In this document: one piece after another, positions 1-64,000 of the stretch
Layout: each line of letters starts with the position of its first letter
How positions within the stretch are numbered: the stretch's first letter is position 1
Source of the DNA: Escherichia phage vB_EcoM_JNE01
DNA: 64,000 bases
Sequence record: OR670491
Strand: one strand, 5' to 3'
Made by a program: the position numbers and the translations under genes
The notes under the pieces: model-generated
What the model was told of the DNA's origin: nothing
Database searches by the model: none
Seen by the model: the letters and a program-made list of their open reading frames with translations, nothing else

Positions 1-7
1 TTATAGT

Positions 8-37
8 TTGGGAAATACTCCAGAAAAGTGCTATAAT
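8..37 (+). promoter_or_regulatory. sigma70-like promoter (TTGGGA, 18-nt spacer, TGcTATAAT extended -10)
   Basis: Motif read directly; it precedes about 500 nt with no plus-strand ORF, ending at the terminator near 542-567. Confidence 0.4.
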
Positions 38-44
38 GTATAGT

Positions 45-541
45 GAAAATGACAATGGGCGGTGTAAGCCGGATAACGAGAACCTAATTCTCTTGAAAAT
101 GTAAAGGATAGATGAGCTTTACCATTGTAGCGATGAGCAAAAGAAACCCGTAAGAGTACTAGCAGCCATTCCAACAAGGCATAAGAACTACGAATCACGG
201 CGAAGCGGCTCAATAAAGAACTCCGACAGCATAACAGAGAGTTCCTCGATAGACTTATAAGGATCGCACCTTACCAGATTTGCTAAGGGAGTTTAACTCA
301 ATAAATGCGGTCGCAATTTTTCACAAGAAAGTTGCGTCCAAATTTTGAGTAAACAAGTACTACTTTGGTCGAATAGAGTTAGTACTTTGTGCTGGGGATG
401 AAAAGACCAGTGACCGTTGCATATGACTGCGATAGAGAGAAACAGAGCAACCCGCTTTCGTTCTCTTAAATTAGACGAGAAAGATCCGTCTAAAATTTGA
501 GAAATTCGCAATTCGACAATTCCGATGCCATCAGCGTCAAG
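45..541 (+). ncRNA. candidate noncoding transcript (unclassified) between promoter and intrinsic terminator
   Basis: Only peptides of about 12 codons on plus strand; several short hairpins (GTAAAG/CTTTAC, GAACTC/GAGTTC, AGTACT pair); the two minus-strand ORFs look like noise. Confidence 0.3.
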
Positions 542-567
542 AAGAGACTTAATTGTCTCTTTTTTAT
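542..567 (+). terminator. intrinsic terminator (AAGAGAC/GTCTCTT stem plus T-run)
   Basis: Inverted repeat followed by TTTTTT. Confidence 0.6.
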
Positions 568-700
568 TACTTTCATTCCCCTGCGGGGGGATGAAATGTC
601 CTCAACAAATCCCGTCAAGCTTTTAAAGTACAATATAAAGGAATGAATGAGTTTACGAAGTAAACGATATGAATTCTTGAGTTACGAAGGAACGAAGTGA

Positions 701-1129
701 ATGAGTAACACAGCGAATATTTCAAATAAATCTGAATTCACACAAGAGTTGTTTAATGTGTTTTTCAAATATCAAATATTAGAAGAGAGTCAATGCTTTC
801 AGCTTTATTACAAACAAGTCGGTAGTACATACAACAACTACAAAGAACCTAATTTTTATAAAGAAATTTTGGATTTTGCAGTTAATATAAGAAATAACAG
901 ACCAATAGCAATACTGTTTTTTGACAGATCTATTCCAGTAGAAGTACCTAATCACATTTACTTCATTGAACCAGAAGATTTATCTTCAAAGAATCAATTA
1001 GATTACTTAAGGAATTGTATACTGATAGTATGTGATGAAGTGAAGTATAACCGTCAGTTGAGATGGGATATACGTCATCAAAGAGTACTCAGGGACATGA
1101 ATCCCGAATTAGCCTTTATAATTAACTAA
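701..1129 (+). CDS. hypothetical early protein
   Basis: 142-aa ORF with AGGA upstream; no recognisable motif. Confidence 0.5.
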   Translation: MSNTANISNKSEFTQELFNVFFKYQILEESQCFQLYYKQVGSTYNNYKEPNFYKEILDFAVNIRNNRPIAILFFDRSIPVEVPNHIYFIEPEDLSSKNQLDYLRNCILIVCDEVKYNRQLRWDIRHQRVLRDMNPELAFIIN

Positions 1130-1160
1130 ATATCATAGAAGAACTCTAAGGAGAGATTTT

Positions 1161-1601
1161 ATGGAAAATATTGAAAATTTAAGACATGTAATGGACTTCA
1201 TTGGAAGTACTGAAGAAGATAGTGCATACGATGAAGTACTACTTACTTTTATTGAAAATAGTTTATTTCTATCTAGTTTAGCTCATAGTTGGCATTTACA
1301 ATGTCATTTCTATACTAAGCACTTACAGTTAGATGAACTATATAAAGACTTACCAGAGTACGTTGATGCATTCGTAGAAGGTATTATGAATAATCGCGGT
1401 GCTTTGCAGGTTGGTACTGGACATAGTTACAAATTCACCCCAGTGGAAGAATGTGTTCCTATTCTTGAAGAATATGTTGAGCAATGCAAAGCAATTCATG
1501 CTATGCTTACTGAAGCTGAAGACTATGGCAGTACTAACACACTAGAAGATATTATGAGTTTTGTTGAAGGAATGCTTTACAAACTCAAAGTTTTACAATA
1601 A
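1161..1601 (+). CDS. hypothetical protein (weak Dps/ferritin-like helix pattern)
   Basis: 146-aa ORF with AAGGAG SD; the His/Glu-rich helical stretch LAHSWHLQCHFYTKHLQLDELY is only loosely ferritin-like. Confidence 0.5.
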   Translation: MENIENLRHVMDFIGSTEEDSAYDEVLLTFIENSLFLSSLAHSWHLQCHFYTKHLQLDELYKDLPEYVDAFVEGIMNNRGALQVGTGHSYKFTPVEECVPILEEYVEQCKAIHAMLTEAEDYGSTNTLEDIMSFVEGMLYKLKVLQ

Positions 1602-1650
1602 AATATACGGAGAGTCCATAACGGATTCTCCTTTCTTTTGGAGAAAATTA

Positions 1651-2004
1651 ATGAGTGAATACCGAGTAACAACTGGCCTAATGGCACGTTTAGTAGAAGC
1701 TGTACCTGAAGATGATTATGAATCTGTTTCTGACCGTCTATTCGAAGCTGACTCTGGCCTTCATATTACATATGATGGTTCATTAATTTTCAGTACTGAT
1801 GTTGATGTTCCTGCATATGAATTTGATATTTCAATTGGTACTAAACTAAGCAAAACTGCATTTATTGAAAAGTGCTTACGTGAAGGTTTTTGTGTTGATG
1901 AAAATTCAATTGAACCATATGTATCAGTATGGTGTGATAATGCTGATAGTCCAATGTCAACTACAACAATTGGTGATTTTCTAAATGCAAATCAAAAAGA
2001 TTAA
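1651..2004 (+). CDS. hypothetical protein
   Basis: ORF track starts at 1561; the in-frame ATG at 1651 has a GGAG SD and avoids overlap with the upstream gene. Confidence 0.45.
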   Translation: MSEYRVTTGLMARLVEAVPEDDYESVSDRLFEADSGLHITYDGSLIFSTDVDVPAYEFDISIGTKLSKTAFIEKCLREGFCVDENSIEPYVSVWCDNADSPMSTTTIGDFLNANQKD

Positions 2005-2377
2005 ATTCCATCAGCATTCTTCCTATCATGATTGTGATGACTGTGGGATGATGATAAGTGATATTTACACTGTTTCATGTAAAGGGTTTACATTCACTCA
2101 TGGTGAACCTGCTTATTGCTACGGCAATGAAGAAGGGGATATCGAAATAGTACTAAAAGAGTTGTTTCAGTACTTGCAAAGCGAAGGTCATGATGTTACA
2201 ATGCCCACATATTATGAAGATGATTATGAATCACATGTAGAAGAAAATACATATTATAATCAATTCGTACATGGTAATGGTTTTATTACATACCTTCATG
2301 AGAATGGTATTGAGGTAAAAACCAAGTTCACCAGTGATGACTACGATAGTGATGATTCTATGGAGATTGAAGAATGA
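1985..2377 (+). CDS. hypothetical protein (Cys/His-rich N-terminus)
   Basis: 130-aa ORF; HDCDDCG motif; start uncertain. Confidence 0.4.
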   Translation: MQIKKIKFHQHSSYHDCDDCGMMISDIYTVSCKGFTFTHGEPAYCYGNEEGDIEIVLKELFQYLQSEGHDVTMPTYYEDDYESHVEENTYYNQFVHGNGFITYLHENGIEVKTKFTSDDYDSDDSMEIEE

Positions 2378-2943
2378 AGGCCAAAGATTTAGCGGCATTA
2401 CTGATGCAGAATCCTGAAATGGAAGTGTATCATGAAAATTGGCACAGTGATGATATGTGCGAGGTATATTATTCCCCAGAAACAATTGATGGGATTGAAA
2501 TTACTCCCAGTGGTGTATTCATCAAGACTGCAAGTGTTGATTTCAATGACAGTCGTGAAATTAAACTCCCGTGTGATAAACCAATCATTGGAACAATTGA
2601 CCTAGTATTCCACCAGGAACGTCAGATTGATACTGAAAATGAAGATGGTGAACAGGTTGCTGATGTTGCCAATGTCATTTTCCCTTTTTACTATTCTGAT
2701 TCACAACCAATGCACGGTAATGATTTCTTCCGTGAACTTTTGGAAGATGGTGAGGTATATGGTCGTGATGGAAATGTATTTGCACTTGATGAGAACTACG
2801 AACCAGACCACAACACTTGGCAGTTCTATACACCAGAAGATGTTATGGAAGTAAAAGTACTAACATCATTTGACGAACAGTGGAATGTACAGTATACTTC
2901 AATGAAGTTTGAAGAAGCTAAAAAATACTTTGAAACCAAATAA
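2374..2943 (+). CDS. hypothetical acidic protein
   Basis: 189-aa ORF; ATGA start/stop overlap with the upstream gene. Confidence 0.5.
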   Translation: MKAKDLAALLMQNPEMEVYHENWHSDDMCEVYYSPETIDGIEITPSGVFIKTASVDFNDSREIKLPCDKPIIGTIDLVFHQERQIDTENEDGEQVADVANVIFPFYYSDSQPMHGNDFFRELLEDGEVYGRDGNVFALDENYEPDHNTWQFYTPEDVMEVKVLTSFDEQWNVQYTSMKFEEAKKYFETK

Positions 2944-2968
2944 GATTATCAAATAAGGATCTAATAAT

Positions 2969-3253
2969 ATGAAAATTGTTGCAAGTGCGTGGATGGGATT
3001 TGAGGATAAAACTACTGGTTACGAATCTAGCCTAATCGTTGAAAGTACTGAAGAATTAAAACGATTTAAAGCTGAAACCGATGATGATGTATTTGATATT
3101 GTATACACTTATCATCTCATCCCTAACGATACCGACTATGACAAATATTATTATGATCCAGACAGCCTCATGGAGCTAGTGTCTTGTACTGAAAATGAAG
3201 TAAATGAGACAACGGCACTACTAATGTTGAGTACTGTCCCAGCAAAGGGGTAG
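2969..3253 (+). CDS. hypothetical protein
   Basis: 94-aa ORF with AAGGA SD. Confidence 0.5.
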   Translation: MKIVASAWMGFEDKTTGYESSLIVESTEELKRFKAETDDDVFDIVYTYHLIPNDTDYDKYYYDPDSLMELVSCTENEVNETTALLMLSTVPAKG

Positions 3254-3256
3254 TTT

Positions 3257-3742
3257 ATGTATACACTTATTTTCTTACGTGAGCCAGACGGTGACAGTAC
3301 TGATGGTGTTGTTGAATTTCATGGTGCTGACTCCATTGTTGCAGTAGAACGACTTATCAAAGCTGTTGTTCGTAGGCAGGTTCTTCTTGAACGTACTAAC
3401 AAAGGAAAATACACTTATGGTGAATGTGGCTTTGTACTGCTGAAAAATGGCGAATTAGTTGATGAATACAATAGTTCTTTTTCAAACATGTATTCTGATT
3501 TTGAATGTATTTCTCAATCTAAAGAAAAATACAGCATAAACAAAGTTGTGCAACAAATTTCCAGACTTCTATCAAGACAAACAAGTTTTATCAATGACCA
3601 GAAAACTGATGAGCGATTCGTATCAAATTCATTAAAACCTTTGTATGAACGTTTGGAAAAAGAAAATATGGAGCGTAAACGTCTAAAAGAATTGATGGAA
3701 AAGTATCCTGATATGGTGAAAGAATATGGCAAAGAGATCTAA
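3257..3742 (+). CDS. hypothetical protein
   Basis: 161-aa ORF with GGGG SD. Confidence 0.5.
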   Translation: MYTLIFLREPDGDSTDGVVEFHGADSIVAVERLIKAVVRRQVLLERTNKGKYTYGECGFVLLKNGELVDEYNSSFSNMYSDFECISQSKEKYSINKVVQQISRLLSRQTSFINDQKTDERFVSNSLKPLYERLEKENMERKRLKELMEKYPDMVKEYGKEI

Positions 3743-4046
3743 TTTATCATATGAAGCATGTGAAACATACATGACCAAAGATGGAAAGGAACATCGAGGG
3801 GTTAAGCCAGAGTACGTAGTGCTACGTGAAGTTCTGTTGAATGAAAGTTACGGCAGCAATCGCCGTAACAAGATCTTAGATTTACTAAGAAGCGGAATTG
3901 AAATTGCAGTAAATCGCAAGTACTCTGTCCAGACGAAAGATGATCCAGATATCAAGAAATTGATTAAGGACGGTAAAATTGAAATGTTCAATGTAGCTAC
4001 TGGTCCGAAATCAAAATGCACATACTTAAGGATTAAGAATGGGTAA
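3726..4046 (+). CDS. hypothetical protein
   Basis: 106-aa ORF in a tightly packed operon. Confidence 0.45.
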   Translation: MAKRSNLSYEACETYMTKDGKEHRGVKPEYVVLREVLLNESYGSNRRNKILDLLRSGIEIAVNRKYSVQTKDDPDIKKLIKDGKIEMFNVATGPKSKCTYLRIKNG

Positions 4047-4620
4047 ACTAATATATTACTATGGGAGTATGAGTTCAGGTAAAAGTACTAACTTATTACA
4101 AACAGCATACAACCATAAAAAGAATGGAATGGAAGTGGTTTATCTCACCAGTGCATTAGATGACCGATACGGGGTTGGTACGATTAAATCCAGAATTGGC
4201 ATCGAAGCCCAGGCAGAGATTATCCCAAAAGATGACAGTACTTTATTATTGGACATTAAGAAACGTCTTGAGAAGAACTTAGATATTAACAGTATCTATG
4301 TTGATGAATGCCAGTTCCTGAATAAAGAACAAGTTGATATTCTTTCTGAAATTGCAGATGAATACAATGTTGACGTTTACTGTTATGGTATTCGTACTGA
4401 TTTCGAAACAAATCTTTTTGATGGTTCACGACGTTTGTTCGAAATTGCAGATGAAATCCATCAGCTACATAATGTGTGTGAAAACCAAAAATGTGGTCAC
4501 CCAGCAACAATGAACGTCCGCATAGCAAACAGTACTGATAAAGTTTTCATTGGTGGTGATGAATCATATAAAAGTATGTGCAGAAAATGCTATAAAGAAT
4601 ACATGAGGAAAAAGAAATGA
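4039..4620 (+). CDS. tdk: thymidine kinase
   Basis: P-loop YYYGSMSSGKST, DECQFL, C-terminal Cys-x-x-Cys ... CRKC zinc ribbon; collinear with bacterial Tdk. Confidence 0.85.
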   Translation: MGKLIYYYGSMSSGKSTNLLQTAYNHKKNGMEVVYLTSALDDRYGVGTIKSRIGIEAQAEIIPKDDSTLLLDIKKRLEKNLDINSIYVDECQFLNKEQVDILSEIADEYNVDVYCYGIRTDFETNLFDGSRRLFEIADEIHQLHNVCENQKCGHPATMNVRIANSTDKVFIGGDESYKSMCRKCYKEYMRKKK

Positions 4621-4841
4621 TTGATAACTTTCTAAAATCTATTACTCAAAGAGTATTTGGTGCTTTACTGGATAGTATCAAATTAGTATTCAGTACTGTC
4701 TATATGCTTATTATTGTATGTCTATTTTCTTTAGTACTGCATTTTGTACCAACATGGCTAGTTATTACTGCTATTATTGTATTCCTGGCATTTGGTGTTT
4801 ATGGAACATACCTGGCAGAACTTGAAGATTCAGACGTGTAA
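4617..4841 (+). CDS. small membrane protein (two predicted TM helices, acidic C-terminus; holin-like topology)
   Basis: 74-aa ORF; hydrophobic stretches MLIIVCLFSLVLHF and LVITAIIVFLAFGVYG. Confidence 0.45.
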   Translation: MIDNFLKSITQRVFGALLDSIKLVFSTVYMLIIVCLFSLVLHFVPTWLVITAIIVFLAFGVYGTYLAELEDSDV

Positions 4842-4847
4842 CACATT

Positions 4848-4871
4848 AGACCCTTTATGGGTCTATTTTTT
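4848..4871 (+). terminator. intrinsic terminator (AGACCC/GGGTCT stem plus T-run)
   Basis: Inverted repeat followed by ATTTTTT. Confidence 0.6.
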
Positions 4872-4882
4872 AAGGAAAATAC

Positions 4883-5362
4883 ATGGAACCTATCTTTGGT
4901 GCATTGAAGCGTTTTGTAGATATTATATCTCATACTAACGTTCTCTATAATGACAATGACAGTACTGTAAAAATGATGGAAGTACTGGGATACACAGACG
5001 TACAAAGTGTGTATTATGACGGTATCATGGTCAGAGGTATCGAAGGAGATTGTCGATTATCTTACATGGGTATGATTGACACCTTTGTTGTACAGAAAGG
5101 AAAGATTGAAATTGTCCTTGAAGTACGTTATACAGGTTCATCAAACACAATATATTACAATTGTACCCGTACTGATTGTGCATATGAAACAGACTTTGAC
5201 CAGCAAACGACTATGCAATCCAGACCAATCGATTACCCTGATGATTCTTTTGTGCAAATTCATAAGGATTTATTTGATTTATGTGCTACAATGTCAGAGA
5301 GTGAAGACGTATATTACTTCCCAATCATCACAGTAAGAGAGAATGGTAATGCGATGGCGTAA
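4883..5362 (+). CDS. hypothetical protein
   Basis: 159-aa ORF with AAGGAAA SD. Confidence 0.5.
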   Translation: MEPIFGALKRFVDIISHTNVLYNDNDSTVKMMEVLGYTDVQSVYYDGIMVRGIEGDCRLSYMGMIDTFVVQKGKIEIVLEVRYTGSSNTIYYNCTRTDCAYETDFDQQTTMQSRPIDYPDDSFVQIHKDLFDLCATMSESEDVYYFPIITVRENGNAMA

Positions 5363-5747
5363 ACATAAAGTGAAACAGCTTGAAAAAATTGTCAAGAAGT
5401 TTTATAGCAAAAAAAGTGATCCAATGATGGTTATGCTACGTGACAGTATAGGGGTACGAAAGTATCCTGAATGCTTAACCAACTCTATTGGTCGCATGAA
5501 CAATCGATACTACGTTAATGATTATGCAAGTGCCGAAACCTCTTTTTTCGGAAATCGTGTATCTGTACCATCATACGTTCATTCAAAAGTGAAGCGAAGC
5601 CGTGTTCAAGGTGTTCTGCATGGTTATTTGCTGATTACGATGGAAGAATTAAACAAAGAGTTAGGTACTAACTACACCCAAGGCTGCATAGACAATATCA
5701 AGTTCATAAAAGATTTGGACGAAGAGTTAGATGATGATACAATGTAA
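5343..5747 (+). CDS. hypothetical basic protein
   Basis: 134-aa ORF overlapping the upstream stop. Confidence 0.45.
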   Translation: MVMRWRKHKVKQLEKIVKKFYSKKSDPMMVMLRDSIGVRKYPECLTNSIGRMNNRYYVNDYASAETSFFGNRVSVPSYVHSKVKRSRVQGVLHGYLLITMEELNKELGTNYTQGCIDNIKFIKDLDEELDDDTM

Positions 5748-5777
5748 ATTGTACAACTGGAAAAAGGAAAATGAATA

Positions 5778-5909
5778 ATGAACGGATTAAAGAAGTTTGG
5801 AACTGACGTTCTTAAGTGCATTCGATACACTTATGACGCTAATCCAGAAATGACTGCAATTGTGGGTGTTTTCATTGCACTCGTTGTTTTATCTTGTATT
5901 ATGGTGTAA
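5778..5909 (+). CDS. small membrane peptide (43 aa), not in ORF track
   Basis: ATG preceded by AAAGGAAA; C-terminal hydrophobic helix AIVGVFIALVVLSCIMV. Confidence 0.3.
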   Translation: MNGLKKFGTDVLKCIRYTYDANPEMTAIVGVFIALVVLSCIMV

Positions 5910-5912
5910 AAT

Positions 5913-6116
5913 ATGATTGAAATTAATGCTGATGTATATTGTAGTGCTGCACCAAATTACTTCATTTATGCACTAAGTACTTTTGGTGATACAGAAGGTG
6001 AAACTTTTGTTTTAGTAGATAATACTACATGGTACAAAACAAGTAATAAAATTCCGAAAGATGTTTTGGAAACTTATGTTCGTATTGAAAATAAAAACAT
6101 ATATGTAAATTTATAG
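5913..6116 (+). CDS. hypothetical protein
   Basis: 67-aa ORF. Confidence 0.4.
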   Translation: MIEINADVYCSAAPNYFIYALSTFGDTEGETFVLVDNTTWYKTSNKIPKDVLETYVRIENKNIYVNL

Positions 6117-6123
6117 GTAAAAT

Positions 6124-6534
6124 ATGATTGAAATGGAAGGAACTCTGGTGTATGATCCAGATCGTGGCACTATGAAAAAGAAGAAGGACTTCTGGTTAGT
6201 ACTGCAACTTCCATTACAGTTGGTTCGATACTACCAGTACTTCATCAGAACTGACTTACATATTGATATTAAAGACCCACAATGGGGAGCACATGTCAGT
6301 ATCGTTCGTGGTGAAGTGCCACCAAATCCAGAGTACTGGAAAAAGTACGATGGTATGAAAGTTAAGATTAAGTTCGAACCTTTCATCGAAGAAGTAAAAG
6401 ACAATAAGAAACCTGGGTCATTCTTTATCATAGAGTTTGAAGATGATTTCATTGCACAAATTCGTGATGAACTTGGTTTAGCATCTAAATATTTCAAATA
6501 TCACATCACCATTGGTAGAACATACTACGATTAA
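6124..6534 (+). CDS. 2H phosphoesterase superfamily protein (LigT/cyclic phosphodiesterase-like; possibly Acb1-like)
   Basis: Two H-x-[ST]-x motifs (HVSI near residue 57, HITI near residue 127) in a 136-aa protein, the 2H hallmark. Confidence 0.5.
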   Translation: MIEMEGTLVYDPDRGTMKKKKDFWLVLQLPLQLVRYYQYFIRTDLHIDIKDPQWGAHVSIVRGEVPPNPEYWKKYDGMKVKIKFEPFIEEVKDNKKPGSFFIIEFEDDFIAQIRDELGLASKYFKYHITIGRTYYD

Positions 6535-6557
6535 TGTGGTTATTTGGTAAATAGGTC

Positions 6558-6585
6558 TTGATATAACTAAAAAGTATGCTATACT
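6558..6585 (+). promoter_or_regulatory. sigma70-like promoter (TTGATA, 16-nt spacer, TGcTATACT)
   Basis: Motif upstream of the endolysin gene. Confidence 0.4.
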
Positions 6586-6701
6586 ACTTAAATGTTCCAA
6601 AGAACAACTGAGTACTGTAGAAAGTCCAATGAGGCTTTTGCAAATGGCCTCTTTGCCCTCTTTGTGATTGCTCATTGTTAACAACCAACAAAGGAGGCGT
6701 T

Positions 6702-7628
6702 TTGAAAAAAGCGAAAAAAGCACTGAAAACTAAAATTGCCGTAGGCGTATTAGTTTCATCAGCCCTATTCGCTGCTATTGGATTTTATGGTTTTTCTCAA
6801 AGTGATCATGTACCATCATTAGACGAAAGTCAGGTGCATAATTTAAAACCACAGTTTACTCAAATTCAAAAGCAGGAACTACCACAGGTATCAGTACCAA
6901 AAGCAGTTCCAAGCAGCGAGAAACATTATACGGTTCAACCTGGAGATAGTTATTATTCTATTGCACAGAAATTTAAACCTAAAAATGTACAGATTGAAGA
7001 TTATGTCATTTTGTTGAAGAACATCAACTTAAATGCAACTCTTCATACTTCTCAGGGTATCTTTATCCCAACAAAAGAGGATTTGAAGAACGTATTGTTA
7101 CCAGATGTGACTGTACTGTTTGATTATAAAGATCCAGAAATTGTCAATCACATCAAAGAAGCTGAAGGTTCTATTGAATTTCAGTCCAAGAACAAACGAC
7201 GTTTACTTGGTGGGAAAGTTGGAGTTCCATATCGAAATTCTAAATTTTATCCGTATCGTGATATAAAAGGTAACTTCACTATTGGGTACGGACATTATCT
7301 TGGAAAGAAAGAATCAGATGCAAGTAAGTATCGTAATGGTATTACGAAGTCACAAGCACATAAACTTTTATTGTCTGACATGGAACGAACTAATAATGAT
7401 TTAGTTTTATTATTGAAGAAAAGAAATGCAACAAACCTTACGGCTGAACAGCAACGAATTTTATTTGAGATGGCATTTACATTAGGAGTTGATAAGTTAA
7501 ATACTTTCAATAAATTATGGAAAAGCGTTGATAATCAAAATGATAACAAGTTCAAAAAAGAAATTAAGAATTCTCTATGGTATCGTCAAGTAGGAAACCG
7601 TGCAGAATTGTTAGTTAGTAATTTGTAA
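6702..7628 (+). CDS. endolysin: N-terminal membrane anchor, LysM domain, T4 e-type (GH24) lysozyme domain
   Basis: TIGYGHYLGK and SLWYRQVGNRAELLV match the T4 lysozyme catalytic region; YTVQPGDSYYSIAQKF is LysM; hydrophobic IAVGVLVSSALFAAIGFYGF. Start set to TTG after AAAGGAGG; ORF track begins at 6675. Confidence 0.8.
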   Translation: MKKAKKALKTKIAVGVLVSSALFAAIGFYGFSQSDHVPSLDESQVHNLKPQFTQIQKQELPQVSVPKAVPSSEKHYTVQPGDSYYSIAQKFKPKNVQIEDYVILLKNINLNATLHTSQGIFIPTKEDLKNVLLPDVTVLFDYKDPEIVNHIKEAEGSIEFQSKNKRRLLGGKVGVPYRNSKFYPYRDIKGNFTIGYGHYLGKKESDASKYRNGITKSQAHKLLLSDMERTNNDLVLLLKKRNATNLTAEQQRILFEMAFTLGVDKLNTFNKLWKSVDNQNDNKFKKEIKNSLWYRQVGNRAELLVSNL

Positions 7629-7636
7629 TTTACAAT

Positions 7637-7667
7637 AAAGGATGATATGTATCATCCTTTATTTTTA
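7637..7667 (+). terminator. intrinsic terminator (AAAGGATGAT/ATCATCCTTT)
   Basis: 10-bp stem, 4-nt loop, then ATTTTT. Confidence 0.65.
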
Positions 7668-7677
7668 AGGTAAAAAT

Positions 7678-8310
7678 ATGATATATAATGTTGGTATAAA
7701 TGATGTACCAGGTGATTCTAAATCGGATAGTGATGGTTATTATATATATGTGAAATGGAAAAGTATGATTAAACGATGCTACTCAGTTGAATATCAAAAA
7801 ATACACCATTCATATATTGGAACAACTGTATGTAATGAATGGCTTACATATTCAAATTTTAAAGATTGGTATCTAAATAATTACATAGACGGGTATGTTT
7901 TAGATAAAGACTTGATATCGGGTGATTTACAAGTATACTCACCAGTGACATGTTCATTTGTACCACAAGAATTAAATTGTTCTATTCTTGAAAGTAATAG
8001 TGCTAAAACAAAACTACCATTGGGTGTGTCATATCAACAGAAAACTAAAAATATGATAAATGAACGTTCGAAACCATATGATTCATATATAAAAATGTAT
8101 GGTAAGTTGTATCGTCTTGGTAGTTATGAATGTCCTGAACTTGCACATAAAGAATGGCAAATCGCCAAGAAAAAATATCTCGAAGAACTCATTGACAGAT
8201 ATAAAAATTCTGTTAAAATGGAAGTCATAGAAGGTATTCAGAAACGAATTGATATATTACATAATGATATAGTCAATGACGGTGTTACAATAACAATCAA
8301 TAAGATATAA
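7678..8310 (+). mobile_element. free-standing HNH (HNH_3)/AP2-type homing endonuclease gene
   Basis: Pattern YxxWxxMxxRCY ... VCxEW ... LDKD ... YSPVTC and AP2-like GVSYQQKTKNM; very AT-rich, bracketed by terminators. Confidence 0.5.
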
Positions 8311-8322
8311 GGTAGGTAAATT

Positions 8323-8649
8323 ATGCTAAATTTCGTTATCCAAGGTAATGTAGATGTTACTCCAGCAATTCATGACGCAATCCGCGATGAAGCAACAGTA
8401 CTAAGTAAATTTAGTGATGCTTCAGTACTGAATCTTGGTGTTCATCTGAAGAAAGAGCATAAAACACAGTACACTGTAACACTAACTTCTAATGGTAAGT
8501 CTGTTACTGCAAATGCAGCAGATTTATACAAAGCGATTAGTGATTCATTTGAAAAAATGGAAGTTGTACTTGGTAAAGACAAAAGCATTAAACTGCATCG
8601 TCGTAACCACCCAACACGTCCTCTGGACTTGACAGAAGACGAAGAGTAA
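8323..8649 (+). CDS. ribosome hibernation factor (HPF/RaiA/YfiA family)
   Basis: 108-aa protein collinear with E. coli YfiA/HPF as recalled: VTPAIHDAIRD, NLGVHLKKEHK, TVTLTSNGKSVTANAADLYKAISDSFEKMEVVLGK. Confidence 0.7.
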   Translation: MLNFVIQGNVDVTPAIHDAIRDEATVLSKFSDASVLNLGVHLKKEHKTQYTVTLTSNGKSVTANAADLYKAISDSFEKMEVVLGKDKSIKLHRRNHPTRPLDLTEDEE

Positions 8650-8660
8650 TTTATAATAAA

Positions 8661-8690
8661 GGGACAGTATATTTCTGTCCCTTTTCTTTT
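8661..8690 (+). terminator. intrinsic terminator (GGGACAG/CTGTCCC)
   Basis: Stem-loop followed by TTTTCTTTT. Confidence 0.65.
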
Positions 8691-8704
8691 TGGAGTTTTT
8701 TAAT

Positions 8705-18057: not shown

Positions 18058-18083
18058 GGGAGCCGTTTGGCTCCCTTTTTTTA
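18058..18083 (+). terminator. intrinsic terminator (GGGAGCC/GGCTCCC)
   Basis: Stem-loop followed by TTTTTTT. Confidence 0.7.
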
Positions 18084-18128
18084 TTGTAAAAATTAAATAC
18101 AATACAATATTATTATATGGGTAATTAT

Positions 18129-18248
18129 ATGGAAGAAATATTAAAGTCGATATTACAAGAACTTAGCTCCCATGTATCAACTCAAGATGAATCTCTTGAT
18201 TTACTTTATGCAGTACTGGATATAATCAAAGACTGTCGGTATTATTAA
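18129..18248 (+). CDS. small ORF (39 aa) in the sheath-tube spacer
   Basis: ATG ORF with a weak SD. Confidence 0.2.
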   Translation: MEEILKSILQELSSHVSTQDESLDLLYAVLDIIKDCRYY

Positions 18249-18388
18249 AAGTTTCATTGTGTATAAAAATGGGAAATGGTCGAATGGCATCAGGTACTTA
18301 GATAGTACTGGAGAAACAAAATATCTTTATTGCATTAATATTAATTGGTTTCCAGTTGAAGGTTTCAGTCATTAATATTAAGTTGTTT

Positions 18389-18405
18389 AGATAAATAATA
18401 TAAAG
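18389..18405 (+). promoter_or_regulatory. candidate late-promoter motif (AGATAAATAATATAAAG)
   Basis: Shared AT-rich motif upstream of the tube gene. Confidence 0.3.
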
Positions 18406-18432
18406 ATGTCATTCCATGAAAGGAGAATTTCA

Positions 18433-19119
18433 ATGGCTACAATGCTTGATCGATATGGTGTTCCGCTCGCTGGCGGTGGTCGTATCTCTATGAAACAACC
18501 AAAAGCAAAATACAAATTCCGTGTTATTTTCTTTGGTTTCGGTGCTAATGATGACGGTAATATGATTACACTTGATACTAACACTGTTGGTGCGGTATCA
18601 GTATCACATGAAAACGTAACTGTTCATAGCTATAACAGTTCTGCACACTACAAAGGCAAATATACTTGGGATAGTATCGAAGTTGCATTCCGTGATTCAG
18701 TAGGTAACGCTTCTTCAAAAGCTCTTTACAACCAAATGCGTAAAGAATTTAACTACTACAGTCAAGAATCTCGTATGACTGATTCACAATTCAAATTTGA
18801 AATGTGGATTCAGGAACTTGATGGTTCTAACAGTGAAAATGCTACTAACCTATACGAAGGTACACTAAGTACTTGGGTATGTCAGGGTTGCTTTATTGAA
18901 TCCAGTAACTTTGGCGACTGGGATTATTCATCCAGTGAAGCTCAAGTTATCACCATGACTGTTCAACCTGATGGTTGTGCTAAATTGGGTCCAAATGGCG
19001 AAGCGTTCGGTGATGAAGTTAGTGCGTTCGGTAATCCGTCCACCTCTACCTCTATCAGCGGTGCACAAACCAACATTAGTAGTACTACTCTTCCAGATAG
19101 TAACTTCTACGAAAACTAA
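18433..19119 (+). CDS. tail tube protein
   Basis: Directly downstream of sheath; paralog of the next gene (shared PKAKYKFRVI, RDSVGNAS); AAAGGAGA SD. Confidence 0.6.
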   Translation: MATMLDRYGVPLAGGGRISMKQPKAKYKFRVIFFGFGANDDGNMITLDTNTVGAVSVSHENVTVHSYNSSAHYKGKYTWDSIEVAFRDSVGNASSKALYNQMRKEFNYYSQESRMTDSQFKFEMWIQELDGSNSENATNLYEGTLSTWVCQGCFIESSNFGDWDYSSSEAQVITMTVQPDGCAKLGPNGEAFGDEVSAFGNPSTSTSISGAQTNISSTTLPDSNFYEN

Positions 19120-19133
19120 TTTAATAAAGTTTA

Positions 19134-19161
19134 AGCCTCGAACTTGTTCGGGGCTTTTTTT
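19134..19161 (+). terminator. intrinsic terminator (AGCCTCGAAC/GTTCGGGGCT)
   Basis: Stem-loop with one G-U pair, followed by TTTTTTT. Confidence 0.6.
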
Positions 19162-19164
19162 ATG

Positions 19165-19180
19165 CTAAATAAAGTATATA
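19165..19180 (+). promoter_or_regulatory. candidate late-promoter motif (CTAAATAAAGTATATA)
   Basis: Shared motif. Confidence 0.3.
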
Positions 19181-19206
19181 CCTTAAAAATATAATAAGAG
19201 GTTGCT

Positions 19207-19983
19207 ATGGCAAATAACATGATTAGTAAATATGGCGTTCCTTTACCATCTGGTCGTAACCGTTCCATGTTACAACCTAAAGCAAAGTACAAATTCAGAG
19301 TGATAGTTTATAACTTCGGTACTGAAATTGATGAACGTGACCATATTGCATTAGACGTAGATAAAGTTGATCGTCCTACAGTATCATTCAATACTCATAA
19401 ACTTTTTCAATTTACTACGAACACATCATATATTGGTAGTTACGATTGGGAACCAATTACACTAACAATCCGTGATTCTGTCGGTAACGCTTCTGCAAAA
19501 GCACTATCCAGACAATTACAAAAACAAATTGACTTTCAGCGTAGAATTACATCCAGAACAGACCAAGACTATGGCTCTTATAAGTTCGGCATTGTTATTC
19601 AAATGTTGAATGGGCGAAACTCAGATGATACAATAGATAACTTGGCAAGAAATACTGCTACATCAGCAGCTACATCGTTAACAAATAATGGTGGTCTTGT
19701 CAATGCTGTTGACCAATTTATTGGGGGTTCAACATACAATAGTGCAGGTGTTATGGAATACTTTGTACTAACTGGATGTGTCATTCAAAATATATCTTAT
19801 GATTCGTTGGATTATAGTTCTAGTAATTCTGTGGAAATGACTATTTCAATTAAGCCTGATAACTGTATCCAGTTTGACAACATTGAAGAAATGTACAGTA
19901 CTCGTATTAACTCACTATTACCTGAAAACGTCAATCAAGGATTAGATATAATTGACCGTGTTTTCGGTAGTATCGGATTTTAA
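19207..19983 (+). CDS. tail tube protein paralog
   Basis: 258 aa; clear similarity to the 18433 product. Confidence 0.55.
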   Translation: MANNMISKYGVPLPSGRNRSMLQPKAKYKFRVIVYNFGTEIDERDHIALDVDKVDRPTVSFNTHKLFQFTTNTSYIGSYDWEPITLTIRDSVGNASAKALSRQLQKQIDFQRRITSRTDQDYGSYKFGIVIQMLNGRNSDDTIDNLARNTATSAATSLTNNGGLVNAVDQFIGGSTYNSAGVMEYFVLTGCVIQNISYDSLDYSSSNSVEMTISIKPDNCIQFDNIEEMYSTRINSLLPENVNQGLDIIDRVFGSIGF

Positions 19984-19995
19984 GGGGAGTGAAAT

Positions 19996-22115
<2,120 letters not shown>

Positions 22116-22145
22116 CTTAAACTACTATATTATGGAGTTATTATA

Positions 22146-22679
22146 ATGAACAAATTACAACAAATCCTCACGGATAACAAACCTGTCTATGAATATCGTG
22201 TAAAATTTGCTTTTGAGCCAAGCAACGAACAACTAAGTAAAGTAACACAACGCCTTATGGATCGTTATGATGCTTTCGAAGTTGGTGGCCTTAAGAAAAC
22301 TATCTTCATGGAAAAACCACTTGATTTTTATGATTTAGATTGTGGTGAAATTTGGATGTTTGATTTTAAATGTAACCGTGGTGTTCAATCAAACGTACTA
22401 ATGTATGAAATTGGTAATCTACTAAGCGTAACCGAAGCACTAATTCGTATTCGCAGTAAAGATGAACCACGTCAAATTGAAATGACTGATCTGGAAGATG
22501 ATATCGATTTTGATGATTATGAACCAGTTATTGGTGTACCATTTGGTGCTCCAGAAGACAGTACTGATATCGCTGGTCAGGAACGTGCTGAAACCGCAGT
22601 CAAAGATGCAATTGATGCAGTAAAAAAGGACAATAAATACTCTCAATATATGAGTGCTGGTTTTGGTAAAAAGGATTAA
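22146..22679 (+). CDS. hypothetical protein
   Basis: 177-aa ORF. Confidence 0.5.
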   Translation: MNKLQQILTDNKPVYEYRVKFAFEPSNEQLSKVTQRLMDRYDAFEVGGLKKTIFMEKPLDFYDLDCGEIWMFDFKCNRGVQSNVLMYEIGNLLSVTEALIRIRSKDEPRQIEMTDLEDDIDFDDYEPVIGVPFGAPEDSTDIAGQERAETAVKDAIDAVKKDNKYSQYMSAGFGKKD

Positions 22680-22682
22680 GAT

Positions 22683-23228
22683 ATGAGTATACTCAATGAA
22701 ATGTTTGAATATGACGATCAAGAATTGAATGAAGCTCGTCCTTATAGCCGTTCTCAAGGTGCAATCGATAATGCAAAAGGGAAAGTTAAAGGATTCTTCG
22801 GTAGTGGTCAGGTTGAGCAAGGTGCACAAGAAGTTGGTGCTGAAGCAAACCGTCTATGGGCTGAGTTTAAACGTTATATAGGTCGTAAGTACGGTAAAGC
22901 ACAACCTTCAGTGCCATTTGCTGATGTTGCACAATTTTTTAAAGGTAACAACTTAGATGTTAAGCATCTTGGTAACAATCCACGTCGTTCCTTTACACCT
23001 AAAGATGTAGGTGCAGCATTACTTGCGGCAGCACGTGAAAGTATGGATCTTTATCGTGATCAGGAAGAAGCTCCTGCTGAACAACCTAAGCCGCAAGGTA
23101 AACCACAAGAAGAACCTCAACAACAACCAGAACCTAAAGCTGCTCCACAGCCTGGTGCTAGTGTTCCTGATGTTCTACAAAAACTAAGTCCAGAGCAACG
23201 CGATCAACTATTACGTATGCTTTCGTAA
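22683..23228 (+). CDS. hypothetical protein with Pro/Gln-rich C-terminus
   Basis: 181-aa ORF with AAGGA SD. Confidence 0.5.
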   Translation: MSILNEMFEYDDQELNEARPYSRSQGAIDNAKGKVKGFFGSGQVEQGAQEVGAEANRLWAEFKRYIGRKYGKAQPSVPFADVAQFFKGNNLDVKHLGNNPRRSFTPKDVGAALLAAARESMDLYRDQEEAPAEQPKPQGKPQEEPQQQPEPKAAPQPGASVPDVLQKLSPEQRDQLLRMLS

Positions 23229-23241
23229 GGAGAATTAACAC

Positions 23242-24753
23242 ATGGATAATTTTTTCAGTACTGATAGTACAGTAGTACCTAATTTATATGTGTACACGTC
23301 ACATACTGGTGCAAAATATGTGTTTGTTGAAGGTTTATGGTTCAATGACAGTAATATGTTAATGGTTGATCCTCAAAAATATCCATCTCTATATGCTTGT
23401 GCTCGACAACAGATTGTTGAGCACAATCTTTCAACTAACAATACTTATAAAATTGGTCAGACATATATCCAAGAAGGTATAGAATGCACGTTCTTGGGTG
23501 AAAACCGTTTCAATTCAGCAAAAGGTCTTATCCTAACTGAGAGTGAGATTATTACAGAACTGATGGCTGATGATCATCGTGTATATAACGTCACAAAAGA
23601 AACACTTCAAAAAGAATGGAATGCTTTAAAATTCTACATTCTCCCTCCATATGCTGATGATATTTCAATTCCTGCTGGGATGGAAGTTAATGGTTTTAAA
23701 TTTATTCCTAAGAATCATCGTTTTGTTGATAGTCGTACTGGACGCCCAGTTGATCCTGCAATGACACGTAAACTAAGTGAAGAAGGTCTTAGAATTGCAC
23801 GTCAGTTAGCAACTAAAAACAAACTAGTTCCTATCAAATCTACCTTAGTTCAAGGTAATACCCGTTCAGAATGGAATGGTAAAGAATTTTGTGATAATGA
23901 TGGTAATGTTGTGATTCCTGCTCAAAATGCACATTCTATTATTAGTGCTTACCAACAATTTGTTAAAGCGAACCCTGCTGACTTCCCAAGCCTAACTGGT
24001 GATGATGGTCAGGGTGAACAACGTTTTGGAAGTGGTGAGAAGCCTGAACAACCAAATAATAAAGAAAAACTGCCAGTATTTGCTACTAAAGAATCTATCA
24101 ATGAAGCAGATGAAGAAGAAGTATCAGTAACTGTACCACATGGTTATCGAATTACTTCTAAATCTGGTAAAACTTACATTAAACAAAATGATAAATGGTT
24201 TGATGTAGATACTAAAAAACAACTTAATACTAGTGCCGCTAAAAGTGTTGAACGTGCTGCACAGAATAGTATTATTCAGCACAATGAATCAGGTGCAATG
24301 AAGATTGGAACAACAATTAATTCCAAGAAAGGTAAACAATATAGTTATATTGGTGGTAACCGCTTCATTTCCGACGATGGTAAGATTATACCAAAGTCTG
24401 CTGCTGAACAAATCCTTGCTCGTTATGATGAAGAACGTGCTGCTAAAGAGGACAAGCCTGAAGAAGTTAAACAGGATGAAGTTAAATCCGAAGTTGAAGC
24501 TCCGAAGCCTCCAAAGGAAGAACAGAAACCTAAAGCAGAAGAACCAACAGAGGAACCAGTTAAATCTGATGATGAAGTTTCTCCTGAAGTTCAATCTATT
24601 GCTTCTAAAATTAAAGAATCCCCTCACGCACAAAGGATTAAAGTACTGTTAACTCGTGGTGATGAGGTATCTCTGTTAGCAGCAGATATCCTACTATCGG
24701 GTAAGAAGGATGAAACAGTTCAAATTTTAAAATCATTAAATAAGAATGATTGA
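23242..24753 (+). CDS. hypothetical protein with internal G-K-x-Y repeats and charged Lys/Glu/Pro tail
   Basis: 503-aa ORF with AAGGAGA SD; repeated GAKYVFVEG / GQTYIQEG / GKTYIKQN / GKQYSYIGG. Confidence 0.5.
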   Translation: MDNFFSTDSTVVPNLYVYTSHTGAKYVFVEGLWFNDSNMLMVDPQKYPSLYACARQQIVEHNLSTNNTYKIGQTYIQEGIECTFLGENRFNSAKGLILTESEIITELMADDHRVYNVTKETLQKEWNALKFYILPPYADDISIPAGMEVNGFKFIPKNHRFVDSRTGRPVDPAMTRKLSEEGLRIARQLATKNKLVPIKSTLVQGNTRSEWNGKEFCDNDGNVVIPAQNAHSIISAYQQFVKANPADFPSLTGDDGQGEQRFGSGEKPEQPNNKEKLPVFATKESINEADEEEVSVTVPHGYRITSKSGKTYIKQNDKWFDVDTKKQLNTSAAKSVERAAQNSIIQHNESGAMKIGTTINSKKGKQYSYIGGNRFISDDGKIIPKSAAEQILARYDEERAAKEDKPEEVKQDEVKSEVEAPKPPKEEQKPKAEEPTEEPVKSDDEVSPEVQSIASKIKESPHAQRIKVLLTRGDEVSLLAADILLSGKKDETVQILKSLNKND

Positions 24754-24775
24754 TAACTAAAAGGATTTATTCAAA

Positions 24776-25783
24776 ATGGCTAAAAAAATTAACGAAGCAC
24801 AAGTTAAAATCGATATCGCAGGTCTAGAATCTGAAGATTTAGAAACCCTATCACGTATGCTTGCACTAGCTGGTCAAGCTGAACGCCAAGCACCTACTGT
24901 TGCTCCAGTTCCTTCTATGGGGTCTATGACCCCATCTCTCTCCCCAATTGAACCACTAGATATGGATTCTTTAGGTGGTAGCGAAGAAGAAGTTGGTGTA
25001 GAAGTAGGGGCTGATGTTGCTGAACCAGTACAAGATCCACTAGATTCAGCAGTTGATAGTTTATCTGCTGATGTAGGTGATTTTGGTGCTGATGATGAAA
25101 TTGAAATGGATGCAGAAATTAGTGCTGATCCAGTAGGCGATGATTTCAGTGCAGAAGAAGAAGTTGAAGATATGGGTCTAGGTCTTGGTGGTCAACCGAC
25201 ACTAGAATCTGTTGAAGAAGAAGAGGAAGAAGAAGTAATAGAAGAAGAATTCGATTTCAGCCGTATGCTTTCCCTAGCTGGTATTGATGACGAAGACGAT
25301 TCCTATTCAGTTGAAGACAACCCAGATACTGAAGTTAAAATGTCAGAGAATCAATTCCTACCAGACCTATCTATTTCTGAAGAAGATGAGTCCAGTGATA
25401 CTACTTCATTTGGTCCTTATCCTTCTGAAGCTGACGCTGTTCGTGATGCACAACGCAAGACTAATGGTGTTGAAGGTGATAACTTTGTCGTTACTGCTAA
25501 AGGTAATCAGTTCTACTGGAGTCGTGTTGTTCAAGAAGATCTTGACAATGTTCCAGATCCAGAGTACTATGACAATGAAGGAAACGAGAACCGTGTTCAC
25601 AAGTTTGAACCAAAATTCCCTGGTACTGCGTTAGGTGATAACCCACTAAACGTAAATGAGAGTGAAGAAGATGAAGACTCTCTAGAAAGTAATCCAGAAC
25701 TAGAAGATGATTCTGATGAAGAAGTAGAAGATATCTTTGAAAGTCTCCAAGCTAAGTACGAGAAATTTCTTGGAGGGAAATAA
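24776..25783 (+). CDS. highly acidic protein (Asp/Glu-rich)
   Basis: 335 aa; long D/E runs such as SVEEEEEEEVIEEEF. Confidence 0.55.
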   Translation: MAKKINEAQVKIDIAGLESEDLETLSRMLALAGQAERQAPTVAPVPSMGSMTPSLSPIEPLDMDSLGGSEEEVGVEVGADVAEPVQDPLDSAVDSLSADVGDFGADDEIEMDAEISADPVGDDFSAEEEVEDMGLGLGGQPTLESVEEEEEEEVIEEEFDFSRMLSLAGIDDEDDSYSVEDNPDTEVKMSENQFLPDLSISEEDESSDTTSFGPYPSEADAVRDAQRKTNGVEGDNFVVTAKGNQFYWSRVVQEDLDNVPDPEYYDNEGNENRVHKFEPKFPGTALGDNPLNVNESEEDEDSLESNPELEDDSDEEVEDIFESLQAKYEKFLGGK

Positions 25784-25786
25784 AAA

Positions 25787-26161
25787 ATGGGATATAATTA
25801 CCGTGAACTCGTTGAAGCGTTAGATGAAATTACTTCACAGGAAGACGAAAGTTTTTCTGTGGAAACACCTTCAGATGATGTTGTAATCGATTTACTGAAA
25901 GATATCACCAAATGCCTTATCCACTGTGTGGATAAGGTTAAATCAGGTGAAGATGTTGACGAAATCGCTGAAAAATTACAAAAAGCTCGTGACATACTAG
26001 ATGATATGAAGTATAATGATGAAAGTACTGAAGCAGTTGAAGAAGACTGCTGTTACGGTACTGAAGACATGGCTCCTACAATTGGGAAAGATGGCGTCCA
26101 AGACTACAGTGTTAAAGATGCTCCTTCTTATGCAGCGAGACATGGTTTCGTAGGAATGTAA
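25787..26161 (+). CDS. hypothetical acidic protein
   Basis: 124-aa ORF. Confidence 0.5.
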   Translation: MGYNYRELVEALDEITSQEDESFSVETPSDDVVIDLLKDITKCLIHCVDKVKSGEDVDEIAEKLQKARDILDDMKYNDESTEAVEEDCCYGTEDMAPTIGKDGVQDYSVKDAPSYAARHGFVGM

Positions 26162-26164
26162 GTT

Positions 26165-26542
26165 ATGATGCCTACTCCATCGAACAGTACTGAATATCAG
26201 AATAATGTTCTCCACAAGATAAAGGAGATACATGAGTCAGACGCAGCTATAACAGACCGTATGCTTCTGATGTCAATTTTTGAAAATTTCAGAACTGGCG
26301 GTGGATTGAGATTGAGTAAGTACGGATTTAAATTGTGTGAAGAAAATAAACTTTACGAATTTACAAAAATCCCCTTGCGAAAAGATTTCAAAAGCTCTAT
26401 AATGTTTACATCGCTTGACAGGATATGTGCTGAACCTTACTATGTTGACGGTCAGTACATATACCTCGCAGACATAATGATTGTTACTGAGTTGACATTA
26501 TGCTGCGATGACTTTAAAATGTTATTCTCGAATCATCAGTGA
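26165..26542 (+). CDS. hypothetical protein
   Basis: 125-aa ORF. Confidence 0.45.
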   Translation: MMPTPSNSTEYQNNVLHKIKEIHESDAAITDRMLLMSIFENFRTGGGLRLSKYGFKLCEENKLYEFTKIPLRKDFKSSIMFTSLDRICAEPYYVDGQYIYLADIMIVTELTLCCDDFKMLFSNHQ

Positions 26543-26566
26543 TTCGAAAATAAAGAAAAAAAGTTC

Positions 26567-26594
26567 TTGACAAGTTAAAATGATGTGATATAAT
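26567..26594 (+). promoter_or_regulatory. sigma70 promoter P1 (TTGACA, 16-nt spacer, TGaTATAAT) with A-tract upstream and TGATG/CATCA inverted repeat across the -10
   Basis: Consensus hexamers read directly. Confidence 0.55.
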
Positions 26595-26658
26595 GAGCAT
26601 CACGAAGTAAGTTTTCAAAATCACATGATGTGAGATTGAAAAAAAAGAAAAAAAGTTG

Positions 26659-26686
26659 TTGACAAGGTTGAACGATGTGATATAAT
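26659..26686 (+). promoter_or_regulatory. sigma70 promoter P2 (TTGACA, 16-nt spacer, TGaTATAAT) with GTTGAAC/GTTCAAC inverted repeat flanking the -10
   Basis: Near-duplicate of P1 about 90 bp downstream. Confidence 0.55.
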
Positions 26687-26750
26687 GTTCAACATCAAGA
26701 CGACGAAGTGATTGACCTTTTTAAACACACGGATGATTCATGAAGTAACA

Positions 26751-26798
26751 AAGGAACTGATAAGTTAAAAATACTTTTAACACAGTTCCTTTACTTTT
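26751..26798 (+). terminator. leader stem-loop / possible attenuator (AAGGAACTG/CAGTTCCTT with nested GTTAAAA/TTTTAAC)
   Basis: 9-bp outer stem, U-rich 3' side, between P1/P2 and the proximal promoter. Confidence 0.4.
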
Positions 26799-26808
26799 GC
26801 CATCGGAT

Positions 26809-26817
26809 TGGTATAAT
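26809..26817 (+). promoter_or_regulatory. proximal extended -10 promoter (TGgTATAAT)
   Basis: About 40 nt upstream of ATG 26856. Confidence 0.4.
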
Positions 26818-26855
26818 AGAAATCTCAAATTTATCCAACTAAAAGGAAACTATAC

Positions 26856-28187
26856 ATGTCTACTCAAAACGCTGATATCCTGAACGTAAAACTGACTCCT
26901 AAGAAAGCTAAAGCAGCAATGGCACTGGCTGACATGATTCAAGACAGCCTGATGATTTGGGGTAGCCCTGGTATCGGTAAATCTGCAATTGCCCGTCAAT
27001 ACGCTGATGAGAACTACCCACTGCGTAAAGACAATCTGGCTAAGATTGAGTTCATGAAGCAGCAAATTGAAGTTGATGTAGAAAATGCTGACCAACTACG
27101 CCGTGAACTGGCAGCGTTCGAAGCTAAACTGATTGACCAAGACACCAACTTCATCGACTTCCGTTTGTCACAGATTGAACCAAGTGACCTACGTGGTATC
27201 CCAGTACCAGAGAAGATTTTCCTTGATATGGATGGTAAGCAACTGATTGAATCTGAACTGGAAACTGCACAAAACTACATCGCTGAAACAGCAGTAGTAT
27301 GGGCTGCACCAAAAGTACTGAAACTAAGCCCTGAATGGAAAGGTGTTATCCTGTTCGACGAAATTAACTCTGCAATGCCTATCGTGCAAGCAGCTTCTTA
27401 TCAGCTAATCCTCGACCGCTGTGTTGGTGAGATGAAGCTACCTAAGAAAGCTCTGATTCTGGCAGCAGGTAACCGTGAAACTGATGGCGGTGTAACCTTC
27501 TCTCTAGCTACACCACTGCGTGACCGTATGACTCACATCGAGATGGTTCCTTATCATCAAGATTGGATTAACGACTACGCAATTGCGAAACGTCTGAACC
27601 CAGCAACTGTTGCGTTCATCAACAACACTGGTGCTAAGTACTTCAACACCCTTAGCCCACAAGATCCTTCTCACAGTGGTGGTACTTCCCCACGTTCATG
27701 GGAAGCAGTAGCACGCTACGAAGACCTGAAGAAAGGTGGTCAGAGTATCGATAAAGAAGTGTTCCGTGCTCTAGTTGCAGGTCGTGTTGGTGAAGGTGTT
27801 GCTACCGAGTACATCGAATATGTAGAAAACGTATCTAAACTACCAGATACCATGTCTATCCTAAACGGTGAGATTAAAGAGATTGACGCTTCGCTAGATA
27901 TTTCTGCGAACTACTTCATCTCTCTGAACCTGGTCTATAAAATTATCGACCTGTACAATGAGAAGCAAGAACAACGTCTGGATGTGGCTGAATGGGGTAA
28001 ACTGTGCAACAACTTCATCATCTTCCTAGACCATAACTTCTCTGCAACTCAAGCAGAACTGGCAGTACTAGCGATTCGTACCATCACTCAGGCACGTGTA
28101 GCGATTTCGACTAAAGATGTACCAGCGTTCACTGACTTCATCAAGAAGTACACTGACCTAGTACGTAAAGCACGCTCCCTAAGCTAA
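26856..28187 (+). CDS. MoxR-type AAA+ ATPase (CobS/AAA_5-like) with a long insertion between Walker A and B
   Basis: Walker A GSPGIGKS, Walker B ILFDEIN; coiled-coil-like insert of about 120 aa between them. Confidence 0.75.
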   Translation: MSTQNADILNVKLTPKKAKAAMALADMIQDSLMIWGSPGIGKSAIARQYADENYPLRKDNLAKIEFMKQQIEVDVENADQLRRELAAFEAKLIDQDTNFIDFRLSQIEPSDLRGIPVPEKIFLDMDGKQLIESELETAQNYIAETAVVWAAPKVLKLSPEWKGVILFDEINSAMPIVQAASYQLILDRCVGEMKLPKKALILAAGNRETDGGVTFSLATPLRDRMTHIEMVPYHQDWINDYAIAKRLNPATVAFINNTGAKYFNTLSPQDPSHSGGTSPRSWEAVARYEDLKKGGQSIDKEVFRALVAGRVGEGVATEYIEYVENVSKLPDTMSILNGEIKEIDASLDISANYFISLNLVYKIIDLYNEKQEQRLDVAEWGKLCNNFIIFLDHNFSATQAELAVLAIRTITQARVAISTKDVPAFTDFIKKYTDLVRKARSLS

Positions 28188-28210
28188 TAATTCGAAATAG
28201 TGGTTGACAA

Positions 28211-28240
28211 GGAGGATACCAAATGGTATCCTTCTTTTAT
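28211..28240 (+). terminator. intrinsic terminator (GGATACC/GGTATCC)
   Basis: Stem-loop followed by TTCTTTT; a TTGACA hexamer lies just upstream. Confidence 0.55.
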
Positions 28241-28263
28241 CTTAACTAAACGAGGAATTTAAA

Positions 28264-29688
28264 ATGTCTCAAGAACAAAAATTCAAATTCGAAGAAGTTT
28301 CAGCTTCAGTACAGAAAGAGTGCCAAGACCGTCTTATTCTCGCACGTACATCTTTGATGCTTACTAAACCATTCTTTGGTGTACTGGCATCCCGTCTTCG
28401 TCCAGTACCTAACAACACATGGTGTCGTACTCTGGCAGTAGATGGTAAGCACCTTTTTTATAACGTAGAATTCGTAATGGGTATTCAAGACCCACTCAAG
28501 AAAGACGCATATGAAGCAGCAATGCGTGAAGCTCATCCAGAAATTACTGACGAGCAGTTGAAAGAAATGACCGAAGGCTTGACTGACGAAAACCTGATTG
28601 CAGTTATTTGTCATGAAATTCTTCACTGTGCATACGACCACTTCTTGCGTCGTGGTATGCGTGACCCACAACGTTACAACCGTGCTGCTGACTACGCGAT
28701 TAACCAGATTCTGGTTCGTGAAAAGATTGGTAAAATCCAGAATGGTTGGTTGTATGATCCAAAATATGACGGTATGACCGCAGAAGAGATCTACAACATT
28801 CTTCTAGAAGAAGATGAAAAACAAGAACAACAAGAAGGTGAAGGCGAAGGCCAACCACAACAAGGTGGTAGTGGTCAGGGTGAAGGGCGTTCACGTGGTA
28901 CATTTGGTGACCTTGCTGATGGTAAAGGTAAAGGCACTCCAAAAGGTACTACCATTGACCAACATGACGTTCCACAAGATGGTGATGGCGGTCAGTCTGA
29001 AGAGAAGAAACGTGAATATATGGACGATTTCAAAACCGCAATGATGAACGCGGCTCGTGCAGGTGGTACACCAGCAGAAATCGAACGTATGATCAATAAC
29101 TTCAAAGCACCAAAAATTGACTGGCGTGCAAAACTGCAACGTACTTTGCGTAGCTGGTTGAAATCTGACGCTACTTATCAGAACCCAAACCGTCGTTCAT
29201 GGGGTGCAGGTTTTGGTTCTAACGGTTCATTCTACGGGAACCCAATTTTCCCAGGCATGAAACCAGATGATGATATTGATATCGCAATTGCACTAGATGC
29301 ATCCGGTTCTATCTCTGAAGATATGCTCCGTGACTTCATCAGTGAAGTACTGGGTATCACTAAACAATTCAAACAGTTTAAGATTCGTATCATGACATTT
29401 GATACTCAAGTTTATACTGTAATGGATTACAAAACTGGTGAAGAACGTAAGATTCTTGAATATCCAGTTAAAGGTGGTGGCGGTACTGACTTTGAAGCAG
29501 TGTGGGTTCACATGAAACACGACAACTACAAGCCTAAACAACTTGTAATGTTTACAGATGGTGAGCCGTGGCAGTCATGGGGTGATCCTAACTACTGTAA
29601 GACACTGTTCGTTATTCACAGTAATCCAGAGAAAGTCGCACCATTCGGTGAAACCGTACACTACGAGTACGAAAATAAGAAAAAATAA
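28264..29688 (+). CDS. vWA-domain protein with N-terminal HExxH metallopeptidase-like domain (MoxR partner, CobT/DUF2201-like)
   Basis: HEILH motif; Gly-rich linker; MIDAS-type DASGS at the start of the C-terminal vWA fold. Confidence 0.75.
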   Translation: MSQEQKFKFEEVSASVQKECQDRLILARTSLMLTKPFFGVLASRLRPVPNNTWCRTLAVDGKHLFYNVEFVMGIQDPLKKDAYEAAMREAHPEITDEQLKEMTEGLTDENLIAVICHEILHCAYDHFLRRGMRDPQRYNRAADYAINQILVREKIGKIQNGWLYDPKYDGMTAEEIYNILLEEDEKQEQQEGEGEGQPQQGGSGQGEGRSRGTFGDLADGKGKGTPKGTTIDQHDVPQDGDGGQSEEKKREYMDDFKTAMMNAARAGGTPAEIERMINNFKAPKIDWRAKLQRTLRSWLKSDATYQNPNRRSWGAGFGSNGSFYGNPIFPGMKPDDDIDIAIALDASGSISEDMLRDFISEVLGITKQFKQFKIRIMTFDTQVYTVMDYKTGEERKILEYPVKGGGGTDFEAVWVHMKHDNYKPKQLVMFTDGEPWQSWGDPNYCKTLFVIHSNPEKVAPFGETVHYEYENKKK

Positions 29689-29701
29689 GTAAGTAAATAA
29701 A

Positions 29702-29732
29702 AGGGAATGGTGATGAGCCATTCCTTCTTATT
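29702..29732 (+). terminator. intrinsic terminator (GGAATGG/CCATTCC)
   Basis: Stem-loop followed by a T-rich run. Confidence 0.55.
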
Positions 29733-29736
29733 AAAA

Positions 29737-29764
29737 TGGACAATCACTGAAAGCGTGATATAAT
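29737..29764 (+). promoter_or_regulatory. sigma70-like promoter (TGGACA, 16-nt spacer, TGaTATAAT)
   Basis: Same architecture as P1/P2. Confidence 0.45.
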
Positions 29765-29798
29765 TAAAGTTGTAATCAATAACATGGAGAGTTATACA

Positions 29799-30047
29799 AT
29801 GAGTCAAGAAAACCAACAAGAACAAGTTATCCAACTAGACCTAATCGACCTAATCAATGCTGCACGTATTCTAGAAGCTGCTGTTGCTCGTAATACTTTT
29901 ACCGTTGATGAATTGGTTCAAGTCGCACCAGTTGTTTCTAAAGTTGTTTCTTTTGCACAAACTGCACAAGCAGACATTGAAGCTAAAGAAGCAGCACGTC
30001 TTGCTGCTGAAGCTGGTGAAACTAACAACGTTCAAGAAGGGGAATAA
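29799..30047 (+). CDS. hypothetical small protein
   Basis: ATG with GGAGAG SD; ORF track begins at 29784. Confidence 0.4.
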   Translation: MSQENQQEQVIQLDLIDLINAARILEAAVARNTFTVDELVQVAPVVSKVVSFAQTAQADIEAKEAARLAAEAGETNNVQEGE

Positions 30048-30049
30048 TT

Positions 30050-30691
30050 ATGGCTATTCGTCACACTGGTGTAATGCGTAATACAGGTTCACGAGTTTTC
30101 GTTGTATGGCGTGCACTACCAGATGATCCACAACATTGCTTGGTAATTTATCGTGATTCACTTCCAGAAGCATATGTATATGCCGTGACTGATATTGTCA
30201 ACAATCAAGGTCAAAGCTCAATCGACCTATGGGAAGTTATGCACAAGATTGGTTATCTAGATGGACGTAAAATGCTAGATGTTCTACACAATATGCAGTA
30301 CTTACATCGTGTTCGCACTTGTGACATTGATATGCATACTGGTGGTAACAACAAGATTTCTCTTGACGTTCTAAACGCTGCTATCGATGAAGGTAACAAA
30401 GTACACCAAGATAGCAAAGTAAAAGATTTCAATCCATTTGCACCACAAGAAGTTGATACCAGCGTTGAAGATGCTACTATCGTAGGTCAACTACTAGCTG
30501 ATGCTCGTAAACACGAGAAACTAGCTCAAGACTTCTATGAGCGTGCATATAACCTAGAACCTTCACTTCGTACTGAAGTTAAAGTTGAAGCAGTAACTCC
30601 AGGTACATTCACTGTTGAATTCCCTGAAGGTATTTCACAAACTAAAGCAATCGAACGTGTTAAGAAAGCTCTTGCAGAGCGTAAAGCATAA
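30050..30691 (+). CDS. hypothetical protein
   Basis: 213-aa ORF with GAAGGGG SD. Confidence 0.5.
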   Translation: MAIRHTGVMRNTGSRVFVVWRALPDDPQHCLVIYRDSLPEAYVYAVTDIVNNQGQSSIDLWEVMHKIGYLDGRKMLDVLHNMQYLHRVRTCDIDMHTGGNNKISLDVLNAAIDEGNKVHQDSKVKDFNPFAPQEVDTSVEDATIVGQLLADARKHEKLAQDFYERAYNLEPSLRTEVKVEAVTPGTFTVEFPEGISQTKAIERVKKALAERKA

Positions 30692-30696
30692 GTTCT

Positions 30697-31293
30697 ATGA
30701 AAATAACCGAATTAGATGAAGCAATTCGTGGCTTTTCTAATACGTTTTTCAGTGGCGGGGCAGATGGTGCTGACCGCCATTTTACATTATATGCTCTTGA
30801 AAAGGGATTCAATGTAATCAACTTTTCTTTCAGGGGTCATAATCATAGTGTAGATGAAGATACAATATTAGAAATACCTTCTCATATTTTATGTGATAGT
30901 ACAGTACTGAAACAATTAAACATGGCATGTTACTCTTTGCAGCGTAAAGTACCTAAGCCTGGTTCTTACGTATTCAACTTACTAGCACGTAATCGTTATC
31001 AAATTCTAAACACAGAACGAGTTTATTGTATTGCAAAAATCGAATCACCAACTAGAGTTAGTGGCGGTACTGCATGGGCAGTTCAAATGTATATGGATAG
31101 TGTTGACAATCCTGAAATCTATTGTTATGATATGAATTCAAAAAGTGTGTATACATTTGACAATACAAATAAAGAGTTCGTTGAAGTATTCACTATTCCT
31201 GCACCACATGGTAATTGGACAGGAATTGGTTCTCGAAATGCAACTGTTAAGCATTTTGAGCATTTCAAAACATTTTTCAAGGAAGACAAATGA
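30697..31293 (+). CDS. hypothetical protein with DprA/Smf-like (SLOG-type Rossmann) signature
   Basis: FSGGADGADRHFTLYAL and LARNRYQIL ... SGGTAWAVQ resemble the DprA motifs SGxAxGxDxxAH and RNR...SG; recalled only. Confidence 0.35.
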   Translation: MKITELDEAIRGFSNTFFSGGADGADRHFTLYALEKGFNVINFSFRGHNHSVDEDTILEIPSHILCDSTVLKQLNMACYSLQRKVPKPGSYVFNLLARNRYQILNTERVYCIAKIESPTRVSGGTAWAVQMYMDSVDNPEIYCYDMNSKSVYTFDNTNKEFVEVFTIPAPHGNWTGIGSRNATVKHFEHFKTFFKEDK

Positions 31294-32219
31294 AACAACT
31301 ACAAGAGCTATATCAAAAAATTCTAGATGAAGGCGTAGAAAGCGTTGACCGTACTGGTGTTGGTACAATCAAACTAATCGGACAACAAATGCGTTTTGAT
31401 TTGTCGGAAGGTTTTCCAGCAGTGACAACTAAACGTTTAGCTTGGAAAGCAATGACCTCGGAATTGTTATGGTTCATTGAAGGTTCCCATGATGAACGTC
31501 GTCTATGTGAAATTCTACATGGTACTCGTGATTGGGAAAAAGTGACAATCTGGACTGGTAATTACAAAAACCAAGGTGTTAATCTTGGATACACCGATGG
31601 TGAGTTGGGTCCAGTTTATGGCAAACAATGGCGTTGCTGGGAAGATTACAAATTCAGTGCTGTTACCGAAGAAATTCAAGAATTGAAAGACAAAGGATAC
31701 AAAGTACTGGATTATACAGGTTCACATGGTGTTGTTATGAAACGCACCACTGACCAGCTAATGGATCTAATCAATGGTATCAAAGAAGATCCATACGGTC
31801 GTCGTCACATTCTTTCCGCATGGAACGTTGGTGAACTTGACCAAATGACATTACCACCATGTCATAGCTTTGTTCAGTTCTGTGTTGTTCAAGGTAAACT
31901 AAGCTGCATTCTACATCAACGTAGTGCTGATATGTTCTTGGGTGTTCCATTCAATATTAGTAGCTATTCTCTACTAACACATATTATTGCACAAATTACT
32001 GGGTTAGATGTTGGTGAGTTTATTTGGAATGGTGGAGACTGCCACATTTACAAAAACCACGTTGAACAAGTAAAAGAACAACTACTTCGTGAGCCACACG
32101 AACTACCAGAATTATGGTTAGATCCTTCAATTACTTCTATCGAAGATTTGAAAATGAATTCATTCAAACTACTGAATTACAATCCAATGGCAACAATCAA
32201 AGCACCAATGGCTGTATAA
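31290..32219 (+). CDS. thyA: thymidylate synthase (ThyA type)
   Basis: MRFDLSEGFPAVTTKR, ELLWFIEG, active-site PPCH, SADMFLGVPFNI; 309 aa. Confidence 0.9.
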   Translation: MKQLQELYQKILDEGVESVDRTGVGTIKLIGQQMRFDLSEGFPAVTTKRLAWKAMTSELLWFIEGSHDERRLCEILHGTRDWEKVTIWTGNYKNQGVNLGYTDGELGPVYGKQWRCWEDYKFSAVTEEIQELKDKGYKVLDYTGSHGVVMKRTTDQLMDLINGIKEDPYGRRHILSAWNVGELDQMTLPPCHSFVQFCVVQGKLSCILHQRSADMFLGVPFNISSYSLLTHIIAQITGLDVGEFIWNGGDCHIYKNHVEQVKEQLLREPHELPELWLDPSITSIEDLKMNSFKLLNYNPMATIKAPMAV

Positions 32220-32225
32220 ACGAAA

Positions 32226-32251
32226 GGGAGAACATATGTTCTCCCTTTTTT
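32226..32251. terminator. bidirectional terminator (palindrome GGGAGAACATATGTTCTCCC with A-run/T-run flanks)
   Basis: Perfect palindrome between the convergent thyA and fibre genes. Confidence 0.7.
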
Positions 32252-32252
32252 A

Positions 32253-34217
32253 TTATCTTAATGTTACCAATGTTCTTCCAGCAAACCTTACATCAGGTGA
32301 AGAAGGGATGCTAAAGACCACGTTAGTGCCGTTAAACGTCACGCTATCGACCTCAACTCGTGTATACACACCAGTACTCACTAGTTCCTGAATCTCTGCT
32401 GTAACGATGTTACTGGCTGTTACAGTGAGTGTATAGTAGTCACCACTAAGCACCCATGCAGACGCAGTGAATGGGTCAGTACGAACAGAACCAGAACCGA
32501 TTGGAACCCACTGTCCTTGTACTTTTTGCATTGATGTACGTTCGGTGTTGGAGTATGCAATCATACCATCTACACCTACACTGTTATCAATAGTAGCTAG
32601 TACTGGTAATTGAATACCATAACGGTTGAAACGTGTACGAATAGTACCATTATCAAGAATAGTTACGTCAGCGTAATTACCCATAGATACTTTTAAATCA
32701 GCACTTAGCAATTGAATAGTTGATTGGTTAGCTGTACTTTCTAAAGTAAAGATACCACTTTCCATTAGATTAAGATTTTTGAATCTATTACTTGCAGCAT
32801 TGAATACGGTATTAGCTGCAAAAGTACTTACACCATTGATAGTAACTGTATCAGTATTAGCATCACCTAAAACAGTATTACCTTTAACGTTCAGGTTACC
32901 ACTTGCTGTAATGTTAGTTACGTTCAAACCACCACTAAGAGTAGTTGCACCATCAACTGTCAAATCACCATGAAGTACTGTAATACCATTTCTAAATTCA
33001 GCTTGAACTTTGTTCATTGAACTTAGTGAGATAATATTACTATCACCACTAATACCTACGTTAGTATTAGTTGCATTATCAAAACGTATAGTTGGAGTAG
33101 CTGCTGGTGTTGTATTTGAATAGTAAAGTACTAATGCACCATTAGTTACACGTACACGTTCAGTTCCATTAGTCGTGAAACCAATAGTATCATCTTGTGG
33201 ATGGAAAATACCAGTATTCGGGTCAGACCATTTGGCTGGATCATTACCTGGGTTTGTTATTGGATCAAATGCGTTATTGTTAAATGACAATGCTGGAGCA
33301 GAGGCTGTACCATATGTTATACCAAAACGACCTGCACCTTTAGTTCCATCGTCATACATGGAATCACCATCACGACGAAGACCTTCAACTGCAATGTTAT
33401 CAAGCATAGTTTGAACAGTACTGGAGTTTTTAACGAACTCACGATTGTTTGCAATCATTACTGTATTATCATATAATACTGAAGCCGCTGCAATACTTGC
33501 TCTTGATTGACGCAAACGAATGTTTTTAGTATCAGTTATAATAATCCAGTCACCATCAGAAAGTGCGGTTTGGTTCATAGGTGAACCACTAGCAAATGCG
33601 TTTGTCAAATCAGTGTCTTGTGCAAGATTAACTAAACCAGTGTGACCTGTGGATGGAATTGAAGCAGTTACAATACGAGCAAATGCATAACTTACTAGTT
33701 TAGAACCAGCAACGATTGGATTGGAATCAACGTAATACATTATTTGAATCCAGTTCCCTTGACCAGTTGGGTTGGTAGGCGTAAATGTTACTGGACTTGT
33801 AGCTGGACTGTTTGCTTCAAAGTGAGCTTGTGCCGCGTCCATGATACCACGAACAACATAATAATCACCTTTAATACTTTCAGCAGGGGCTGGAAGTGGG
33901 CTTTGTGTTAGTGGAGGATCAATATCATCTTCAATAGGTGAATATGTACCAACGAATTGAAGACCACTGGTAATTGAATCAGGTAATTGTGAAGTTAATA
34001 GTTTACCATTGTTATCTAAGTTAGCAAATCTTCTATATGAAACCGTCCCATCTTCAAAATCAAGTACACCTTCAAACGCTTTCCATTCTTGGTTGTATCG
34101 AAACATACCAGACCTGATAACATCAGTTGTTTGTTTAGTTGGTGCTTTAGGTAATTCTAGAAAGGATTTACTATCTATAATTACACCGCCATCACCTCTA
34201 ATTCGATTTATACTCAT
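32253..34217 (-). CDS. tail fibre protein
   Basis: 654 aa, Thr/Ser/Asn/Gly-rich beta-type repeats (NGTERVRVTNGALVL); GAGGAAA SD. Confidence 0.55.
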   Translation of the reverse strand: MSINRIRGDGGVIIDSKSFLELPKAPTKQTTDVIRSGMFRYNQEWKAFEGVLDFEDGTVSYRRFANLDNNGKLLTSQLPDSITSGLQFVGTYSPIEDDIDPPLTQSPLPAPAESIKGDYYVVRGIMDAAQAHFEANSPATSPVTFTPTNPTGQGNWIQIMYYVDSNPIVAGSKLVSYAFARIVTASIPSTGHTGLVNLAQDTDLTNAFASGSPMNQTALSDGDWIIITDTKNIRLRQSRASIAAASVLYDNTVMIANNREFVKNSSTVQTMLDNIAVEGLRRDGDSMYDDGTKGAGRFGITYGTASAPALSFNNNAFDPITNPGNDPAKWSDPNTGIFHPQDDTIGFTTNGTERVRVTNGALVLYYSNTTPAATPTIRFDNATNTNVGISGDSNIISLSSMNKVQAEFRNGITVLHGDLTVDGATTLSGGLNVTNITASGNLNVKGNTVLGDANTDTVTINGVSTFAANTVFNAASNRFKNLNLMESGIFTLESTANQSTIQLLSADLKVSMGNYADVTILDNGTIRTRFNRYGIQLPVLATIDNSVGVDGMIAYSNTERTSMQKVQGQWVPIGSGSVRTDPFTASAWVLSGDYYTLTVTASNIVTAEIQELVSTGVYTRVEVDSVTFNGTNVVFSIPSSPDVRFAGRTLVTLR

Positions 34218-34308
34218 GTAATATTTCCTCAGAATAGATTTATATATTATGTATTTATTTTAGATAAAAGAAAAGGCCAACCATAGTTGACCTTAGAATA
34301 GTTATATA

Positions 34309-35091
34309 TTAACGAGTGCGTTCTGGAATTTCTACCCCTTCATACACCCATTTTGCTGCTAACTGTAGTTGGCGAATAGGTTCATCACCTACATCTTGTA
34401 CTGCATTAATTGCAGAAACTTGTGCATCACATTCAGCGAATACTGCATCAATCATAGCAAACAATTCATCATTTAGTTGAGTCATTTCTGCTGCTGAAAG
34501 AGTTAAAATTGCATCTGCAAGATATAAAGAAACTGATTCTTTACCAGCTTGAACTTGTGTGTAATAGTTTAGAACCATTTGACGACCAGCAATATCAGTT
34601 GGAATTAAATGATCTTTGAACTTATAACCAGCGGTTGAACGTTCAGAACGTGCACTATAGGTTCTTGCTACTAGTTCACTTTGTACATCAATGAAATTTG
34701 AATCCACATAATTGTAAGTTTTAAGAGCAGTTAGTGCTTTATAATCCCCTTGTGCTTCTTCAATAAAAGTAACTTCAGGTTGACTGGAATCTTTTAATTT
34801 GACGAATTCTAGATATTCACCAATTGCGTTAGTATTCCCGACATTTTTATTTTCCAACCACCAGAAACCTTCTTCTTTACGTACATCATCATTTCCTACA
34901 GGAGCCGGAGAGTTAGGAGAAACCGAGATGCCGTATAGTGGACGAATGTCAGAATACATGTTAAAATATTCTTTCCCTTCATCTGGGGTTGCGATAGTGC
35001 GAGGCTTCAATCCTTTTACGTTAACTGGATTGGAAATGATATTTCCGAGTTCGTAATTTTCTTGAGAGCTACCCTTAACAAATGTAAACAT
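34309..35091 (-). CDS. hypothetical structural protein (fibre module)
   Basis: ATG with AAGGTGG SD; ORF track begins at GTG 35100. Confidence 0.45.
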   Translation of the reverse strand: MFTFVKGSSQENYELGNIISNPVNVKGLKPRTIATPDEGKEYFNMYSDIRPLYGISVSPNSPAPVGNDDVRKEEGFWWLENKNVGNTNAIGEYLEFVKLKDSSQPEVTFIEEAQGDYKALTALKTYNYVDSNFIDVQSELVARTYSARSERSTAGYKFKDHLIPTDIAGRQMVLNYYTQVQAGKESVSLYLADAILTLSAAEMTQLNDELFAMIDAVFAECDAQVSAINAVQDVGDEPIRQLQLAAKWVYEGVEIPERTR

Positions 35092-35173
35092 ATAAACCAC
35101 CTTATTTTATTTTTTTTTGAATTAGTATCGAAAAACCAGTACTGATCATTGTGACCAGTACTGGGGACATCAA

Positions 35174-38100
35174 TTATGAAGTACGTTGAGCAATAAACAA
35201 GTCAATAACGTTACTTACACCATCATATACTGCTTGGTAGATAGTAACACTGTTCGCTGCTAGGTTCTGTTCACCATCCACAATAGAGTAAGATGGGTCA
35301 GCAGTTAGTACACGGTTACCAGTTGCATCTTGCTTCGCATACATGAAGATAGATGCAGCTTTACCACCACCAATCAGGCCAGCAATTGGTGCTAGTGTGG
35401 TGTTCTGGTCTAGAGTGATAAAGTACACACTAGTAGAGCCATCAGGAGTCCATGTACCAGCCGGAGCAACAGTACTGGAAGTAACTTGTGATGGGATAAC
35501 ATCATACTTCTTAGTAGTTACAGAAGTAGTTACAAAGTTAGCTTCGTCAGTAGTGAATACACCAGCAACTTCAATACCTTTTTCGAAAGTAGCTTTCTCA
35601 ATGAAAGTACTTGTTCCGTTAACTGTGATAACATCTGCTGCTGCATCACCTAGTGTTACGCTACCAGTGGTAGTTAGTGCACCAGATATATTTACAGCCG
35701 CTAGGGTACTTGTACCAGTTACTGCTAGAGTTGAACCGATTGTTGCAGTGCCAGAAGTTGTTAGGTTAGTAACAGAAGCTTCTGCTAGTGTTGCTTTACC
35801 AGTTACACCTAGTGTACCACCAACAGTTGCTGCACCAGTTACGCCTAAAGTAGTTCCAACAGTTACTGCACCAGTGAAGGTTCCACCAACACCACTTACG
35901 TTACCACTGAACTCACCATCAACGCCTTTAACTTTACCAGTACTGGTGATTGCACCAGAACCTAAAGTACCAGTGATTGTCGCTGCTCCACCAACTGTTA
36001 AGTTACCAGTTGATTGCATTGAACCACCTTTAACTAGGTTAGTACTTGTTAGTGATTTAACGTTTACATCAGCATTTGATTGGTCAACGTTGGCATATAG
36101 AACACCACCAACTGTAAAGTTACCAGTAGTAACAACGTTACCGTTAACTGTTAAGTTGTTGTTTTGTGATCCAACTGCACCAAATGTACCAGAGTTTGCA
36201 ATAACTGCTGCGTCAGTTGAAATGTTACCAACTGCGGATAGAGTTGCAGAAGCTTCAATTGCATATGGTTCTAGTGTTTGACCACTTACGTCGATATCGG
36301 CGTTAATGCCACCTTCAACACGTAGTTTACCAGCAATAAAAGTATCAGGGAAAATCTGAACAGTTTCAGGTTGTTCACCAACTTTAACACCAACTACTAG
36401 GTTTGCACCAGTTTTAACTGTACCAGTTTCTAGTGAACCAGAAGTTACTTTGCCAGTTACTTTTGCATCAGCAGCTACAGTTAGTGCATCACCGGAAGCG
36501 GAGGACAATGCCAATGATGGAGCAGAAACAGCACCAGTTACACCTAAAGTGCCACCAACAGTTGCGTTACTTGTTACACCTAGTGTACCACCGAATGTAC
36601 CGTTTGTATCACTGTGGATAGCAGCAGAAGTAGACAAACTCTTCGCAACGATATCAGATGTTGTTAGGTCTAAACCACCAGCAGGAGTAAATGTACCGCT
36701 TACTGTTAGGTCATTAGTGAAAGATGAATTACCAGCCATAGTTAAACCAGCAGTACCAACAATACTTGTTGCAGAAACTGCACCAGTATCTAGTGAACCA
36801 GTTGTTGCTTTACCAGTTACACCTAAAGTATTACCTAAAGTAACAGCACCAGTTGTAGATAAAGTACCAGCTACAATTGCATTACCTTTAACATCAAGAC
36901 CAGTACCAGAAGCATTGGACAATGTTAGGGACGGAGCAGAAACTGCACCAGTTACACCTAGTGTACCAGCGATAGTTGAGTCACCACCAATAGTTGCCCC
37001 CGCAGTGCTCTTAATTGTGGTTGCCACGTCAAGGCTGTTTGCAGTAATATCAGAAGTAGATAGATCCAAACCACCCACTGGAGTGAATACACCGTTAACC
37101 GTTACAGCATCAGCAAATGTTGCAGCACCAGTTACACCTAGTGTACTACTAAATGTTCCAGATGTTGCAGAAACTGCACCAGTATCTAACGAACCAGTAG
37201 TTGCTTTACCTGTTACACCAAGAGTACCACCAACAGTTTGATTTCCGGTAACAGTAAGAGTCCCAGTTTGTGCATCAACAGTTGTGATTTTACCTGAACC
37301 ACTGATATCAGTAGTAGATACACCACCACTTAGAGTACTCAAACCAGTTGCTTTTAGGGTTGTCGCAACATCAAGACTGTTTGCTGTAATGTCTGCACCA
37401 CTTAGATCCAAACCACCTTCAGGAATAAATTCACCTTTAACAGTTAGTTTTTGAACTACTGAATCACCAGTTACGGTTAGAGCAGAAGAAGTTAAACCAC
37501 CGTTCAAAGTTGCTGCACCAGTAACACCAAGTGTACCACCGACAGCCGCATTAGAAGTTACTGAAGCGTTTTCTAGAGTTGCAGTACCGGAGATATTTGC
37601 ACCTTGTGCAGTGATACTACCAGTATCAACACGTACACCACCAGCTACAACTTGAATACCACCTGTATTAACAGTTAGTTTATTACCAACAGTTGCTGCA
37701 CCAGTTAGAGTGCTTGTACCAGCTACAGACAAGTTACCGGAAACGGCTGGGCTACCAGTTACATTACCAGTTGTTAGAACTAGATCAGCACCAACAGTAG
37801 TATTACCGACAGAAGCTAAAGTGTTTGCAGTTACATCAGAAGCAGATAGGTCAAATGTACCAGCTACTACCAAGTCACCACCGATATTTGCACCACCAGT
37901 AGTAGTGATTGATTTAGCACTAACATCAGTTGTTGCTAGGTCAATTGCACCTGGAGTTACAGTTCCGGTTACAGTTAAATCACCTGTTACTTTAGTGTTG
38001 CTTGCAATTTCCACACCAGTTTCGTTAGAAATGGTTGGAGTTACCAAGGAAACAGCAGTTGCTTGACCAGATACTGTTAGTGAAGTTCCAATTACTGCAT

Positions 38101-41100
38101 CTGCACTTGTGCGTAGACTTGTTAGAATTGATGGACCTTCAACAGATAGCTCAGTTGCATTAACTGCATTAATAGTTGCAGTAGTAGATTTAAGTACTGG
38201 AAGTACGTTAGCATTAACTAAGTCAGTACTTTGAATAATACCAGCAGAAGATAGTGATTTAACACTAACATCAGCAGCACTAAGATCAACAGTGCCAGCT
38301 ACTACTAAGTTACCACCAATGTTTGCACCTTCGGTTGTTGTAATAGATTTAGCACTAACATCAGTAGTGGTTAGGTCAATAGAACCTGGAGTTACGGAAC
38401 CAGTCACTACTAGATTACCAGTTACGGTAGTGTCGTTTTTAATTTCAACACCAGCAGCATTTGCAATTGATGGAGTAGTTAGTGAACCAACGGTAGCATT
38501 ACCAGTTACATCAAGAGTAGTACCCACAGATACTGCACCAGTAGCATCGAGTGAAGCTACATTAGATGCACCACTAACATTTAGTGCGGTTACATTTGCA
38601 GTTCCAACAGTTGCTGTGGTACTATTAAGTACTGGAAGTACGTTTGCATCAGTTGCGTTAGTAGAAGTTACAATACCTGGAGTAGTTAAAGATTTAACAC
38701 TAACGTCTGCTGCACTAAGATCAACTGTACCAGCTACTACTAAGTTGCCACCGATAGATGCACCAGCAGTTGTAGATATGGATTGAGCACTAACATCAGT
38801 CGTTGATAGATCAATTGCACCTGGGGTAAGTGTACCAGTGACAGTTACATTATCAGTAAAAGTAGTGTTACCGTTAATAGTTGGTGAAGTTAGAGTTCCA
38901 GTTGATAATGAACCAGTAGTTGCTGCACCAGTTAAATTCATAGAAGAACCAGCGATAGCTACACCTTCGATATTACCAGTTACTTTCAAAGAAGAACCAG
39001 AAATAGCTGCTGCACTAACGTTACCAGTTGCAGTGATTGCACCAGCACTTACATCGGCTAGGGTACTTGCACCAGCAACACTTAGGGTTGTGGTTACATC
39101 AACTTTATTAGGAGCAATATCAAGACCATCAACGTTAGCATCTGCTACAACACCAGTTGTAGTTCCAGTTACTACTAGGTCTTTAACTGTTACTGTTTGA
39201 CCAGTTACTGTCACATTCCCGCTAAATGCACCCGCTGCACCACTTACATCACCACTGAATGTACCGTTCACACCACTTACATTACCAGTAAATGTACCAT
39301 CAACACCGCTCACATTACCACTGAACTCACCACCAACGCCTTTTACGTTACCAGTACTGGTAATTGCTCCAGAGTTTAGTGCTCCAGTCACGTTAGCAGT
39401 TCCACCAACGAGTAAGTTAGCATTAATAGTTGCACCACCAGTTGATTCTAATGATGAAGATTTAATTTCACCAGCCGCAATAACGGAATTAGGTGTTAAA
39501 TCCTGACCACTCACATCAACTGTTAGACCAGTTACGACACCAGTGAAGTCTACATCATTAAGAATGGTTTTACCATTAACTTTTAGACGAGGTGTTGCTG
39601 GGCTTTGTGTTGAGTTACCTAGAATTTCTACATAATCTAATTTGTTTAGACCTTTACCTGTAATACCATAGGTCGCAAGAGACTCATCACCAAAAGTTGC
39701 AGTTTTTTGTACAGTAAGAGTTACCGGAGCCATAGATTCAGACTGGATTTCGTTCTGTAGTAGAACTGTTGGACGTTGACCTGCTGCGGAATAACCAAAA
39801 CCTAGTTTAACGTCAGCATTTGCAACGTTTTGACCAAGGGTAATGGCTTTAACAGTTGCAGTTGTGTTGTTACCAGTGATGTTTGCACCTAATGTAACTG
39901 CTCCGTTAAGACCAGTAGCACCACTTACGTTCAAACTGGTAGCCTGGATATCATCTAAATCAAATGTACCACCTAATGTTCCAGAAACATTGATGTTATT
40001 GAAGTTTGCAGTACCAGTACTTTCAATATTAGGTAATGTTGCAGTTCCAGTTACTTCTAAATCAGTGACCTTAGTTAGTCCTTTGGTTACTTCGAGTAAA
40101 GGAGTACTAGGATCTTGTGTTAAGTTACCACTAATAGTTACATAATCTAATTTGTTTAGACCTTTACTTGCGATACTATAGGTGGAAAGAGATTCATCAC
40201 CAAACGTCGCACTTTTTAGTACGTTTAGGTTAGTTGGTGACATTAATTCGGTTTGAATTTCGTTTTGTAGAACTACAGTTGGGCGAAGCCCTGCCGCTGA
40301 ATATGTAAAACTCAAGCGATCAGTACTACTTGCTGCGTTAGCACCCAATTTAATGTCTTTGAATGTCGCAGTTGTATTGATACCAGTGATGTTTGCACCT
40401 AATGTAACTGCTCCGTTAAGACCAGAAGCACCACTTACGTTCAATGAAGTTGCATTAATGTCATCAAGACTGAATGTACCACCAAGAACACCATTTATGT
40501 TAATATCATTGAAGTTAGCTGTACCAGTACTTTCAATATTAGGAATAGTAGCAGAACCAGTTACTTCGAAATCAGTTACTTTAGTTAAACCTTTAGTAAC
40601 TTCAAGTAAAGGAGTAGTTGGTGATTGAACTGTGTTACCACTAATAGATACATAATCTAATTTGTTTAGACCTTTACCTGTGATACCGTAAGTATCGAGA
40701 GACTCATCACCAAATGTTGCAGTTTTGAGTACGTTTAGGTTTGTTGGTGACATTAATTCAGATTGAATTTCGTTCTGTAGAACAACTGTAGGTCGTTGAC
40801 CTGATGCTGAATAGGTAAAACTCAAGCGATAAGTACTGCTTGCTGAGTTTGCACCCAATTTAATGTCTTTGAATGTCGCAGTACTATTGATACCAGTAAC
40901 GTTAGCACCAAATGTAACAGCACCTTGTAAACCAGAAGCACCACTTACGTTCAATGTAGTTGCATTAATGTCATCAAGGCTGAATGTACCGCCTAGTGTA
41001 CCACTAATATTAACATCTTTGAAGTTTGCTGTACCAGTGCCAGTGATAGTTTCACTAGAAATTGCAGTGATTGTTGCTTCATTTGCAGTTAATTTATCAA

Positions 41101-41536
41101 AAGCAGCAGTTGTGCCTACACCAGCAGTGATGTTACCATCAAATTGTGTAGTTCCGGTGACTTCTAATTGGTCAACTGTTGTGTTTTTAAGAACAGCAGA
41201 ACCAGCAGTTTGATTAATATCGTTGGCAAATGACGCAGTGCCGTTAAAAGATGCATTGGAGTTAACAGTTGCAGTATCAGAACCGACAACAGCATCACCA
41301 ATTACAGAATTACCTTTAATATCTACGCCACCATTAAGAGATGCTTTACCAGCTACGTCTAGGGTAGAAGTGATATTAGCAGTTGCTGCTTCAATTGCAG
41401 TAAATGTTGCATTTGCGAAAGAAACTGTACCATTTACGGTTACATTTTTCTCAAATACAGCATTACCTTTAACCAAAAGATCTTTATTTACCGTAGCACC
41501 ACCAGTAACATCTAGATCCGTCTTTATAGAGTACAT
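35174..41536 (-). CDS. giant repeat-rich tail fibre protein (2120 aa)
   Basis: T/S/G/N/V-rich; three tandem ~165-aa repeats near the N-terminus (LGGTFSLDDINAT ... GKGLNKLDYV); both termini near-identical to the next gene; AATGGAGGG SD. Confidence 0.7.
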   Translation of the reverse strand: MYSIKTDLDVTGGATVNKDLLVKGNAVFEKNVTVNGTVSFANATFTAIEAATANITSTLDVAGKASLNGGVDIKGNSVIGDAVVGSDTATVNSNASFNGTASFANDINQTAGSAVLKNTTVDQLEVTGTTQFDGNITAGVGTTAAFDKLTANEATITAISSETITGTGTANFKDVNISGTLGGTFSLDDINATTLNVSGASGLQGAVTFGANVTGINSTATFKDIKLGANSASSTYRLSFTYSASGQRPTVVLQNEIQSELMSPTNLNVLKTATFGDESLDTYGITGKGLNKLDYVSISGNTVQSPTTPLLEVTKGLTKVTDFEVTGSATIPNIESTGTANFNDININGVLGGTFSLDDINATSLNVSGASGLNGAVTLGANITGINTTATFKDIKLGANAASSTDRLSFTYSAAGLRPTVVLQNEIQTELMSPTNLNVLKSATFGDESLSTYSIASKGLNKLDYVTISGNLTQDPSTPLLEVTKGLTKVTDLEVTGTATLPNIESTGTANFNNINVSGTLGGTFDLDDIQATSLNVSGATGLNGAVTLGANITGNNTTATVKAITLGQNVANADVKLGFGYSAAGQRPTVLLQNEIQSESMAPVTLTVQKTATFGDESLATYGITGKGLNKLDYVEILGNSTQSPATPRLKVNGKTILNDVDFTGVVTGLTVDVSGQDLTPNSVIAAGEIKSSSLESTGGATINANLLVGGTANVTGALNSGAITSTGNVKGVGGEFSGNVSGVDGTFTGNVSGVNGTFSGDVSGAAGAFSGNVTVTGQTVTVKDLVVTGTTTGVVADANVDGLDIAPNKVDVTTTLSVAGASTLADVSAGAITATGNVSAAAISGSSLKVTGNIEGVAIAGSSMNLTGAATTGSLSTGTLTSPTINGNTTFTDNVTVTGTLTPGAIDLSTTDVSAQSISTTAGASIGGNLVVAGTVDLSAADVSVKSLTTPGIVTSTNATDANVLPVLNSTTATVGTANVTALNVSGASNVASLDATGAVSVGTTLDVTGNATVGSLTTPSIANAAGVEIKNDTTVTGNLVVTGSVTPGSIDLTTTDVSAKSITTTEGANIGGNLVVAGTVDLSAADVSVKSLSSAGIIQSTDLVNANVLPVLKSTTATINAVNATELSVEGPSILTSLRTSADAVIGTSLTVSGQATAVSLVTPTISNETGVEIASNTKVTGDLTVTGTVTPGAIDLATTDVSAKSITTTGGANIGGDLVVAGTFDLSASDVTANTLASVGNTTVGADLVLTTGNVTGSPAVSGNLSVAGTSTLTGAATVGNKLTVNTGGIQVVAGGVRVDTGSITAQGANISGTATLENASVTSNAAVGGTLGVTGAATLNGGLTSSALTVTGDSVVQKLTVKGEFIPEGGLDLSGADITANSLDVATTLKATGLSTLSGGVSTTDISGSGKITTVDAQTGTLTVTGNQTVGGTLGVTGKATTGSLDTGAVSATSGTFSSTLGVTGAATFADAVTVNGVFTPVGGLDLSTSDITANSLDVATTIKSTAGATIGGDSTIAGTLGVTGAVSAPSLTLSNASGTGLDVKGNAIVAGTLSTTGAVTLGNTLGVTGKATTGSLDTGAVSATSIVGTAGLTMAGNSSFTNDLTVSGTFTPAGGLDLTTSDIVAKSLSTSAAIHSDTNGTFGGTLGVTSNATVGGTLGVTGAVSAPSLALSSASGDALTVAADAKVTGKVTSGSLETGTVKTGANLVVGVKVGEQPETVQIFPDTFIAGKLRVEGGINADIDVSGQTLEPYAIEASATLSAVGNISTDAAVIANSGTFGAVGSQNNNLTVNGNVVTTGNFTVGGVLYANVDQSNADVNVKSLTSTNLVKGGSMQSTGNLTVGGAATITGTLGSGAITSTGKVKGVDGEFSGNVSGVGGTFTGAVTVGTTLGVTGAATVGGTLGVTGKATLAEASVTNLTTSGTATIGSTLAVTGTSTLAAVNISGALTTTGSVTLGDAAADVITVNGTSTFIEKATFEKGIEVAGVFTTDEANFVTTSVTTKKYDVIPSQVTSSTVAPAGTWTPDGSTSVYFITLDQNTTLAPIAGLIGGGKAASIFMYAKQDATGNRVLTADPSYSIVDGEQNLAANSVTIYQAVYDGVSNVIDLFIAQRTS
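39540..41040 (-). repeat. three tandem ~500-bp intragenic repeats in giant fibre gene 1
   Basis: Repeated DNA such as CATAATCTAATTTGTTTAGACCTTTACCTG near 39641, 40141 and 40661; boundaries approximate. Confidence 0.55.
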
Positions 41537-41570
41537 ATAGTTCCCTCCATTTTGGGTTATTAAAATACCA

Positions 41571-41594
41571 TGTTTATGTTTATATATTTAGTTG
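41571..41594 (-). promoter_or_regulatory. candidate late-promoter motif (minus sense AACTAAATATATAAACAT)
   Basis: Nearly the same motif upstream of both giant fibre genes. Confidence 0.35.
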
Positions 41595-41629
41595 AATTAA
41601 TTGTTTTGGAACTCTCAAAGATAATTATT

Positions 41630-41674
41630 TAGGGAAAAGAAAAAGCCAACACGAGGTTGGCTTTCTTTTATTTG
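41630..41674 (-). terminator. terminator hairpin (AGCCAAC/GTTGGCT) between the giant fibre genes
   Basis: Stem-loop with U-rich flanks on both strands. Confidence 0.55.
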
Positions 41675-44600
41675 TTATACACGTTGAGCAATGAAGGTAT
41701 CAAATACAGTACTGAAACCATCATAAACAACTTGAATGATACTAACTTGGTTCACAACTGAACTTACCTGACCAGATACAACTGCGTATTCAGCAGGGAT
41801 AGTTAGAACAGCATCACTAACAGTTGGTGTTACGTAAATGTATACAGAACACGCTTCACCGCTACCGATTAGACCAGTAATTGGTGCTAGGGTAGTGTTT
41901 TGGTCAAGAGTTAGACGATATACGTTACTAGAACCATCTGGAGTCCATGTACCGGATACAGAAGCGGTAGAAGCTACTACTGAAGTTGGTAGAACAGAGT
42001 ATTTCTTAGTGATTACAGTACTGGTTGTGAAATCAGCATCAGTAGTGTTCAATGCACCAGTCACCGTTAGGGCTTTATCAATCACAACGTTCTCTTTGAA
42101 GGTTGCAGTGCCATTAACAGTGATAGTATCAGCGGCAGCATCACCTAGAACAACATTACCATTAGCGGTTAATGTACCAGTAAAGGTTGCAGAACCAGTT
42201 ACGGCTACACTTGCTAGTGTTGCTAAACCTGTTGTAGTTATGGATGCAGTTGAAATTTCACTTTGAACGCTTAAGTTTTCAGAGAATGTTGCTGCACCTG
42301 TAACGGCTACACCACCATTCAGACTCGCTAGTCCAGTTACTGCAAGGGTAGAGCCGGTTTCTAAACTTCCACCAGTAATTTTACCAGTTGCAGTAATTGT
42401 TGTACCAGCAGAAATTGAAGTCCCCGCATTCACATTGTTGGTTGCAGTTAAAGATTTAACAGCTACATCAGAATCCGCTTGGTTCAATTGTGCGTTTAGT
42501 ACTCCTGTTACTGTGAAGTCACCGTTGGTTACAACGTTACCATTTACGGTTAGGTTGTTGTTTAGTGAACCAGAATCACCAATTGTTGCTGCTTTAGCAA
42601 TCATGGTTGCACCAGAAGTGATGTTACCAACTGCACTAACAGTTGAATCAGCCGCAATTGCGAATGGTTCTAATGTTTGACCGCTTACATCGATATCGGC
42701 GTTAATACCACCATCAACACGTAGTTTACCAGCAATATATGTATCAGGAACAATATGAACTGTTTCTGGTTGAACTGCTAGAGGTGTGCCAACTGTAAAT
42801 GATGTACCAGTTTTCACTGCACCACTTGCGGTTAGATCTGCAACGGTTGTTGCTCCAGTCACACCTAGTGTACCACCAACTGTAGTATTACCAGTAGAAG
42901 ATAAAACTCCTGCCCCGACAGTTCCAGATGCAGTTAATGATGTTGCATTGATGTCTGCTGTTGATATTCCACCACTCAATGTACTCAAACCAGTAACACT
43001 TAAAGTAGTTGATGAAGACAAGCTATTTGCAGAAACATCAGCACCAGTTAGATCCAAACCACCTTGTGGAATCAATGTACCTTCAACTGTTACGTTACCT
43101 TTTGCCACGGTTGCACCAGTTACTTCCAAAGACGCAGCAGTTGCTTTACCAGAGGTAGATAGAGTTGAAACACTTGTTGCACCAGCTTGTACTACACCAA
43201 GAGTTGAGGTTCCAGTAACACCAAGAGTGGTTGTTACGGATGCACTTGATAGGGTACTTGCCCCAGCAGTTAGCCCAGCAAGAGATGTTGTACCAGTTAC
43301 GCCTAGTGTACCACCAACGGTAGTATTACCAGAGATTACAGGAGCACCAGTAATTACCCCAGTTGTTAGTACTAAATCAGCACCAACAGTTGTGTTTCCA
43401 GTACTTGCTAGTGTTGCAGCTTGTAGGTTTGTACCACTTAGGTCAAATGTACCATCAACTGTTAAATTACCTGCAACGTGTGCATTACCAAGAGAGTTAA
43501 GTGACTTAACAGAAACATCAGTAGTGCTTAGATCAATTGCACCAGCAGTTAAAGTACCAGATGCATGGAAATCACCAGTAACATTTGTGGATTTTGAAAT
43601 TTCAACTGTTGCACCAGGAGCCGTGAAGGATGCACCACTAATTGCACCAGTTGCCGCTACAGAACTAGCATCAATTGCAGTTGCAGATACAGCAGCAAGG
43701 GTAGAAGCACCAACAACATCAAGTGAGCCAGAAGCAGAAATATTACTTGTATTAATATTAGCTACAGTACTTTCCCCAGATACATTCAATGTTGTTGCTT
43801 TTGCTGCACCTAATGTACTATCGGTTGAAGATAGTTTAGGGAATGTATTGGTTTTTAATGCATCAGTACTAACAAAACTTAATGCAGATACATCTGCACC
43901 ACTTAAATCAACAGTACCTGCAACAGATAGGTTTCCACCGATAGTAGCACCTTCAGTTGTGGTTATTGAGTTAGAAGTTATGTCAACTGAGCTTAGGTCA
44001 AGACCACCTTGCGGGGTAAAGACACCTGTTACGGTTAGGTCTTTAGCTGCTACTACATTACTAGCAAGATTCAATGTTCCCGCACCAGACGCTCCAGCTT
44101 GAACCGTAGGAGTTGTTACAGAAGTTGAAATTGTAGCAGTTGTAGAAGATAAACGTGAACCAGAAACAACACCAGTACTGGTCAATGTTCCAACTTTTGC
44201 AGCACCAGTAGTTGTGATAGTACCACCAGATACATCACCGGAAGCTACTACAGAAGATGCGTTAACAACACCAAAGGTACTTGGGTTAGTTGCAGTAATA
44301 GATTTTGCAGTTACATCAGCAGAACTAAGATCGATAGCACCAGATACAGCAAGAGAACCACCTACGGTTACGTTTCCAGTAGTAGTTAAAGATGCAGCAC
44401 TTACATCAGTAGTACTTAAATCAATCCCACTTGGAGTTAGTGTTCCAGTGATCGTAACATCATTAGCAAATGTAGTATTCCCACTGATAGTTGGAGCAGT
44501 TAGTGAACCAACAGTCGCAGCACCAGTTACTTCTAAAGAACCAGCAGTTGCTTTACCGGACACACCTAGTGAATTACCTAAAGTAACAGCACCAGTTACA

Positions 44601-46561
44601 CCTAATGTACCACCAACTGTAGCATTACTCACTACATGAAGACCAGTACCAGATGCACCATTTAGTGTTAGATACCCTGCCGATGCTGCACCAGATATAG
44701 TTGCTGAACTTGCATTAACAGCAGCCAATGTGGTTTCACCAGCAACACTTAGTGTTGTTGTTACATCAACTTTATTAGGAGCAATATCAAGGCCATCTAC
44801 GTCGGCTACGGCGGTTACACCAGTTGTGGTTCCAGTTACTACTAGATCCTTAACAGTTACTGTTTGGCCTTGTACGGTTACATTACCATCTAAAATACTA
44901 TCTCCAGTTACACCTAATGTTCCACCAAGAGACGTTCCACCTGTGACTTCTAGATAGCCAGCAGTGGTTTTGCCAGTAGAAGTTAATGTTGTTCCCTGAA
45001 TACCAGACGTTGCAGTTACGGAGTTAGGAGTTAGATCCTGCCCACTAACATCAACAGTTAGGCCAGTAACAGTTCCTGTGAATTCTACATCACCTAGAAC
45101 CGATTTACCAGCAACAGAAAGTTGTGGAGTTCCTGGAGCTTGAGTAGCGTTACCAGCGATTTCTAGATAATCTAGTTTGTTTAGACCTTTACCTGTGATA
45201 CCATATGTTGCTAGTGAAGCATCACCAAAGGTTGCAGTTTTCTGAACAGTTAATGTAGCAGGAGACATTAATTCAGATTGAATTTCGTTCTGTAGAAGAA
45301 CAGTTGGGCGTTGACCAACGGCAGTATAAGCAAAACCAACTTTGGTATCAGCACTTGCAGATGCTGGACCTAGGTTTAGTGCTTTAATATTTGCAGTAGT
45401 GTTAGTACCACTGATATTACCACCTAGAGTTACAGAACCTTCAAGACTAGTTAGGCCAGATACTTTTAGTGTTTGTGCTTCGATATCACCTAAACTGAAT
45501 GTACCACCAAGAACACCACTTACGTTAATGTTATTGAAGTTTGCAGTGCCAGTACTTTCAATATTAGGAATAGTAGCAGAACCAGTTACTTCGAAATCAG
45601 TTACTTTAGTTAAACCTTTAGTAACTTCAAGTAAAGGGGTAGCTGGTGATTGAACTGCGTTACCACTAATAGTTACATAATCTAATTTGTTTAGACCATT
45701 ACCAGTGATACCAAAAGTACTTAAAGATGCATCACCAAAAGTAGCAGACTTAAGAACAGTTAGGGATGCTGGAGACATTAGCTCGGACTGAATTTCGTTT
45801 TGTAGAATTACAGTTGGGCGTTGGCCTGGTGCGGTATAAGTGAAGCTTAAACGGTAAGCACTGCTTGCGGAGTTAGCACCGATTTTGACATCTTTAAATG
45901 TTGCAGTTGTGTTGATACCAGTGATGTTCGCACCTAGAGTAACAGCACCCTGTAGGCTACTTTGACCAGACACAGTTAGGGTAGTTGCGTTTACATCAGA
46001 AAGACTGAATGCACCACCTAGTGTACCACTTATGGTAACATCGTTAAAGCTGGCTGTACCAGTACTATTAATGTCGGTTGCATTTAAAGTTGCAATAGTT
46101 GCTTCGTTTGCAGATAGTTTATCAAATGCAGCAGTAGTTCCTGCGTCAGCATTAATATTACCTTTAAAAGTTGAAATTCCATCAACTGATAGTGAGTCAA
46201 CAGATGTTGCTTTCAAATCAACATTACCAGCAGTTTGACGAATATTACCACCAAATGAAACACCAGAGTTAAAAGTTGCTGCGGAGTTAATTGTAGCAGT
46301 ATCAGTACCTGGTGCTACTGCACCAATCACAGTGCTACCTACCACTTCAACACCACCATTAAGAGATGCTTTACCAGCTACATCTAGGGTAGAAGTGATA
46401 TTAGCAGTTGCTGCTTCAATTGCAGTGAATGTAGCATTTGCAAAAGAAACTGTACCATTTACGGTAAGATTCTTATTGAATACTGCATCACCTTTAACTA
46501 ATAGATCTTTACCGACTACAGCACCACCAGTAATATCTAGATCAGTTTTAATCGAGTACAT
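41675..46561 (-). CDS. giant repeat-rich tail fibre protein, paralog (1628 aa)
   Basis: Same N-terminus (MYSIKTDLD) and C-terminal ~100 aa as gene 1; two copies of the ~165-aa repeat; AATGGAGGG SD. Confidence 0.7.
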   Translation of the reverse strand: MYSIKTDLDITGGAVVGKDLLVKGDAVFNKNLTVNGTVSFANATFTAIEAATANITSTLDVAGKASLNGGVEVVGSTVIGAVAPGTDTATINSAATFNSGVSFGGNIRQTAGNVDLKATSVDSLSVDGISTFKGNINADAGTTAAFDKLSANEATIATLNATDINSTGTASFNDVTISGTLGGAFSLSDVNATTLTVSGQSSLQGAVTLGANITGINTTATFKDVKIGANSASSAYRLSFTYTAPGQRPTVILQNEIQSELMSPASLTVLKSATFGDASLSTFGITGNGLNKLDYVTISGNAVQSPATPLLEVTKGLTKVTDFEVTGSATIPNIESTGTANFNNINVSGVLGGTFSLGDIEAQTLKVSGLTSLEGSVTLGGNISGTNTTANIKALNLGPASASADTKVGFAYTAVGQRPTVLLQNEIQSELMSPATLTVQKTATFGDASLATYGITGKGLNKLDYLEIAGNATQAPGTPQLSVAGKSVLGDVEFTGTVTGLTVDVSGQDLTPNSVTATSGIQGTTLTSTGKTTAGYLEVTGGTSLGGTLGVTGDSILDGNVTVQGQTVTVKDLVVTGTTTGVTAVADVDGLDIAPNKVDVTTTLSVAGETTLAAVNASSATISGAASAGYLTLNGASGTGLHVVSNATVGGTLGVTGAVTLGNSLGVSGKATAGSLEVTGAATVGSLTAPTISGNTTFANDVTITGTLTPSGIDLSTTDVSAASLTTTGNVTVGGSLAVSGAIDLSSADVTAKSITATNPSTFGVVNASSVVASGDVSGGTITTTGAAKVGTLTSTGVVSGSRLSSTTATISTSVTTPTVQAGASGAGTLNLASNVVAAKDLTVTGVFTPQGGLDLSSVDITSNSITTTEGATIGGNLSVAGTVDLSGADVSALSFVSTDALKTNTFPKLSSTDSTLGAAKATTLNVSGESTVANINTSNISASGSLDVVGASTLAAVSATAIDASSVAATGAISGASFTAPGATVEISKSTNVTGDFHASGTLTAGAIDLSTTDVSVKSLNSLGNAHVAGNLTVDGTFDLSGTNLQAATLASTGNTTVGADLVLTTGVITGAPVISGNTTVGGTLGVTGTTSLAGLTAGASTLSSASVTTTLGVTGTSTLGVVQAGATSVSTLSTSGKATAASLEVTGATVAKGNVTVEGTLIPQGGLDLTGADVSANSLSSSTTLSVTGLSTLSGGISTADINATSLTASGTVGAGVLSSTGNTTVGGTLGVTGATTVADLTASGAVKTGTSFTVGTPLAVQPETVHIVPDTYIAGKLRVDGGINADIDVSGQTLEPFAIAADSTVSAVGNITSGATMIAKAATIGDSGSLNNNLTVNGNVVTNGDFTVTGVLNAQLNQADSDVAVKSLTATNNVNAGTSISAGTTITATGKITGGSLETGSTLAVTGLASLNGGVAVTGAATFSENLSVQSEISTASITTTGLATLASVAVTGSATFTGTLTANGNVVLGDAAADTITVNGTATFKENVVIDKALTVTGALNTTDADFTTSTVITKKYSVLPTSVVASTASVSGTWTPDGSSNVYRLTLDQNTTLAPITGLIGSGEACSVYIYVTPTVSDAVLTIPAEYAVVSGQVSSVVNQVSIIQVVYDGFSTVFDTFIAQRV
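45080..46080 (-). repeat. two tandem ~500-bp intragenic repeats in giant fibre gene 2
   Basis: Repeat core near 45160 and 45675; some ~130-nt stretches near-identical to gene 1. Confidence 0.5.
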
Positions 46562-46603
46562 TTAGTTCCCTCCATTTGAATGATTATAAACATAACCATT
46601 CTC

Positions 46604-46630
46604 GTTAATATGTATATATTTAGTTTATGA
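46604..46630 (-). promoter_or_regulatory. candidate late-promoter motif (minus sense AACTAAATATATACATAT)
   Basis: Shared motif. Confidence 0.35.
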
Positions 46631-46633
46631 TAT

Positions 46634-46666
46634 AAAAAAACCAGACCTGATACTAAAGGTCTGGTT
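46634..46666 (-). terminator. terminator hairpin (ACCAGACCT/AGGTCTGGT)
   Basis: 9-bp stem downstream of the 46674 gene stop with A/T runs. Confidence 0.6.
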
Positions 46667-46673
46667 ATATTTT

Positions 46674-47570
46674 TTATTTACCGGATATTACAACCTTGCC
46701 ACTAAATGCAACATAGGATGTGAATATAACATTACCACTAGCATCAATTTGAGTTTCAGCAGTAACAGCTTCAAAAGGTGCAAGAGCAGTACTGCCTTGT
46801 ACTTTATTACCGTATAGAGAAACGTATAGATTGTCAGGGGTTTGTTTATGATCTGCTGCTGGAATAGTTAGAGTGAATTGATCACCGGAAGCTACCCAAT
46901 CAGCCTGATTAATAAGTTTACTGTATGGTACTGTCATAGTTGTTGCTCCTATAATATTAATTTTAACACTTGCGTATTCTGAAAGCTGACCAACTACTTC
47001 TAGAGTTATATCACCAATACCAGAAACTGTAACGTTAGTTTGGAATACAGAATCCAAATCGACATCACCTGGGTCACCTTGCAATTGAACCATAATATCA
47101 GCACCGCGACCATGAATAGATTCAGGAAGAGTGTATGTATATTTGTCAGATGAACCTGGCTCTAATACAAATGCTGAAACTGGAACAGTATGTGTGGTTA
47201 CATAAGAACTATCACTACCAGGAGTAGATGATTTAAGTGGTTTCCATACACCAAGGTCTTTAATATAAATCTGAAGTGTATTTTCAGCATCAACTAGGAA
47301 ATACACATCACCATCGGTTCCCAATGCATCAGCAGGAGCTACAGTACCGCGAAGAATACCACCAGCACCACCGCCACCATGTGCGTTTAAATATCCCAAG
47401 GTTACCAGATGGGTATTAGCTGTTGGGTCAGCCGCAGAAATTGGAAGAAGACCAGTTCCTGTATAGTTTTGAATTTGCACAACACTACCATTCGTAGTGA
47501 TTTGTGCACCATTTTTACCAAGTATGAAGGTCTTCTTCATGGTTCCTTCTAAATTAGAAAAAACTGCCAT
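46674..47570 (-). CDS. tail spike/fibre protein with conserved N-terminal anchor module and Gly-rich hinge
   Basis: N-terminus MAVFSNLEGTMKKTFILGK paralogous to the 49727 module; start set to the second ATG (AAGGAG 9 nt upstream). Confidence 0.5.
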   Translation of the reverse strand: MAVFSNLEGTMKKTFILGKNGAQITTNGSVVQIQNYTGTGLLPISAADPTANTHLVTLGYLNAHGGGGAGGILRGTVAPADALGTDGDVYFLVDAENTLQIYIKDLGVWKPLKSSTPGSDSSYVTTHTVPVSAFVLEPGSSDKYTYTLPESIHGRGADIMVQLQGDPGDVDLDSVFQTNVTVSGIGDITLEVVGQLSEYASVKINIIGATTMTVPYSKLINQADWVASGDQFTLTIPAADHKQTPDNLYVSLYGNKVQGSTALAPFEAVTAETQIDASGNVIFTSYVAFSGKVVISGK

Positions 47571-47584
47571 TTTAATCATCTCCT

Positions 47585-49378
47585 TTATGATAGAGTTATA
47601 TATGTTATTGGCTGTGCCGCTTTTAATAATGCACCTGCTGCTGTAGCAGTTACAATTGGGTCGGCAATGTCAACGCGGTATGCGTTTGATACTACGTAAA
47701 CTGCTCTGGTGATGTATGTTAATAAATCTTCACCATTTGCCCCAGCACCTGTAATGAGTATTTGTGTTCCAGCAGCTTTCGCATATTGGTTATCACCCCA
47801 TGATACGCCTAACGCCTCTATATATGTTTGTCCTACAACCGTTTGTCGTATGGTGTCGTATTTTCCGAAGAAAGAACCACCAACTGTTACAATATATTTA
47901 CTCCCTGACTGGTTGTGAATAATTGTACCTTGTGGGAAATAACGACCACCAGGGAACGTGTCATATGGAACATAATATTGTTCAACTACAGGTATCAGTA
48001 CTGGACCACGGTGACCAGTTCCGTCAATATCAGTTGGTACTTTAAAGTTGTTAGATGATTGGTCAATTCTATCCACATACATTTTAGCAAAACTATATTT
48101 GGATATGTTACAATCATCTTGGACTACACAGTTTGTCCAGTTTGTATATGTATATTTAGAACGGGTATACAAACCACCACCTTCACCTTCTGTTGACAAG
48201 TGTTGACCAATAACATCTAACTCTTTAGTGCGAATATCACTAAACTTAGAAGCTGATGGAAGACCACGCCATTGAATCTTAGTACAAGTTACATTGGATA
48301 ATTCAGTATTGTTTGTCCAGTTATCAGAACAAGATGTATAAACTAAAATAGTTGATTCTGGAATATACAAATTAGATAATTTAAAGTTACGTGGAGGTCC
48401 AGCAAATTTACCAGAAGTTACACCCCAGTTTATAGAAACCATACGTGTAGTTACTGATGCGTCATTTAATAGATGTCCAGTAAGACCATCGACAATAAAG
48501 TCTTTTGAACCATAAGTGATAACACCACAGGTAGTAAGGCCAGTACCAGTCGATACCAATGAGGATGGATATACCTCGTTATCTAAAATTTTAAAATCTT
48601 TACCAACTTCAACGTGAATACACTGACGAACGTTATAAACTCTATTGTTTTTAATAACAAAGTTTTTAACATATTGTGAATCAGGAGCATCAACGTCATA
48701 TGGACCAGAACCCGCTACCCCAATTCCTATACCCCAGTTTGATAATGGGATTGGTGCATTAGTACCGTCAACGTTTTCAATAATATTTCCTTCAATTACA
48801 AAACCATCAGGATAATGAGAGTTGATAACGTTTAGTTCGATTGCATCCCCATAGATATCGTGAATATGGTTATAAGAATAACGCCCTACTGTCATTTTTT
48901 CACCCGTGCCTTGTTGAAGAACTCCATACTTACAAAGAGTCATTTCATTAAAGCAGAAATCAATAGTGCCAGTTTGAGTCATACCTTGCATTAAAAACGC
49001 AGCAGTACTGGTAATGTTTATAAATTTATTAAAATAAAATTTACCATCACCACCAAAGAATTTAAGATAACAACCAGTTAATGTAGCAAATTGTATATGG
49101 CAGTTGATTACAGAAATCATAGTACCGCCGTTACCTGTTATTGTTCCACCAAACCAAGTTATATCTTCCAAGTATAAGGCTGTTTTAATTCTATAATTAC
49201 CTTTACCTTGAACTTGAATTTTATTCTCTTTTGCATATACTGCACAGGCATTTACTGCCGCAGTGTCATCTGTTTCACCATCACCTGCTGCCCCAAACTC
49301 TTCAGGAGTTACATAGAACTGTGCTTGTTGAAGTGTTCCTCCTGTTATCAATCCAATATAATCTCCGTCCGTTAACAC
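47585..49378 (-). CDS. tail spike catalytic part: right-handed beta-helix polysaccharide depolymerase (pectate-lyase-like)
   Basis: FGAAGDGETDDTAAVNAC N-terminal signature; GTG start without SD; probably the C-terminal part of one gene with 49302..49727. Confidence 0.6.
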   Translation of the reverse strand: MLTDGDYIGLITGGTLQQAQFYVTPEEFGAAGDGETDDTAAVNACAVYAKENKIQVQGKGNYRIKTALYLEDITWFGGTITGNGGTMISVINCHIQFATLTGCYLKFFGGDGKFYFNKFINITSTAAFLMQGMTQTGTIDFCFNEMTLCKYGVLQQGTGEKMTVGRYSYNHIHDIYGDAIELNVINSHYPDGFVIEGNIIENVDGTNAPIPLSNWGIGIGVAGSGPYDVDAPDSQYVKNFVIKNNRVYNVRQCIHVEVGKDFKILDNEVYPSSLVSTGTGLTTCGVITYGSKDFIVDGLTGHLLNDASVTTRMVSINWGVTSGKFAGPPRNFKLSNLYIPESTILVYTSCSDNWTNNTELSNVTCTKIQWRGLPSASKFSDIRTKELDVIGQHLSTEGEGGGLYTRSKYTYTNWTNCVVQDDCNISKYSFAKMYVDRIDQSSNNFKVPTDIDGTGHRGPVLIPVVEQYYVPYDTFPGGRYFPQGTIIHNQSGSKYIVTVGGSFFGKYDTIRQTVVGQTYIEALGVSWGDNQYAKAAGTQILITGAGANGEDLLTYITRAVYVVSNAYRVDIADPIVTATAAGALLKAAQPITYITLS

Positions 49379-49727
49379 TTGACAAAATATCTTTATTAAC
49401 GTATAGTGATTTTACCCATTTACCATCAATTTTTAGAAATATATCAACAATCCCTTCACTGTTAGTTTGGAAATATGTATAATTATTTTTACCGATATCA
49501 TCTGAAGGGATGGCTTCACCAAACATTACGGTTGGGTGATCTTCTAGATACTTAACATTGACAGCAGAATCGGCATCAACCGCAGACCCTACTTTAACTG
49601 GTAGAAATTTTTCACCAAATGAATCCTTTATTGAAATGGAATCATCTGAAAAACTAATCAAGGCTCCTTTTTTACCAAGGATGAATGAGGGCTGCATGGT
49701 TCCTTCTAAATTAGAAAAAACTGACAT
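49302..49727 (-). CDS. tail spike N-terminal anchor module (frame-separated from the depolymerase)
   Basis: MSVFSNLEGTMQPSFILGK; GGGGG SD; overlaps the depolymerase ORF by 77 nt in another frame. Confidence 0.5.
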   Translation of the reverse strand: MSVFSNLEGTMQPSFILGKKGALISFSDDSISIKDSFGEKFLPVKVGSAVDADSAVNVKYLEDHPTVMFGEAIPSDDIGKNNYTYFQTNSEGIVDIFLKIDGKWVKSLYVNKDILSSVNGRRLYWIDNRRNTSTSTVLCNS

Positions 49728-49741
49728 AATCAATACCCCCG

Positions 49742-50869
49742 TTAGATGTTATCGCTAATTGGTTGTATTGGTGATTGCCATGCCAAAGTACAGATAATTT
49801 TAATTTGACCATAAGCACTGTTGTTTACAGAGTCGTTGAAAATACAAGAGATAATTTCATCTTTATCAGAAACAGTGTGGTTAACTTCGTTAACAATAAA
49901 ACGCATTTTACGGTTAATGTCAAAATAATCAACTGGAGCAATTACAGTACCCCCAATATCTTCTTGTGCTTCACCACCGAAACGAACAAACATTTCGTTA
50001 ACTGGTAAATCATAAGCTTGTTGTACATCAACATCGATATTAGTAACTAGGTATCCAGCAGGACATGTACCAATAACTAGAACGGCGTTAGTCCATGAAT
50101 GATCAATAGTGTTTACAATAACCAAGGAATCTTTACCTGGAGCACCTGTAGCACCTGGTAGACCTTGTTCACCTTGAATACCCTGTTTACCACGGAATTC
50201 AATACCAGTACTCCACTCTTTGGAAGGCGGGGTTGTGGTGTTTACAATATCAACATAGTATAGTTTACCATCTGTGGTATTATAGAAGCAGTAGTCTTCA
50301 GGAAGGTCAGTAATACTAGGGAATACATCACCAGTACTATCAATATGGAATCGTCCACGTAGACCTTGTGGGCCACGGAATTGTACACCATCACTCCAAG
50401 TTGCAGTTACTGATTGATAGAAATAAACTTTACCATCAGTTGTATTATAGAATGTATAGTTGTTTACGAGGTTAGTAGTTGGGAATGTATCACCAGAGCT
50501 ATCAATATGGAATGATTTACCAGCTTCACCAGTATCACCTTTACCAAATTCTACAACGTTCCAAGTACTATTACTGTCAGTTGCGGCGTTGGTTTTGAAA
50601 TATAGCTTACTAGTTCCGTTTGCAAGACTAAGATAGCACCAGCCAAGTTCTTCACCTACTCGGAATGATTCATCTGGGATTTCAAAACCTATCTCGTTTG
50701 GATAAAAGTTTTTACCATTTGTACCATCTCTACCAACAACAAGACCTAGATCTTGAATTGTGTTGTCAGCGTAAGTTACGATCAAATGTCCAGCAGAGTT
50801 GATAACTAAACTCTTTATGCCGGAATTATTGCATGAACTACTAGTCCCATTATTAAATGAAATTGTCAT
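49742..50869 (-). CDS. tail fibre protein with short collagen-like G-x-y runs
   Basis: Start set to internal ATG with AAAGGAAA SD; motifs GPQGLRG and GKQGIQGEQGLPGATGAPG. Confidence 0.5.
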   Translation of the reverse strand: MTISFNNGTSSSCNNSGIKSLVINSAGHLIVTYADNTIQDLGLVVGRDGTNGKNFYPNEIGFEIPDESFRVGEELGWCYLSLANGTSKLYFKTNAATDSNSTWNVVEFGKGDTGEAGKSFHIDSSGDTFPTTNLVNNYTFYNTTDGKVYFYQSVTATWSDGVQFRGPQGLRGRFHIDSTGDVFPSITDLPEDYCFYNTTDGKLYYVDIVNTTTPPSKEWSTGIEFRGKQGIQGEQGLPGATGAPGKDSLVIVNTIDHSWTNAVLVIGTCPAGYLVTNIDVDVQQAYDLPVNEMFVRFGGEAQEDIGGTVIAPVDYFDINRKMRFIVNEVNHTVSDKDEIISCIFNDSVNNSAYGQIKIICTLAWQSPIQPISDNI

Positions 50870-50981
50870 TATTATTTCCTTTTTATAAGTGAATCGTAAT
50901 ATACCAATATTTATCAGTACAAAATACATTTCGACATCATTAATAAATAAATGAAAGTTCACTACTAAAAAGGGCTTAACA

Positions 50982-51479
50982 ATGGCATTAAGATCAAAAG
51001 ATTTCCTATTCAAGCGTAAAGCTAAAGACGGTTCATGGCAAGAGTTCCCTGAATCTGACAGTTGGTATCCATCAAACCTAGATTATCTCTGGAATGAGCA
51101 AACACTACCTCTTGCAAGTGGTGGTTACTATGGAAGTACAACTGGGTTACATACAATTTCCTTTACCCTGCGTAACTTCATCGGTAGAATTTATGTACTA
51201 GCAACTCTAGCAAGTAACCCGTCAGATGATGATTGGTTCCCTATTAAATTTACCGAAAGCTGCAATTATTATCTTGAATTCACTGATACTGTTATTCTAA
51301 ACCCAAATGGCGGTGATCTTATCAGAGAACAAGGTACAACTGGTACATTTGCTGAAACATTAACTGGTAACTTTACCTATCTCAAAATTGGTATCGACCG
51401 TGACTACATTAGTAAGTACCCTTCTGATGTTCAGAAGAGTTTAGCTGGTAAATTAGAACAAATTTTAATAAACTATTAA
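50982..51479 (+). CDS. hypothetical protein (structural region)
   Basis: 165-aa ORF. Confidence 0.5.
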   Translation: MALRSKDFLFKRKAKDGSWQEFPESDSWYPSNLDYLWNEQTLPLASGGYYGSTTGLHTISFTLRNFIGRIYVLATLASNPSDDDWFPIKFTESCNYYLEFTDTVILNPNGGDLIREQGTTGTFAETLTGNFTYLKIGIDRDYISKYPSDVQKSLAGKLEQILINY

Positions 51480-51492
51480 TTAAGGATTAGAA

Positions 51493-52101
51493 ATGAAGTT
51501 TGAAACAGAACAACCAAAACTATTTGTTAAGGGTCATGTACTAATTACTGATGTTACTGATCCAGAACATGAAAAAATTGTTTTAGACAAGTCCAACGCA
51601 ATTCACCCTGAAAATATGAGTACTGCTATTGCGAATGCTCTAGCTTATAACCAAGATAGTACGGGTATTCCTATCGGTTCTATTAGTGAAATGCGTTTTG
51701 GTAATGGTGGTACAGTAGTATTGAGTACTGGTCGCGTTACTTACAAAAAACCACGTGTAACATCGTTTGGTGGCTTGTATTCTGAAACATATTTGAAGAA
51801 AATCAACCCGCGTATCACTGCTGGTATTGATGCACAATACAATAACATTACAACTGTTCACATCCCAGGCCAATCTTATACTGATATCGTTTGTATCTGT
51901 ACTCTAGGTCTAGGTGAACCATCTGACCAAGCAGTTAGTTCCGGTACAAGCATGGATGGAACCTATGTATTTGATGAATTGGGGTTATATACAGATGGTG
52001 ATAGTGGTATTCCACTTACTCACATCATTTTCCACCCAGTTGAGAAAAGTGCTAACCGTGTATTGCAAATTAAATACACTGTACGTGTACAACTTCAATA
52101 A
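51493..52101 (+). CDS. hypothetical protein
   Basis: 202-aa ORF. Confidence 0.5.
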   Translation: MKFETEQPKLFVKGHVLITDVTDPEHEKIVLDKSNAIHPENMSTAIANALAYNQDSTGIPIGSISEMRFGNGGTVVLSTGRVTYKKPRVTSFGGLYSETYLKKINPRITAGIDAQYNNITTVHIPGQSYTDIVCICTLGLGEPSDQAVSSGTSMDGTYVFDELGLYTDGDSGIPLTHIIFHPVEKSANRVLQIKYTVRVQLQ

Positions 52102-52114
52102 TAAGAGGTAGAAT

Positions 52115-53215
52115 ATGAATATTAACTATACAATTTATCGTAGTGATGGTACAGTTTATGCTACCATCCCTAATAACGTAATTCTTGGACCGAATCAACC
52201 TGGTTCGAACCCAGTACCTCTAAACTTGGTCGGTCGTAACAAAGTTGGTTACGGTCAAGCATGGAATGAAAACTTTTTACATTTAGTTGAGCATTTTAGT
52301 GGTAGTGTTGCTCCACGTGGTAACGTTAAAGGTCAAATCTGGTACAGAAACACTGGTGCTACTGGTGAGTTGCTAATTTCTCTTCTTGACAACGCCAGAC
52401 AACCAGAAGATACTGTTACGGAAGCAGAATGGGCTTCTATCCCAATGATTAGTGTTTTTAACACTATTCCTGATGGTGAAAACAGTGTTATGGGACGTAT
52501 GGTTTTAACCAGCAATGGTGATTCCCTCCGTGTCCTAATGAAAAACAAAGAATGGCGTGAAATCCAGACATCCAGACCAGAAAACAAAGAGTACTCAACT
52601 CTTTTAGATATCAACTATGATACTGGTAAGAAATATATCGAATTTACTCAAAGTGCCAGTACTAAACCACTAGCTTACTTTAATATGGGTGGTACTTCTC
52701 AAGTTGACGAGGATAACTGGACTACTTTCACTAATGGTACTGGTGTATTTGAATTTGGTAGCAACTATTTCTACGAATTAAAAATTATGATTCGTGAAGT
52801 AAGTGATGCAACTGGTTCAGTGGTGTCTTTACCATATAATTCCAAAACATTTATGATTAAAGGTCAATTCTATGTTGATAACCAAGGTACATTTGTTCCT
52901 GGTTCAGTTGGTGCAAGCTCTATCCCTGATCCACGTCGAATTACTCAACTAGAATCAATTAAAGACGTTATTACAAGCAGCCGCCCTAACTGGGATGTTA
53001 ATATTGTAATCAACGGTGTAGATTCAACGATTCCTAATCCAAATGGCGTTACTAAAGCTGATTATGAGAACTGGGTAATCAATTCATTGAACTCTAACAA
53101 AAACTTAGGCTTCAGGATTGATGGTTCAATCAGTAATCTGGTTGCTGGGGAATCTGTTAAGCTTCAGGCTTCAGTACTATTGAATATTACTGGTATCCCA
53201 CTAATTGGTGTATAA
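52115..53215 (+). CDS. hypothetical structural protein
   Basis: 366-aa ORF. Confidence 0.45.
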   Translation: MNINYTIYRSDGTVYATIPNNVILGPNQPGSNPVPLNLVGRNKVGYGQAWNENFLHLVEHFSGSVAPRGNVKGQIWYRNTGATGELLISLLDNARQPEDTVTEAEWASIPMISVFNTIPDGENSVMGRMVLTSNGDSLRVLMKNKEWREIQTSRPENKEYSTLLDINYDTGKKYIEFTQSASTKPLAYFNMGGTSQVDEDNWTTFTNGTGVFEFGSNYFYELKIMIREVSDATGSVVSLPYNSKTFMIKGQFYVDNQGTFVPGSVGASSIPDPRRITQLESIKDVITSSRPNWDVNIVINGVDSTIPNPNGVTKADYENWVINSLNSNKNLGFRIDGSISNLVAGESVKLQASVLLNITGIPLIGV

Positions 53216-53248
53216 AAGAAAAGGAGAGCATTAAGCTCTCCTTTTTTA
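53216..53248. terminator. bidirectional terminator (GGAGAGC/GCTCTCC), same family as 32226 and 58954
   Basis: AAAAGGAGAGCATTAAGCTCTCCTTTTTTATTA between convergent genes. Confidence 0.7.
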
Positions 53249-53713
53249 TTAATAACGATAAGGTAAACTGTTGACAAACTGCTTACCTTGATTTATACTT
53301 TCCCACAATGAAAGGAAATCTTTCATCAAATTAGTGTTAAGTAAAGTGTTTTTAGCTCCTGGGTGAAGCGGCTTAGGCCACGAACCAATTTTTACCCATG
53401 CATATCCTGAACTCTCATGGTTTAGTATTGGAACAAATTCATTTTCAACAACAACAACAAAAGAATAATATCTGAACTTACCATTCTTAGTACAAAATAC
53501 GTCGAATGGAATAATATCAATAATATCAGGTATAGAATCACCCAACTCTTCTTTCATTTCACGATGTAAACCTTGAATCGGAGTTTCCTTATGTTCAAGC
53601 TTCCCACCAACAAACGCCCAGTTATTTGAATATGTACTTCTTTCAGATCGTAGATTCAACATCATATGACCAGTGCTTTTCGATAAAAATATAGCACCTA
53701 CTGCTTCATTCAT
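53249..53713 (-). CDS. Nudix hydrolase
   Basis: Nudix box GGKLEHKETPIQGLHREMKEELG; AAGGAGGTG SD. Confidence 0.7.
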   Translation of the reverse strand: MNEAVGAIFLSKSTGHMMLNLRSERSTYSNNWAFVGGKLEHKETPIQGLHREMKEELGDSIPDIIDIIPFDVFCTKNGKFRYYSFVVVVENEFVPILNHESSGYAWVKIGSWPKPLHPGAKNTLLNTNLMKDFLSLWESINQGKQFVNSLPYRY

Positions 53714-53725
53714 AACAACACCTCC

Positions 53726-55069
53726 TTATTTGTCAGTGAAAGTTATCTTCCAGTATCCTTGACGGTATTGAGACATAATACTATTATGCCATTTGAATTT
53801 GTCATTATAACGATAATAGTGGCTGTCAGTACGGTTGTAAACATAGTTGTGTACTGTTAGCGGATCTATCAATTCAACACCATCATTTGTTATTTTAAAC
53901 AAAGCGTATGCTGGAATTTCTGTATCTTTATAAACGATGCCATGTATAGTGTTATTTACATAATATTGTTCAGGTATAGCGTTATATAATTCAGATGATT
54001 TCGTTACAAATCCAGTCAACGTATAATCAACACGGTAATTAGTGCTGTCAAGTTGGACTACAATCTTATTCGCTTCTGCATCTTCACCATAAGATGTGAT
54101 GACACCCTTAAGCGGATTATCTTCTTCAATTGCTTGTTGGAATTTGATACCAATTTTCTTATTTTTGTATTCAGGTTCCAAATACTCCATGTATTTTTCC
54201 CAAGAATAGATATTTCCACTTGGTGTGATTGGGTTCATAGACTGACTTACTAAAGTAAGAACATAACTATCAGGGATAGAAAGTCTAGAGTCAGTAATTT
54301 CATCAACTTTAATACATAGATTCTTTGGAGTAAACACATCAGTGATTATATCAGTGAAGTTTCCAAATTCCATATCAAATTCATCAATACCACTTTGAAT
54401 ATTCGTTGTGATTTGTTGAATAAGTTTTGGTTTCTCTACAATAGCTGGTAGAGAGAACCAGATTGTTGTTTCAAAAGTTAGAACCATGATATCTAAATCG
54501 GTATCAGTACCCTGTGGGAATCCACGAGTACTGAATTGACAATCGATTAACTCAACATCACTAAGAGAAGTCCAATCCAATGGGTTCTCGGTAAGCTGTA
54601 ACTGAATACTCGGTGCAAACAAAGTTGAGATCTGTTCGAACAATTCCATTTTTGTTTGTGTTTGAGTAACCCAAATATTCAAATCAAACGTAAATGTCCA
54701 AGGCACAGGGTTGTGCCTAGTTACTTTATGTTGCTTATCTAACTTCTTAGTATATTCGTTCTGTGCTGGTGACTCATTAGTACCGAAGATAATAGTTTCA
54801 TTTGCGTTAGAACGAATACTTTTCCTATCCATCTTAAGTTGGTTTACACTAATAGTCATGATTGGTGCTGATGGTAATACGTTTTCACTGTTACCATTGA
54901 TAATAGCAGCAGCCAAACGTGAAATGTCAGCATATCTACATGGAACTTTCTTATATTTCGCCTTCCCTTCACTATCGATTCCGTTCTGAACTTGAAATTC
55001 ACCAAAAACACGAATCAAATGTTTCAGTACTCGACGAAATTGTCCATCATAATAATAATCTACTTTCAT
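53726..55069 (-). CDS. T4 gp15-like tail completion / sheath stabiliser protein (extended)
   Basis: N-terminal region collinear with T4 gp15 as recalled: FRR ... KYKKVP ... NPVPWTFTFDLNIWVTQTQTKMELFEQISTLFAPS. Confidence 0.5.
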   Translation of the reverse strand: MKVDYYYDGQFRRVLKHLIRVFGEFQVQNGIDSEGKAKYKKVPCRYADISRLAAAIINGNSENVLPSAPIMTISVNQLKMDRKSIRSNANETIIFGTNESPAQNEYTKKLDKQHKVTRHNPVPWTFTFDLNIWVTQTQTKMELFEQISTLFAPSIQLQLTENPLDWTSLSDVELIDCQFSTRGFPQGTDTDLDIMVLTFETTIWFSLPAIVEKPKLIQQITTNIQSGIDEFDMEFGNFTDIITDVFTPKNLCIKVDEITDSRLSIPDSYVLTLVSQSMNPITPSGNIYSWEKYMEYLEPEYKNKKIGIKFQQAIEEDNPLKGVITSYGEDAEANKIVVQLDSTNYRVDYTLTGFVTKSSELYNAIPEQYYVNNTIHGIVYKDTEIPAYALFKITNDGVELIDPLTVHNYVYNRTDSHYYRYNDKFKWHNSIMSQYRQGYWKITFTDK

Positions 55070-56556
55070 TCGCTATCCTTATGTACTCTATATACAATGT
55101 TTGGTTTAACTGCGTCATGCAACGGAACTCTGTTTGGATTATTCACAAACGAAGTTAGTGCTAGGTCTGCACCTTCCCACGGTTTTCTTCCACCATAATC
55201 GAAAATTACCCAAGAATTCTTATCAGCACTGTATTCCCATAGTGTTACTGGTGTGTAATCAGTTCTATAGAAGAATTCCCCATCAGAAACATCAGTTGGG
55301 AACTCAGTTCCTTCACCAACAGTTCCACGAGCCGGAGGAATACGAGGACGATAGTCTTGTTGTGAGTCAATGTTGCCATAAACACTATTAGAAGTGAAAG
55401 CATCATTCACGTAAGTTACTTCTGGTAGCTGCCACTCACCATCTCTGTACTGATAAATGGTAGGAACAACATATTTTATGTAAAAATCATCAACCCCTTG
55501 CGGTGGTGTATCTTCTGTTGTATACTGCACATCACAGTTGAGCCACTTTTTAGAAGATTTGTCGTATTGATAGAGAGAATATCCGGTTATATCAGATTCA
55601 TTCTCTTTAAAGAAGAAATCTCCGTCACTTGGCTTACGTGGGAACAGTGTTCCGTTAATAACTGAAACATCTTCCCATGTGCCATTGACAAGTTCTTTCA
55701 GTACTGGTAAACTCTTCTTCAAGAAATACATTTTATCGGCTGGTTCTCCTGGGAATTCATATCCATTGAGAACAAATTTGGATAAATCCATAGTATCGGG
55801 TCTGTCATCAAATAGATGTTCGTTGGTAAAGTGAATATAAGGTACTTCGTCATCAGCTTGCATAATGATACGGTTCATAATATCCATTTCATTACCGTAG
55901 TTGCTGTTTTCGGAGCCGCCATCTGTGTTACCATTACCATTGTTTGGATCATCTGGGTTATCAGGGTAGTTATTGTTGTCAAGTAGCTCTGAATATTCAG
56001 GTGAATCGGTAAGTGGTTTAACACGGAGTTTAAAAATGTGATGTTGCCATGTAACTGAGTAACCTTCAGATGTTCTAAACGCATCTTGTACTACATAGAA
56101 GCGGTTAAGACCTGAATCTTTACCAATTACATCAAAATCACGAAGGTTAGGAAGTTCAATAACATCGCCTGGCATTATTTTTCTTCCCAAGCGTTGCATC
56201 ATAGTGTTATAATGAACTGTAATATCCATTGTGTTAAAGTTAAAGAACAACCCAGGGATTTTTAAATCAGGAGTTGCTTCTTGGACTTGATAAACACAGC
56301 TAAATGTGATAGCCTCTAAGTTGTAGTTACGATTAGGAGTATCACCAAAAATTAAATCACCAATGCTTGACACGGTGCTATCATTTGTGAGATAATCTCC
56401 ACCGTAAGATAAATCAGTGTTGTCGGCAACTTGTTTTGCCCCAACATACGCGTAGAGCCACATGTCTACGCCGCCGATGTTGTACTGTTCGGCTATGGCA
56501 GAATCAATAAACTGATAGTCTTTGGTTCTACCTTTCTTCCACATTTTATATGCCAT
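55066..56556 (-). CDS. hypothetical virion protein
   Basis: Start set to internal ATG with GGAG SD; ATGA overlap with the downstream gene. Confidence 0.45.
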   Translation of the reverse strand: MAYKMWKKGRTKDYQFIDSAIAEQYNIGGVDMWLYAYVGAKQVADNTDLSYGGDYLTNDSTVSSIGDLIFGDTPNRNYNLEAITFSCVYQVQEATPDLKIPGLFFNFNTMDITVHYNTMMQRLGRKIMPGDVIELPNLRDFDVIGKDSGLNRFYVVQDAFRTSEGYSVTWQHHIFKLRVKPLTDSPEYSELLDNNNYPDNPDDPNNGNGNTDGGSENSNYGNEMDIMNRIIMQADDEVPYIHFTNEHLFDDRPDTMDLSKFVLNGYEFPGEPADKMYFLKKSLPVLKELVNGTWEDVSVINGTLFPRKPSDGDFFFKENESDITGYSLYQYDKSSKKWLNCDVQYTTEDTPPQGVDDFYIKYVVPTIYQYRDGEWQLPEVTYVNDAFTSNSVYGNIDSQQDYRPRIPPARGTVGEGTEFPTDVSDGEFFYRTDYTPVTLWEYSADKNSWVIFDYGGRKPWEGADLALTSFVNNPNRVPLHDAVKPNIVYRVHKDSE

Positions 56557-56599
56557 TGTTCGTCTCCAAAATAAATCGGGTATATCTCTATTTACCTTG

Positions 56600-56627
56600 T
56601 TGACAACAGCAAATAATGTGATATAAT
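56600..56627 (+). promoter_or_regulatory. sigma70 promoter (TTGACA, 16-nt spacer, TGaTATAAT) with ATGTGAT/ATCACAT inverted repeat
   Basis: Same GTGATATAATG core as P1/P2; drives the ClpA-like gene. Confidence 0.5.
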
Positions 56628-56667
56628 GTTTATTAATTAGAGTGAGTTTAATCACATAGGAGAACAC

Positions 56668-58953
56668 ATGAACCTGACACAACTATTCAAGAAAAGCGAC
56701 GAACTGGCAACCTCTATGGGTCATACTTTTTTGACAATTGACCATGTGAGTGCTACAGTACTGACAGTTGATAGCATTGTTGACGTATTCAAGTCGATGG
56801 ACATTGACGCTGCAAAGCTTCATGCACGTTTGATTGATTATTTGAAAAACAACCCAGTTCCACCAGCACCAAAAAGTACTTTAGATGATGACTCGAACCG
56901 TACTTCACTTCTAGTGAATCGCGTGATGCAGGAACTGTCTAAAAAAGCAGTGATTGAACAGCTAAATCGTGATGATTTCTCCATTGATGCATATTTTGTT
57001 CTGTTTGAATGTTTGTCCTTCCCAAATACTGCATTCGAAGCAGTACTGAAAGAAGAAGGGGTTTCTTGTACTGAAGTAGCACGTACACTACAGAAACATG
57101 TAGAAGATATTGATACTGGCATCAACCTAAAAAGTATTAGCGACGAACCAACAGGGGACAAAAAAGTGGCTCAACAGCAACCAGCATCTAAGCAGAAAAG
57201 TTTGGAAGATTACACTACCAACCTTACCGCACTAGCGAAGGAAGGTAAACTCGACCCAATGATTGGTCGTCAAAAAGAGCTTGCTTCTCTCGTTGAGACT
57301 CTTGCTCGTAAAACTAAGAAGAACGCAATCCTAACTGGTGAAGCTGGCGTAGGTAAAACTCAAATCGTTGATGGTTTGGCACAAGCAATCGCAAATGGTG
57401 ATGTTCCAGAGCATCTAAAAGATGTGGAACTACTGTCTCTGAACGTTGGTGCACTAACTGCTGGTACAAAATACCGTGGTGAGTTTGAAGAACGCATTGA
57501 CAATCTTCTAAAAGAACTGAAGAAACGCGAAAACACCATCGTCTTCATCGATGAAATCCATATCATGGTTGGTGCTGGTTCTGCGAGCAACGGTTCAATG
57601 GATATGAGCAACATGCTCAAACCTGCTCTATCTCGTGGTGAGATTCGTGTCATCGGTGCAACCACTTATGACGAATATCGTAAAAACATCGAGAAAGACA
57701 GTGCTCTATCACGTCGTTTTATGAAAATTGATGTTGTTGAACCAACAGTTGAAGAAACTCGTGAAATTATCAACGGTCTACAAAAGACTTATGAGAAATT
57801 CCACAATGTAACCTTCACTAAAGGTGCGATGGATGCAGTTATTACACTAAGTGATAAGTTCCTGAAGAACAAACACTTCCCTGACAAAGCAATCGACCTA
57901 ATGGATGCGTCAGCAGCGAAGAAACGTTCTCGTGACAATGGTAATGAAATTACTGTTGGTGATATCCAAGAAGTTGTTGCTGGAATCGCTAACCTAGACC
58001 TGAACGTAGTTGCTTGTACTGAAAGTGAGCGTATGCGTAGTCTTCCTGATGCACTTCGTTCTCGTGTATATGGTCAAGAAGAAGCAGTAACTAAATTGGT
58101 TGATAACGTGATGGTTGCTCGTGCAGGTCTACGTGAATCTTCCAGTGTTCAGGGTGCATTCATGTTTGTTGGACCATCTGGTACTGGTAAAACTGAAATC
58201 ACCAAAGCGTTGGCTGATGCAACTGGTTCTAAACTGATTCGTTTCGATATGTCTGAGTTCTCTCAAGAACACACTGTGTCTAAACTGATTGGTTCACCTC
58301 CAGGTTATGTTGGTCACGATTCTGGTAATGGCCTACTACTAGACCAGATTGAGCAATACCCGAATGCAGTGCTGCTACTTGATGAAATCGAGAAAGCAGA
58401 TCGTAAAGTACTGTTGACTTTCCTTCAAGTTCTTGATGAAGGTCGTCTAACTGGTTCTCAAGGTAAGACTGTTTACTTCAACAACGTAACTGTTGTTATG
58501 ACAACTAACCTTGGTGCAGCAGACTCTACAAAACGTAGTATCGGTATGAGTGGTAGTGATACAGCACAGGATAAAGCGATTAAAGCTTTCCTACCGCCTG
58601 AATTCATCAACCGTATCGACAGTATCGTTACATTCAATGATTTGTCTTCTGATGCAATTCAGAGTATCATTGATAAATTCATGGGTAGTTTGAACGAACA
58701 AGTTAAAGACCGTGGTGTTAAGGTTTCTCTAACTAAAGCGGCTCGTGAATGGTTGGCGAAGAATGGCGTTAAGAACGGAATGGGTGCTCGTCCAATGAAA
58801 CGTACCATTGAACAGAATATCCGTGTTCCTCTGGCGAAAGAAATGCTTTGTGGTTCACTGGTTGATGGCGGTTCAGTAACATTTGATGTTATCAACGGTT
58901 CACTAGGCATTAAGCCAAAGCGTGTTAAAGCAGCAGATAAAGTAGAAGCGTAA
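56668..58953 (+). CDS. clpA: ClpA-like AAA+ unfoldase (N-domain, D1, D2, ClpP-docking loop)
   Basis: D1 GEAGVGKT / VFIDEIH / ALSRRF; D2 GPSGTGKT / LLLDEIEKAD / PPEFINRID; IGM tripeptide where ClpA has IGL; 761 aa. Confidence 0.85.
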   Translation: MNLTQLFKKSDELATSMGHTFLTIDHVSATVLTVDSIVDVFKSMDIDAAKLHARLIDYLKNNPVPPAPKSTLDDDSNRTSLLVNRVMQELSKKAVIEQLNRDDFSIDAYFVLFECLSFPNTAFEAVLKEEGVSCTEVARTLQKHVEDIDTGINLKSISDEPTGDKKVAQQQPASKQKSLEDYTTNLTALAKEGKLDPMIGRQKELASLVETLARKTKKNAILTGEAGVGKTQIVDGLAQAIANGDVPEHLKDVELLSLNVGALTAGTKYRGEFEERIDNLLKELKKRENTIVFIDEIHIMVGAGSASNGSMDMSNMLKPALSRGEIRVIGATTYDEYRKNIEKDSALSRRFMKIDVVEPTVEETREIINGLQKTYEKFHNVTFTKGAMDAVITLSDKFLKNKHFPDKAIDLMDASAAKKRSRDNGNEITVGDIQEVVAGIANLDLNVVACTESERMRSLPDALRSRVYGQEEAVTKLVDNVMVARAGLRESSSVQGAFMFVGPSGTGKTEITKALADATGSKLIRFDMSEFSQEHTVSKLIGSPPGYVGHDSGNGLLLDQIEQYPNAVLLLDEIEKADRKVLLTFLQVLDEGRLTGSQGKTVYFNNVTVVMTTNLGAADSTKRSIGMSGSDTAQDKAIKAFLPPEFINRIDSIVTFNDLSSDAIQSIIDKFMGSLNEQVKDRGVKVSLTKAAREWLAKNGVKNGMGARPMKRTIEQNIRVPLAKEMLCGSLVDGGSVTFDVINGSLGIKPKRVKAADKVEA

Positions 58954-58987
58954 AAAAGAAAAGGAGAGCATATGCTCTCCTTTTTTA
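58954..58987. terminator. bidirectional terminator (palindrome GGAGAGCATATGCTCTCC)
   Basis: Perfect palindrome with A-run/T-run flanks. Confidence 0.7.

Positions 58988-64000: not shown

What the first reader, a model, noticed from the sequence alone, without database searches (positions are those of the whole stretch)
26545..29732. MoxR-type ATPase plus vWA/HExxH-metallopeptidase operon behind tandem consensus promoters
A MoxR-type AAA+ ATPase with an unusually long insert between Walker A and B is followed by a protein combining an HExxH domain, a Gly-rich linker and a MIDAS-bearing vWA domain. The pair sits behind two near-identical TTGACA-N16-TGATATAAT promoters with inverted repeats across the -10, a leader hairpin and a third -10, then ends at a terminator. 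Such ATPase/vWA pairs recur in phages and in predicted conflict systems, but their phage function is unresolved.
Basis: partly seen in the sequence, partly recalled or inferred. Interest (0 to 1): 0.7.

Follow-up and report, generated by a model that had tools for sequence, protein, structure and literature searches.

The report
Phage MoxR ATPase with vWA–peptidase partner
This is the jumbo-coliphage copy of a very widespread, already described phage gene pair (the N4 gp24/gp25 type: an AAA+ "MoxR" motor plus a partner that fuses a zinc-peptidase-like domain to a vWA docking domain); the sequence features are real and the control region is elaborate, but what the pair does in infection is still unknown.

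Summary
The window comes from a 121Q/RaK2-like jumbo coliphage, 99.4% identical to phage Turkey5.
- a 443-aa AAA+ ATPase and a 474-aa DUF2201_N (HExxH) + vWA/MIDAS protein;
- two perfect sigma-70 promoters with extended -10 and A-tracts, 92 bp apart;
- a leader hairpin, a third -10 and a 3' terminator.

Only the inverted repeats across the -10 boxes do not hold up. One is at chance level and the other is not conserved.

The proteins are orthologues of phage N4 gp24/gp25. Homologues occur in 716 phage records and about 15,000 protein clusters. Iyer et al. (2021) already described the pair for exactly this phage group, so it is not new.

Three points are added here:
- a conserved terminator-like hairpin lies between the two genes, so this is not a simple operon and the ATPase is probably made in excess;
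- an 84-nt leader is far more conserved than synonymous sites;
- a small conserved gene sits directly upstream of the ATPase in several distant phage lineages.

The promoter class and the neighbouring genes point to expression before the late phase. That fits uneasily with the published virion-assembly proposal, although the ATPase was detected in phAPEC6 virion preparations. Function remains inferred.

The parts
26165..26542 (+). Small conserved gene (125 aa, PHROG 15638, no Pfam) directly upstream of the ATPase; candidate third partner
   Evidence: An HMM built from 4 copies finds it upstream of the ATPase, on the same strand, in L013 and in 7 further loci from MAG records (E 1e-7 to 2e-11). 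L008 and L009 were among the 4 copies the HMM was built from. Two look-ups starting from distant homologues (P0440, P0424) both land immediately upstream of an AAA_5 + DUF2201 pair. In Erwinia phage pEa_SNUABM_50 the locus tags are 00207 (small protein) and 00209 (vWA protein), consistent with an adjacent triad.
26546..26594 (+). Promoter P1: A-rich UP-like tract followed by TTGACA-N13-TGATATAAT
   Evidence: 12/12 match with extended -10. It is the first copy of the 62-nt direct repeat. Conserved in 4 other Asteriusvirus phages.
26612..26642 (+). Hairpin between P1 and P2 (15-nt arms)
   Evidence: Inverted repeat I4; -9.8 kcal/mol, z -3.8. Only partly conserved in 121Q and UE-S1.
26638..26686 (+). 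Promoter P2: A-rich tract followed by TTGACA-N13-TGATATAAT
   Evidence: 12/12 match with extended -10. 89-93% identical in relatives. This is the only one of the pair present in RaK2 and K64-1.
26720..26803 (+). Conserved leader core with a terminator-like hairpin (26750-26792) followed by a U-rich tract
   Evidence: The hairpin folds at -15.4 kcal/mol, z -3.9. The core is 88-95% identical among Asteriusvirus phages, against about 61% identity at synonymous sites of the flanking genes. RaK2 keeps the stem through a matched deletion on both arms (GGAACTG/CAGTTCC becomes GGACTG/CAGTCC), and TCCTTTACTTTTGC is invariant. No Rfam family matches.
26790..26817 (+). Weak promoter-like site P3 (TTTACT-N16-TATAAT, with TG in this phage)
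   Evidence: 10/12 match. The -10 is conserved in Asteriusvirus phages and is TATCAT in RaK2.
26856..28187 (+). MoxR-class AAA+ ATPase, orthologue of N4 gp24 (443 aa). Walker A at nt 26961-26984, Walker B at 27357-27362, clade-specific inserts at about nt 27012-27131 and 27204-27293
   Evidence: Sequence, family and structure evidence. dN/dS is 0.10-0.16.
28204..28243 (+). Intergenic terminator-like hairpin (28209-28236, 12 bp, followed by TTTTATCTT) overlapping a promoter-like site, TTGACA-N17-TATCCT with TG
   Evidence: Found; -17.5 kcal/mol, z -4.5. Conserved in phAPEC6, A4, vB_Ec-M-J and RaK2, with a G.U-compatible change in phAPEC6 and A4. Analogous hairpins lie directly after the ATPase gene in L100, L008 and L013.
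28264..29688 (+). DUF2201_N (zincin-like, HExxH) + vWA/MIDAS protein, orthologue of N4 gp25 (474 aa). HEILH at nt 28612-28626, disordered G/E/Q-rich segment at about 28819-28998, MIDAS DASGS at 29296-29310, T408 at 29485-29487, D432 at 29557-29559
   Evidence: Sequence, family and structure evidence. dN/dS is about 0.10.
29704..29732 (+). 3' intrinsic terminator (7-bp stem GGAATGG/CCATTCC followed by TTCTTATT)
   Evidence: -13.9 kcal/mol, z -3.9. Relatives have a hairpin plus T-run at the same place with different stem sequences.

Best explanation
The locus encodes the jumbo-phage version of the N4 gp24/gp25 module. Its parts are a MoxR-class AAA+ ATPase, a partner protein whose C-terminal vWA domain carries an intact MIDAS site and whose N-terminal DUF2201_N domain carries an intact HExxH zincin-like site, and probably a third small protein encoded just upstream.

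**Proposed mechanism (inferred by analogy with RavA-ViaA, NorQ-NorD, CbbQ-CbbO and midasin).**
- The ATPase forms a ring.
- The vWA/MIDAS domain docks an acidic residue of a client protein, or of the ATPase itself.
- ATP hydrolysis remodels the client.
- The fused zinc site cleaves the client.

**Proposed expression (inferred from sequence).**
- Host sigma-70 RNA polymerase starts at two very strong promoters before the late phase.
- A conserved leader terminator acts as an attenuator.
- A second terminator after the ATPase gene keeps the peptidase-adaptor sub-stoichiometric to the motor.

**Most likely role.** Dedicated maturation or processing of one or a few phage-encoded clients (assembly of a large phage complex), rather than an arms-race function.

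**Shown versus inferred.** Shown here: the domain content, motif conservation, gene linkage, purifying selection and conserved regulatory elements. Inferred: ring formation, the interaction between the proteins, proteolysis, timing and the client.
For: **Identity.**
- BLASTP to N4 gp24 gives 3e-27 and to N4 gp25 gives 4e-31.
- Pfam: DUF2201_N 124.8 bits, DUF2201 74 bits. The vWA domain alone scores 26.2 against a cut-off of 23.8.

**Catalytic competence.** HExxH, the MIDAS residues, Walker A and B, sensor 1 and the candidate arginine finger R224 are invariant. dN/dS is 0.10-0.16.

**Obligate pairing.**
- 72 of 80 genome loci have the ATPase within 2.7 kb upstream, 71 of them on the same strand.
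- The same order is seen in phage contigs.

**Conserved, non-arms-race character.**
- The vWFA protein is one of the 14 core genes of N4-like phages (PMC10783043).
- Homologues are in 716 phage records and 14,908 protein clusters.

**Regulation.**
- The promoters are perfect sigma-70 matches with A-tracts and are conserved.
- In the related phage CBB, RpoD-like promoters with UP elements mark the presumed early genes, while structural genes have a T4-late-like motif (PMC5259590).
- The leader and the inter-gene hairpins are conserved.
- A terminator directly after the ATPase gene recurs in three further lineages.
- In E. coli, RavA is about 350 and ViaA about 90 molecules per cell (PMC3893208 abstract).

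**Link to virions.** The phAPEC6 orthologue gp265c was detected in virion preparations with 6 peptides and 19% coverage (PMC7247149). Iyer et al. proposed virion assembly plus proteolytic processing (PMC7824862).
Against: - No experiment on any member of this phage family was found.
- Promoter class and neighbouring genes fit an early or middle function better than late virion assembly: thymidylate synthase downstream here, dCTP deaminase and gp30 (a putative thymidylate synthase) in N4, FEN exonuclease, glutaredoxin and ClpP elsewhere.
- The same phAPEC6 virion list also contains thymidylate synthase and a PhoH-like protein, so the ATPase may be carry-over. The vWA protein gp264c is not listed.
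- Transcription start sites, termination and timing are untested.
Confidence: 0.55

Rival explanations
1. The pair is a metal-cofactor insertion or enzyme-maturation chaperone for a phage DNA/nucleotide-metabolism enzyme. It would work like NorQ-NorD (iron into NO reductase), CoxD-CoxE, CbbQ-CbbO or the chelatases. On this reading the HExxH site would bind or deliver metal, or remove a pro-peptide from the client.
For: - The gene order is conserved between unrelated phage types: gp24, gp25, dCTP deaminase and then gp30 (a putative thymidylate synthase) in N4, and ATPase, vWA, three ORFs, a SLOG/DprA-like gene, then thymidylate synthase here and in RaK2.
- In other large phages the pair sits beside a 5'-3' exonuclease and a glutaredoxin.
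- In N4 it lies in the middle (replication) gene block.
- The promoters are of the early type.
- One chromosomal copy lies next to a Ni-SOD gene.
- Several characterised MoxR-vWA pairs, such as NorQ-NorD, mature metalloenzymes (abstracts of PMC9976466 and PMC13036017).
Against: - The catalytic glutamate of HExxH is invariant, which points to hydrolysis rather than metal hand-over.
- No specific client gene is consistently adjacent.
- Neighbouring genes in phages are weak evidence of function.
- The ATPase was detected in virion preparations.
Confidence: 0.2
2. The pair is a host-takeover or counter-defence protease. Made early, the MoxR-vWA pair would capture a host protein, such as an immunity or proteostasis factor, and the zincin domain would destroy it. 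This would mirror the use of MoxR-vWA in bacterial conflict systems.
For: - The promoters are early-type, very strong sigma-70 promoters.
- The same promoter type drives a ClpA/B-like Hsp100 gene in this window.
- A ClpP gene lies near the pair in other phages.
- In the rV5-like phage EdH4 the genes lie among small early-type ORFs near rIIA.
- MoxR-vWA couples are central to predicted conflict systems (PMC7159879).
Against: - There is no PADLOC hit and no VMAP/iSTAND-type third component.
- The pair has core-gene status in N4-like phages, low dN/dS and very broad conservation, including non-prophage chromosomal copies. This is unlike typical patchy, fast-evolving counter-defence genes.
Confidence: 0.12
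3. The tandem promoters mainly produce a short non-coding leader RNA that ends at the leader hairpin, about 105 nt from P2 and about 200 nt from P1. On this reading the ATPase gene is read chiefly from the weak P3 or by regulated read-through.
For: - The hairpin with its U-rich tail lies between P2 and the ORF.
- The leader core is 88-95% conserved against about 61% at synonymous sites.
- The stem is kept in RaK2 by a matched deletion on both arms.
- A promoter-like site follows the hairpin.
- The 313-nt gap is unusually long for this tightly packed genome.
- Highly expressed ncRNAs exist in the related phage PA5oct.
Against: - No Rfam match reaches any family's threshold.
- No other copy of the leader exists in the window.
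- The U-tract is interrupted (UUUACUUUUG).
- Leader attenuators before protein genes are common and do not imply a trans-acting RNA.
- There are no transcript data.
Confidence: 0.1

Closest known systems
Phage N4 gp24 (AAA ATPase) / gp25 (vWFA protein), core genes of N4-like phages (Schitoviridae)
   Same: - Direct sequence homology of both proteins (E 3e-27 and 4e-31).
- Same gene order.
- Same two-domain partner, DUF2201_N + DUF2201.
- A thymidylate-synthase-type gene lies a few genes downstream.
- Function is unknown in both.
   Different: - The jumbo-phage proteins carry clade-specific inserts: two in the ATPase and one of about 32 aa in the peptidase domain.
- N4 lacks the small upstream gene, by HMM search of the N4 locus.
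- N4 has no terminator-like hairpin in the gp24-gp25 gap by the simple scan.
- The N4 genes lie in the middle gene block, and N4 middle genes are transcribed by N4 RNAP II rather than from sigma-70 consensus promoters.
MoxR-vWA pair with N-terminal metallopeptidase in 'group 2.2' jumbo phages (Iyer, Anantharaman, Krishnan, Burroughs, Aravind 2021, PMC7824862)
   Same: This is the same gene pair in the same phage group (121Q/RaK2-like). The domain assignment is identical.
   Different: - That paper proposes a virion-assembly and processing role by analogy with the Acidianus virus.
- It does not, in the passages read, describe the promoters, the two attenuator hairpins, the inserts or the upstream small gene.
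Acidianus two-tailed virus p618 (MoxR) / ORF892 (vWA)
   Same: It is a virus-encoded MoxR + vWA pair. The vWA region of ORF892 is a Foldseek match at E 1.6e-5. It is cited as required for tail development.
   Different: - The ATV vWA protein has no peptidase domain.
- It is an archaeal virus.
- Only fold-level similarity to the vWA part was seen here.
Cellular MoxR-vWA chaperone pairs (RavA-ViaA, NorQ-NorD, CbbQ-CbbO, CoxD-CoxE, midasin)
   Same: - The pairing is an AAA+ motor of the MoxR/dynein/midasin clade with a MIDAS-bearing vWA adaptor.
- The family profile hits midasin.
   Different: - None of those adaptors carries the DUF2201_N HExxH domain.
- Their clients are known; the client here is unknown.
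- The window ATPase is too divergent to pass the AAA_3 or AAA_5 cut-offs itself.
vWA-MoxR-VMAP / iSTAND ternary conflict systems (Kaur et al. 2020, PMC7159879)
   Same: A MoxR-vWA couple forms the core, and peptidase domains are occasionally fused to the vWA component.
   Different: - No VMAP, iSTAND, FtsH or beta-propeller third component is present.
- There is no bpMoxR or PADLOC match.
- The candidate third gene here is a small protein with no known domain.

Membership tests
MoxR-class AAA+ ATPase (Pfam AAA_3/AAA_5; MoxR/dynein/midasin clade) | AAA+ core motifs: Walker A, Walker B, sensor-1 Asn and an arginine in the (P)L.DR(F/M) box | tested here: met
   G36, G39, K42, S43, D168, E169, N206 and R224 are invariant in 21 homologues. 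The segment NRETDGGVTFSLATPLRDRM resembles the MoxR NP.E.EG.Y.LP.A.LDRF box; that consensus is recalled from memory, not tested.
MoxR-class AAA+ ATPase (Pfam AAA_3/AAA_5; MoxR/dynein/midasin clade) | Score above the curated cut-off of AAA_3 (PF07726) or AAA_5 (PF07728) | tested here: not met
   The window protein scores 18.9 for AAA_3 against a cut-off of 27 and has no AAA_5 hit; only generic AAA passes, 22.4 against 21.2. Homologues related to it at E about 1e-50 do carry AAA_3/AAA_5. Chromosomal homologues pass the cut-offs: AAA_5 34.7 and 30.0 against 22, and AAA_3 28.4 against 27.
MoxR-class AAA+ ATPase (Pfam AAA_3/AAA_5; MoxR/dynein/midasin clade) | Fold or profile closest to MoxR, dynein and midasin rather than other AAA+ clades | tested here: inconclusive
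MoxR-class AAA+ ATPase (Pfam AAA_3/AAA_5; MoxR/dynein/midasin clade) | Genetic linkage to a vWA/MIDAS partner | tested here: met
   The vWA gene is adjacent here. 72 of 80 independent loci have the ATPase within 2.7 kb upstream of the vWA gene.
MoxR-class AAA+ ATPase (Pfam AAA_3/AAA_5; MoxR/dynein/midasin clade) | Hexameric ring with ATPase activity | not testable with these tools
   Needs purified protein.
vWA domain with MIDAS | Alpha/beta vWA fold | tested here: met
vWA domain with MIDAS | MIDAS residues DxSxS ... T ... D | tested here: met
   D345, S347, S349, T408 and D432 are invariant in 24 sequences down to about 37% BLASTP identity.
DUF2201_N putative zincin-like metallopeptidase (PF13203) | Family profile match | tested here: met
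   124.8 bits against a cut-off of 23.2.
DUF2201_N putative zincin-like metallopeptidase (PF13203) | HExxH with an invariant catalytic Glu, plus a third metal ligand | tested here: inconclusive
   H117, E118 and H121 are invariant. Candidate third ligands H126 and D143 are also invariant, but which one binds metal cannot be decided without coordinates or experiment.
DUF2201_N putative zincin-like metallopeptidase (PF13203) | Zincin fold confirmed against solved peptidases | tested here: inconclusive
   - The model's order of elements is backing helices, a three-stranded sheet, an HExxH helix (108-128), then a helix with N139, D143 and N147. This fits a minimal zincin.
- Only sub-threshold sequence hits were found: Peptidase_M48 at E 0.031, PhageMetallopep at E 0.012 and the uncharacterised protein MJ1213 at E 0.8.
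DUF2201_N putative zincin-like metallopeptidase (PF13203) | Peptidase activity | not testable with these tools
   No biochemical study of any DUF2201_N protein was found: 4 papers mention the name, none functional.
N4 gp24/gp25-type phage pair | Both proteins homologous to N4 gp24 and gp25, same order and strand | tested here: met
   The RaK2, K64-1 and phAPEC6 records also note the similarity.
vWA-MoxR ternary conflict systems (VMAP / iSTAND / FtsH / beta-propeller) | A third defining component next to the pair, or a match to defence-system models | tested here: not met
   Pfam scans of the neighbouring genes show no such domains. There is no PADLOC hit for either protein.
HNH endonuclease (label of PHROG 1314 and many GenBank records) | HNH nuclease domain | tested here: not met
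   No HNH family appears in the Pfam scan. The label traces to a similarity note in the RaK2 record.

The most novel reading that the evidence does not exclude
The unit may really be a three-gene cassette: a small domainless protein, a MoxR ATPase and a vWA-zincin. Its stoichiometry would be hard-wired by two conserved attenuators, and the zincin would be a gated, client-specific protease that is essential for development of several major phage groups (N4-like, rV5-like, RaK2-like and PA5oct-like). The small upstream protein would be its adaptor, regulator or first substrate. That would define a new phage-wide ATP-gated protease system, distinct from prohead proteases and from Clp/Lon.
Probability: 0.15. 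Interest if true: 0.6.

Novelty: already known. Interest (0 to 1): 0.3.

Why it matters
The pair is one of the most widely conserved phage gene pairs that still has no known function. The vWFA protein is a core gene of all N4-like phages. Homologues are found in 716 phage records and about 15,000 protein clusters, and the partner protein is widely mislabelled 'HNH endonuclease'.

Assigning a function would improve annotation of thousands of genomes. It would also show what an ATP-driven motor coupled to a zinc-peptidase adaptor does during infection. The question can be tested directly in phage N4 with E. coli.

The points added here give concrete handles for experiments: early-type promoters, two conserved attenuators, a conserved upstream small gene and clade-specific inserts. 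They also cast some doubt on the only published proposal, late virion assembly. As a finding in this window, however, it is a known pair in a known phage group.

Tried and rejected
1. **Defence or conflict-system membership.** PADLOC and NCBIfam gave nothing, and no third-component domains appear in the neighbours. Rejected.
2. **'HNH endonuclease' (PHROG/GenBank label).** No HNH domain is present and the label is inherited from a similarity note. Rejected.
3. **Operator-like inverted repeats over the -10 boxes.** A shuffle test and comparison with relatives show chance level at P1, and a repeat at P2 that is not conserved. Rejected as a supported feature.
4. **A known RNA family in the leader.** Rfam at E up to 5 returned only sub-threshold chance hits.
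5. **A second copy of the leader elsewhere in the window.** Only the -10 motif recurs.
6. **A conserved leader peptide.** An 11-codon mini-ORF is visible in this phage, but by eye it is cut to 3 codons in A4 and RaK2 in the alignment. Rejected.
7. **A T4-type late promoter (TATAAATA) upstream of the ATPase.** The motif is absent from the whole window. A possible CTAAATA...TATATA late motif was seen by eye before tail genes, but CTAAATA is not enriched. Left open.
9. **Sequence search of PDB with single proteins.** Nothing useful was found.
10. **Essentiality data.** The CRISPRi-ART paper (PMC11879866) was checked for N4 and EdH4 orthologues; they are not mentioned in the main text.
11. **Temporal class from PA5oct RNA-seq.** The text is too coarse to classify the orthologue.
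12. **RaK2 paper.** No mention of the ATPase or of promoters.

Full report
**Source and setting.** The window is from an Asteriusvirus-type (121Q/PBECO4/RaK2-like) jumbo coliphage. Region 26400-29900 is 99.4% identical to Escherichia phage Turkey5 and about 84-86% identical to 121Q, PBECO4, phAPEC6 and others. The locus lies at the junction between a tail and virion-protein block (tail sheath, tube proteins and 'virion structural protein' PHROGs upstream) and a small block ending in thymidylate synthase.

**Check of the observation: proteins.**
- The two ORFs lie at 26856-28187 (443 aa) and 28264-29688 (474 aa).
- The first protein has Walker A GSPGIGKS and Walker B DE. In an alignment of 21 homologues the Walker residues, N206 (sensor 1), R224 and a C-terminal P-R-x-W motif are invariant.
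- Relative to 370-400-aa homologues and to N4 gp24, it has two extra segments between Walker A and Walker B, not one.
- In the AlphaFold model (pLDDT 82, pTM 0.75) these appear as a helical hairpin at aa 57-91 and two long strands at aa 115-124 and 141-150, read here as a lengthened beta-hairpin.
- The second protein matches DUF2201_N (6.6e-36) and DUF2201/VWA.
- HExxH (H117, E118, H121), H126, D143 and the MIDAS residues D345, S347, S349, T408 and D432 are invariant across 24 homologues, down to about 37% BLASTP identity.
- The G/E/Q-rich stretch (about aa 186-245) is disordered in the model. It sits inside the Pfam DUF2201_N envelope rather than between that domain and the vWA domain.
- The jumbo-phage clade also has an insert of about 32 aa in the peptidase-like domain.
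- Both genes are under strong purifying selection, with dN/dS 0.10-0.16 against phAPEC6, A4 and RaK2.

**Check of the observation: control region.**
- Two 12/12 sigma-70 promoters with TG-extended -10 boxes lie at 26567-26594 and 26659-26686. Each is preceded by an A-tract, and both lie within a 62-nt direct repeat.
- The exact motif is TTGACA-N13-TGATATAAT.
- Perfect TTGACA-N15-18-TATAAT sites number 5 in 64 kb against 0.15 expected.
- Both promoters are retained in vB_Ec-M-J, 121Q, A4 and UE-S1. RaK2 and K64-1 have a single copy.
- The leader hairpin (26750-26792; -15.4 kcal/mol, z -3.9) is followed by a U-rich tract.
- The surrounding 84-nt leader core is 88-95% identical among Asteriusvirus phages, while synonymous sites of the flanking genes are only about 61% identical.
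- RaK2 keeps the stem by a matched deletion on both arms.
- A weaker promoter-like site (TTTACT-N16-TATAAT, 26790-26817) follows the hairpin.
- The 3' terminator (29704-29724) is present. In relatives it is replaced by different hairpin-plus-T-run sequences at the same position.
- The one element that does not stand is the inverted repeats across the -10. The 5-bp repeat at P1 is matched in 765 of 2000 shuffles. The 7-bp repeat at P2 is matched in 44 of 2000 shuffles but is not conserved.

- Between the two genes lies a 12-bp hairpin followed by TTTTATCTT (28209-28236; -17.5 kcal/mol, z -4.5). It overlaps a promoter-like TTGACA-N17-TATCCT site with TG.
- It is conserved in phAPEC6, A4, vB_Ec-M-J and RaK2, with a G.U-compatible substitution in two of them.
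- Terminator-like hairpins directly after the ATPase gene also occur in a PA5oct-like phage (L013) and in two distant large-phage contigs (L008, L100) whose ATPases belong to the roughly 30%-identical short subfamily.
- None was found in the N4 gp24-gp25 gap.
- The pair is therefore not a simple operon. The ATPase is probably made in excess of the adaptor-peptidase, as reported for RavA and ViaA (about 350 against about 90 molecules per cell; PMC3893208 abstract).

**What the proteins are.**
- The RaK2, K64-1 and phAPEC6 records already call these genes N4 gp24-like and gp25-like.
- BLASTP confirms this: 3e-27 and 4e-31.
- N4 gp24 and gp25 lie in the N4 middle-gene block, followed by dCTP deaminase and gp30, which PMC2784036 lists as a putative thymidylate synthase.
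- The vWFA protein is listed among the 14 core genes of N4-like phages, and the function of both is given as unknown.
- tblastn finds the vWA-peptidase protein in 716 phage records: RaK2-like, PA5oct-like, Atu_ph07, rV5-like and N4-like.
- An exhaustive search finds 14,908 cluster representatives at E up to 1e-3.
- BFVD shows the same two-domain architecture in N4-like phages, cyanophage S-TIM5, PBS1 and a crAss-like virus.
- In 80 loci from bacterial and archaeal genome records, 72 have the ATPase homologue upstream, 71 of them on the same strand. Most of the rest are cut by contig ends.
- Some copies are plainly chromosomal and not in prophages: Chitinimonas, and a Desulfobulbaceae copy next to Ni-SOD. 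In those copies the ATPase passes the AAA_5 and AAA_3 cut-offs.
- The window ATPase is too divergent to pass those cut-offs itself.
- The zincin fold of the N-terminal domain rests on three things: the Pfam family; a zincin-like order of secondary-structure elements in the model; and sub-threshold hits around HExxH. I could not test it with a domain-only structure search.

**Prior description.** Iyer et al. [quoted passage not shown] By analogy with the Acidianus two-tailed virus, they propose a role in virion assembly with proteolytic processing. The finding is therefore already known as a kind, and known in this phage group.

**A possible third partner.**
- The 125-aa gene just upstream (26165-26542; PHROG 15638, no Pfam) is weakly but consistently similar to the gene immediately upstream of the ATPase in distant phage contigs.
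- An HMM built from four copies finds further copies upstream of the ATPase, on the same strand, in eight more loci.
- Two look-ups starting from distant small-protein homologues both land next to an AAA_5 + DUF2201 pair.
- It is absent from the N4 and EdH4 loci by this test.
- Its role is unknown.

**Timing and role.**
- In the related phage CBB, RpoD-like promoters with UP elements mark the presumed early region. A divergent class precedes DNA-synthesis genes, and a T4-late-like motif precedes structural genes (PMC5259590).
- PA5oct depends on host RNA polymerase.
- The promoters here belong to the first class. One more perfect extended -10 promoter of the same type in the window (56600-56627) drives a ClpA/B-like Hsp100 gene.
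- Neighbours of the pair elsewhere are FEN exonuclease, glutaredoxin, ClpP, a Macro-domain protein and rIIA.
- This favours expression before the late phase.
- On the other side, the phAPEC6 orthologue of the ATPase was detected in virion preparations (6 peptides, 19% coverage). Thymidylate synthase and a PhoH-like protein were detected too, and the vWA protein was not.
- Core-gene status, low dN/dS and the breadth of the family argue against an arms-race function.

**Conclusion.** The locus is the already described N4 gp24/gp25-type MoxR + vWA-zincin module. I commit to a mechanism in which a motor, a MIDAS adaptor and a fused peptidase act on one or a few, probably phage-encoded, clients from the middle of infection. 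Rivals are cofactor insertion or enzyme maturation for nucleotide-metabolism enzymes, host takeover, and a leader RNA as the main promoter product. None of the functional steps has been tested experimentally. The decisive experiments are straightforward in phage N4.

Noticed in passing
window 56600-56627 and 56668-58953 (+): A third perfect extended -10 promoter of the same type (TTGACA-N13-TGTGATATAAT) drives a 761-aa two-ring ClpA/ClpB-like Hsp100 ATPase (AAA_2, ClpB_D2-small, AAA_lid_9), set among minus-strand structural genes. The strongest sigma-70 promoters in this part of the genome therefore serve two AAA+ chaperone units.
   Followed up: partly
window 26165-26542 (+): A small domainless gene is conserved directly upstream of the ATPase in several distant phage lineages. 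No CDS is annotated for it in the phAPEC6 record, where the ORF lies at L011 3760-4140.
   Followed up: partly
whole window: The T4 late-promoter octamer TATAAATA is completely absent (0 against 6.5 +/- 2.5 expected). By eye, tail genes are preceded by CTAAATA...TATATA-like strings, but CTAAATA alone is not enriched.
   Followed up: partly
window 28264-29688; PHROG 1314; many GenBank records: The vWA-peptidase protein is widely annotated 'HNH endonuclease', and sometimes 'anti-sigma factor' or 'DNA repair ATPase'. No HNH domain is present. The label appears to stem from a similarity note in the RaK2 record.
   Followed up: yes
window 29737-29764 and 29784-32219 (+): Right after the terminator, a near-consensus promoter (TGGACA-N13-TGATATAAT, conserved in relatives) heads a block of an 87-aa ORF, a 213-aa ORF, a SLOG/YspA- or DprA-like protein (30697-31293) and thymidylate synthase (31290-32219). 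N4 has a comparable run from gp25 to gp30, a putative thymidylate synthase.
   Followed up: partly
L030 4260-7218 (Desulfobulbaceae chromosome): A chromosomal copy of the ATPase + DUF2201 pair lies directly downstream of a nickel superoxide dismutase gene. That enzyme needs N-terminal processing and metal insertion (from my own knowledge). The adjacency may be coincidence.
   Followed up: no
phAPEC6 virion mass-spectrometry table (PMC7247149): The virion-associated list includes thymidylate synthase (gp259c), a PhoH-like protein and the MoxR ATPase (gp265c). Either non-structural proteins carry over into the preparations or they are packaged.
   Followed up: no
window 14300-14349 (+): A terminator hairpin is followed at once by a TG-extended -10 (GTGGTGATATAATG) without a clear -35, upstream of the gene starting at 14374. 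This is another terminator-promoter junction like those around the MoxR locus.
   Followed up: no
window aa 232-234 of the 474-aa protein (nt about 28957-28965): An invariant D-x-H motif (D232, H234) lies in the middle of the otherwise variable, disordered acidic/glycine-rich segment. It could be a self-cleavage or autoinhibition site, or a metal ligand.
   Followed up: no

What the first reader, a model, noticed from the sequence alone, without database searches (positions are those of the whole stretch)
26545..26855. Tandem promoter region with operator-like inverted repeats and an attenuator-like hairpin
Two about 90-bp near-repeats each hold an A-tract, a perfect TTGACA, a 16-nt spacer and TGATATAAT, with inverted repeats (TGATG/CATCA, GTTGAAC/GTTCAAC) centred on the -10. 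The ATCACATGATGTGA palindrome lies between them, and a 9-bp hairpin with nested stem and U-rich tail sits before a third -10. This looks like a regulated early promoter cluster, possibly producing short leader RNAs, or an origin-like element.
Basis: seen in the sequence. Interest (0 to 1): 0.5.

Follow-up and report, generated by a model that had tools for sequence, protein, structure and literature searches.

The report
Duplicated early promoters with leader terminator
This 313-base gap in a giant E. coli phage holds two duplicated copies of a strong early promoter, then a conserved terminator hairpin and a small conserved RNA hairpin ahead of an ATPase gene: a real but mostly ordinary gene-control region, with one conserved RNA detail that has not been described.

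Summary
The window is an Asteriusvirus, a RaK2-like jumbo phage, 99.8% identical to phage Turkey5. The 313-bp gap at 26543-26855 holds two perfect TTGACA-16-TGATATAAT promoters with A-tracts (P1, P2), a palindrome, a 10-bp hairpin with a nested stem and a U-tract, and a third promoter (P3).

P2 belongs to the phage's own early promoter family (TATAAT-N5-ACATCAAG). P1 and P2 come from a roughly 92-bp tandem duplication: phage SP27 has three copies and RaK2 has one.

Every RaK2-like genus keeps the order promoter, short leader, intrinsic terminator, ahead of an N4 gp24/gp25-like AAA ATPase and VWA gene pair. Compensatory base changes support the terminator stem. They also support a small hairpin just after it, whose loop carries an invariant GGA. 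This motif has no Rfam match.

The short inverted repeats around the -10 boxes are no more frequent than chance and are not conserved. Nothing suggests a replication origin.

Best reading: strong early promoters feed a leader that mostly stops at a leaky terminator, giving RNAs of about 105 and 200 nt. Read-through plus P3 make the ATPase mRNA. The GGA sites resemble CsrA binding sites, which is speculative. No transcript data exist for this clade. This is a new member of a known kind, of modest interest.

The parts
26546..26563 (+). A-tract 1 (GAAAATAAAGAAAAAAAG), UP-element-like, upstream of P1
   Evidence: The 23-mer covering the A-tract and -35 occurs only here and at P2. Identity within Asteriusvirus is only 0.60.
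26567..26594 (+). P1: TTGACA, 16-nt spacer, extended -10 TGATATAAT. Predicted start at about 26599-26602.
   Evidence: Matches 12 of 12 consensus positions plus TG. The -35 is invariant in 5 Asteriusvirus sequences; the -10 is TACAAT in G17 and PBECO4. Less conserved (0.79) than P2.
26612..26642 (+). Imperfect palindrome TTTTCAAAATCACAT-G-ATGTGAGATTGAAAA. Would form a hairpin in P1 transcripts. Paralogue of the P2 leader segment TTTTTAAACACACGGATGATTCATG.
   Evidence: I4, 87% complementary. Forms a hairpin in the fold of the P1 transcript. Aligns with the P2 leader in the unit alignment. Identity 0.88 within Asteriusvirus, with no compensatory changes.
26638..26655 (+). A-tract 2 (GAAAAAAAAGAAAAAAAG), UP-element-like, upstream of P2
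26659..26686 (+). P2: TTGACA, 16-nt spacer, extended -10 TGATATAAT
   Evidence: Matches 12 of 12 consensus positions plus TG. The core GATGTGATATAATG is invariant in Asteriusvirus. An orthologous promoter is present in all RaK2-like genera.
26692..26701 (+). ACATCAAGAC: start-site and initial transcribed motif shared with the phage's early promoters. Predicted P2 start at about 26692-26694.
   Evidence: TTGAC-N-spacer-TATAAT-N3-9-A[TC][CTA]AAG occurs 9 times in the first 50 kb of Turkey5 (the early region) and only at P2 in the window.
26726..26737 (+). Box 1: ACACGGATGATT, an ANGGA motif in the leader 16 nt 5' of the terminator stem
   Evidence: An ANGGA lies within 30 nt 5' of the stem in 20 of 25 related leaders, against about 0.10 expected per window by composition. 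The box 1 region has 0.90 identity within Asteriusvirus.
26750..26792 (+). Terminator hairpin: 10-bp stem AAAGGAACTG/CAGTTCCTTT with a nested 7-bp stem (26764-26770 with 26775-26781)
   Evidence: -14.6 kcal/mol. Compensatory changes at 3 core stem pairs across 19 sequences. Annotated as a terminator in the G17 record and listed as Torf215 in the CBB paper.
26790..26799 (+). U-rich tail TTTACTTTTG. Its first bases also close the stem and form the P3 -35 (TTTACT).
   Evidence: Invariant in Asteriusvirus. A tail of the form (C)TTCTCTTTTG is conserved in all genera.
26800..26811 (+). Small hairpin CCA-TCGGAT-TGG with GGA (26805-26807) in the loop (box 2)
   Evidence: GGA is invariant in 19 sequences. 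The flanking pairs covary (AU, CG, UA), with 84% of cells paired against 67.5% in shuffles, 0 of 500 shuffles reaching this. RNAalifold does not predict this hairpin. In this window the loop reads UCGGAU, so the A of ANGGA is missing.
26809..26817 (+). P3 extended -10 TGGTATAAT. The -35 TTTACT at 26790-26795 overlaps the terminator tail.
   Evidence: 10 of 12 consensus positions. TATAAT is invariant in Asteriusvirus but not conserved in other genera. It has the same terminator-then-promoter layout as other gaps in the window.
26843..26858 (+). Shine-Dalgarno AAGGAA (GGA at 26845-26847) and the ATG of the ATPase gene (26856)
   Evidence: Identity 0.93.
26856..28187 (+). AAA+ (MoxR-like) ATPase, N4 gp24-like: the gene served by this control region
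   Evidence: Pfam AAA and AAA_3. Record notes give homology to N4 gp24.
28264..29688 (+). DUF2201_N metallopeptidase-like plus VWA-like protein, N4 gp25-like
   Evidence: Pfam PF13203 at 6.6e-36 and PF09967 at 1.3e-20.

Best explanation
This gap is the transcription control region of the AAA-ATPase/VWA operon of a RaK2-like jumbo phage.

Two tandem copies of a consensus sigma-70 early promoter (P1, P2), each with an UP-like A-tract, were produced by a roughly 92-bp tandem duplication. They start transcription at about 26600 and 26693. Both transcripts run into a conserved intrinsic terminator (26750-26799). Most are expected to stop there as leader RNAs of about 200 and 105 nt. The fraction that reads through, plus transcripts from the weaker P3 that overlaps the terminator tail, make the ATPase mRNA. 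The same terminator also ends the late structural-gene transcripts arriving from upstream.

The mRNA leader carries two conserved ANGGA elements: box 1 before the terminator, and box 2 in the loop of a small covarying hairpin after it. A GGA-containing Shine-Dalgarno follows. I infer that an RNA-binding factor, most plausibly host CsrA, uses these to tune translation or stability.

Shown in silico: the promoter motifs and their family membership, the duplication, the terminator and small hairpin with covariation, and conservation across genera.

Inferred: promoter activity, termination efficiency, any attenuation, and factor binding.
For: - Promoters: 12 of 12 consensus positions plus TG, 3 exact matches in 64 kb against 0.00 expected. 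P2 shares TATAAT-N5-ACATCAAG(AC) with 9 promoters of the early region of the same phage.
- Transcription machinery: these phages use host RNA polymerase with a phage RpoD-like sigma factor, and sigma-70-type early promoters with UP-like elements were described in CBB.
- Duplication: the units align through the leader. SP27 has a third 94-bp unit and RaK2/Muenster have one.
- Terminator: present at the same place in all 25 related leaders, -10 to -18 kcal/mol, with 4-7 U in the 10-nt tail. RNAalifold predicts the stem independently, with 3 pairs keeping pairing through double changes. On the named structure, 87% of cells are paired against 77.5% in shuffles, with 30 double-change cells against 11, and 0 of 500 shuffles reach this. 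Further stem variants GCACAGC/GCTGTGC and GGCTCC/GGAGCC occur in metagenome relatives. Others have annotated it as a terminator.
- Read-through: most genera have no recognisable promoter between the terminator and the ATG, so the ATPase must be transcribed by read-through.
- Small hairpin: invariant GGA with covarying flanks.
- GGA elements: ANGGA is present at box 1 and box 2 in 20 of 25 leaders each, with box 2 always 9-12 nt after the stem. In EJP2 the early promoter has moved downstream of the terminator, yet its leader keeps two ANGGA elements. This ties them to the mRNA leader.
- CsrA resemblance: known CsrA sites are GGA in the loops of short hairpins (ANGGAN, RUACARGGAUGU), with a hairpin site working together with a Shine-Dalgarno site in glgC.
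- Constraint map: terminator, T-tract, P3 -10, box 1, P2 and the Shine-Dalgarno are more conserved than the flanking coding sequence.
Against: - No transcript 5' or 3' ends or RNA-seq data exist for any member of this clade in the library searched. Promoter use, timing and termination efficiency are all untested.
- The window's terminator tail has only 4 U in 10 nt, so efficiency could be anywhere from low to high.
- No alternative (antiterminator) fold is conserved. The box 1 to UUAUCC pairing seen in the fold is absent outside Asteriusvirus.
- RNAalifold does not predict the small hairpin, and its covariation rests on related sequences.
- In this very window the box 2 loop is UCGGAU, not ANGGAN.
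- XaC1-like phages lack both GGA boxes.
- In several genera the Shine-Dalgarno has no GGA.
- The promoter-before-terminator order could be a by-product of the ancestral promoter overlapping the upstream stop codon, rather than a regulatory design.
Confidence: 0.6

Rival explanations
1. The unit from promoter to terminator is itself a gene for a small non-coding RNA. It would be about 105 nt from P2 and 200 nt from P1, and about 55-60 nt in Mimasvirus and Eneladusvirus. The RNA would act in trans, by base-pairing or by titrating a GGA-binding protein such as CsrA. The ATPase would be served mainly by P3 or by incidental read-through.
For: It has its own strong promoter and a canonical terminator. 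This order is conserved in every RaK2-like genus examined, over ATPase identities down to 52-57%. In CBB and GAP32 the terminator is canonical, with 6 U in the 10-nt tail. A conserved ANGGA lies in the single-stranded 5' part. Tandem duplication, and triplication in SP27, would raise RNA dosage. The predicted P2-to-terminator RNA folds better than shuffles (z = -2.6).
Against: Apart from the start-site motif, box 1 and the terminator, the transcribed sequence and its length are poorly conserved: 26-110 nt from the -10 box to the stem, and 0.64 identity for the mid-leader. In EJP2 the strong promoter lies after the terminator and the remaining promoter-to-terminator unit has lost box 1. The second GGA element lies beyond the terminator, so it belongs to the read-through mRNA. 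One or two GGA sites make a weak sponge. No Rfam family matches. There are no expression data.
Confidence: 0.17
2. The layout is passive, with no regulation. The hairpin is simply the terminator of the upstream late structural operon. Ancestrally the promoter overlaps that operon's stop codon, so it has to sit upstream of the terminator. The promoter duplications are neutral slippage between A-tracts. The GGA motifs and small palindrome are incidental or belong to something else.
For: In Mimasvirus, Eneladusvirus and XaC1-like phages the -35-like TGAAACG includes the TGA stop codon of the upstream gene. Elsewhere in the window, gaps have the order terminator then promoter, as seen here for the terminator and P3. 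Copy number varies from 1 to 3 between close relatives. The CBB authors listed the hairpin only as the terminator of orf215.
Against: Box 1, the small hairpin loop and the spacing of box 2 (9-12 nt after the stem) are conserved across genera, beyond what a bare terminator needs. These elements are more conserved than the flanking coding sequence. Most genera have no promoter after the terminator, so read-through is functionally required.
Confidence: 0.15
3. The promoters are controlled by an operator. A phage or host DNA-binding dimer binds the ATGTGA/TCACAT half-sites at the P1 -10, the central palindrome and the P2 -10, and represses or activates P1 and P2.
For: ATGTGA/TCACAT-like half-sites occur about six times in roughly 120 bp. 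GATGTG(A)/(T)CACATC flanks the P2 -10 in four other Asteriusvirus genomes. The central palindrome is conserved at 0.88.
Against: Inverted-repeat counts are at chance level. GTTGAAC/GTTCAAC is specific to this genome, and a 1-nt insertion breaks the GATGTGA/TCACATC repeat here. Each arm is explained independently: TGTGATATAAT is an extended -10 found at unrelated promoters at 56619 and in RaK2, Munch and EJP2, and CATC belongs to the family-wide ACATCAAG start motif that occurs without any GATG partner. The palindrome is a duplication-derived paralogue of the leader. The order TCACA-N3-TGTGA is the reverse of a CRP site (my own knowledge of the CRP consensus).
Confidence: 0.06
4. This is a replication origin of the T4 oriF/oriG type. 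A promoter-driven short transcript would form an R-loop in an AT-rich unwinding region and prime DNA synthesis.
For: The gap is AT-rich with A-tracts, repeats and a promoter-driven short RNA. T4-type origins are a promoter plus a downstream unwinding element (my own knowledge). There is one 7-of-9 DnaA-box-like TTATCCAAC at 26832-26840.
Against: There is no GC-skew turn here; the turn at 32-34 kb coincides with the flip in gene orientation. There are no iterons beyond the promoter duplication. All conserved blocks are explained as promoter, terminator or leader. The element is tied to one gene pair across genera.
Confidence: 0.02

Closest known systems
Tandem strong early promoters of coliphages (T7 A1/A2/A3; T5 early promoters such as P25/P26 with A-rich upstream regions). 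From my own knowledge, not tested here.
   Same: Several near-consensus host sigma-70 promoters lie in tandem, a short distance apart, with A/T-rich upstream (UP-like) DNA. A lytic phage that depends on host RNA polymerase uses them for very high early initiation.
   Different: Here the cluster is not at the genome end or in the early region. It sits between a late structural module and one ATPase/VWA operon. The tandem state is a recent lineage-specific duplication with 1, 2 or 3 copies. A terminator follows within about 60 nt of the proximal start site.
RpoD-like early promoters with an UP-like element, and the 'TGAAACG' divergent promoter class, of Pectobacterium phage CBB and GAP32 (PMC5259590)
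   Same: Same phage clade. Asteriusvirus P1 and P2 match the RpoD-like-plus-UP class. The orthologous promoter in CBB, GAP32, Serratia phage BF and Yersinia phage fHe-Yen9-04 matches the TGAAACG-N13-TGGTATAAT class listed in that paper's Table S6.
   Different: The promoter at this locus is not in the CBB promoter tables. Only the hairpin is listed, as terminator Torf215. The promoter-before-terminator arrangement, its conservation and the GGA hairpin were not described.
Lambda PR'-tR' (the 6S RNA unit) and other promoter-proximal terminators or attenuators. From my own knowledge.
   Same: A strong promoter whose transcripts mostly end at an intrinsic terminator 100-200 nt downstream, giving an abundant short RNA. 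Downstream genes depend on read-through.
   Different: No Q-like antiterminator, Q-binding element or promoter-proximal pause signal was identified. No conserved alternative RNA fold was found. In Asteriusvirus an additional promoter (P3) bypasses the terminator.
CsrA/RsmA target leaders such as E. coli glgC (review PMC7652899)
   Same: GGA sits in the loop of a short (3-5 bp) hairpin, with an ANGGAN-like loop, in a 5' leader. There is at least one further GGA site, and in Asteriusvirus and Alcyoneusvirus a GGA-containing Shine-Dalgarno. Window box 1, ACACGGAUGA, matches 8 of 10 positions of ACARGGAUGU.
   Different: Binding is untested. In glgC the hairpin is just upstream of the Shine-Dalgarno; here it is about 40 nt upstream. 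This window's own box 2 loop lacks the A. Several genera have no GGA in the Shine-Dalgarno. XaC1-like phages lack the boxes.
Rfam RNA families
   Same: None. There was no match at E <= 1 in 25500-28000 on either strand.
   Different: The conserved terminator plus GGA-loop hairpin leader of RaK2-like phages is not a described family. A covariance model built here finds it only at this locus in 114 kb of this phage. It finds it in all RaK2-like relatives, but in none of about 70 N4-like marine phage loci that encode the homologous ATPase.

Membership tests
Sigma-70 (host RNA polymerase) promoter, early class of RaK2-like phages | -35 TTGACA and -10 TATAAT with a 16-18-nt spacer | tested here: met
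   P1 and P2 match 12 of 12 positions with a 16-nt spacer. The exact extended pattern occurs 3 times against 0.00 expected.
Sigma-70 (host RNA polymerase) promoter, early class of RaK2-like phages | Extended -10 (TGn) and an A/T-rich UP-like element upstream of the -35 | tested here: met
   TGATATAAT at both promoters. 15-16 A in the 25 nt upstream. From -46 to -38 of P2 the sequence is AAAAAAAGT, against the proximal UP subsite AAAAAARNR (consensus recalled from my own knowledge).
Sigma-70 (host RNA polymerase) promoter, early class of RaK2-like phages | Family-specific start-site motif TATAAT-N5-6-ACATCAAG, shared with promoters of the early gene region | tested here: met
   P2 has it, along with 9 promoters in Turkey5 positions 1-50 kb, and it occurs nowhere else in the window. 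P1 has only a degenerate CATCACGAAG.
Sigma-70 (host RNA polymerase) promoter, early class of RaK2-like phages | Mapped transcription start, and early timing during infection | not testable with these tools
   No transcriptome or end-mapping data for this clade in the paper library.
Intrinsic (Rho-independent) terminator | G+C-containing stem-loop directly followed by a U-rich tract | tested here: met
   Core GGAACUG/CAGUUCC followed by UUUACUUUUG; hairpin energy -14.6 kcal/mol. The simple scanner missed it because the loop is 23 nt. ARNOLD calls it a terminator in G17 and CBB.
Intrinsic (Rho-independent) terminator | Stem maintained by compensatory substitutions in relatives | tested here: met
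   Three stem pairs switch between GC or CG and AU on both sides at once. 0 of 500 shuffles reach the observed pairing or covariation. Further variants appear.
Intrinsic (Rho-independent) terminator | Measured termination of transcripts in vitro or in vivo | not testable with these tools
   Needs Term-seq, Northern blots or in vitro transcription.
Transcription attenuator (regulated leader terminator) | Terminator located between the promoter and the gene it controls | tested here: met
   The order promoter, terminator, ATPase holds in all 25 related leaders except the second promoter of EJP2.
Transcription attenuator (regulated leader terminator) | Mutually exclusive antiterminator structure, leader peptide, or defined ligand or protein sensor | tested here: not met
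   No conserved alternative pairing: the box 1 to UUAUCC pairing occurs only in Asteriusvirus. The candidate mini-ORFs are not conserved (by inspection sequences). I therefore do not file it as a classical attenuator, only as a leaky leader terminator.
CsrA/RsmA binding site | GGA, ideally ANGGAN, in the loop of a short hairpin | tested here: inconclusive
   The small hairpin has an invariant GGA and a covarying 3-5-bp stem. ANGGA is present at box 2 in 20 of 25 leaders, but the window itself reads UCGGAU. RNAalifold does not predict the stem.
CsrA/RsmA binding site | Two or more sites within bridging distance, one overlapping the Shine-Dalgarno | tested here: inconclusive
   Box 1, box 2 and the Shine-Dalgarno AAGGAA are present in Asteriusvirus and Alcyoneusvirus. 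The Shine-Dalgarno lacks GGA in Mimasvirus and Eneladusvirus.
CsrA/RsmA binding site | Demonstrated binding or CsrA-dependent expression | not testable with these tools
   Needs gel-shift, CLIP or reporter assays in csrA mutants. No csrA homologue is encoded by RaK2-like phages, so the factor would be the host's.
Operator (DNA site for a dimeric regulator) | Inverted repeat in excess of chance and conserved in relatives at the same position | tested here: not met
   Counts are at chance. GTTGAAC/GTTCAAC is not conserved. GATGTGA/TCACATC is broken in this genome and its arms are explained by promoter motifs. Only the central palindrome is conserved.
Replication origin | Skew inflection, iterons or initiator boxes, or an unwinding element independent of gene-expression signals | tested here: not met
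   No skew turn at 26.6 kb. The only repeats are the promoter units. There is a single 7-of-9 DnaA-like box.
Small regulatory RNA gene | Own promoter and own terminator, conserved as a unit | tested here: met
Small regulatory RNA gene | Conserved seed or body, and evidence of a stable transcript | tested here: inconclusive
   Only box 1 and the start motif are conserved. Length varies about four-fold. No expression data.

The most novel reading that the evidence does not exclude
The tandem, near-perfect early promoters exist to mass-produce the short terminated RNA. This conserved RNA, with ANGGA in its single-stranded 5' part, would be a phage-encoded decoy or regulator that engages the host CsrA system or another GGA-binding factor early in infection. 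The GGA-loop hairpin in the read-through mRNA would make the ATPase/VWA operon respond to the same factor. That would be a previously undescribed class of RNA in jumbo phages aimed at a host global post-transcriptional regulator.
Probability: 0.08. Interest if true: 0.65.

Novelty: new member of a known kind. Interest (0 to 1): 0.33.

Why it matters
Practically, it gives annotators of RaK2-like jumbo phages (Asteriusvirus, Alcyoneusvirus, Mimasvirus, Eneladusvirus and relatives) a defined control region. Current records leave it blank or mark it only as 'terminator'. The region comprises:
- an early-class promoter with a recognisable start-site signature;
- a promoter-proximal terminator conserved across genera;
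- a small GGA-loop hairpin.

It also shows promoter copy number (1, 2 or 3) and promoter class (TGAAACG-type against TTGACA plus UP) changing at one orthologous locus. This is a neat case of regulatory evolution in phages that rely on host RNA polymerase.

If the GGA elements do bind CsrA or a phage factor, this would be an accessible example of a jumbo phage wiring a conserved operon, the N4 gp24/gp25-like ATPase and VWA pair of unknown function, into host post-transcriptional control. P1 and P2 are also candidates for very strong compact promoters for E. coli.

Tried and rejected
- **Rfam scan** of 25500-28000 at E <= 1: no family.
- **Leader peptide.** The mini-ORFs ATG-AAG-TAA and ATGATTCAT... 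in the leader are not conserved, for example in A4, RaK2, GAP32 and Munch (inspection). Rejected.
- **Long-range pairing** of box 1 (GGAUGA) with UUAUCC upstream of the Shine-Dalgarno, seen in the minimum-energy fold: absent outside Asteriusvirus. Not pursued.
- **PA5oct ncRNA003**, an RNA-seq-supported ncRNA in a distant relative: it lies at a non-homologous locus, so it gives no experimental support.
- **Phage-encoded CsrA.** A tblastn search with E. coli CsrA against 50,697 phage records found 88 records, none from Escherichia or Klebsiella jumbo phages.
- **N4-like marine phages** with the homologous ATPase (about 70 metagenome loci): the covariance model finds no motif there.
- **Other copies in this phage.** The model finds only generic terminators elsewhere in the window and in the first 50 kb of Turkey5.
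- **MAFFT on the natural sequences** mis-registered the 5' arm because loop lengths differ. I realigned with loops trimmed to 4 nt. This affects only loop columns, but it is a manual step.
- **Tandem Repeats Finder** did not report the 92-bp duplication. It was seen with the repeat finder and with pairwise alignment.
- **P3-like or late (TATAAATA-like) promoters** after the terminator in other genera: none convincing (inspection).
- **The small palindrome as a -35-type element** of a downstream promoter: the spacings do not fit.
- **A CRP site at the palindrome:** the half-sites are in the wrong order.
Full report
**Source and context.** The window is from an Asteriusvirus, one of the RaK2-like jumbo myoviruses. 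Positions 26400-27000 are 99.8% identical to Escherichia phage Turkey5 (PQ471516) and 82-87% identical to 121Q, PBECO4, G17, EC.P1, A4 and others. The finding fills the 313-bp gap 26543-26855. Upstream is a 125-aa gene that ends a plus-strand run of tail and virion genes: sheath, tube, and proteins annotated as virion structural in RaK2, 121Q and CBB. Downstream is a 443-aa AAA (MoxR-like) ATPase, then a DUF2201_N metallopeptidase-like/VWA protein. Several records note that both resemble N4 gp24 and gp25. Apart from an unannotated stretch at 915-1608, this is the largest gap in the first 32 kb of the window.

**Observation.**
- P1 is TTGACA (26567-26572), a 16-nt spacer, and TGATATAAT (26586-26594).
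- P2 is the same arrangement at 26659-26664 and 26678-26686.
- Both are preceded by A-tracts.
- The two units repeat at a 92-nt spacing: 62 nt at 82% identity without gaps.
- The palindrome spans 26612-26642.
- The hairpin has a 10-bp stem (26750-26759 with 26783-26792) enclosing a nested 7-bp stem, followed by ACTTTTG.
- P3 is TTTACT-16-TGGTATAAT (26790-26817).

The exact pattern TTGACA-N13-TGN-TATAAT occurs three times in 64 kb against none in 100 shuffles. The shared 23-mer covering the A-tract and -35 occurs twice against 0.00 expected. In contrast, the number of short inverted repeats in the gap is what dinucleotide shuffles give (P = 0.13-0.30).

**What the promoters are.** RaK2-like phages have no RNA polymerase of their own. 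They use the host core enzyme, with a phage RpoD-like sigma factor and a gp55-like late factor. Three promoter classes were proposed for CBB: RpoD-like with an UP-like element (early), TGAAACG-N13-TGnTATAAT, and a T4-late-like ATAAATA.

The first 50 kb of Turkey5 is a classical early region of about 100 small genes. It holds some 25 near-consensus TTGACA/TATAAT promoters. Nine of them share TATAAT-N5-ACATCAAG, often extended to ACATCAAGACGA.... P2 has exactly this signature (TATAATGTTCAACATCAAGACGACG) and is the only such site in the window. So P2, and by descent P1, belongs to the phage's early promoter family. The predicted starts are about 26692-26694 for P2 and 26599-26602 for P1.

**The tandem state is a duplication.** Unit 1 (26545-26637) aligns with unit 2 (26638-26745) beyond the promoter core. 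The alignment runs through ACGAAGT and TTTTCAAAATCAC/TTTTTAAACACAC into ATGAT. The palindrome is therefore the diverged paralogue of the P2 leader segment that carries box 1. SP27 has a third, nearly identical 94-bp unit with the junction ...AAACACACGG|AAAAAAAA.... RaK2, Muenster and K64-1 have one promoter. Within Asteriusvirus, P2 (0.88) is better conserved than P1 (0.79).

**The inverted repeats.** GTTGAAC/GTTCAAC is specific to this genome. Four other Asteriusvirus genomes instead have GATGTG(A)-N8-10-(T)CACATC around the P2 -10, and a 1-nt insertion breaks that repeat here. Both arms have separate explanations. TGTGATATAAT is an extended -10 also seen at unrelated promoters, at 56619 in the window and in RaK2, Munch and EJP2. 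CATC is part of ACATCAAG, which early promoters carry without any GATG partner. I therefore reject the operator reading for the repeats that span the -10 boxes. The central palindrome is conserved (0.88, against 0.74-0.80 for the flanking coding sequence), but only five distinct sequences are available and there are no compensatory changes. Its role, whether an RNA hairpin in P1 transcripts or a DNA site, stays open.

**The hairpin is a conserved terminator placed after the promoter.** I collected the orthologous gap from 25 distinct relatives. These came from GenBank phages, IMG/VR and metagenomes, and cover Asteriusvirus, Alcyoneusvirus, Munch-like phages, Mimasvirus, Eneladusvirus and XaC1-like phages, with ATPase identity down to 52-57%. 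All have the same layout: a promoter with an extended -10, a leader of 26-110 nt, a hairpin, and a tail like TTCTCTTTTG.

In Mimasvirus, Eneladusvirus and XaC1-like phages the promoter is of the TGAAACG class, and its TGA is the stop codon of the upstream gene. In Munch-like phages the -35 element is TGGGACA. In Alcyoneusvirus and Asteriusvirus it is TTGACA plus A-tracts.

The stem changes by paired substitutions: GGAAC/GTTCC, GGCAC/GTGCC, GACAC/GTGTC, AGCAC/GTGCT, GCACAGC/GCTGTGC and GGCTCC/GGAGCC. On a 19-sequence alignment with loops trimmed to 4 nt, RNAalifold predicts the stem on its own, with three pairs kept through double changes. On the structure I named, 87% of cells pair against 77.5% in shuffles, with 30 double-change cells against 11. 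None of 500 shuffles reaches this, and all slid registers score far lower. Hairpin energies are -10 to -18 kcal/mol, and the tails have 4-7 U in 10 nt. The G17 record and the CBB paper already call it a terminator. Neither notes that a promoter lies upstream of it.

Elsewhere in the window the usual order in a gap is terminator then promoter. Here the terminator-to-P3 part follows that rule, and P1 and P2 are the extra element. Outside Asteriusvirus I see no promoter between the terminator and the ATG, so there the ATPase must be transcribed by read-through.

**A second conserved element.** Nine to twelve nt after the stem there is a small hairpin or palindrome with an invariant GGA at its centre. 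Examples are CAAAUGGAUUUG, CAGAUGGAUCUG, CCAAACGGAUUUGG, GCUUAUGGAUAAGC and GCUUACGGAAAAGC; in the window it is CCAUCGGAUUGG. The flanks covary (AU, CG, UA): 84% paired against 67.5% in shuffles, 13 double-change cells against 4.8, with 0 of 500 shuffles reaching this. An invariant, asymmetric centre with variable symmetric flanks fits an RNA hairpin with a sequence-specific loop better than a DNA operator.

The caveats are real. RNAalifold does not predict this weak stem. The sequences are related to one another. A co-evolving dimeric DNA-binding protein could mimic the covariation.

A similar ANGGA (box 1; in the window ACACGGAUGA at 26726-26735) lies 3-16 nt before the terminator in 20 of 25 leaders, and box 2 is ANGGA in 20 of 25. 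By composition, about 0.10 per window would be expected. XaC1-like phages lack both boxes.

EJP2 is informative. Its early-type promoter sits after the terminator, yet its leader still has AAAGGAC and CCAACGGAUUUUGG. This ties the GGA elements to the mRNA leader rather than to the terminated RNA.

The full motif has no Rfam match. A covariance model built from it finds it only at this locus in 114 kb of this phage. It finds it in all RaK2-like relatives, and in none of about 70 N4-like marine loci encoding the homologous ATPase.

**Mechanism.** I commit to the following. P1 and P2 are strong early sigma-70 promoters. Their transcripts meet the terminator after about 200 and 105 nt, and most stop there. 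Read-through, joined in Asteriusvirus by P3, yields the ATPase/VWA mRNA. The same terminator stops late transcripts coming from the structural genes. The predicted leader RNAs fold better than shuffles (z = -2.6 and -3.6).

The GGA elements look like CsrA/RsmA sites. Known sites have GGA in short hairpin loops (ANGGAN), the SELEX consensus RUACARGGAUGU, and in glgC a hairpin site cooperating with a Shine-Dalgarno site. The window's Shine-Dalgarno is AAGGAA. RaK2-like phages encode no CsrA homologue, so the factor would be the host's.

This last step is a lead from resemblance, not a result. I give about 0.25-0.3 to CsrA involvement in particular, and 0.6 to the overall architecture and mode of action.

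**Rivals.**
- The promoter-to-terminator unit as a trans-acting small RNA: 0.17.
- A passive layout with no regulation: 0.15.
- Operator control: 0.06.
- A T4-type origin: 0.02.

The GC skew turns at 32-34 kb, where gene orientation flips, not here.

**Comparison and novelty.** The closest known things are:
- tandem early promoters of T7 and T5;
- the RpoD-like and TGAAACG promoter classes of CBB and GAP32;
- promoter-proximal terminators such as lambda PR'-tR';
- CsrA-controlled leaders.

The promoters and the terminator pass their sequence-level membership tests. A classical attenuator is not established, because no alternative fold or sensor was found. CsrA-site membership is inconclusive. 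The operator and origin tests are not met.

In kind it is ordinary: a phage early promoter cluster with a leader terminator. The new elements are the clade-wide promoter-before-terminator arrangement, the GGA-loop hairpin, and the turnover in promoter copy number and class at one locus. No transcript mapping exists for this clade, so all activity claims remain predictions.

Noticed in passing
window 8629-8684: A perfect TTGACA-17-TATAAT promoter (8629-8657) directly abuts a strong terminator hairpin (AAAGGGACAG...CTGTCCCTTT plus TCTTTTT, 8658-8684). The predicted start would fall inside the 5' arm, so the terminator would act only on upstream transcripts. This is a compact overlap of promoter and terminator.
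   Followed up: no
window 28188-28263: Between the ATPase and VWA genes there is a TTGACA followed by the hairpin GGAGGATACC-AAAT-GGTATCCTTC and TTTTATC. The Muenster and Munch records annotate a terminator at the equivalent place. The two genes may therefore not be simply co-transcribed.
   Followed up: no
window 1161-1601: A 146-aa ORF lies in a 694-bp stretch that has no annotation in the Turkey5 record, next to a gene annotated 'DpsA'. It is probably a missed gene.
   Followed up: partly
L036 (Turkey5 1-50000), about 7-19 kb: The early region holds about 100 small genes. At least 8 promoters share TTGACA-16/17-(T/C)ATAAT-N5-ACATCAAG. Several leaders then begin with a G-rich stem-loop (GGGGAGAA...TTCTCCCC) followed by CTAACA(A)AGAGAGA. 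This looks like a repeated 5'-leader module of the early transcripts.
   Followed up: partly
L012-L015, L010, L009 against window 26543-26690: The promoter at this orthologous locus belongs to different classes in different genera. In Mimasvirus and Eneladusvirus it is TGAAACG-N13-TGGTATAAT, overlapping the upstream stop codon. In Munch-like phages the -35 is TGGGACA. In Alcyoneusvirus and Asteriusvirus it is TTGACA plus A-tracts. The expression timing of the ATPase operon may therefore differ between genera.
   Followed up: partly
L008 (phage SP27) 1693-2102; L011 (phage EJP2) 1696-2013: SP27 carries a third, nearly identical 94-bp promoter unit. EJP2 has a rearranged gap: an extended -10, then the terminator, then a new hairpin, then an UP plus TTGACA-17-TATAAT promoter, then the GGA hairpin and the gene.
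   Followed up: partly
window 26832-26840: TTATCCAAC matches the DnaA box TTATCCACA at 7 of 9 positions and is conserved in Asteriusvirus as part of TTTTATCCAAC just upstream of the Shine-Dalgarno. It is a single copy, and I treated it as chance or as part of the 5' UTR.
   Followed up: no
window 8322-13447: The record annotates a cluster of translation and RNA-related genes: ribosome hibernation promoting factor, CCA tRNA nucleotidyltransferase, a Nudix-type 'm7GpppN-mRNA hydrolase', and peptidyl-tRNA hydrolase. These are annotations as deposited, not checked here.
   Followed up: no
window 10916-11025, 29689-29798, 14299-14373: A second promoter type recurs in gaps after terminators: (T/A)TGGACAA-N12-TGATATAAT at 10922 and 29737, and extended -10-only promoters at 14338. 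These are probably the Asteriusvirus counterparts of the CBB 'TGAAACG' class.
   Followed up: no

What the first reader, a model, noticed from the sequence alone, without database searches (positions are those of the whole stretch)
30697..32219. DprA/SLOG-like protein translationally coupled to thymidylate synthase
The gene before thyA carries SGGADGADRH and RNR...SGG motifs reminiscent of DprA/Smf Rossmann domains, and its stop overlaps the thyA start (ATGA). In T4-like phages this position usually holds a dihydrofolate reductase, so the substitution may point to a nucleotide-modification or nucleotide-sensing role.
Basis: inference. Interest (0 to 1): 0.35.

Follow-up and report, generated by a model that had tools for sequence, protein, structure and literature searches.

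The report
Phage SLOG nucleotide-binding protein beside thyA
The gene in front of thymidylate synthase in this giant E. coli phage encodes a small nucleotide-binding protein of the DprA/LOG (SLOG) fold, a kind already catalogued in large phages. Its biochemical job is unknown, but its gene neighbours point to deoxynucleotide metabolism.

Summary

It is not a true DprA. It has no Pfam match above threshold, no SAM or winged-helix domain, and a near-neutral pI. The phosphate-binding "GSR" strand sits at the C-terminus, so the domain looks circularly permuted, like cpYpsA.

The T4 premise fails. The window comes from a Rak2-like jumbo phage (99% to phage Turkey5). Its relative 121Q has DHFR about 100 kb from thyA and its own UvsX/UvsY. 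Adjacency to thyA is confined to this lineage, and in 15 of 19 loci another ORF intervenes. In more distant T4-related phages the homologue usually follows a dNMP kinase directly, often with a 4-nt overlap.

Best reading: a mononucleotide-binding or -processing protein tied to the dNMP pool. The mechanism is inferred. The main rival is degradation or sensing of ADP-ribose-derived immune signals, the published prediction for viral SLOG domains. I rate it a new member of a known kind, of modest interest.

The parts
29737..29764 (+). Sigma-70-like promoter match (TGGACA-16-TATAAT, 11/12, extended -10 TG) in the gap before the 87-aa ORF. Possible start of the four-gene unit.
   Evidence: Consensus match only; the number of such matches in the region is not above the shuffled expectation.
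29784..30047 (+). 87-aa ORF of unknown function (phrog_13789), first gene of the tight cluster.
   Evidence: Found in 14 of 19 Rak2-like loci.
30050..30691 (+). 213-aa ORF of unknown function (phrog_15894), conserved directly upstream in all 19 Rak2-like loci.
30697..31293 (+). 198-aa standalone SLOG-fold protein (YpsA/DprA-like clade, circularly permuted).
30751..30774 (+). Codons S19-D26, SGGADGAD: the glycine-rich loop plus Asp, equivalent to DprA SGxAxGID and the YpsA GxD/E motif.
   Evidence: S19, G20, G21, G24 and D26 invariant in 53 sequences. Sequence read directly.
30988..31002 (+). Codons R98-Q102, RNRYQ: helix equivalent to the DprA 'RNR' and the LOG Arg helix.
   Evidence: R98 and Q102 invariant, N99 at least 90%.
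31063..31080 (+). Codons G123-A128, GGTAWA: equivalent to LOG PGGxGTxxE and DprA SGS. The LOG catalytic Glu position is Gln130 here.
   Evidence: G123, G124, T125, W127 and A128 invariant; Q130 at least 90%. The motif equivalence is my inference.
31222..31236 (+). Codons G176-R180, GIGSR: the strand-1 'GSR' phosphate-binding loop of canonical SLOG/DprA, here at the C-terminus.
   Evidence: G176, G178 and R180 invariant. Moving this segment to the N-terminus extends the PHROG 768 alignment to profile positions 3-5 and raises the score in 4 of 4 pairs.
31280..31293 (+). thyA ribosome-binding site (AGGA at 31280-31283) and the ATGA stop/start overlap (31290-31293).
   Evidence: The junction is TAATG in 121Q and TAAAAATG in RaK2.
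31290..32219 (+). Thymidylate synthase ThyA (309 aa).
   Evidence: PF00303 E=4.6e-99. NCBIfam equivalog passed.
32222..32249 (+). Intrinsic-terminator-like hairpin (12-bp stem, T-run) that ends the unit.
   Evidence: sequence.
14662..15294 (+). Context: the phage's dNMP kinase homologue (210 aa), between the gp13-like neck gene and the tail sheath. This is the slot where SLOG sits in more distant phages.
   Evidence: tblastn 45% identity, E=8e-51, to the L054 kinase, which matches Pfam DNMK at 44.4 bits against a gathering score of 27.1. 121Q gp550 annotation.

Best explanation
The ORF encodes a single-domain Rossmann-like protein of the SLOG superfamily, YpsA/DprA-like clade, with a circularly permuted topology like cpYpsA. 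Four invariant loops are predicted to form the usual SLOG pocket for a 5'-phosphorylated (deoxy)ribosyl nucleotide: GIGSR (phosphate), SGGAxGAD, RNxxQ and GGTxWA.

It is made from the same mRNA as thymidylate synthase, and thyA translation is coupled to its termination. Across related phages the gene is repeatedly attached to one of two enzymes that handle dTMP and other dNMPs: ThyA here, and dNMP kinase elsewhere. I therefore propose that it acts on the deoxynucleoside-monophosphate pool. It could cleave or exchange the N-glycosidic bond of a particular (d)NMP, which is LOG-type chemistry, or it could bind one as a regulatory or partner subunit.

Shown: the fold, the motifs, the coupling and the gene linkage. 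Inferred: the ligand and the chemistry.
For: Fold and family:
- PHROG 768 E=4e-23; AF2 pLDDT 97.
- Sub-threshold Pfam YAcAr in 14 of 53 members, and cpYpsA or DprA in some relatives.

Permutation:
- Moving the C-terminal segment to the front raises the PHROG 768 score in 4 of 4 pairs. The alignment then starts at profile position 3-5 instead of 22-35.
- Pfam DprA alignments of permuted sequences start at the GIGSR strand.

Coupling:
- ATGA overlap with a Shine-Dalgarno site inside the SLOG gene.

Linkage to dNMP enzymes:
- ThyA lies downstream in all 19 Rak2-like loci.
- A Pfam-confirmed dNMP kinase lies within 4 kb in 52 of 61 more distant viral loci and is usually the directly preceding gene. 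The overlap is 4 nt in 17 loci, while the outer flanks vary.
- The window phage keeps its own dNMP kinase in the ancestral slot next to the tail sheath, with SLOG moved next to thyA.
- SLOG fusions to guanylate-kinase domains in phages are reported in PMC9503650.
Against: - No ligand, activity or structure has been determined for any member.
- The position of the LOG catalytic Glu is Gln in at least 90% of members, so LOG-type hydrolysis is not assured.
- Most kinase-linked loci share wider T4-like synteny (gp13, sheath). The linkage counts are therefore not fully independent events.
- In 15 of 19 Rak2-like loci a 115-aa ORF separates SLOG from thyA.
- Other associations point to NAD/ADP-ribose chemistry instead: a NADAR fusion, a histidine-phosphatase fusion, an Acb1 neighbour and an ADP-ribosylglycohydrolase neighbour.
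Confidence: 0.4

Rival explanations
1. Counter-defence. The SLOG domain binds or degrades ADP-ribose-derived immune signals (cADPR isomers and related molecules) made by host TIR/Thoeris-type systems. This is what Iyer et al. predicted for viral YpsA-like SLOG domains.
For: - Published prediction for viral SLOG domains, which occur in 31% of jumbo phages (PMC9503650; PMC7824862).
- One family member lies inside a 2942-aa protein with a NADAR domain, and another is fused to a histidine phosphatase.
- Acb1 is the next gene in L081, and an ADP-ribosylglycohydrolase lies near the copy in L103.
- 121Q encodes Macro and Nudix proteins about 17 kb upstream of its SLOG gene.
Against: - The dominant and tightest linkage is to dNMP kinase and ThyA, not to Macro or NADAR.
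- No PADLOC or other defence-related profile matches the window protein.
- The NADAR, ARH and Acb1 contexts are single cases.
- In T4, acb1 (57B) lies next to gene 1 (my own knowledge), so Acb1 proximity may only reflect the position of the kinase.
Confidence: 0.25
2. A DprA-type recombination mediator. The protein binds ssDNA and loads the phage RecA/UvsX, as the public annotation 'DprA-like DNA recombination-mediator protein' implies.
For: - PHROG 768 name.
- The GSR, GxD and RNR motifs resemble DprA.
- Iyer 2021 suggests DprA/Smf proteins as extra ssDNA binders in jumbo phages.
- In Flavobacteriaceae the chromosomal homologue is paired with a WYL regulator next to topA. That some WYL domains sense ssDNA is my own knowledge.
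Against: - No PF02481 hit for the window protein even at E<=1.
- Single domain, without the SAM or winged-helix domains.
- Window protein pI 6.4 and family median 6.5.
- 121Q already has SSB, UvsX and UvsY side by side (gp6-8).
- The gene neighbours are nucleotide-metabolism genes, not recombination genes.
Confidence: 0.1
3. A positional or functional replacement of dihydrofolate reductase in a T4-type frd-td cassette.
For: In T4, frd precedes td with an ATGA overlap (my own knowledge: Purohit and Mathews 1984). The junction here looks the same.
Against: - The phage is Rak2-like, not T4-like.
- DHFR is encoded elsewhere in 121Q (gp42) and in RaK2 (gp148).
- No DHFR-like sequence occurs in the window.
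- The fold is SLOG, not DHFR.
Confidence: 0.02

Closest known systems
cpYpsA family (Pfam PF12694, 'circularly permutated YpsA SLOG family'). The structure 3imk, deposited as a putative molybdenum carrier protein, belongs to it as far as I recall.
   Different: The window protein gives no PF12694 hit even at E<=1. A profile of the family does not find 3imk by sequence. The protein is longer, with an extra beta-hairpin at about residues 150-164. No function is known for cpYpsA either.
DprA/Smf (PF02481) and the DprA-like antitoxin ShosA
   Different: No Pfam hit above threshold, no SAM or DML1 domains, permuted order, near-neutral pI, and no recombination-gene context. ShosA and DprA bind ssDNA and RecA (PMC11961720, PMC12961424); nothing here indicates that.
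LOG / PpnN nucleotide 5'-monophosphate N-glycosidases
   Different: The catalytic Glu position is Gln130 in at least 90% of members. No Pfam Lysine_decarbox hit. Permuted topology.
Viral YpsA-like SLOG domains and YAcAr/DUF2493 (PF10686), catalogued by Iyer et al. 2021 and 2022
   Same: A standalone SLOG protein in a jumbo phage. Weak YAcAr matches in 14 of 53 members. The fEgEco12 orthologue is annotated as DUF2493.
   Different: The YAcAr score is below the gathering cut-off (19.5 against 28.2). Those papers stress Macro/NADAR contexts and ADPr signals. Here the conserved partners are dNMP kinase and ThyA.
T4 frd-td cassette
   Same: A small gene whose stop overlaps the thymidylate synthase start in an ATGA.
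   Different: The upstream gene is a SLOG protein, not DHFR, and DHFR is elsewhere in the genome.

Membership tests
SLOG superfamily | Rossmann-like three-layer alpha/beta fold whose nearest structural neighbours are SLOG members | tested here: met
SLOG superfamily | Glycine-rich loop after the second strand, plus a GxGT/SGS-type loop and a conserved Arg helix | tested here: met
   SGGAxGAD, R98-N99 and GGTxWA are invariant or nearly invariant in 53 sequences.
DprA/Smf (PF02481) | Match to the Pfam DNA_processg_A model above the gathering score (29.6 bits) | tested here: not met
   No hit for the window protein at E<=1. Only 2 of 53 members reach E<=0.05. Permuted sequences reach 15.6-19.3 bits.
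DprA/Smf (PF02481) | Accessory N-terminal SAM and/or C-terminal winged-helix domain, and the canonical strand order | tested here: not met
   198 aa, a single domain. The GSR strand is at the C-terminus.
DprA/Smf (PF02481) | ssDNA binding and RecA loading | not testable with these tools
   Indirect only: pI 6.4, and the relative 121Q has its own UvsY.
cpYpsA (PF12694) | Match to the Pfam model above the gathering score (26.2 bits) | tested here: not met
   No hit for the window protein. Relatives P0237 and P0234 score 19.5 and 17.5 bits.
cpYpsA (PF12694) | Circular permutation of the YpsA-type SLOG core | tested here: met
   Moving the C-terminal 29-33 residues to the front extends the alignment to the canonical PHROG 768 profile (start at position 3-5 instead of 22-35). 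It adds 1.5-10.5 bits in 4 of 4 pairs. This is sequence-level evidence; I could not read the sheet order from coordinates.
YAcAr / DUF2493 (PF10686) | Match above the gathering score (28.2 bits) | tested here: not met
   19.5 bits, E=9e-4, covering only residues 5-45.
LOG phosphoribohydrolases | PGGxGTxxE motif with the catalytic Glu | tested here: not met
   The motif reads SGGTAWAVQ. Gln130 occupies the Glu position under my motif alignment, and only one aligned member shown (P0037) has Glu.
PHROG 768 ('DprA-like DNA recombination-mediator protein') | Significant match to the family profile | tested here: met
   E=4.4e-23, 82.8 bits, residues 3-155. The family name is an annotation, not a tested function.
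Thymidylate synthase ThyA (the neighbouring gene) | Equivalog-level profile match and the catalytic PCH / QRSxD / GDxHxY motifs | tested here: met
   NF002497 334.5 bits against 327; TIGR03284 320 bits against 108. The motifs are visible in the translation.

The most novel reading that the evidence does not exclude
This permuted SLOG subfamily has about 2,500 clusters at 50% identity and is almost all viral. It could be an undescribed enzyme of phage deoxynucleotide metabolism that works with dNMP kinase and thymidylate synthase. It might remove an unwanted dNMP by N-glycosidic cleavage (pool sanitising), or it might exchange the base on a dNMP so that the kinase feeds a non-standard nucleotide into DNA synthesis.
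Probability: 0.2. Interest if true: 0.6.

Novelty: new member of a known kind. Interest (0 to 1): 0.3.

Why it matters
Viral SLOG domains are common, reported in 31% of jumbo phages, yet none has an experimentally known ligand. The recurrent, often overlapping pairing of this subfamily with dNMP kinase, and with ThyA in Rak2-like phages, gives a concrete and cheap hypothesis to test: binding of or activity on dNMPs against ADP-ribose signals. It also warns that the widely propagated label "DprA-like DNA recombination-mediator protein" is probably misleading for these genes. For this window itself the finding is ordinary. The gene is conserved, already annotated in relatives, and does not indicate a new pathway.

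Tried and rejected
Searches that gave nothing useful:
- NCBIfam: no hit for the SLOG protein.
- PDB sequence searches: the single protein found nothing. The family profile found only spurious matches to designed WD40-like 'Ika' repeats through the SGAADG motif. P0237 found nothing relevant.
- PADLOC: no hit for the window protein; only weak ShosA matches for two distant fused relatives.
- Foldseek against the PDB gave only 3imk near significance, at E=1.3e-3.
- afdb50 fold search: library not available.
- Burroughs et al. 2015, the founding SLOG paper, is not held. Its classification is cited only second-hand through PMC6459960 and PMC9503650.
- Literature searches for cpYpsA, DUF2493, 'DprA-like' with thymidylate synthase, and SLOG with anti-Thoeris found no experimental work on this family.
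- PHROG and Pfam scans of the extra about 100-aa C-terminal domain in the roughly 300-aa homologues found nothing.
- No tRNA genes in the window.

Readings considered and rejected:
- DHFR substitute, because DHFR is elsewhere in the genome.
- thyA as a dUMP or dCMP hydroxymethylase, because it passes the TS equivalog model and has the canonical motifs.

Full report
**1. What is in the sequence**

Two same-strand ORFs fill 30697-32219: a 198-aa ORF (30697-31293) and a 309-aa ORF (31290-32219). The junction is AAGGAAGACAAATGAAAC. The downstream ATG (31290) and the upstream TGA (31291-31293) share three bases, and an AGGA lies 6 nt before the ATG.

The downstream gene is a canonical thymidylate synthase (PF00303 E=4.6e-99; NCBIfam equivalog NF002497 334.5 bits against 327).

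The two genes end a tight four-gene cluster of an 87-aa ORF, a 213-aa ORF, SLOG and thyA. Gaps within it are 2, 5 and -4 nt. A sigma-70-like match at 29737-29764 precedes the cluster, and a strong hairpin terminator at 32222-32249 follows it. The promoter call is a consensus match only.

**2. Origin of the window**

The region is 99% identical to Escherichia phage Turkey5 and 77-79% identical to 121Q, PBECO4 and other members of genus Asteriusvirus. These are Rak2-like jumbo myoviruses of about 350 kb.

In RefSeq the 121Q orthologue (gp567) is already named "DprA-like DNA recombination-mediator protein". In phage fEgEco12 it is called "DUF2493 domain-containing protein".

**3. Fold and family**

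Profile matches:
- PHROG 768 ("DprA-like") matches at E=4.4e-23.
- Pfam gives only a sub-threshold YAcAr/DUF2493 hit (19.5 bits against 28.2) over residues 5-45.
- NCBIfam, PADLOC and PDB sequence searches give nothing for this protein.

Family size and conservation:
- A search of 5.8 billion proteins found 105 homologues.
- A profile search of 1.84 billion cluster representatives found 2,519 at E<=1e-3.
- In a 53-sequence alignment, S19, G20, G21, G24, D26, A77, L95, R98, Q102, G123, G124, T125, W127, A128, G176, G178 and R180 are invariant.

Structure:
- AlphaFold2 on this alignment gives pLDDT 97 and pTM 0.92.
- In BFVD the best hit is an uncharacterised protein of Agrobacterium jumbo phage Atu_ph07 (TM 0.81-0.87). 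Domains inside 1,000-1,450-aa proteins of crAss-like phages also match.

That test is not met, so the fold call stands.

**4. It is not a true DprA, and it looks circularly permuted**

The protein is a single domain with no SAM or winged-helix module. It does not reach the Pfam DprA, cpYpsA, YAcAr or LOG thresholds.

The DprA/LOG strand-1 loop "GSR" is missing from the N-terminus. An invariant GIGSR instead lies at residues 176-180, after the last core strand.

I tested permutation by moving the last 29-33 residues to the front.
- Against PHROG 768, the alignment then began at profile position 3-5 instead of 22-35.
- The score rose in all four pairs: 82.8 to 84.3, 61.5 to 70.6, 62.8 to 69.3, and 58.9 to 69.4 bits.
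- Three of ten permuted sequences gave Pfam DprA alignments that start at the GIGSR strand, with a best E of 7e-4. The best native E was 0.036.
- Two distant relatives give weak hits to Pfam PF12694, "circularly permutated YpsA SLOG family".
- The best structural neighbour, 3imk, belongs to that family as far as I recall. I could not verify this here.

I could not read model coordinates, so the sheet order itself remains inferred.

**5. Gene context across phages**

*Rak2-like loci.* In 19 Rak2-like viral loci the order VWA/DUF2201 protein, (87 aa), 213 aa, SLOG, ThyA is conserved. However, 16 of them have a 102-aa ORF before SLOG, and 15 have a 115-aa ORF between SLOG and ThyA. A close stop/start junction is seen only in the window (ATGA), 121Q (TAATG) and RaK2 (TAAAAATG).

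*More distant viral loci.* These number 61, at 31-40% identity to the window protein. None has ThyA within 4 kb.
- 52 of them have a P-loop kinase within 4 kb, and it is usually the directly preceding gene.
- That kinase matches Pfam DNMK (deoxynucleotide monophosphate kinase) at 44.4 bits against 27.1. Precomputed Pfam hits on two independent contigs agree.
- The kinase stop and the SLOG start overlap by 4 nt in 17 loci.
- The outer flanks differ between loci: tail sheath, a PTH2-like gene, Acb1 and others.

*The kinase in this phage.* The window has its own DNMK homologue at 14662-15294 (45% identity, E=8e-51). It lies between the gp13-like neck gene and the tail sheath, as in 121Q. That is the slot SLOG occupies in Atu_ph07-type phages.

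So in two lineages the gene sits beside one of two enzymes that make or use dTMP and other dNMPs. Much of the kinase linkage is shared synteny within a broad T4-related clade, so the counts are not independent events.

**6. The T4/DHFR premise**

The frd-td overlap in T4 is real (my own knowledge: Purohit and Mathews 1984). This phage, however, is only distantly related to T4.
- 121Q encodes DHFR (gp42, 30.7 kb) about 100 kb from thyA (gp568, 278.8 kb).
- RaK2 has DHFR gp148 and TS gp059 (PMC3622015).
- No FolA-like sequence occurs in the window.

The SLOG gene therefore does not replace DHFR.

**7. Other associations of the family**

- Fusions: NADAR, inside a 2,942-aa protein, and a histidine phosphatase. 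BFVD also lists a helicase fusion.
- The family is overwhelmingly viral. There were 263 confirmed stretches in IMG/VR against 17 in one genome each of 185,579 bacterial and archaeal species.
- Twelve of the 17 genome copies are chromosomal, in Paenimyroides, Myroides and Flavobacterium. In each the SLOG gene is immediately followed by an HTH-WYL-WCX regulator, and where the contig reaches far enough miaB and topA flank the pair.
- One Bacteroidales locus has an ADP-ribosylglycohydrolase nearby.
- The family's median pI is 6.5, and the window protein's is 6.4.
- 121Q has SSB, UvsX and UvsY side by side (gp6-8).

**8. Literature**

- Iyer et al. 2021 (PMC7824862) note DprA/Smf and YAcAr SLOG proteins in jumbo phages.
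- Iyer et al. 2022 (PMC9503650) report SLOG domains in 31% of jumbo phages and place most in the YpsA-like clade. They predict that these domains sense or degrade ADP-ribose-derived immune signals, and they mention sporadic fusions to guanylate kinase.
- The DprA-like antitoxin ShosA binds ssDNA and RecA (PMC11961720, PMC12961424).
- I found no experimental study of this phage subfamily.

**9. Interpretation**

*Shown:* a conserved, real gene for a standalone, probably permuted YpsA/DprA-clade SLOG protein. It is co-transcribed with thyA, and thyA translation is coupled to it. Family-wide it is linked to dNMP kinase.

*Inferred:* the four invariant loops form the usual SLOG pocket for a nucleoside 5'-phosphate.

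*Ranking of explanations:*
- It binds or processes a (deoxy)mononucleotide in the phage dNMP pathway, about 0.4. This reading has the strongest contextual support.
- ADP-ribose-signal counter-defence, about 0.25.
- DprA-type recombination mediator, about 0.1.
- DHFR substitute, effectively excluded.

The LOG catalytic Glu position is Gln in most members. If there is chemistry, it may therefore differ from LOG hydrolysis, and a purely binding role remains open.

**10. Verdict**

This is a new member of a known kind: viral SLOG proteins are catalogued, and the orthologues are already annotated. Interest is about 0.3. The main value is a testable hypothesis about the dNMP link and a caution about the "recombination mediator" label.

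Noticed in passing
window 14662-15294 (+); 121Q gp550 in L085 4131-4757: The dNMP kinase gene sits inside the structural module, between the gp13-like neck gene and the tail sheath. In Atu_ph07-like and other T4-related phages the SLOG gene lies exactly there, right after the kinase. In Rak2-like phages SLOG appears about 15 kb downstream, next to thyA.
   Followed up: partly
window 26567-26594 and 26659-26686 (+): Two perfect 12/12 sigma-70 consensus promoters (TTGACA-16-TATAAT with an extended -10 TG) lie in tandem in the 26543-26855 intergenic gap. This gap is upstream of the MoxR-like ATPase gene (26856-28187), which precedes the VWA/DUF2201 metallopeptidase-like gene (28264-29688).
   Followed up: no
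window 31103-31131 (+): An 11/12 sigma-70-like match (TTGACA-17-TATGAT) lies inside the SLOG coding sequence, about 160 nt before thyA. It could give thyA its own transcript, or it could be chance.
   Followed up: no
window 31290-32219, ThyA residues ~100-150: ThyA is 309 aa against a 266-position Pfam model. An insertion of about 45 aa is conserved in the Rak2-like group (66-91% identity across those loci). Its significance is unknown.
   Followed up: no
L091-L102 (Paenimyroides, Myroides, Flavobacterium chromosomes), e.g. L091 3980-5473: A chromosomal SLOG homologue is immediately followed by an HTH-WYL-WCX regulator, in 12 loci. Where the contig reaches far enough, miaB and topA flank the pair. 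This looks like a cellular two-gene module that might share a ligand.
   Followed up: partly
P0055, P0064, P0075, P0093, P0100 (about 300 aa); L083 6001-6879: A subgroup of kinase-linked homologues carries an extra conserved C-terminal domain of about 100 aa (HPLIExPKxxDIIYVP...GGWATVxRI...KPDYS). It has no Pfam or PHROG match.
   Followed up: partly
P0241 (2942 aa), P0190 (368 aa), BFVD A0A7M1RTM7 and A0A6J5QNL6: The same SLOG domain occurs inside giant multi-domain phage proteins, one with a C-terminal NADAR domain. It is also fused to a histidine phosphatase and to a 3'-5' helicase.
   Followed up: partly
L081 6591-7058 (-) and L082 5169-5636 (-): In one kinase-SLOG phage the next gene, convergent, is an Acb1 homologue (anti-CBASS 2H phosphodiesterase, PF23474).
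   Followed up: no
121Q L085 290-1995 (gp540, gp541, gp544); window ORF 12250-12726: Nudix hydrolase, glutaredoxin and Macro-domain genes lie about 17 kb upstream of the SLOG gene in 121Q. This fits the reported genome-level co-occurrence of Macro, Nudix and SLOG domains in large phages. The window ORF is equated with 121Q gp544 by position and length only.
   Followed up: no
L004-L018 and L065, e.g. L011 3706-4014 and L007 4595-4942: Most Rak2-like relatives have two extra small ORFs, of 102 aa and 115 aa, inserted on either side of the SLOG gene. The window, 121Q and Turkey5 lack both; RaK2 lacks only the 115-aa one.
   Followed up: partly

What the first reader, a model, noticed from the sequence alone, without database searches (positions are those of the whole stretch)
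32253..50869. Module of at least six distinct fibre/spike genes on the minus strand
A fibre gene, two giant fibres, two spikes sharing an N-terminal anchor module (one with a pectate-lyase-like beta-helix depolymerase) and a fibre with collagen-like G-x-y runs are arranged head to tail, each with its own terminator and AT-rich upstream motif. This suggests an elaborate multi-receptor adsorption apparatus.
Basis: partly seen in the sequence, partly recalled or inferred. Interest (0 to 1): 0.55.

Follow-up and report, generated by a model that had tools for sequence, protein, structure and literature searches.

The report
Jumbo coliphage tail-fibre gene cluster
This is the tail-fibre and spike gene cluster already known from 121Q/RaK2-type jumbo phages (here essentially coliphage vB_EcoM_JNE01); it is ordinary for that family, except that its slime-degrading (colanic acid) spike gene is split by a one-base insertion that turns out to be widespread in nature.

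Summary
Window 32253-50869 holds seven minus-strand virion genes, read as eight ORFs because one gene is frameshifted. The window matches Asteriusvirus vB_EcoM_JNE01 (exact proteins) and is 98.7% identical to phage Turkey5.

The core of five genes (375-aa collagen-like protein, 298-aa protein, giant fibre, DUF4376 protein, 654-aa fibre) is syntenic across Rak2-like jumbo phages. All five homologues were found in CBB virions by mass spectrometry. This lineage adds a second giant fibre with a different tip and a spike whose body is about 68% identical to the solved phi92 gp150 colanidase.

Corrections:
- There are five transcription units, not one per gene; the first three genes have no terminator between them.
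- The 298-aa protein is a conserved short fibre with Ig-like domains, not a beta-helix spike.
- The substrate is colanic acid, not capsule or LPS.
- 47585-49378 is not a whole gene. A 1-nt insertion at 49367 cuts the 120-aa anchor from the enzyme body.

That insertion is present in all 11 JNE01-type sequences examined, and the body ORF stays open with mostly synonymous variation. How or whether the body is expressed remains unresolved.

Verdict: a known kind of module, with low-to-moderate interest.

The parts
49742..50869 (-). 375-aa collagen-like trimeric virion protein; first gene of a three-gene unit
   Evidence: phrog_13565 'tail protein', E 4e-210. G-x-y runs at 50708-50734, 50513-50539, 50348-50374 and 50129-50191. 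79% identical to 121Q gp574, 71% to RaK2 ORF062 and 59% to CBB_228. Homologues were detected by virion MS in phAPEC6 (gp253, 65.6% coverage) and CBB.
49302..49727 (-). 141-aa stub ORF: the 120-aa N-terminal anchor of the colanidase spike plus 21 out-of-frame residues
   Evidence: 34% identical to the N-terminus of the 298-aa protein and 67.5% to the N-terminus of 121Q gp573. This exact sequence is WOL22755.1 of phage JNE01 and is indexed in 55 blocks of the collection.
49367..49367 (-). One-base insertion (C on the minus strand) that frameshifts the colanidase gene: AAC GGA C GGA GAT
   Evidence: Absent in Turkey5 and in 121Q and vB_Ec-M-J. Present in all 10 independent metagenome/SRA loci L005-L014. 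Coordinate checked.
47585..49378 (-). Colanidase body (beta-helix, Pfam WcaM family). This is the mechanical ORF; gene callers start it at TTG 49351 (588 aa).
   Evidence: 6E0V (phi92 gp150) E 4e-235, alignment covering residues 5-596. phrog_6117 'colanic acid degradation' E 5e-248. PF27800 on the called genes. 88.7% identical to the 121Q gp573 body.
46674..47570 (-). 298-aa conserved short-fibre protein: anchor, trimerisation hairpin and two Ig-like domains
46639..46666 (-). Terminator ending the three-gene unit
   Evidence: 10-bp stem followed by U7; -15.2 kcal/mol.
41675..46561 (-). Giant fibre B (1628 aa): the extra paralogue, with a type-B tip
   Evidence: phrog_4549 'tail fiber' E 1.8e-185. 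Two ~170-aa N-terminal repeats. Tip 72% identical to vB_Ec-M-J gp304 but 51% to fibre A. No counterpart in 121Q.
41640..41666 (-). Terminator after fibre B
   Evidence: -13.4 kcal/mol.
35174..41536 (-). Giant fibre A (2120 aa): orthologue of 121Q gp571, phAPEC6 gp256 and CBB_226
   Evidence: phrog_4549 E 2.7e-222. Residues 541-848 match the phiTE tail fibre 9CUY_g at E 3e-24. Three ~170-aa repeats (126-636) and three ~145-aa repeats (851-1285). Tip 69-72% identical to 121Q gp571 and MJ gp303. T+G+A+V+S make up 62% of residues.
35136..35164 (-). Terminator after fibre A
   Evidence: 13-bp stem; -19.9 kcal/mol.
34309..35091 (-).
   Evidence: PF14301 E 9e-5, just below the Pfam cutoff. phrog_17968 'virion structural protein' E 4e-52. 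The positional homologue CBB_225 was detected in virions at 68.5% coverage. Only 60% identical to 121Q gp570, so it varies together with the giant fibre.
34273..34294 (-). Terminator after the 260-aa gene
   Evidence: -10.9 kcal/mol.
32253..34217 (-). 654-aa short fibre: conserved N-terminal ~470 aa and an exchangeable C-terminal beta-sandwich
32222..32249 (.). Bidirectional terminator between thyA (+) and the 654-aa gene (-)
   Evidence: 12-bp stem flanked by A/T runs; -16.6 kcal/mol.
50880..50887 (-). Late-promoter-like TATAAAAA upstream of the 375-aa gene. Similar motifs lie at 46609-46616, 41577-41584 and 34237-34244.
   Evidence: Such motifs occur within 60 nt of the start in 4 of the 5 unit 5' regions, and in 1 (before 19207) of the other 27 upstream stretches listed outside the module.

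Best explanation
This is the conserved tail-fibre/adsorption gene cluster of an Asteriusvirus, a Rak2-like jumbo myovirus. The window is phage vB_EcoM_JNE01 or a near-identical isolate. The cluster lies between thyA and baseplate-proximal genes and is read from the minus strand as five units, probably late-transcribed.

Shown:
- A five-gene core is shared by all Rak2-like phages: the 375-aa collagen-like protein, the 298-aa anchor plus Ig-like protein, a giant repetitive fibre, a DUF4376 protein, and the 654-aa short fibre.
- Its CBB homologues are all virion proteins.
- Asteriusviruses add a colanidase spike: the same roughly 110-aa anchor fused to a phi92-gp150-type beta-helix.
- This lineage also carries a second, older paralogous giant fibre with a different C-terminal tip.

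Inferred mechanism:
- The anchor is an N-terminal docking peptide followed by a collagen-type trimerisation hairpin. It plugs trimeric proteins into a common site near the baseplate.
- The colanidase clears colanic-acid slime.
- The two giant fibres, each estimated at about 90-130 nm, make the first reversible contacts through distinct tips.
- The short fibres make close contact with the cell surface.

In this genome a 1-nt insertion separates anchor and enzyme. The virion most likely carries an anchor-only stub, as RaK2 does naturally. The enzyme is then at best made separately at a low level.
For: Identity and synteny:
- Exact protein matches to JNE01.
- 98.7% identity to Turkey5 over 100% of the query, and about 50% of the query aligned at about 77% identity to 121Q, G17 and phAPEC6.
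- Same gene order in 121Q, vB_Ec-M-J, CBB and (reduced) RaK2.

Virion location in relatives:
- CBB_224-228 were all detected by MS (homology).
- phAPEC6 gp253 and gp256 were detected.

Fibre nature:
- PHROG tail-fibre and tail families.
- Match to the phiTE tail fibre 9CUY.
- Internal repeats and T/G/A/V/S-rich composition.
- A shaft motif shared by the 654-aa protein and the giants.
- Exchangeable C-terminus of the 654-aa family.
- Two tip types.

Anchor:
- 34% identity between the two copies.
- Anchor-only proteins of 113-115 aa, and the anchor fused to other bodies of 705-1027 aa.
- Collagen-type trimerisation unit.

Enzyme:
- 6E0V at E 4e-235, with its activity described in PMC13450770.

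Operon structure.

Frameshift is real and widespread. JNE01 was sequenced by Illumina and assembled with SPAdes.
Against: - No direct data exist for this phage: no proteome, imaging or receptor information.
- phAPEC6 MS did not list the homologues of the 654-aa, 260-aa and 298-aa proteins or of the colanidase, and RaK2 MS missed gp062.
- AF2 monomer models of trimeric fibres are of limited value (pTM 0.37-0.58).
- The giant fibres might be the sheath or capsid 'hairs' rather than baseplate fibres.
- Purifying selection on the split enzyme body sits uneasily with the idea that it is barely expressed.
Confidence: 0.8

Rival explanations
1. The giant fibres are not baseplate long tail fibres. They are the curly 'hairs' or whiskers seen on the sheath (and capsid) of phAPEC6, 121Q, fEgEco12 and CBB. 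On this reading much of the module encodes decoration or entanglement fibres rather than a classical receptor-triggered apparatus.
For: - CBB whiskers measure 119 +/- 10 nm, while its baseplate fibres measure only 28.6 nm, and the whisker genes are unassigned.
- phAPEC6 has fibres at three rings on the sheath plus six short baseplate fibres.
- 1553-2120-aa trimeric beta-fibres would be roughly 90-130 nm long. This is my estimate, scaled from T4 gp34/gp37 at about 0.055-0.06 nm per residue (own knowledge).
- The 300-650-aa proteins of the module fit fibres of about 30 nm.
Against: - GAP32 has the giant-fibre homologue, yet whiskers were not reported for it.
- The shaft is homologous to the baseplate-attached phiTE fibre.
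- Nothing locates the N-terminus of the giants.
- This reading is not exclusive of a role in adsorption.
Confidence: 0.3
2. The colanidase gene here is simply a recently inactivated pseudogene. A successful JNE01-like clone lost virion-bound colanidase, neutrally or because the spike is dispensable or costly on its hosts. The open body ORF and synonymous bias are then leftovers and recombination imports.
For: - The insertion lies in non-repetitive sequence and is absent from all other lineages.
- Most polymorphism in the body comes from mosaic patches in L008 and L010. Without them only 3 synonymous and 1 non-synonymous sites remain.
- The possible restart codons ATT and TTG are weak, with GGAG 5 or 11 nt upstream.
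- vB_Ec-M-J also has this gene split, at another place.
Against: - The ORF is open in 11 of 11 sequences over 588 codons.
- Polymorphisms are 82 synonymous to 11 non-synonymous, against an expected non-synonymous fraction of 0.77.
- The allele is spread over at least 7 haplotypes and many studies.
Confidence: 0.4
3. The frameshift is a sequencing or assembly error, and the gene is really intact.
For: A single-base difference from the 99.9%-identical Turkey5 gene.
Against: - The same insertion occurs in 10 independent ENA and Logan assemblies made with different assemblers, with other differences between them.
- Five protein variants of the frameshifted stub exist.
- JNE01 was sequenced by Illumina at 46x.
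- The site is not a homopolymer.
Confidence: 0.02

Closest known systems
Fibre cluster of other Rak2-like jumbo phages: 121Q gp569-574, phAPEC6 gp253-258, CBB_224-228, GAP32_218-222
   Same: Same position (thyA on one side, three plus-strand virion genes and the gp15-like gene on the other), same order and orientation. Every gene is homologous, at 48-89% identity to 121Q and 25-59% to CBB. The CBB products were shown in virions by MS.
   Different: CBB and GAP32 lack the colanidase. 121Q and phAPEC6 have one giant fibre where this window has two. Here the colanidase is frameshifted. RaK2 keeps only three genes at this locus (ORF062, anchor-only ORF061, ORF060) and has moved its fibre arsenal elsewhere.
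Phage phi92 gp150 colanidase (PDB 6E0V/6E0W) and phi92's multivalent adsorption apparatus
   Same: The body is roughly 68% identical over 590 residues. gp150 hydrolyses colanic acid. Both phages combine several fibre types.
   Different: The N-terminal attachment part is unrelated: here it is the Rak2-like anchor. gp150 is a single polypeptide, whereas here the gene is split. phi92 is a 148-kb rV5-like phage.
Branched tailspike complexes: CBA120 TSP1-4, G7C, RaK2 gp526-534, phiKp24
   Same: The logic is the same: short conserved N-terminal modules dock exchangeable C-terminal enzymatic or binding bodies onto a common scaffold.
   Different: Those systems use T4 gp10-like / CBA120 D1-XD domains. 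The anchor here gave no such match, and only one enzymatic spike is present.
T4 long tail fibre proximal subunit gp34 (the name carried by GenBank annotations of the giant fibre)
   Same: A very long, repetitive, presumably trimeric beta-structured fibre protein.
   Different: No sequence match to any T4 fibre chain in the PDB at E <= 1, and no Pfam family. There are no gp35/36/37-like partners in the cluster. The name is not supported.

Membership tests
Rak2-like jumbo-phage fibre cluster (121Q gp569-574 / CBB_224-228) | Synteny: minus-strand cluster between thymidylate synthase and the three plus-strand virion genes, NUDIX and the gp15-like gene | tested here: met
Rak2-like jumbo-phage fibre cluster (121Q gp569-574 / CBB_224-228) | Each core gene homologous to its counterpart | tested here: met
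   The 260-aa protein matches CBB_225 only weakly (25% identity, E 7e-6) but shares DUF4376 and its position.
Rak2-like jumbo-phage fibre cluster (121Q gp569-574 / CBB_224-228) | Products are virion components | not testable with these tools
   Shown for CBB (all five) and phAPEC6 (two) in the literature. No data for this phage.
phi92 gp150-type colanidase tailspike (Pfam PF27800 WcaM) | Full-length homology of the beta-helix body to a solved colanidase | tested here: met
   6E0V E 4e-235, residues 5-596 aligned to 36-623; PF27800 on the called genes.
phi92 gp150-type colanidase tailspike (Pfam PF27800 WcaM) | Attachment domain and enzyme body on a single polypeptide | tested here: not met
   The 1-nt insertion at 49367 splits the gene. 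It is intact in Turkey5 and 121Q.
phi92 gp150-type colanidase tailspike (Pfam PF27800 WcaM) | Hydrolysis of colanic acid | not testable with these tools
   Activity is known for gp150 only.
Branched tailspike systems with T4 gp10-like / CBA120 D1-XD docking domains | N-terminal domain with the gp10-like or CBA120 head-domain fold | tested here: not met
Collagen-like phage fibre proteins | Runs of G-x-y triplets adjacent to trimerisation units | tested here: met
   Four runs of 3-7 triplets. Related hairpin units. No Pfam Collagen hit at E 0.01, so the runs are short.
T4 gp34-type long tail fibre proximal subunit | Sequence homology to T4 gp34 | tested here: not met
   No PDB or Pfam match.
Programmed +1 ribosomal frameshift (prfB/Ty type) | Slow or rare zero-frame codon in the A site at the shift point | tested here: met
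   The zero-frame codon after GGA is CGG, used 0 times in 12,862 codons of this window. The next codon is AGA, at 2.95 per thousand.
Programmed +1 ribosomal frameshift (prfB/Ty type) | P-site tRNA can re-pair in the +1 frame, or an upstream Shine-Dalgarno stimulator is present | tested here: not met
   GGA to GAC does not re-pair, and there is no SD-like sequence upstream (AGTGTTAAC). Only Ty3-like out-of-frame decoding or a GGA-to-GGA hop would work.
Programmed +1 ribosomal frameshift (prfB/Ty type) | Shift site conserved while the downstream frame is under selection | tested here: inconclusive
   11 of 11 carriers have an identical site, and synonymous changes dominate (82:11). After removing the mosaic sequences the count is only 3:1.

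The most novel reading that the evidence does not exclude
The split colanidase is not a dead gene but a maintained arrangement. One possibility is low-level +1 recoding at GGA-CGG-A, which would restore exactly the wild-type protein (...VNGGDYIGL...) and give a mix of stub-only and enzyme-bearing sites. The other is deliberate uncoupling, so that the enzyme is released as a free colanidase at lysis while an anchor-only plug (as in RaK2 ORF061) occupies the docking site.
Probability: 0.12. Interest if true: 0.6.

Novelty: new member of a known kind. Interest (0 to 1): 0.3.

Why it matters
Receptor-binding modules decide host range, which is what phage-therapy and biocontrol work on E. coli O157 and APEC needs to know. 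GenBank labels all these JNE01 and Turkey5 genes 'hypothetical'.

This analysis separates the likely scaffold parts (375-aa protein, anchor, N-half of the 654-aa protein) from the likely specificity parts (two giant-fibre tips, the 260-aa protein, the C-terminus of the 654-aa protein). It also identifies the enzyme's substrate as colanic acid, the slime behind the mucoid phage-resistance phenotype.

The widespread natural frameshift means that the common JNE01-type phages probably lack a virion-bound colanidase, while Turkey5 has one. That is a ready-made natural pair for testing what the spike contributes.

Tried and rejected
- Sequencing error as the cause of the frameshift: rejected.
- Turkey5 as a revertant: the 4.2-kb alignment is star-like and can be rooted on the Turkey5 branch, so neither reversion nor ancestry can be claimed.
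- Exact-pattern scans for both alleles found nothing in IMG/VR and in JGI metagenomes, and megablast against complete E. coli genomes found nothing. Allele frequencies therefore rest on the ENA/Logan index only.
- The 9-mer AAATATATA as a shared motif is not enriched (3 matches against 1.8 expected). The looser T4-late-like motif is positional evidence defined after the fact.
- The terminator count for the whole region is no higher than in shuffles (13 against 12.0). Only their placement at gene ends and their stem strength matter.
- Homology of the giant fibres to T4 gp34, and of the anchor to CBA120/gp10 domains: not found.
- The cluster of differences from Turkey5 in fibre A (residues 1006-1056) is not gene conversion from neighbouring internal repeats.
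- L008's divergent body segment is not imported from a 121Q-type allele.
- The paper on the phage NST1 colanic-acid enzyme (PMC4292498) is not held.

Full report
**What the sequence is**

The region 32000-51100 is 98.7% identical over its full length to Escherichia phage Turkey5. About half of it aligns at about 77% identity to 121Q, G17, phAPEC6, PBECO4-like and other Asteriusvirus jumbo phages. Five of its proteins are letter-for-letter WOL22749-22756 of phage vB_EcoM_JNE01. JNE01 is a 355,583-bp phage isolated on E. coli O157:H7 from chicken-farm sewage and sequenced by Illumina with SPAdes assembly. The window is therefore JNE01 or a near-identical isolate.

**Checking the observation**

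The cluster runs from a bidirectional terminator shared with thyA (32222-32249) to the divergent start region at about 50.9 kb. It holds seven genes:
- a 375-aa gene (49742-50869);
- a colanidase gene split into two ORFs (49302-49727 and 47585-49378);
- a 298-aa gene (46674-47570);
- two giant genes of 1628 aa (41675-46561) and 2120 aa (35174-41536);
- a 654-aa gene (32253-34217).

The claimed relationships hold:
- The giants are 71% identical over their first 500 residues and about 37% over the rest.
- The 298-aa protein and the ORF upstream of the depolymerase share about 105 N-terminal residues (34% identity, E 2.6e-18).
- The depolymerase body is a beta-helix enzyme.
- The 375-aa protein has four G-x-y runs of 3, 3, 3 and 7 triplets.

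'Each with its own terminator' is wrong:
- Strong hairpin-plus-U terminators (-10.9 to -19.9 kcal/mol) follow the 298-aa gene, each giant, the 260-aa gene and the 654-aa gene.
- The first three genes are separated only by 14-nt spacers carrying Shine-Dalgarno sequences. There are therefore five units.
- The total terminator count for the region is no higher than in shuffles (13 against 12.0). Placement at gene ends, not number, is the evidence.

The AT-rich motif is partly real:
- ATATATA[AC]A, a 7/8 match to the T4 late promoter TATAAATA, lies 18-57 nt before the start of four of the five units. It is absent before the 260-aa gene.
- In my survey of 33 upstream stretches, 27 lie outside the module, and only the one before 19207 has such a motif within 60 nt of the start.
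- Several plus-strand genes instead carry sigma-70-like TTGACA/TATAAT boxes.
- The motif was defined after looking at the data. The exact 9-mer AAATATATA is not enriched.

**What the genes are**

A five-gene core is syntenic across Rak2-like phages of nine host genera. It comprises the 375-aa protein, the 298-aa protein, a giant fibre, a DUF4376 protein and the 654-aa protein. In Pectobacterium phage CBB the counterparts CBB_228 to CBB_224 were all found in purified virions by mass spectrometry, with 13, 5, 10, 16 and 22 peptides respectively (homology). In phAPEC6, gp253 (the 375-aa homologue, 65.6% coverage) and gp256 (the giant fibre) were detected. phAPEC6 MS did not list the other four homologues, and RaK2 MS missed gp062.

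The giant fibres:
- They belong to phrog_4549 'tail fiber' (E 1e-185 to 1e-222).
- Residues 541-848 of the 2120-aa protein match the tail fibre of phage phiTE (9CUY chain g, E 3e-24).
- T, G, A, V and S make up 62% of residues, with almost no Cys or Trp.
- They are built from repeats. The 2120-aa protein has three ~170-aa units at 126-636 and three ~145-aa units at 851-1285; the 1628-aa protein has two ~170-aa units.
- There is no match to T4 gp34, so the GenBank label 'long tail fiber proximal subunit' is unsupported.
- The last 130 residues define two tip types. The 2120-aa tip is 69-72% identical to 121Q gp571 and vB_Ec-M-J gp303. The 1628-aa tip is 72% identical to vB_Ec-M-J gp304 but only 51% to its neighbour.
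- The 2120-aa gene is therefore the family orthologue. The 1628-aa gene is an older extra paralogue present in a subset of Asteriusviruses, not a fresh duplication. Its promoter-like motif and ribosome-binding site are shared with its neighbour.

The 654-aa protein:
- It has a conserved N-terminal ~470 residues (51% identical to RaK2 ORF060 over residues 1-339).
- Its C-terminal part is replaced by other, longer sequences in several relatives that cover only 56-73% of the query and reach 1101 aa.
- Residues 439-487 share a shaft motif with the giants.

The 298-aa protein:
- It is a full-length conserved family of 284-309 residues, with 78 cluster representatives found. It is not a variable beta-helix spike.
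- This is followed by two Ig-like domains.
- BFVD matches are to viral collagen-like and tail-fibre proteins, and to a 375-aa viral protein of the same length as the collagen-like gene product here.

The anchor:
- An exhaustive HMMER search with the 120-aa anchor found only 18 representatives.
- They include anchor-only proteins (113-115 aa), proteins of 288-299 aa like the 298-aa one, and the anchor fused to bodies of 705-1027 aa.
- The hairpin sub-motif recurs three to six times in other proteins.
- RaK2 itself has an anchor-only ORF061 (115 aa, 55% identical) at the syntenic site, flanked by homologues of the 375-aa protein (71% identity) and the 654-aa protein.

Per-gene identity to 121Q:
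- The 375-aa (79%), 298-aa (75.5%) and 654-aa (79%) proteins, and the colanidase body (89%), fall inside or within a point of the 76-97% range of the flanking genes.
- The giants (48-52%), the 260-aa protein (60%) and the colanidase anchor (67.5%) are the fast-evolving parts.

**The depolymerase**

The body aligns over residues 5-596 with the crystal structure of phage phi92 gp150 (6E0V, E 4e-235, roughly 68% identical). It falls in phrog_6117 'colanic acid degradation' and Pfam PF27800 WcaM. gp150 is reported to hydrolyse the glucose-fucose linkage of colanic acid (PMC13450770). The expected substrate is therefore colanic-acid slime, not K-capsule or LPS.

**The frameshift**

In Turkey5, 121Q and most relatives this is one 713-aa gene. 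Here a single extra C (minus strand, window 49367; AAC GGA C GGA GAT) shifts the frame. The result is a 141-aa stub, made of 120 native anchor residues plus 21 out-of-frame residues, and a body ORF that gene callers start at TTG 49351 (588 aa).

This is not an error:
- The exact stub is indexed in 55 blocks of the collection, and four further 141-aa variants exist.
- All ten independent ENA and Logan loci I fetched carry the insertion.
- The exact 588-aa body is on 31 contigs, whereas the intact 713-aa form of this allele is absent from the 15-billion-protein collection.

Variation among the 11 carriers:
- The body ORF is open in every one.
- Its polymorphic sites are 82 synonymous to 11 non-synonymous, against an expected non-synonymous fraction of 0.77.
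- Most of these sites come from mosaic patches in L008 and L010 that may have evolved in an intact gene.
- Without L008 the count is 9:1. Without both it is 3:1 (p = 0.04).

Other features of the site:
- The zero-frame codon right after the shift point is CGG, which is used 0 times in 12,862 codons of this window, followed by rare AGA.
- Skipping the C would restore exactly the wild-type sequence.
- However, GGA cannot re-pair in the +1 frame, and there is no upstream Shine-Dalgarno stimulator.
- GGAG lies 5 nt before an in-frame ATT and 11 nt before the TTG, so weak independent initiation is possible.

I cannot decide between three readings: a recent tolerated loss (about 0.4), separate low-level expression of the body, and recoding. 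The last two together make up the 'maintained arrangement' reading, at about 0.12. The alignment is star-like, so Turkey5 may be either ancestral or a revertant.

**How it most likely works**

Shown: homology, synteny, modular anchor, enzyme family, two tip types and virion location in relatives.

Inferred:
- The anchor docks trimeric proteins to a common site near the baseplate.
- The colanidase clears slime.
- The two giant fibres make first contacts through different tips. I estimate them at about 90-130 nm by scaling from T4 fibres (own knowledge).
- The short 654-, 375- and 298-aa fibres act close to the surface.
- The 260-aa DUF4376 protein co-varies with the giant fibre and is a virion partner rather than a discarded chaperone.

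A serious alternative (about 0.3, not exclusive) is that the giants are the 119-nm 'hairs' on the sheath of CBB, phAPEC6 and 121Q, whose genes are unassigned.

**Comparison and novelty**

The module is a member of the known Rak2-like fibre cluster. It works like the branched tailspike systems of CBA120, RaK2 gp526-534 and phiKp24, but it fails the membership test for their gp10/D1-type docking domains. Multi-fibre jumbo phages and this very cluster are already in the literature. What is new is the functional parsing of genes that GenBank calls hypothetical and the natural, widespread split of the colanidase.

Interest is low to moderate (0.3).

Noticed in passing
window 49367 (within 47585-49727, minus strand): A one-base insertion splits the colanidase spike gene. 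It is present in all 11 JNE01-type sequences from independent isolates and metagenomes but absent in Turkey5 and other lineages. The body ORF stays open, with mostly synonymous variation.
   Followed up: yes
window 49663-49727 and 47506-47570 (minus strand): The first ~65 nt of the anchor-type genes are 83-88% identical at the DNA level to the homologous genes of Rak2-like phages from many host genera, although their proteins are only ~50% identical. This may be a recombination linker for swapping bodies.
   Followed up: no
whole window (19 long genes): The arginine codon CGG is never used in 12,862 codons; CGT accounts for 245 of 349 Arg codons. The only place I found CGG in a translated frame is immediately after the frameshift site.
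   Followed up: partly
window 58988-63973 (minus strand): This 1661-aa ORF matches only positions 1678-3324 of a 3324-position virion-protein profile (phrog_10938). The real gene, a ~380-kDa protein like phAPEC6 gp245, runs off the window end.
   Followed up: partly
window 35343-36281, 36450-37241, 42786-44102 and others (plus strand): Long antisense ORFs (up to 438 aa, rich in P/V/T/A) lie inside the giant fibre genes. They are most likely stop-free shadows of the repetitive ACN/GTN/GGN codon usage, not genes.
   Followed up: no
window 56560-56667 and other plus-strand upstream regions: Near-perfect sigma-70 promoters (for example TTGACA-17-TATAAT before the ClpA-like gene at 56668) contrast with the TATAAATA-like motif before the fibre units. 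This suggests two promoter classes, early/middle versus late.
   Followed up: partly
window 38369-38521 (codons 1006-1056 of the 2120-aa gene): 25 of the 50 amino-acid differences from Turkey5 in this protein fall in one 51-residue patch. It is not copied from the neighbouring internal repeats, so it is probably a recombination patch from another lineage.
   Followed up: partly
L003 (vB_Ec-M-J) 15268-20188 and 21221-23363: In vB_Ec-M-J the second giant fibre is annotated as two ORFs (gp305 and gp304, which together align with the 1628-aa protein). Its colanidase is also split, at a different place. These are either real disruptions or assembly errors.
   Followed up: no
L015 (RaK2) 4717-7889: At the syntenic locus RaK2 keeps only homologues of the 375-aa and 654-aa proteins plus a 115-aa anchor-only gene. 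An anchor without a body is therefore a natural state in Alcyoneusvirus.
   Followed up: partly

What the first reader, a model, noticed from the sequence alone, without database searches (positions are those of the whole stretch)
35174..46561. Two tandem paralogous giant fibre genes with cassette-like 500-bp repeats
The 2120-aa and 1628-aa ORFs share near-identical 5' and 3' ends, the same SD and the same upstream AT-rich motif. They differ in central content and in copy number (three versus two) of a roughly 165-aa repeat, and stretches of about 130 nt are almost identical between them. This is the footprint of duplication followed by recombination, a plausible route to receptor-binding or host-range switching.
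Basis: seen in the sequence. Interest (0 to 1): 0.7.

Follow-up and report, generated by a model that had tools for sequence, protein, structure and literature searches.

The report
Two tandem giant phage tail fibres
A jumbo E. coli phage carries two side-by-side copies of a very long modular tail-fibre gene that keep exchanging and re-copying pieces, which is a real but fairly ordinary way for phages to vary their host-attachment fibres.

Summary
The two ORFs are real: 35174-41536 (2120 aa, "A") and 41675-46561 (1628 aa, "B"), both on the minus strand. The window is an Asteriusvirus-like (121Q/PBECO4 group) jumbo coliphage, 97.9% identical here to Escherichia phage Turkey5, which has the same two gene lengths. 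So this is not an assembly artefact.

Both belong to PHROG 4549 (tail fibre). Orthologues were found in virions by mass spectrometry. The closest protein with a PDB entry is the long tail fibre of the flagellotropic phage phiTE.

The 510-nt (170-aa) repeat is confirmed, three copies in A and two in B, as are the shared SD and upstream motif. Two short tracts are near-identical and carry a gene-conversion signature.

The "near-identical 3' ends" are not confirmed: the C-terminal domains are 52% identical and fall into two old orthology classes. The two-gene arrangement is already present in at least 10 deposited genomes.

Repeat number varies among close relatives. One relative, TH47, carries an exact up/down fusion gene.

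Best reading: two co-expressed alternative long fibres with a shared N-terminal anchor, evolving by duplication, unit copy-number change and recombination. Receptor, position on the virion and host-range effect are untested. New member of a known kind; moderate-low interest.

The parts
35174..41536 (-). Fibre gene A ('dn', 2120 aa). It is the orthologue of the single fibre gene of 121Q (gp571) and phAPEC6 (gp256).
   Evidence: ORF. PHROG 4549 tail fibre, E=2.7e-222. C-terminal class shared with the single-copy genes. dN/dS 0.14 against Turkey5.
41675..46561 (-). Fibre gene B ('up', 1628 aa), the extra upstream paralogue. Its own C-terminal class ends in ...F[IV]AQRV.
   Evidence: ORF. PHROG 4549, E=1.8e-185. 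About 70% identical in the C-terminal domain to the 'up' genes of fEgEco12 and Turkey3. dN/dS 0.08 against Turkey5.
41039..41536 (-). N-terminal region of A (aa 1-166), the putative virion-attachment end.
   Evidence: MYSIKTDL... is invariant across the family. 76% identical to B over the first 110 aa. The attachment role is inferred.
46064..46561 (-). N-terminal region of B (aa 1-166).
39509..41038 (-). Three 170-aa (510-nt) units of A: U1 40529-41038, U2 40019-40528, U3 39509-40018. U1 and U2 are the 'internal' type and U3 the 'terminal' type.
   Evidence: Repeat families D3/D4. Unit HMM hits at aa 167-336, 337-506 and 507-674. U1-U2 84% identical. Unit tree.
45044..46063 (-). Two 170-aa units of B: U1 45554-46063, U2 45044-45553.
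37721..38956 (-). 145-aa (435-nt) repeat in A, about three copies (aa 861-1272).
   Evidence: Repeat families D6/D11. Protein self-diagonals at offsets 145 and 290.
36542..37360 (-). 132-aa repeat in A, two copies (aa 1393-1665), with more degenerate neighbours.
   Evidence: D8/D15
38337..38546 (-). Patch of about 200 nt in A that is only 78% identical to Turkey5, in an otherwise more than 99% identical genome. Read as imported by recombination.
   Evidence: Substitutions fall at all codon positions; dS 0.50.
41327..41446 (-). Gene-conversion tract 1 in A (gene nt 91-210); the partner in B is 46352-46471.
   Evidence: 94% nt identity, third-position identity 0.85.
40487..40696 (-). Gene-conversion tract 2 in A (gene nt 841-1050, the U1/U2 junction); the partner in B is 45512-45721.
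   Evidence: 92% nt identity, 89-nt exact run, third-position identity 0.89.
35177..35521 (-). C-terminal domain of A, about 115 aa, 'dn/single' class.
   Evidence: Conserved from phiTE to Asteriusvirus: profile against 9cuy_g E=2.9e-44. 52% identical to B. The fold is unresolved because AF2 failed.
41678..42022 (-). C-terminal domain of B, about 115 aa, 'up' class.
41537..41674 (-). Intergenic region between B and A: terminator of B (41640-41666), promoter-like ACTAAATATATA (41581-41592) and the SD stretch (41537-41552).
46562..46673 (-). Region upstream of B: terminator of the preceding gene (46639-46666), ACTAAATATATA (46613-46624) and the SD stretch (46562-46577).
35136..35164 (-). Terminator-like hairpin after gene A.
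34309..35100 (-). Neighbouring 263-aa DUF4376 protein. It is a candidate fibre partner (tip protein or chaperone).
   Evidence: Pfam DUF4376, E=9e-5, below the curated cut-off. PHROG 17968, virion structural protein. Its counterpart CBB_225 was detected in virions (PMC5259590). Second most divergent gene against 121Q at 60%. The partner role is inferred.

Best explanation
A and B are two separately transcribed paralogous genes. Each most likely encodes a very long, probably trimeric beta-helical virion fibre of a 121Q-like jumbo coliphage.

They share a conserved N-terminal end, so both can probably be mounted on the same virion site. They differ in shaft length and in the C-terminal domain (52% identical). 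By scaling from the phiTE long fibre, B would be about 105 nm and A about 137 nm. The phage would therefore display two fibre types of different reach and probably different binding properties.

A is the orthologue of the single fibre gene of 121Q and phAPEC6. B is an old extra copy that is kept under purifying selection.

The locus evolves by ordinary homologous recombination acting on its internal and tandem repeats:
- gain and loss of whole 170-aa (and other) units;
- short gene-conversion tracts between the two copies;
- import of patches from other phages;
- occasional unequal crossover that fuses the two genes.

Shown: gene structure, homology, virion presence of orthologues, and the recombination footprints. 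Inferred: trimeric beta-helix, shared anchor site, lengths, and any receptor or host-range role.
For: Gene structure and expression signals
- Both ORFs are intact, and each has its own terminator, promoter-like motif and SD. The motif AACTAAATATATACATATTAAC is conserved upstream of orthologues in other Asteriusvirus genomes.

Family and virion presence
- Both match PHROG 4549, tail fibre.
- Orthologues were detected in virions by mass spectrometry: phAPEC6 gp256 at 180 kDa (PMC7247149), CBB_226 (PMC5259590) and fENko-Kae01 WNV47359.

Closest protein with a PDB entry
- This is the phiTE long tail fibre phiTE_241, PDB 9CUY chain g. Whole-protein E=1.9e-28 for B and 3.3e-24 for A. The match covers a unit-like module and the whole C-terminal third.
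- That fibre is described as a trimer of 512 A with an AlphaFold-predicted extended beta-helix (PMC11972413).

The arrangement is real and old
- Turkey5, an independent genome, has the same arrangement and the same gene lengths.
- At least 10 deposited phages have two copies.
- The C-terminal domains form two orthology classes.

Both copies are maintained
- dN/dS against Turkey5 is 0.14 for A and 0.08 for B.

The locus is a divergence hotspot
- Against 121Q the fibres are 48-52% identical, while flanking genes are 76-97%.
- 212 of the 354 nt differences to Turkey5 across 35.8 kb fall in gene A.

Recombination footprints
- Unit copy-number change appears as exact 170-aa and 112-aa indels between 121Q, UB and JP4, which are otherwise 93-100% identical.
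- The third unit arose independently in this lineage and in JP4.
- Gene conversion between A and B is supported.
- TH47 is an exact up/down fusion.
Against: - No structure could be obtained. AF2 monomer models of the unit and of the C-terminal domain had pLDDT 36 and 44, so the beta-helix and trimer rest on the phiTE description only.
- The N-terminal anchor of phiTE (residues 1-175), which is the only part modelled in 9CUY, has no detectable counterpart here. The attachment site on the virion is therefore unknown.
- Within the 121Q group the C-terminal domain is well conserved (90-100%). That is unusual for a receptor-binding tip and leaves open that the binding determinant lies elsewhere, along the shaft or in the DUF4376 neighbour.
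- There is no expression or virion data for the B-type copy in any phage.
- TH47 is an 'UNVERIFIED' record and could be an assembly collapse.
Confidence: 0.7

Rival explanations
1. The two proteins are the so-far unassigned 'hairy' whisker fibres seen on the tail (and capsid) of phAPEC6, CBB and fEgEco12, rather than baseplate long tail fibres. They would act in first contact with, or entanglement of, flagella or the cell surface.
For: - The hairs of CBB measure 119 +/- 10 nm, while its baseplate fibres are only 28.6 nm, and no gene has been assigned to the hairs (PMC5259590).
- Scaling from phiTE (793 aa for 512 A) gives about 100 nm for CBB_226 (1553 aa). That fits the hairs and not the short fibres.
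- phAPEC6 and fEgEco12 also show hairy fibres.
- Relatives that carry this fibre family use flagella: phiTE, fENko-Kae01, and this is suggested for SHEFM2K.
Against: - The length scaling is crude.
- GAP32 has an orthologue, yet hairs were not reported for it.
- phAPEC6 hairs sit at three tail levels and on the capsid, which one gene product may not explain.
- The phiTE homologue is a baseplate-attached fibre.
- There is no direct localisation data.
Confidence: 0.35
2. A and B are serial subunits of one jointed fibre (proximal and distal halves, as in T4 gp34/gp37), not alternative fibres.
For: Database records call the homologues 'long tail fiber proximal subunit'.
Against: - Most relatives have only one gene.
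- A and B share the same N-terminal end, the same unit architecture and the same C-terminal domain family. They are therefore parallel versions, not complementary halves.
- No match to T4 gp34 was found in Pfam or in PDB sequences.
Confidence: 0.07
3. The repeat numbers, or the duplication itself, are an assembly artefact.
For: Repeats of 435-510 nt are of a size that short-read assemblers can mishandle. The TH47 record is flagged UNVERIFIED.
Against: - The repeat copies are only 60-89% identical at nucleotide level, so they are easy to assemble.
- Turkey5 independently gives 1628 and 2120 aa.
- The reading frames are intact and under purifying selection.
- The same architecture is found in many genomes.
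Confidence: 0.02
4. A programmed cassette-switching system (invertible segment, shufflon or diversity-generating retroelement) drives the variation.
For: The two genes have alternative C-terminal domains, and a hypervariable patch separates near-identical phages.
Against: - Both genes are in direct orientation, and there are no inverted repeats of note in 32-52 kb.
- The neighbouring genes are all structural.
- The patch differs at all codon positions with high dS (0.50) and no adenine-specific pattern. That fits import by recombination.
Confidence: 0.03

Closest known systems
Long tail fibre of Pectobacterium phage phiTE (phiTE_241, 793 aa; PDB 9CUY/9MJN chain g; Vequintavirinae)
   Same: Significant sequence homology: E=1.9e-28 for B and 3.3e-24 for A. 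It covers one 170-aa-unit-like module, the 'TG..TG.. DV.G.D..P' linker motifs and the whole C-terminal third including the terminal domain (profile E=2.9e-44). It is a virion fibre, and the paper describes it as a trimeric extended beta-helix.
   Different: phiTE's fibre is two to three times shorter, with one unit-like module instead of two or three and none of the 145- or 132-aa repeats. Its N-terminal helical 'rip-cord' anchor (residues 1-175, the only part modelled) does not align with the MYSIKTDL... N-terminus here. It is a single gene, not a tandem pair.
Single-copy orthologues in Asteriusvirus and Mimasvirus jumbo phages (121Q gp571, phAPEC6 gp256, CBB_226, fENko-Kae01 WNV47359)
   Same: Same genomic position between the same neighbours. 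Same N-terminus, the same units (two copies) and the same C-terminal domain class as gene A. They are virion proteins by mass spectrometry.
   Different: They have one gene instead of two. They are only 48-52% identical overall to A and B. Unit number is mostly two, whereas A has three.
Two-gene arrangement in fEgEco12, Turkey3, BF17, WPEC3/5, Ecwhy_1, EC.P1, vB_Ec-M-J, CMSTMSU and Turkey5
   Same: An upstream gene of about 1640 aa followed by a longer downstream gene, each with its own C-terminal class. The 'up' and 'dn' genes also share high-identity tracts there.
   Different: In that group the downstream gene is 1906 aa, with two units and an N-terminus 53 aa shorter. Here it is 2120 aa with three units and the long N-terminus. 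The C-terminal domains are only about 70% identical to those of this window. Only Turkey5 matches closely.
Mosaic, duplicated tail-fibre genes of T-even and other phages (general knowledge: T4 gp37/gp38 modular exchange; dual receptor-binding proteins such as K1-5 or CBA120)
   Same: A host-attachment locus that is the most divergent part of the genome, with module shuffling by homologous recombination and more than one fibre type per virion.
   Different: No sequence relationship was detected. The repeat units here are unusually long (170, 145 and 132 aa), and the unit is rare: 15 proteins among 1.84 billion cluster representatives.

Membership tests
PHROG 4549 (tail fiber protein) | Significant match to the family profile | tested here: met
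   E=2.7e-222 for A and 1.8e-185 for B, eight matched stretches each.
phiTE-type long tail fibre (Vequintavirinae LTF) | Homologous C-terminal third and terminal domain | tested here: met
   B aa 1291-1626 aligns with phiTE aa 470-792. C-terminal profile against 9cuy_g gives E=2.9e-44.
phiTE-type long tail fibre (Vequintavirinae LTF) | N-terminal helical bundle that docks on baseplate wedge and sheath initiator ('rip-cord') | tested here: not met
   No alignment to phiTE residues 1-175. The N-terminus here is a different, beta-rich MYSIKTDL... region.
phiTE-type long tail fibre (Vequintavirinae LTF) | Trimeric extended beta-helix | tested here: inconclusive
   AF2 monomer models were of low confidence, pLDDT 44 and 36. 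No trimer prediction is available with these tools.
Virion structural protein of RaK2-like jumbo phages | Detected in purified virions | not testable with these tools
   Shown only for orthologues: phAPEC6 gp256, CBB_226 and fENko-Kae01 WNV47359.
T4 gp34 'long tail fiber proximal subunit' (the name used in database records) | Sequence similarity to gp34 or its Pfam families | tested here: not met
   No Pfam family at E<=1 other than noise. No gp34 chain among the PDB matches at E<=1.
YadA-like trimeric autotransporter adhesin (annotation in PBECO4 and Yersinia phage records) | YadA head, stalk or anchor Pfam domains | tested here: not met
   No such Pfam hit at E<=1.
FliK hook-length control protein (annotation in CMSTMSU) | FliK Pfam domain | tested here: not met
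   No such Pfam hit. The CMSTMSU record also has the genes fragmented.
Invertible or programmed tail-fibre cassette systems (Mu G segment, P1 C segment, DGR) | Inverted repeats flanking alternative 3' cassettes, or a template/variable repeat pair with adenine-specific changes | tested here: not met
   Only three weak inverted pairs (71-75% complementary, 32-38 nt) in 32-52 kb. Both genes are in direct orientation. The substitution spectrum of the variable patch is not adenine-specific. The rest of the genome was not searched for a recombinase or reverse transcriptase.

The most novel reading that the evidence does not exclude
These giant paralogues are the genes for the unassigned 'hairy' whisker fibres on the tails of Asteriusvirus and Mimasvirus jumbo phages. 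They would be flagellum-binding or entangling fibres related to the phiTE long fibre. Phages with two genes would carry two hair classes of different length (about 105 and 137 nm) and tip. Unit copy number would act as a length dial tuned by recombination.
Probability: 0.3. Interest if true: 0.55.

Novelty: new member of a known kind. Interest (0 to 1): 0.33.

Why it matters
The fibre locus is the fastest-changing part of this phage's structural region. It is therefore the first place to look when explaining or engineering host range in 121Q-like jumbo coliphages, which are being proposed for therapy.

The analysis gives three practical things:
- a map of exchangeable modules;
- natural examples of unit gain and loss and of a C-terminal domain swap (TH47);
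- a link to the phiTE long fibre and to flagellum-dependent relatives, which suggests a testable receptor.

It also offers a candidate gene for the 'hairy' tail fibres, whose gene has not been assigned. None of this changes how phage fibre evolution is understood; it is a clear case of known processes.

Tried and rejected
- AlphaFold2 on one 170-aa unit (6-row alignment) and on the last 199 aa of A (3-row alignment) gave pLDDT 36 and 44. No fold search was run, because matches to such models are meaningless.
- The search for homologous proteins with the C-terminal domain and with one unit returned only one short fragment each, so no deeper alignment could be built for structure prediction.
- A profile search for the unit across 1.84 billion representatives found only 15 proteins.
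- A scan of IMG/VR viral contigs returned only a 348,532-nt contig, the same length as the 121Q genome, matching at 73%.
- Pfam found nothing in either fibre. The N-terminal profile gave only a weak hint (E=0.014) to a gamma-carbonic-anhydrase-like left-handed beta-helix chain, which is not used as evidence.
- The 1661-aa ORF at 58988-63973 was tested as a possible third paralogue and rejected: no similarity, and it belongs to a different PHROG.
- I tested whether the variable patch against Turkey5 came from another copy of the 145-aa repeat. It did not.
- A BLASTP self-comparison returned only the diagonal and was replaced by a diagonal identity scan.
Full report
**What is there**

The region holds two long ORFs on the minus strand at exactly the reported coordinates. 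A is 35174-41536 (2120 aa, downstream) and B is 41675-46561 (1628 aa, upstream).

The window comes from a jumbo coliphage of the 121Q/PBECO4 (Asteriusvirus) group. The stretch 35000-46800 is 97.9% identical to Escherichia phage Turkey5, and the next best records cover only about 22% of it at about 77% identity. Turkey5 has the same two genes with the same lengths. The architecture is therefore reproduced in an independent genome.

**Checking the observation**

- Repeat: a 510-nt (170-aa) repeat occurs three times in A and twice in B (families D3/D4). An HMM built from the five units finds them at aa 167-336, 337-506 and 507-674 in A, and at aa 167-336 and 337-504 in B.
- Overall similarity: the first 500 residues of A and B are 71% identical.
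- Near-identical tracts: nucleotide identity over the first 1434 nt is 75%, but two tracts stand out. Gene nt 91-210 is 94% identical and nt 841-1050 is 92% identical with an 89-nt exact run. None of 5000 codon-column permutations reached the observed 97.5% in a 120-nt window.
- Upstream signals: both genes are preceded by a terminator hairpin, the motif ACTAAATATATA and the stretch AAATGGAGGGAACTA. These are the only two matches to the motif in the window at up to one mismatch, although two or more matches arose in 33 of 100 shuffles, so the count alone is not significant. The longer motif AACTAAATATATACATATTAAC is conserved upstream of the orthologues in other Asteriusvirus genomes. It is an inherited regulatory element and probably a late-type promoter; that last point is inference.
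- What does not hold: the 3' ends are not near-identical. The last 200 residues are 52% identical and nucleotide identity there is about 68%.
- Further repeats in A: 145 aa x3, 132 aa x2, and a segment at aa 677-787 repeated at aa 1815-1925.

**What the proteins are**

- Pfam finds nothing. PHROGs places both in family 4549, tail fibre.
- Orthologues at the same genomic position were detected in virions by mass spectrometry: phAPEC6 gp256 at 180 kDa (PMC7247149), CBB_226 (PMC5259590) and fENko-Kae01 WNV47359.
- The only PDB chain that matches is chain g of 9CUY/9MJN, with E=1.9e-28 for B and 3.3e-24 for A. It is phiTE_241, 793 aa.
- I identify phiTE_241 as the long tail fibre (LTF) of the flagellotropic myophage phiTE described in PMC11972413. 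The basis is that the only other annotated fibre, phiTE_236 (554 aa, Ig-domain containing), fits the paper's description of the short fibre (coiled coil plus Ig-like domains). The paper itself does not name the locus tag in the passages I read.
- The alignment covers a unit-like module (B 380-535 with phiTE 205-366), linker motifs, and the whole C-terminal third. A profile of the terminal domain of about 125 aa matches phiTE 669-793 at E=2.9e-44.
- The paper describes the LTF as a trimer with a predicted length of 512 A and an AlphaFold-predicted extended beta-helix. Only residues 14-171 are modelled. That N-terminal anchor has no counterpart in A or B.
- My own AF2 runs on one unit and on the C-terminal 199 aa failed, with pLDDT 36 and 44. 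The fold therefore rests on homology to phiTE.
- The names used in database records (T4 gp34-like proximal subunit, YadA domain, FliK) are not supported by any Pfam or PDB match.

**History of the pair**

- A tblastn census finds the family in 58 phage records of the RaK2-like jumbo group.
- Eleven records hold two places with the N-terminal query and ten with the C-terminal query. Ten Escherichia phages are two-copy in both searches: Turkey5, Turkey3, fEgEco12, BF17, WPEC3, WPEC5, CMSTMSU, Ecwhy_1, EC.P1 and vB_Ec-M-J. The rest, including 121Q, have one gene between the same neighbours.
- The C-terminal domains fall into two classes. The 'dn' class is shared with all single-copy genes; A is 70-72% identical to them, and they are 90-100% identical among themselves. 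The 'up' class is specific to the upstream copy; B is about 70% identical to fEgEco12 and Turkey3 'up'.
- The duplication, or the acquisition of a second allele, therefore predates the split between this lineage and the fEgEco12 group. A is the orthologue of the single gene.
- Both copies are under purifying selection between the window and Turkey5, with dN/dS 0.14 for A and 0.08 for B.

**Recombination footprints**

1. Gene conversion between A and B.
   - Third-codon-position identity is 0.85-0.89 in the two tracts against 0.53-0.60 elsewhere.
   - In the tracts B is closer to A (92-94%) than to its orthologue fEgEco12-up (77-78%). In control segments it is not.
2. Unit copy number.
   - 121Q, UB and JP4 are 93-100% identical along the fibre but differ by an exact 170-aa indel and an exact 112-aa indel.
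   - The units form an 'internal' and a 'terminal' type. The extra unit of A is a lineage-specific copy of its own U1 (84% identical).
   - The extra unit of JP4 lies between the two types: 75% identical to U1 and 85% to U2 of 121Q. Three units therefore arose at least twice.
3. Fusion.
   - The single gene of TH47 is 100% identical to fEgEco12-up over most of the last 1.5 kb compared, up to the crossover.
   - From there on, including the downstream intergenic region, it is 100% identical to fEgEco12-dn. The switch lies in a tract of about 400 nt where the two fEgEco12 genes are 90-100% identical.
   - This is what unequal crossover between the tandem genes would give. It moves a dn-type C-terminal domain onto an up-type shaft. 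The record is marked UNVERIFIED, so an assembly collapse cannot be excluded.
4. Import from other phages.
   - The window and Turkey5 differ at 354 positions in 35.8 kb, and 212 of these lie in gene A.
   - A 200-nt patch (window 38337-38546) is only 78% identical. Its changes fall at all codon positions, and no donor was found among the sampled sequences.
5. Divergence hotspot.
   - Against 121Q the fibres are 48-52% identical and the adjacent DUF4376 protein 60%, while the flanking genes are 76-97%.

**How it most likely works**

- Each gene is its own transcription unit.
- The N-terminal 65 or so residues are nearly identical in A and B, and tract 1 keeps them so. This fits both fibres docking on the same virion partner (inference).
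- The shafts differ by about 490 residues. Scaling from phiTE (793 aa for 512 A) gives about 105 nm for B and about 137 nm for A; this is a rough inference.
- The C-terminal domains are diverged.
- The phage would thus carry two fibre types with different reach and probably different binding. Homologous recombination on the many direct repeats supplies length variants and domain swaps.
- No programmed mechanism is indicated: both genes are in direct orientation and there are no notable inverted repeats.

**Open points**

- Where the fibres sit on the virion is unknown.
- The baseplate fibres of CBB are 28.6 nm, whereas its unassigned tail 'hairs' are 119 +/- 10 nm. CBB_226 (1553 aa) scales to about 100 nm. 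Hairy fibres are also reported for phAPEC6 and fEgEco12. These proteins are therefore plausible candidates for the hairs, but this is unproven.
- Relatives that carry the family depend on flagella. phiTE is flagellotropic. fENko-Kae01 fails to adsorb to non-flagellated mutants, and its only annotated long fibre is the orthologue. Flagella are suggested for SHEFM2K. The receptor of this phage is untested.
- The conserved C-terminal domain within the 121Q group is not typical of a receptor-binding tip. The divergent, virion-associated DUF4376 neighbour may take part in binding.

**Verdict**

It is wrong about the 3' ends and unproven about host range. The arrangement already exists, unremarked, in several deposited genomes, and the processes involved are the usual ones for phage fibre genes. 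It is a new member of a known kind, of moderate-low interest, with one more interesting but unproven reading (the hair-fibre and flagellum link).

Noticed in passing
window 49367 (ORFs 47585-49378 and 49302-49733, minus strand): A one-base insertion relative to Turkey5 (GGACGGAG against GGA-GGAG) splits the colanic-acid-degrading tailspike gene into ORFs of 143 aa and 597 aa. The gene is intact (713 aa) in Turkey5, 121Q and fEgEco12. It is either a sequencing error or a real loss of a tailspike.
   Followed up: partly
window 34309-35100 (minus strand): The 263-aa DUF4376 protein directly downstream of fibre A is the second most divergent gene of the region against 121Q (60% identity; flanking genes 76-97%). 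Its CBB counterpart is abundant in virions. It may be a fibre-tip partner or a chaperone.
   Followed up: partly
L009 (Escherichia virus TH47, MT446416.1) 2434-7392: The single 1652-aa fibre gene is an exact fusion of the fEgEco12-type upstream gene (5' part) with the downstream gene (last ~190 aa plus the intergenic region). The crossover lies in a tract where the two genes are 90-100% identical. The record is UNVERIFIED, so it could be an assembly collapse.
   Followed up: yes
window 38337-38546: A 200-nt patch inside the second 145-aa repeat of gene A is only 78% identical to Turkey5, while the surrounding genome is more than 99% identical. No donor was found among the sampled relatives.
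   Followed up: yes
window 41571-41592 and 46603-46624 (approximate extent of the 22-nt motif); the same position upstream of the fibre genes in L002, L006, L010, L011 and L012: The motif AACTAAATATATACATATTAAC is conserved upstream of the fibre genes across Asteriusvirus genomes. Similar AATAAATA-like boxes precede other structural genes in the window (for example upstream of 32253-34217 and 50982-51479). It may be a late promoter.
   Followed up: partly
window 42786-44102 (+), 35343-36281 (+), 36450-37241 (+): Long antisense ORFs (up to 438 aa) lie inside the fibre genes. They are most likely a by-product of the repetitive Gly/Thr/Val-rich coding sequence and not genes.
   Followed up: no
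L018 (Klebsiella phage fENko-Kae01) 4891-7000: In the flagellum-specific relative fENko-Kae01 the syntenic cluster lacks the colanic-acid tailspike gene that lies upstream of the fibre genes in the coliphages.
   Followed up: no
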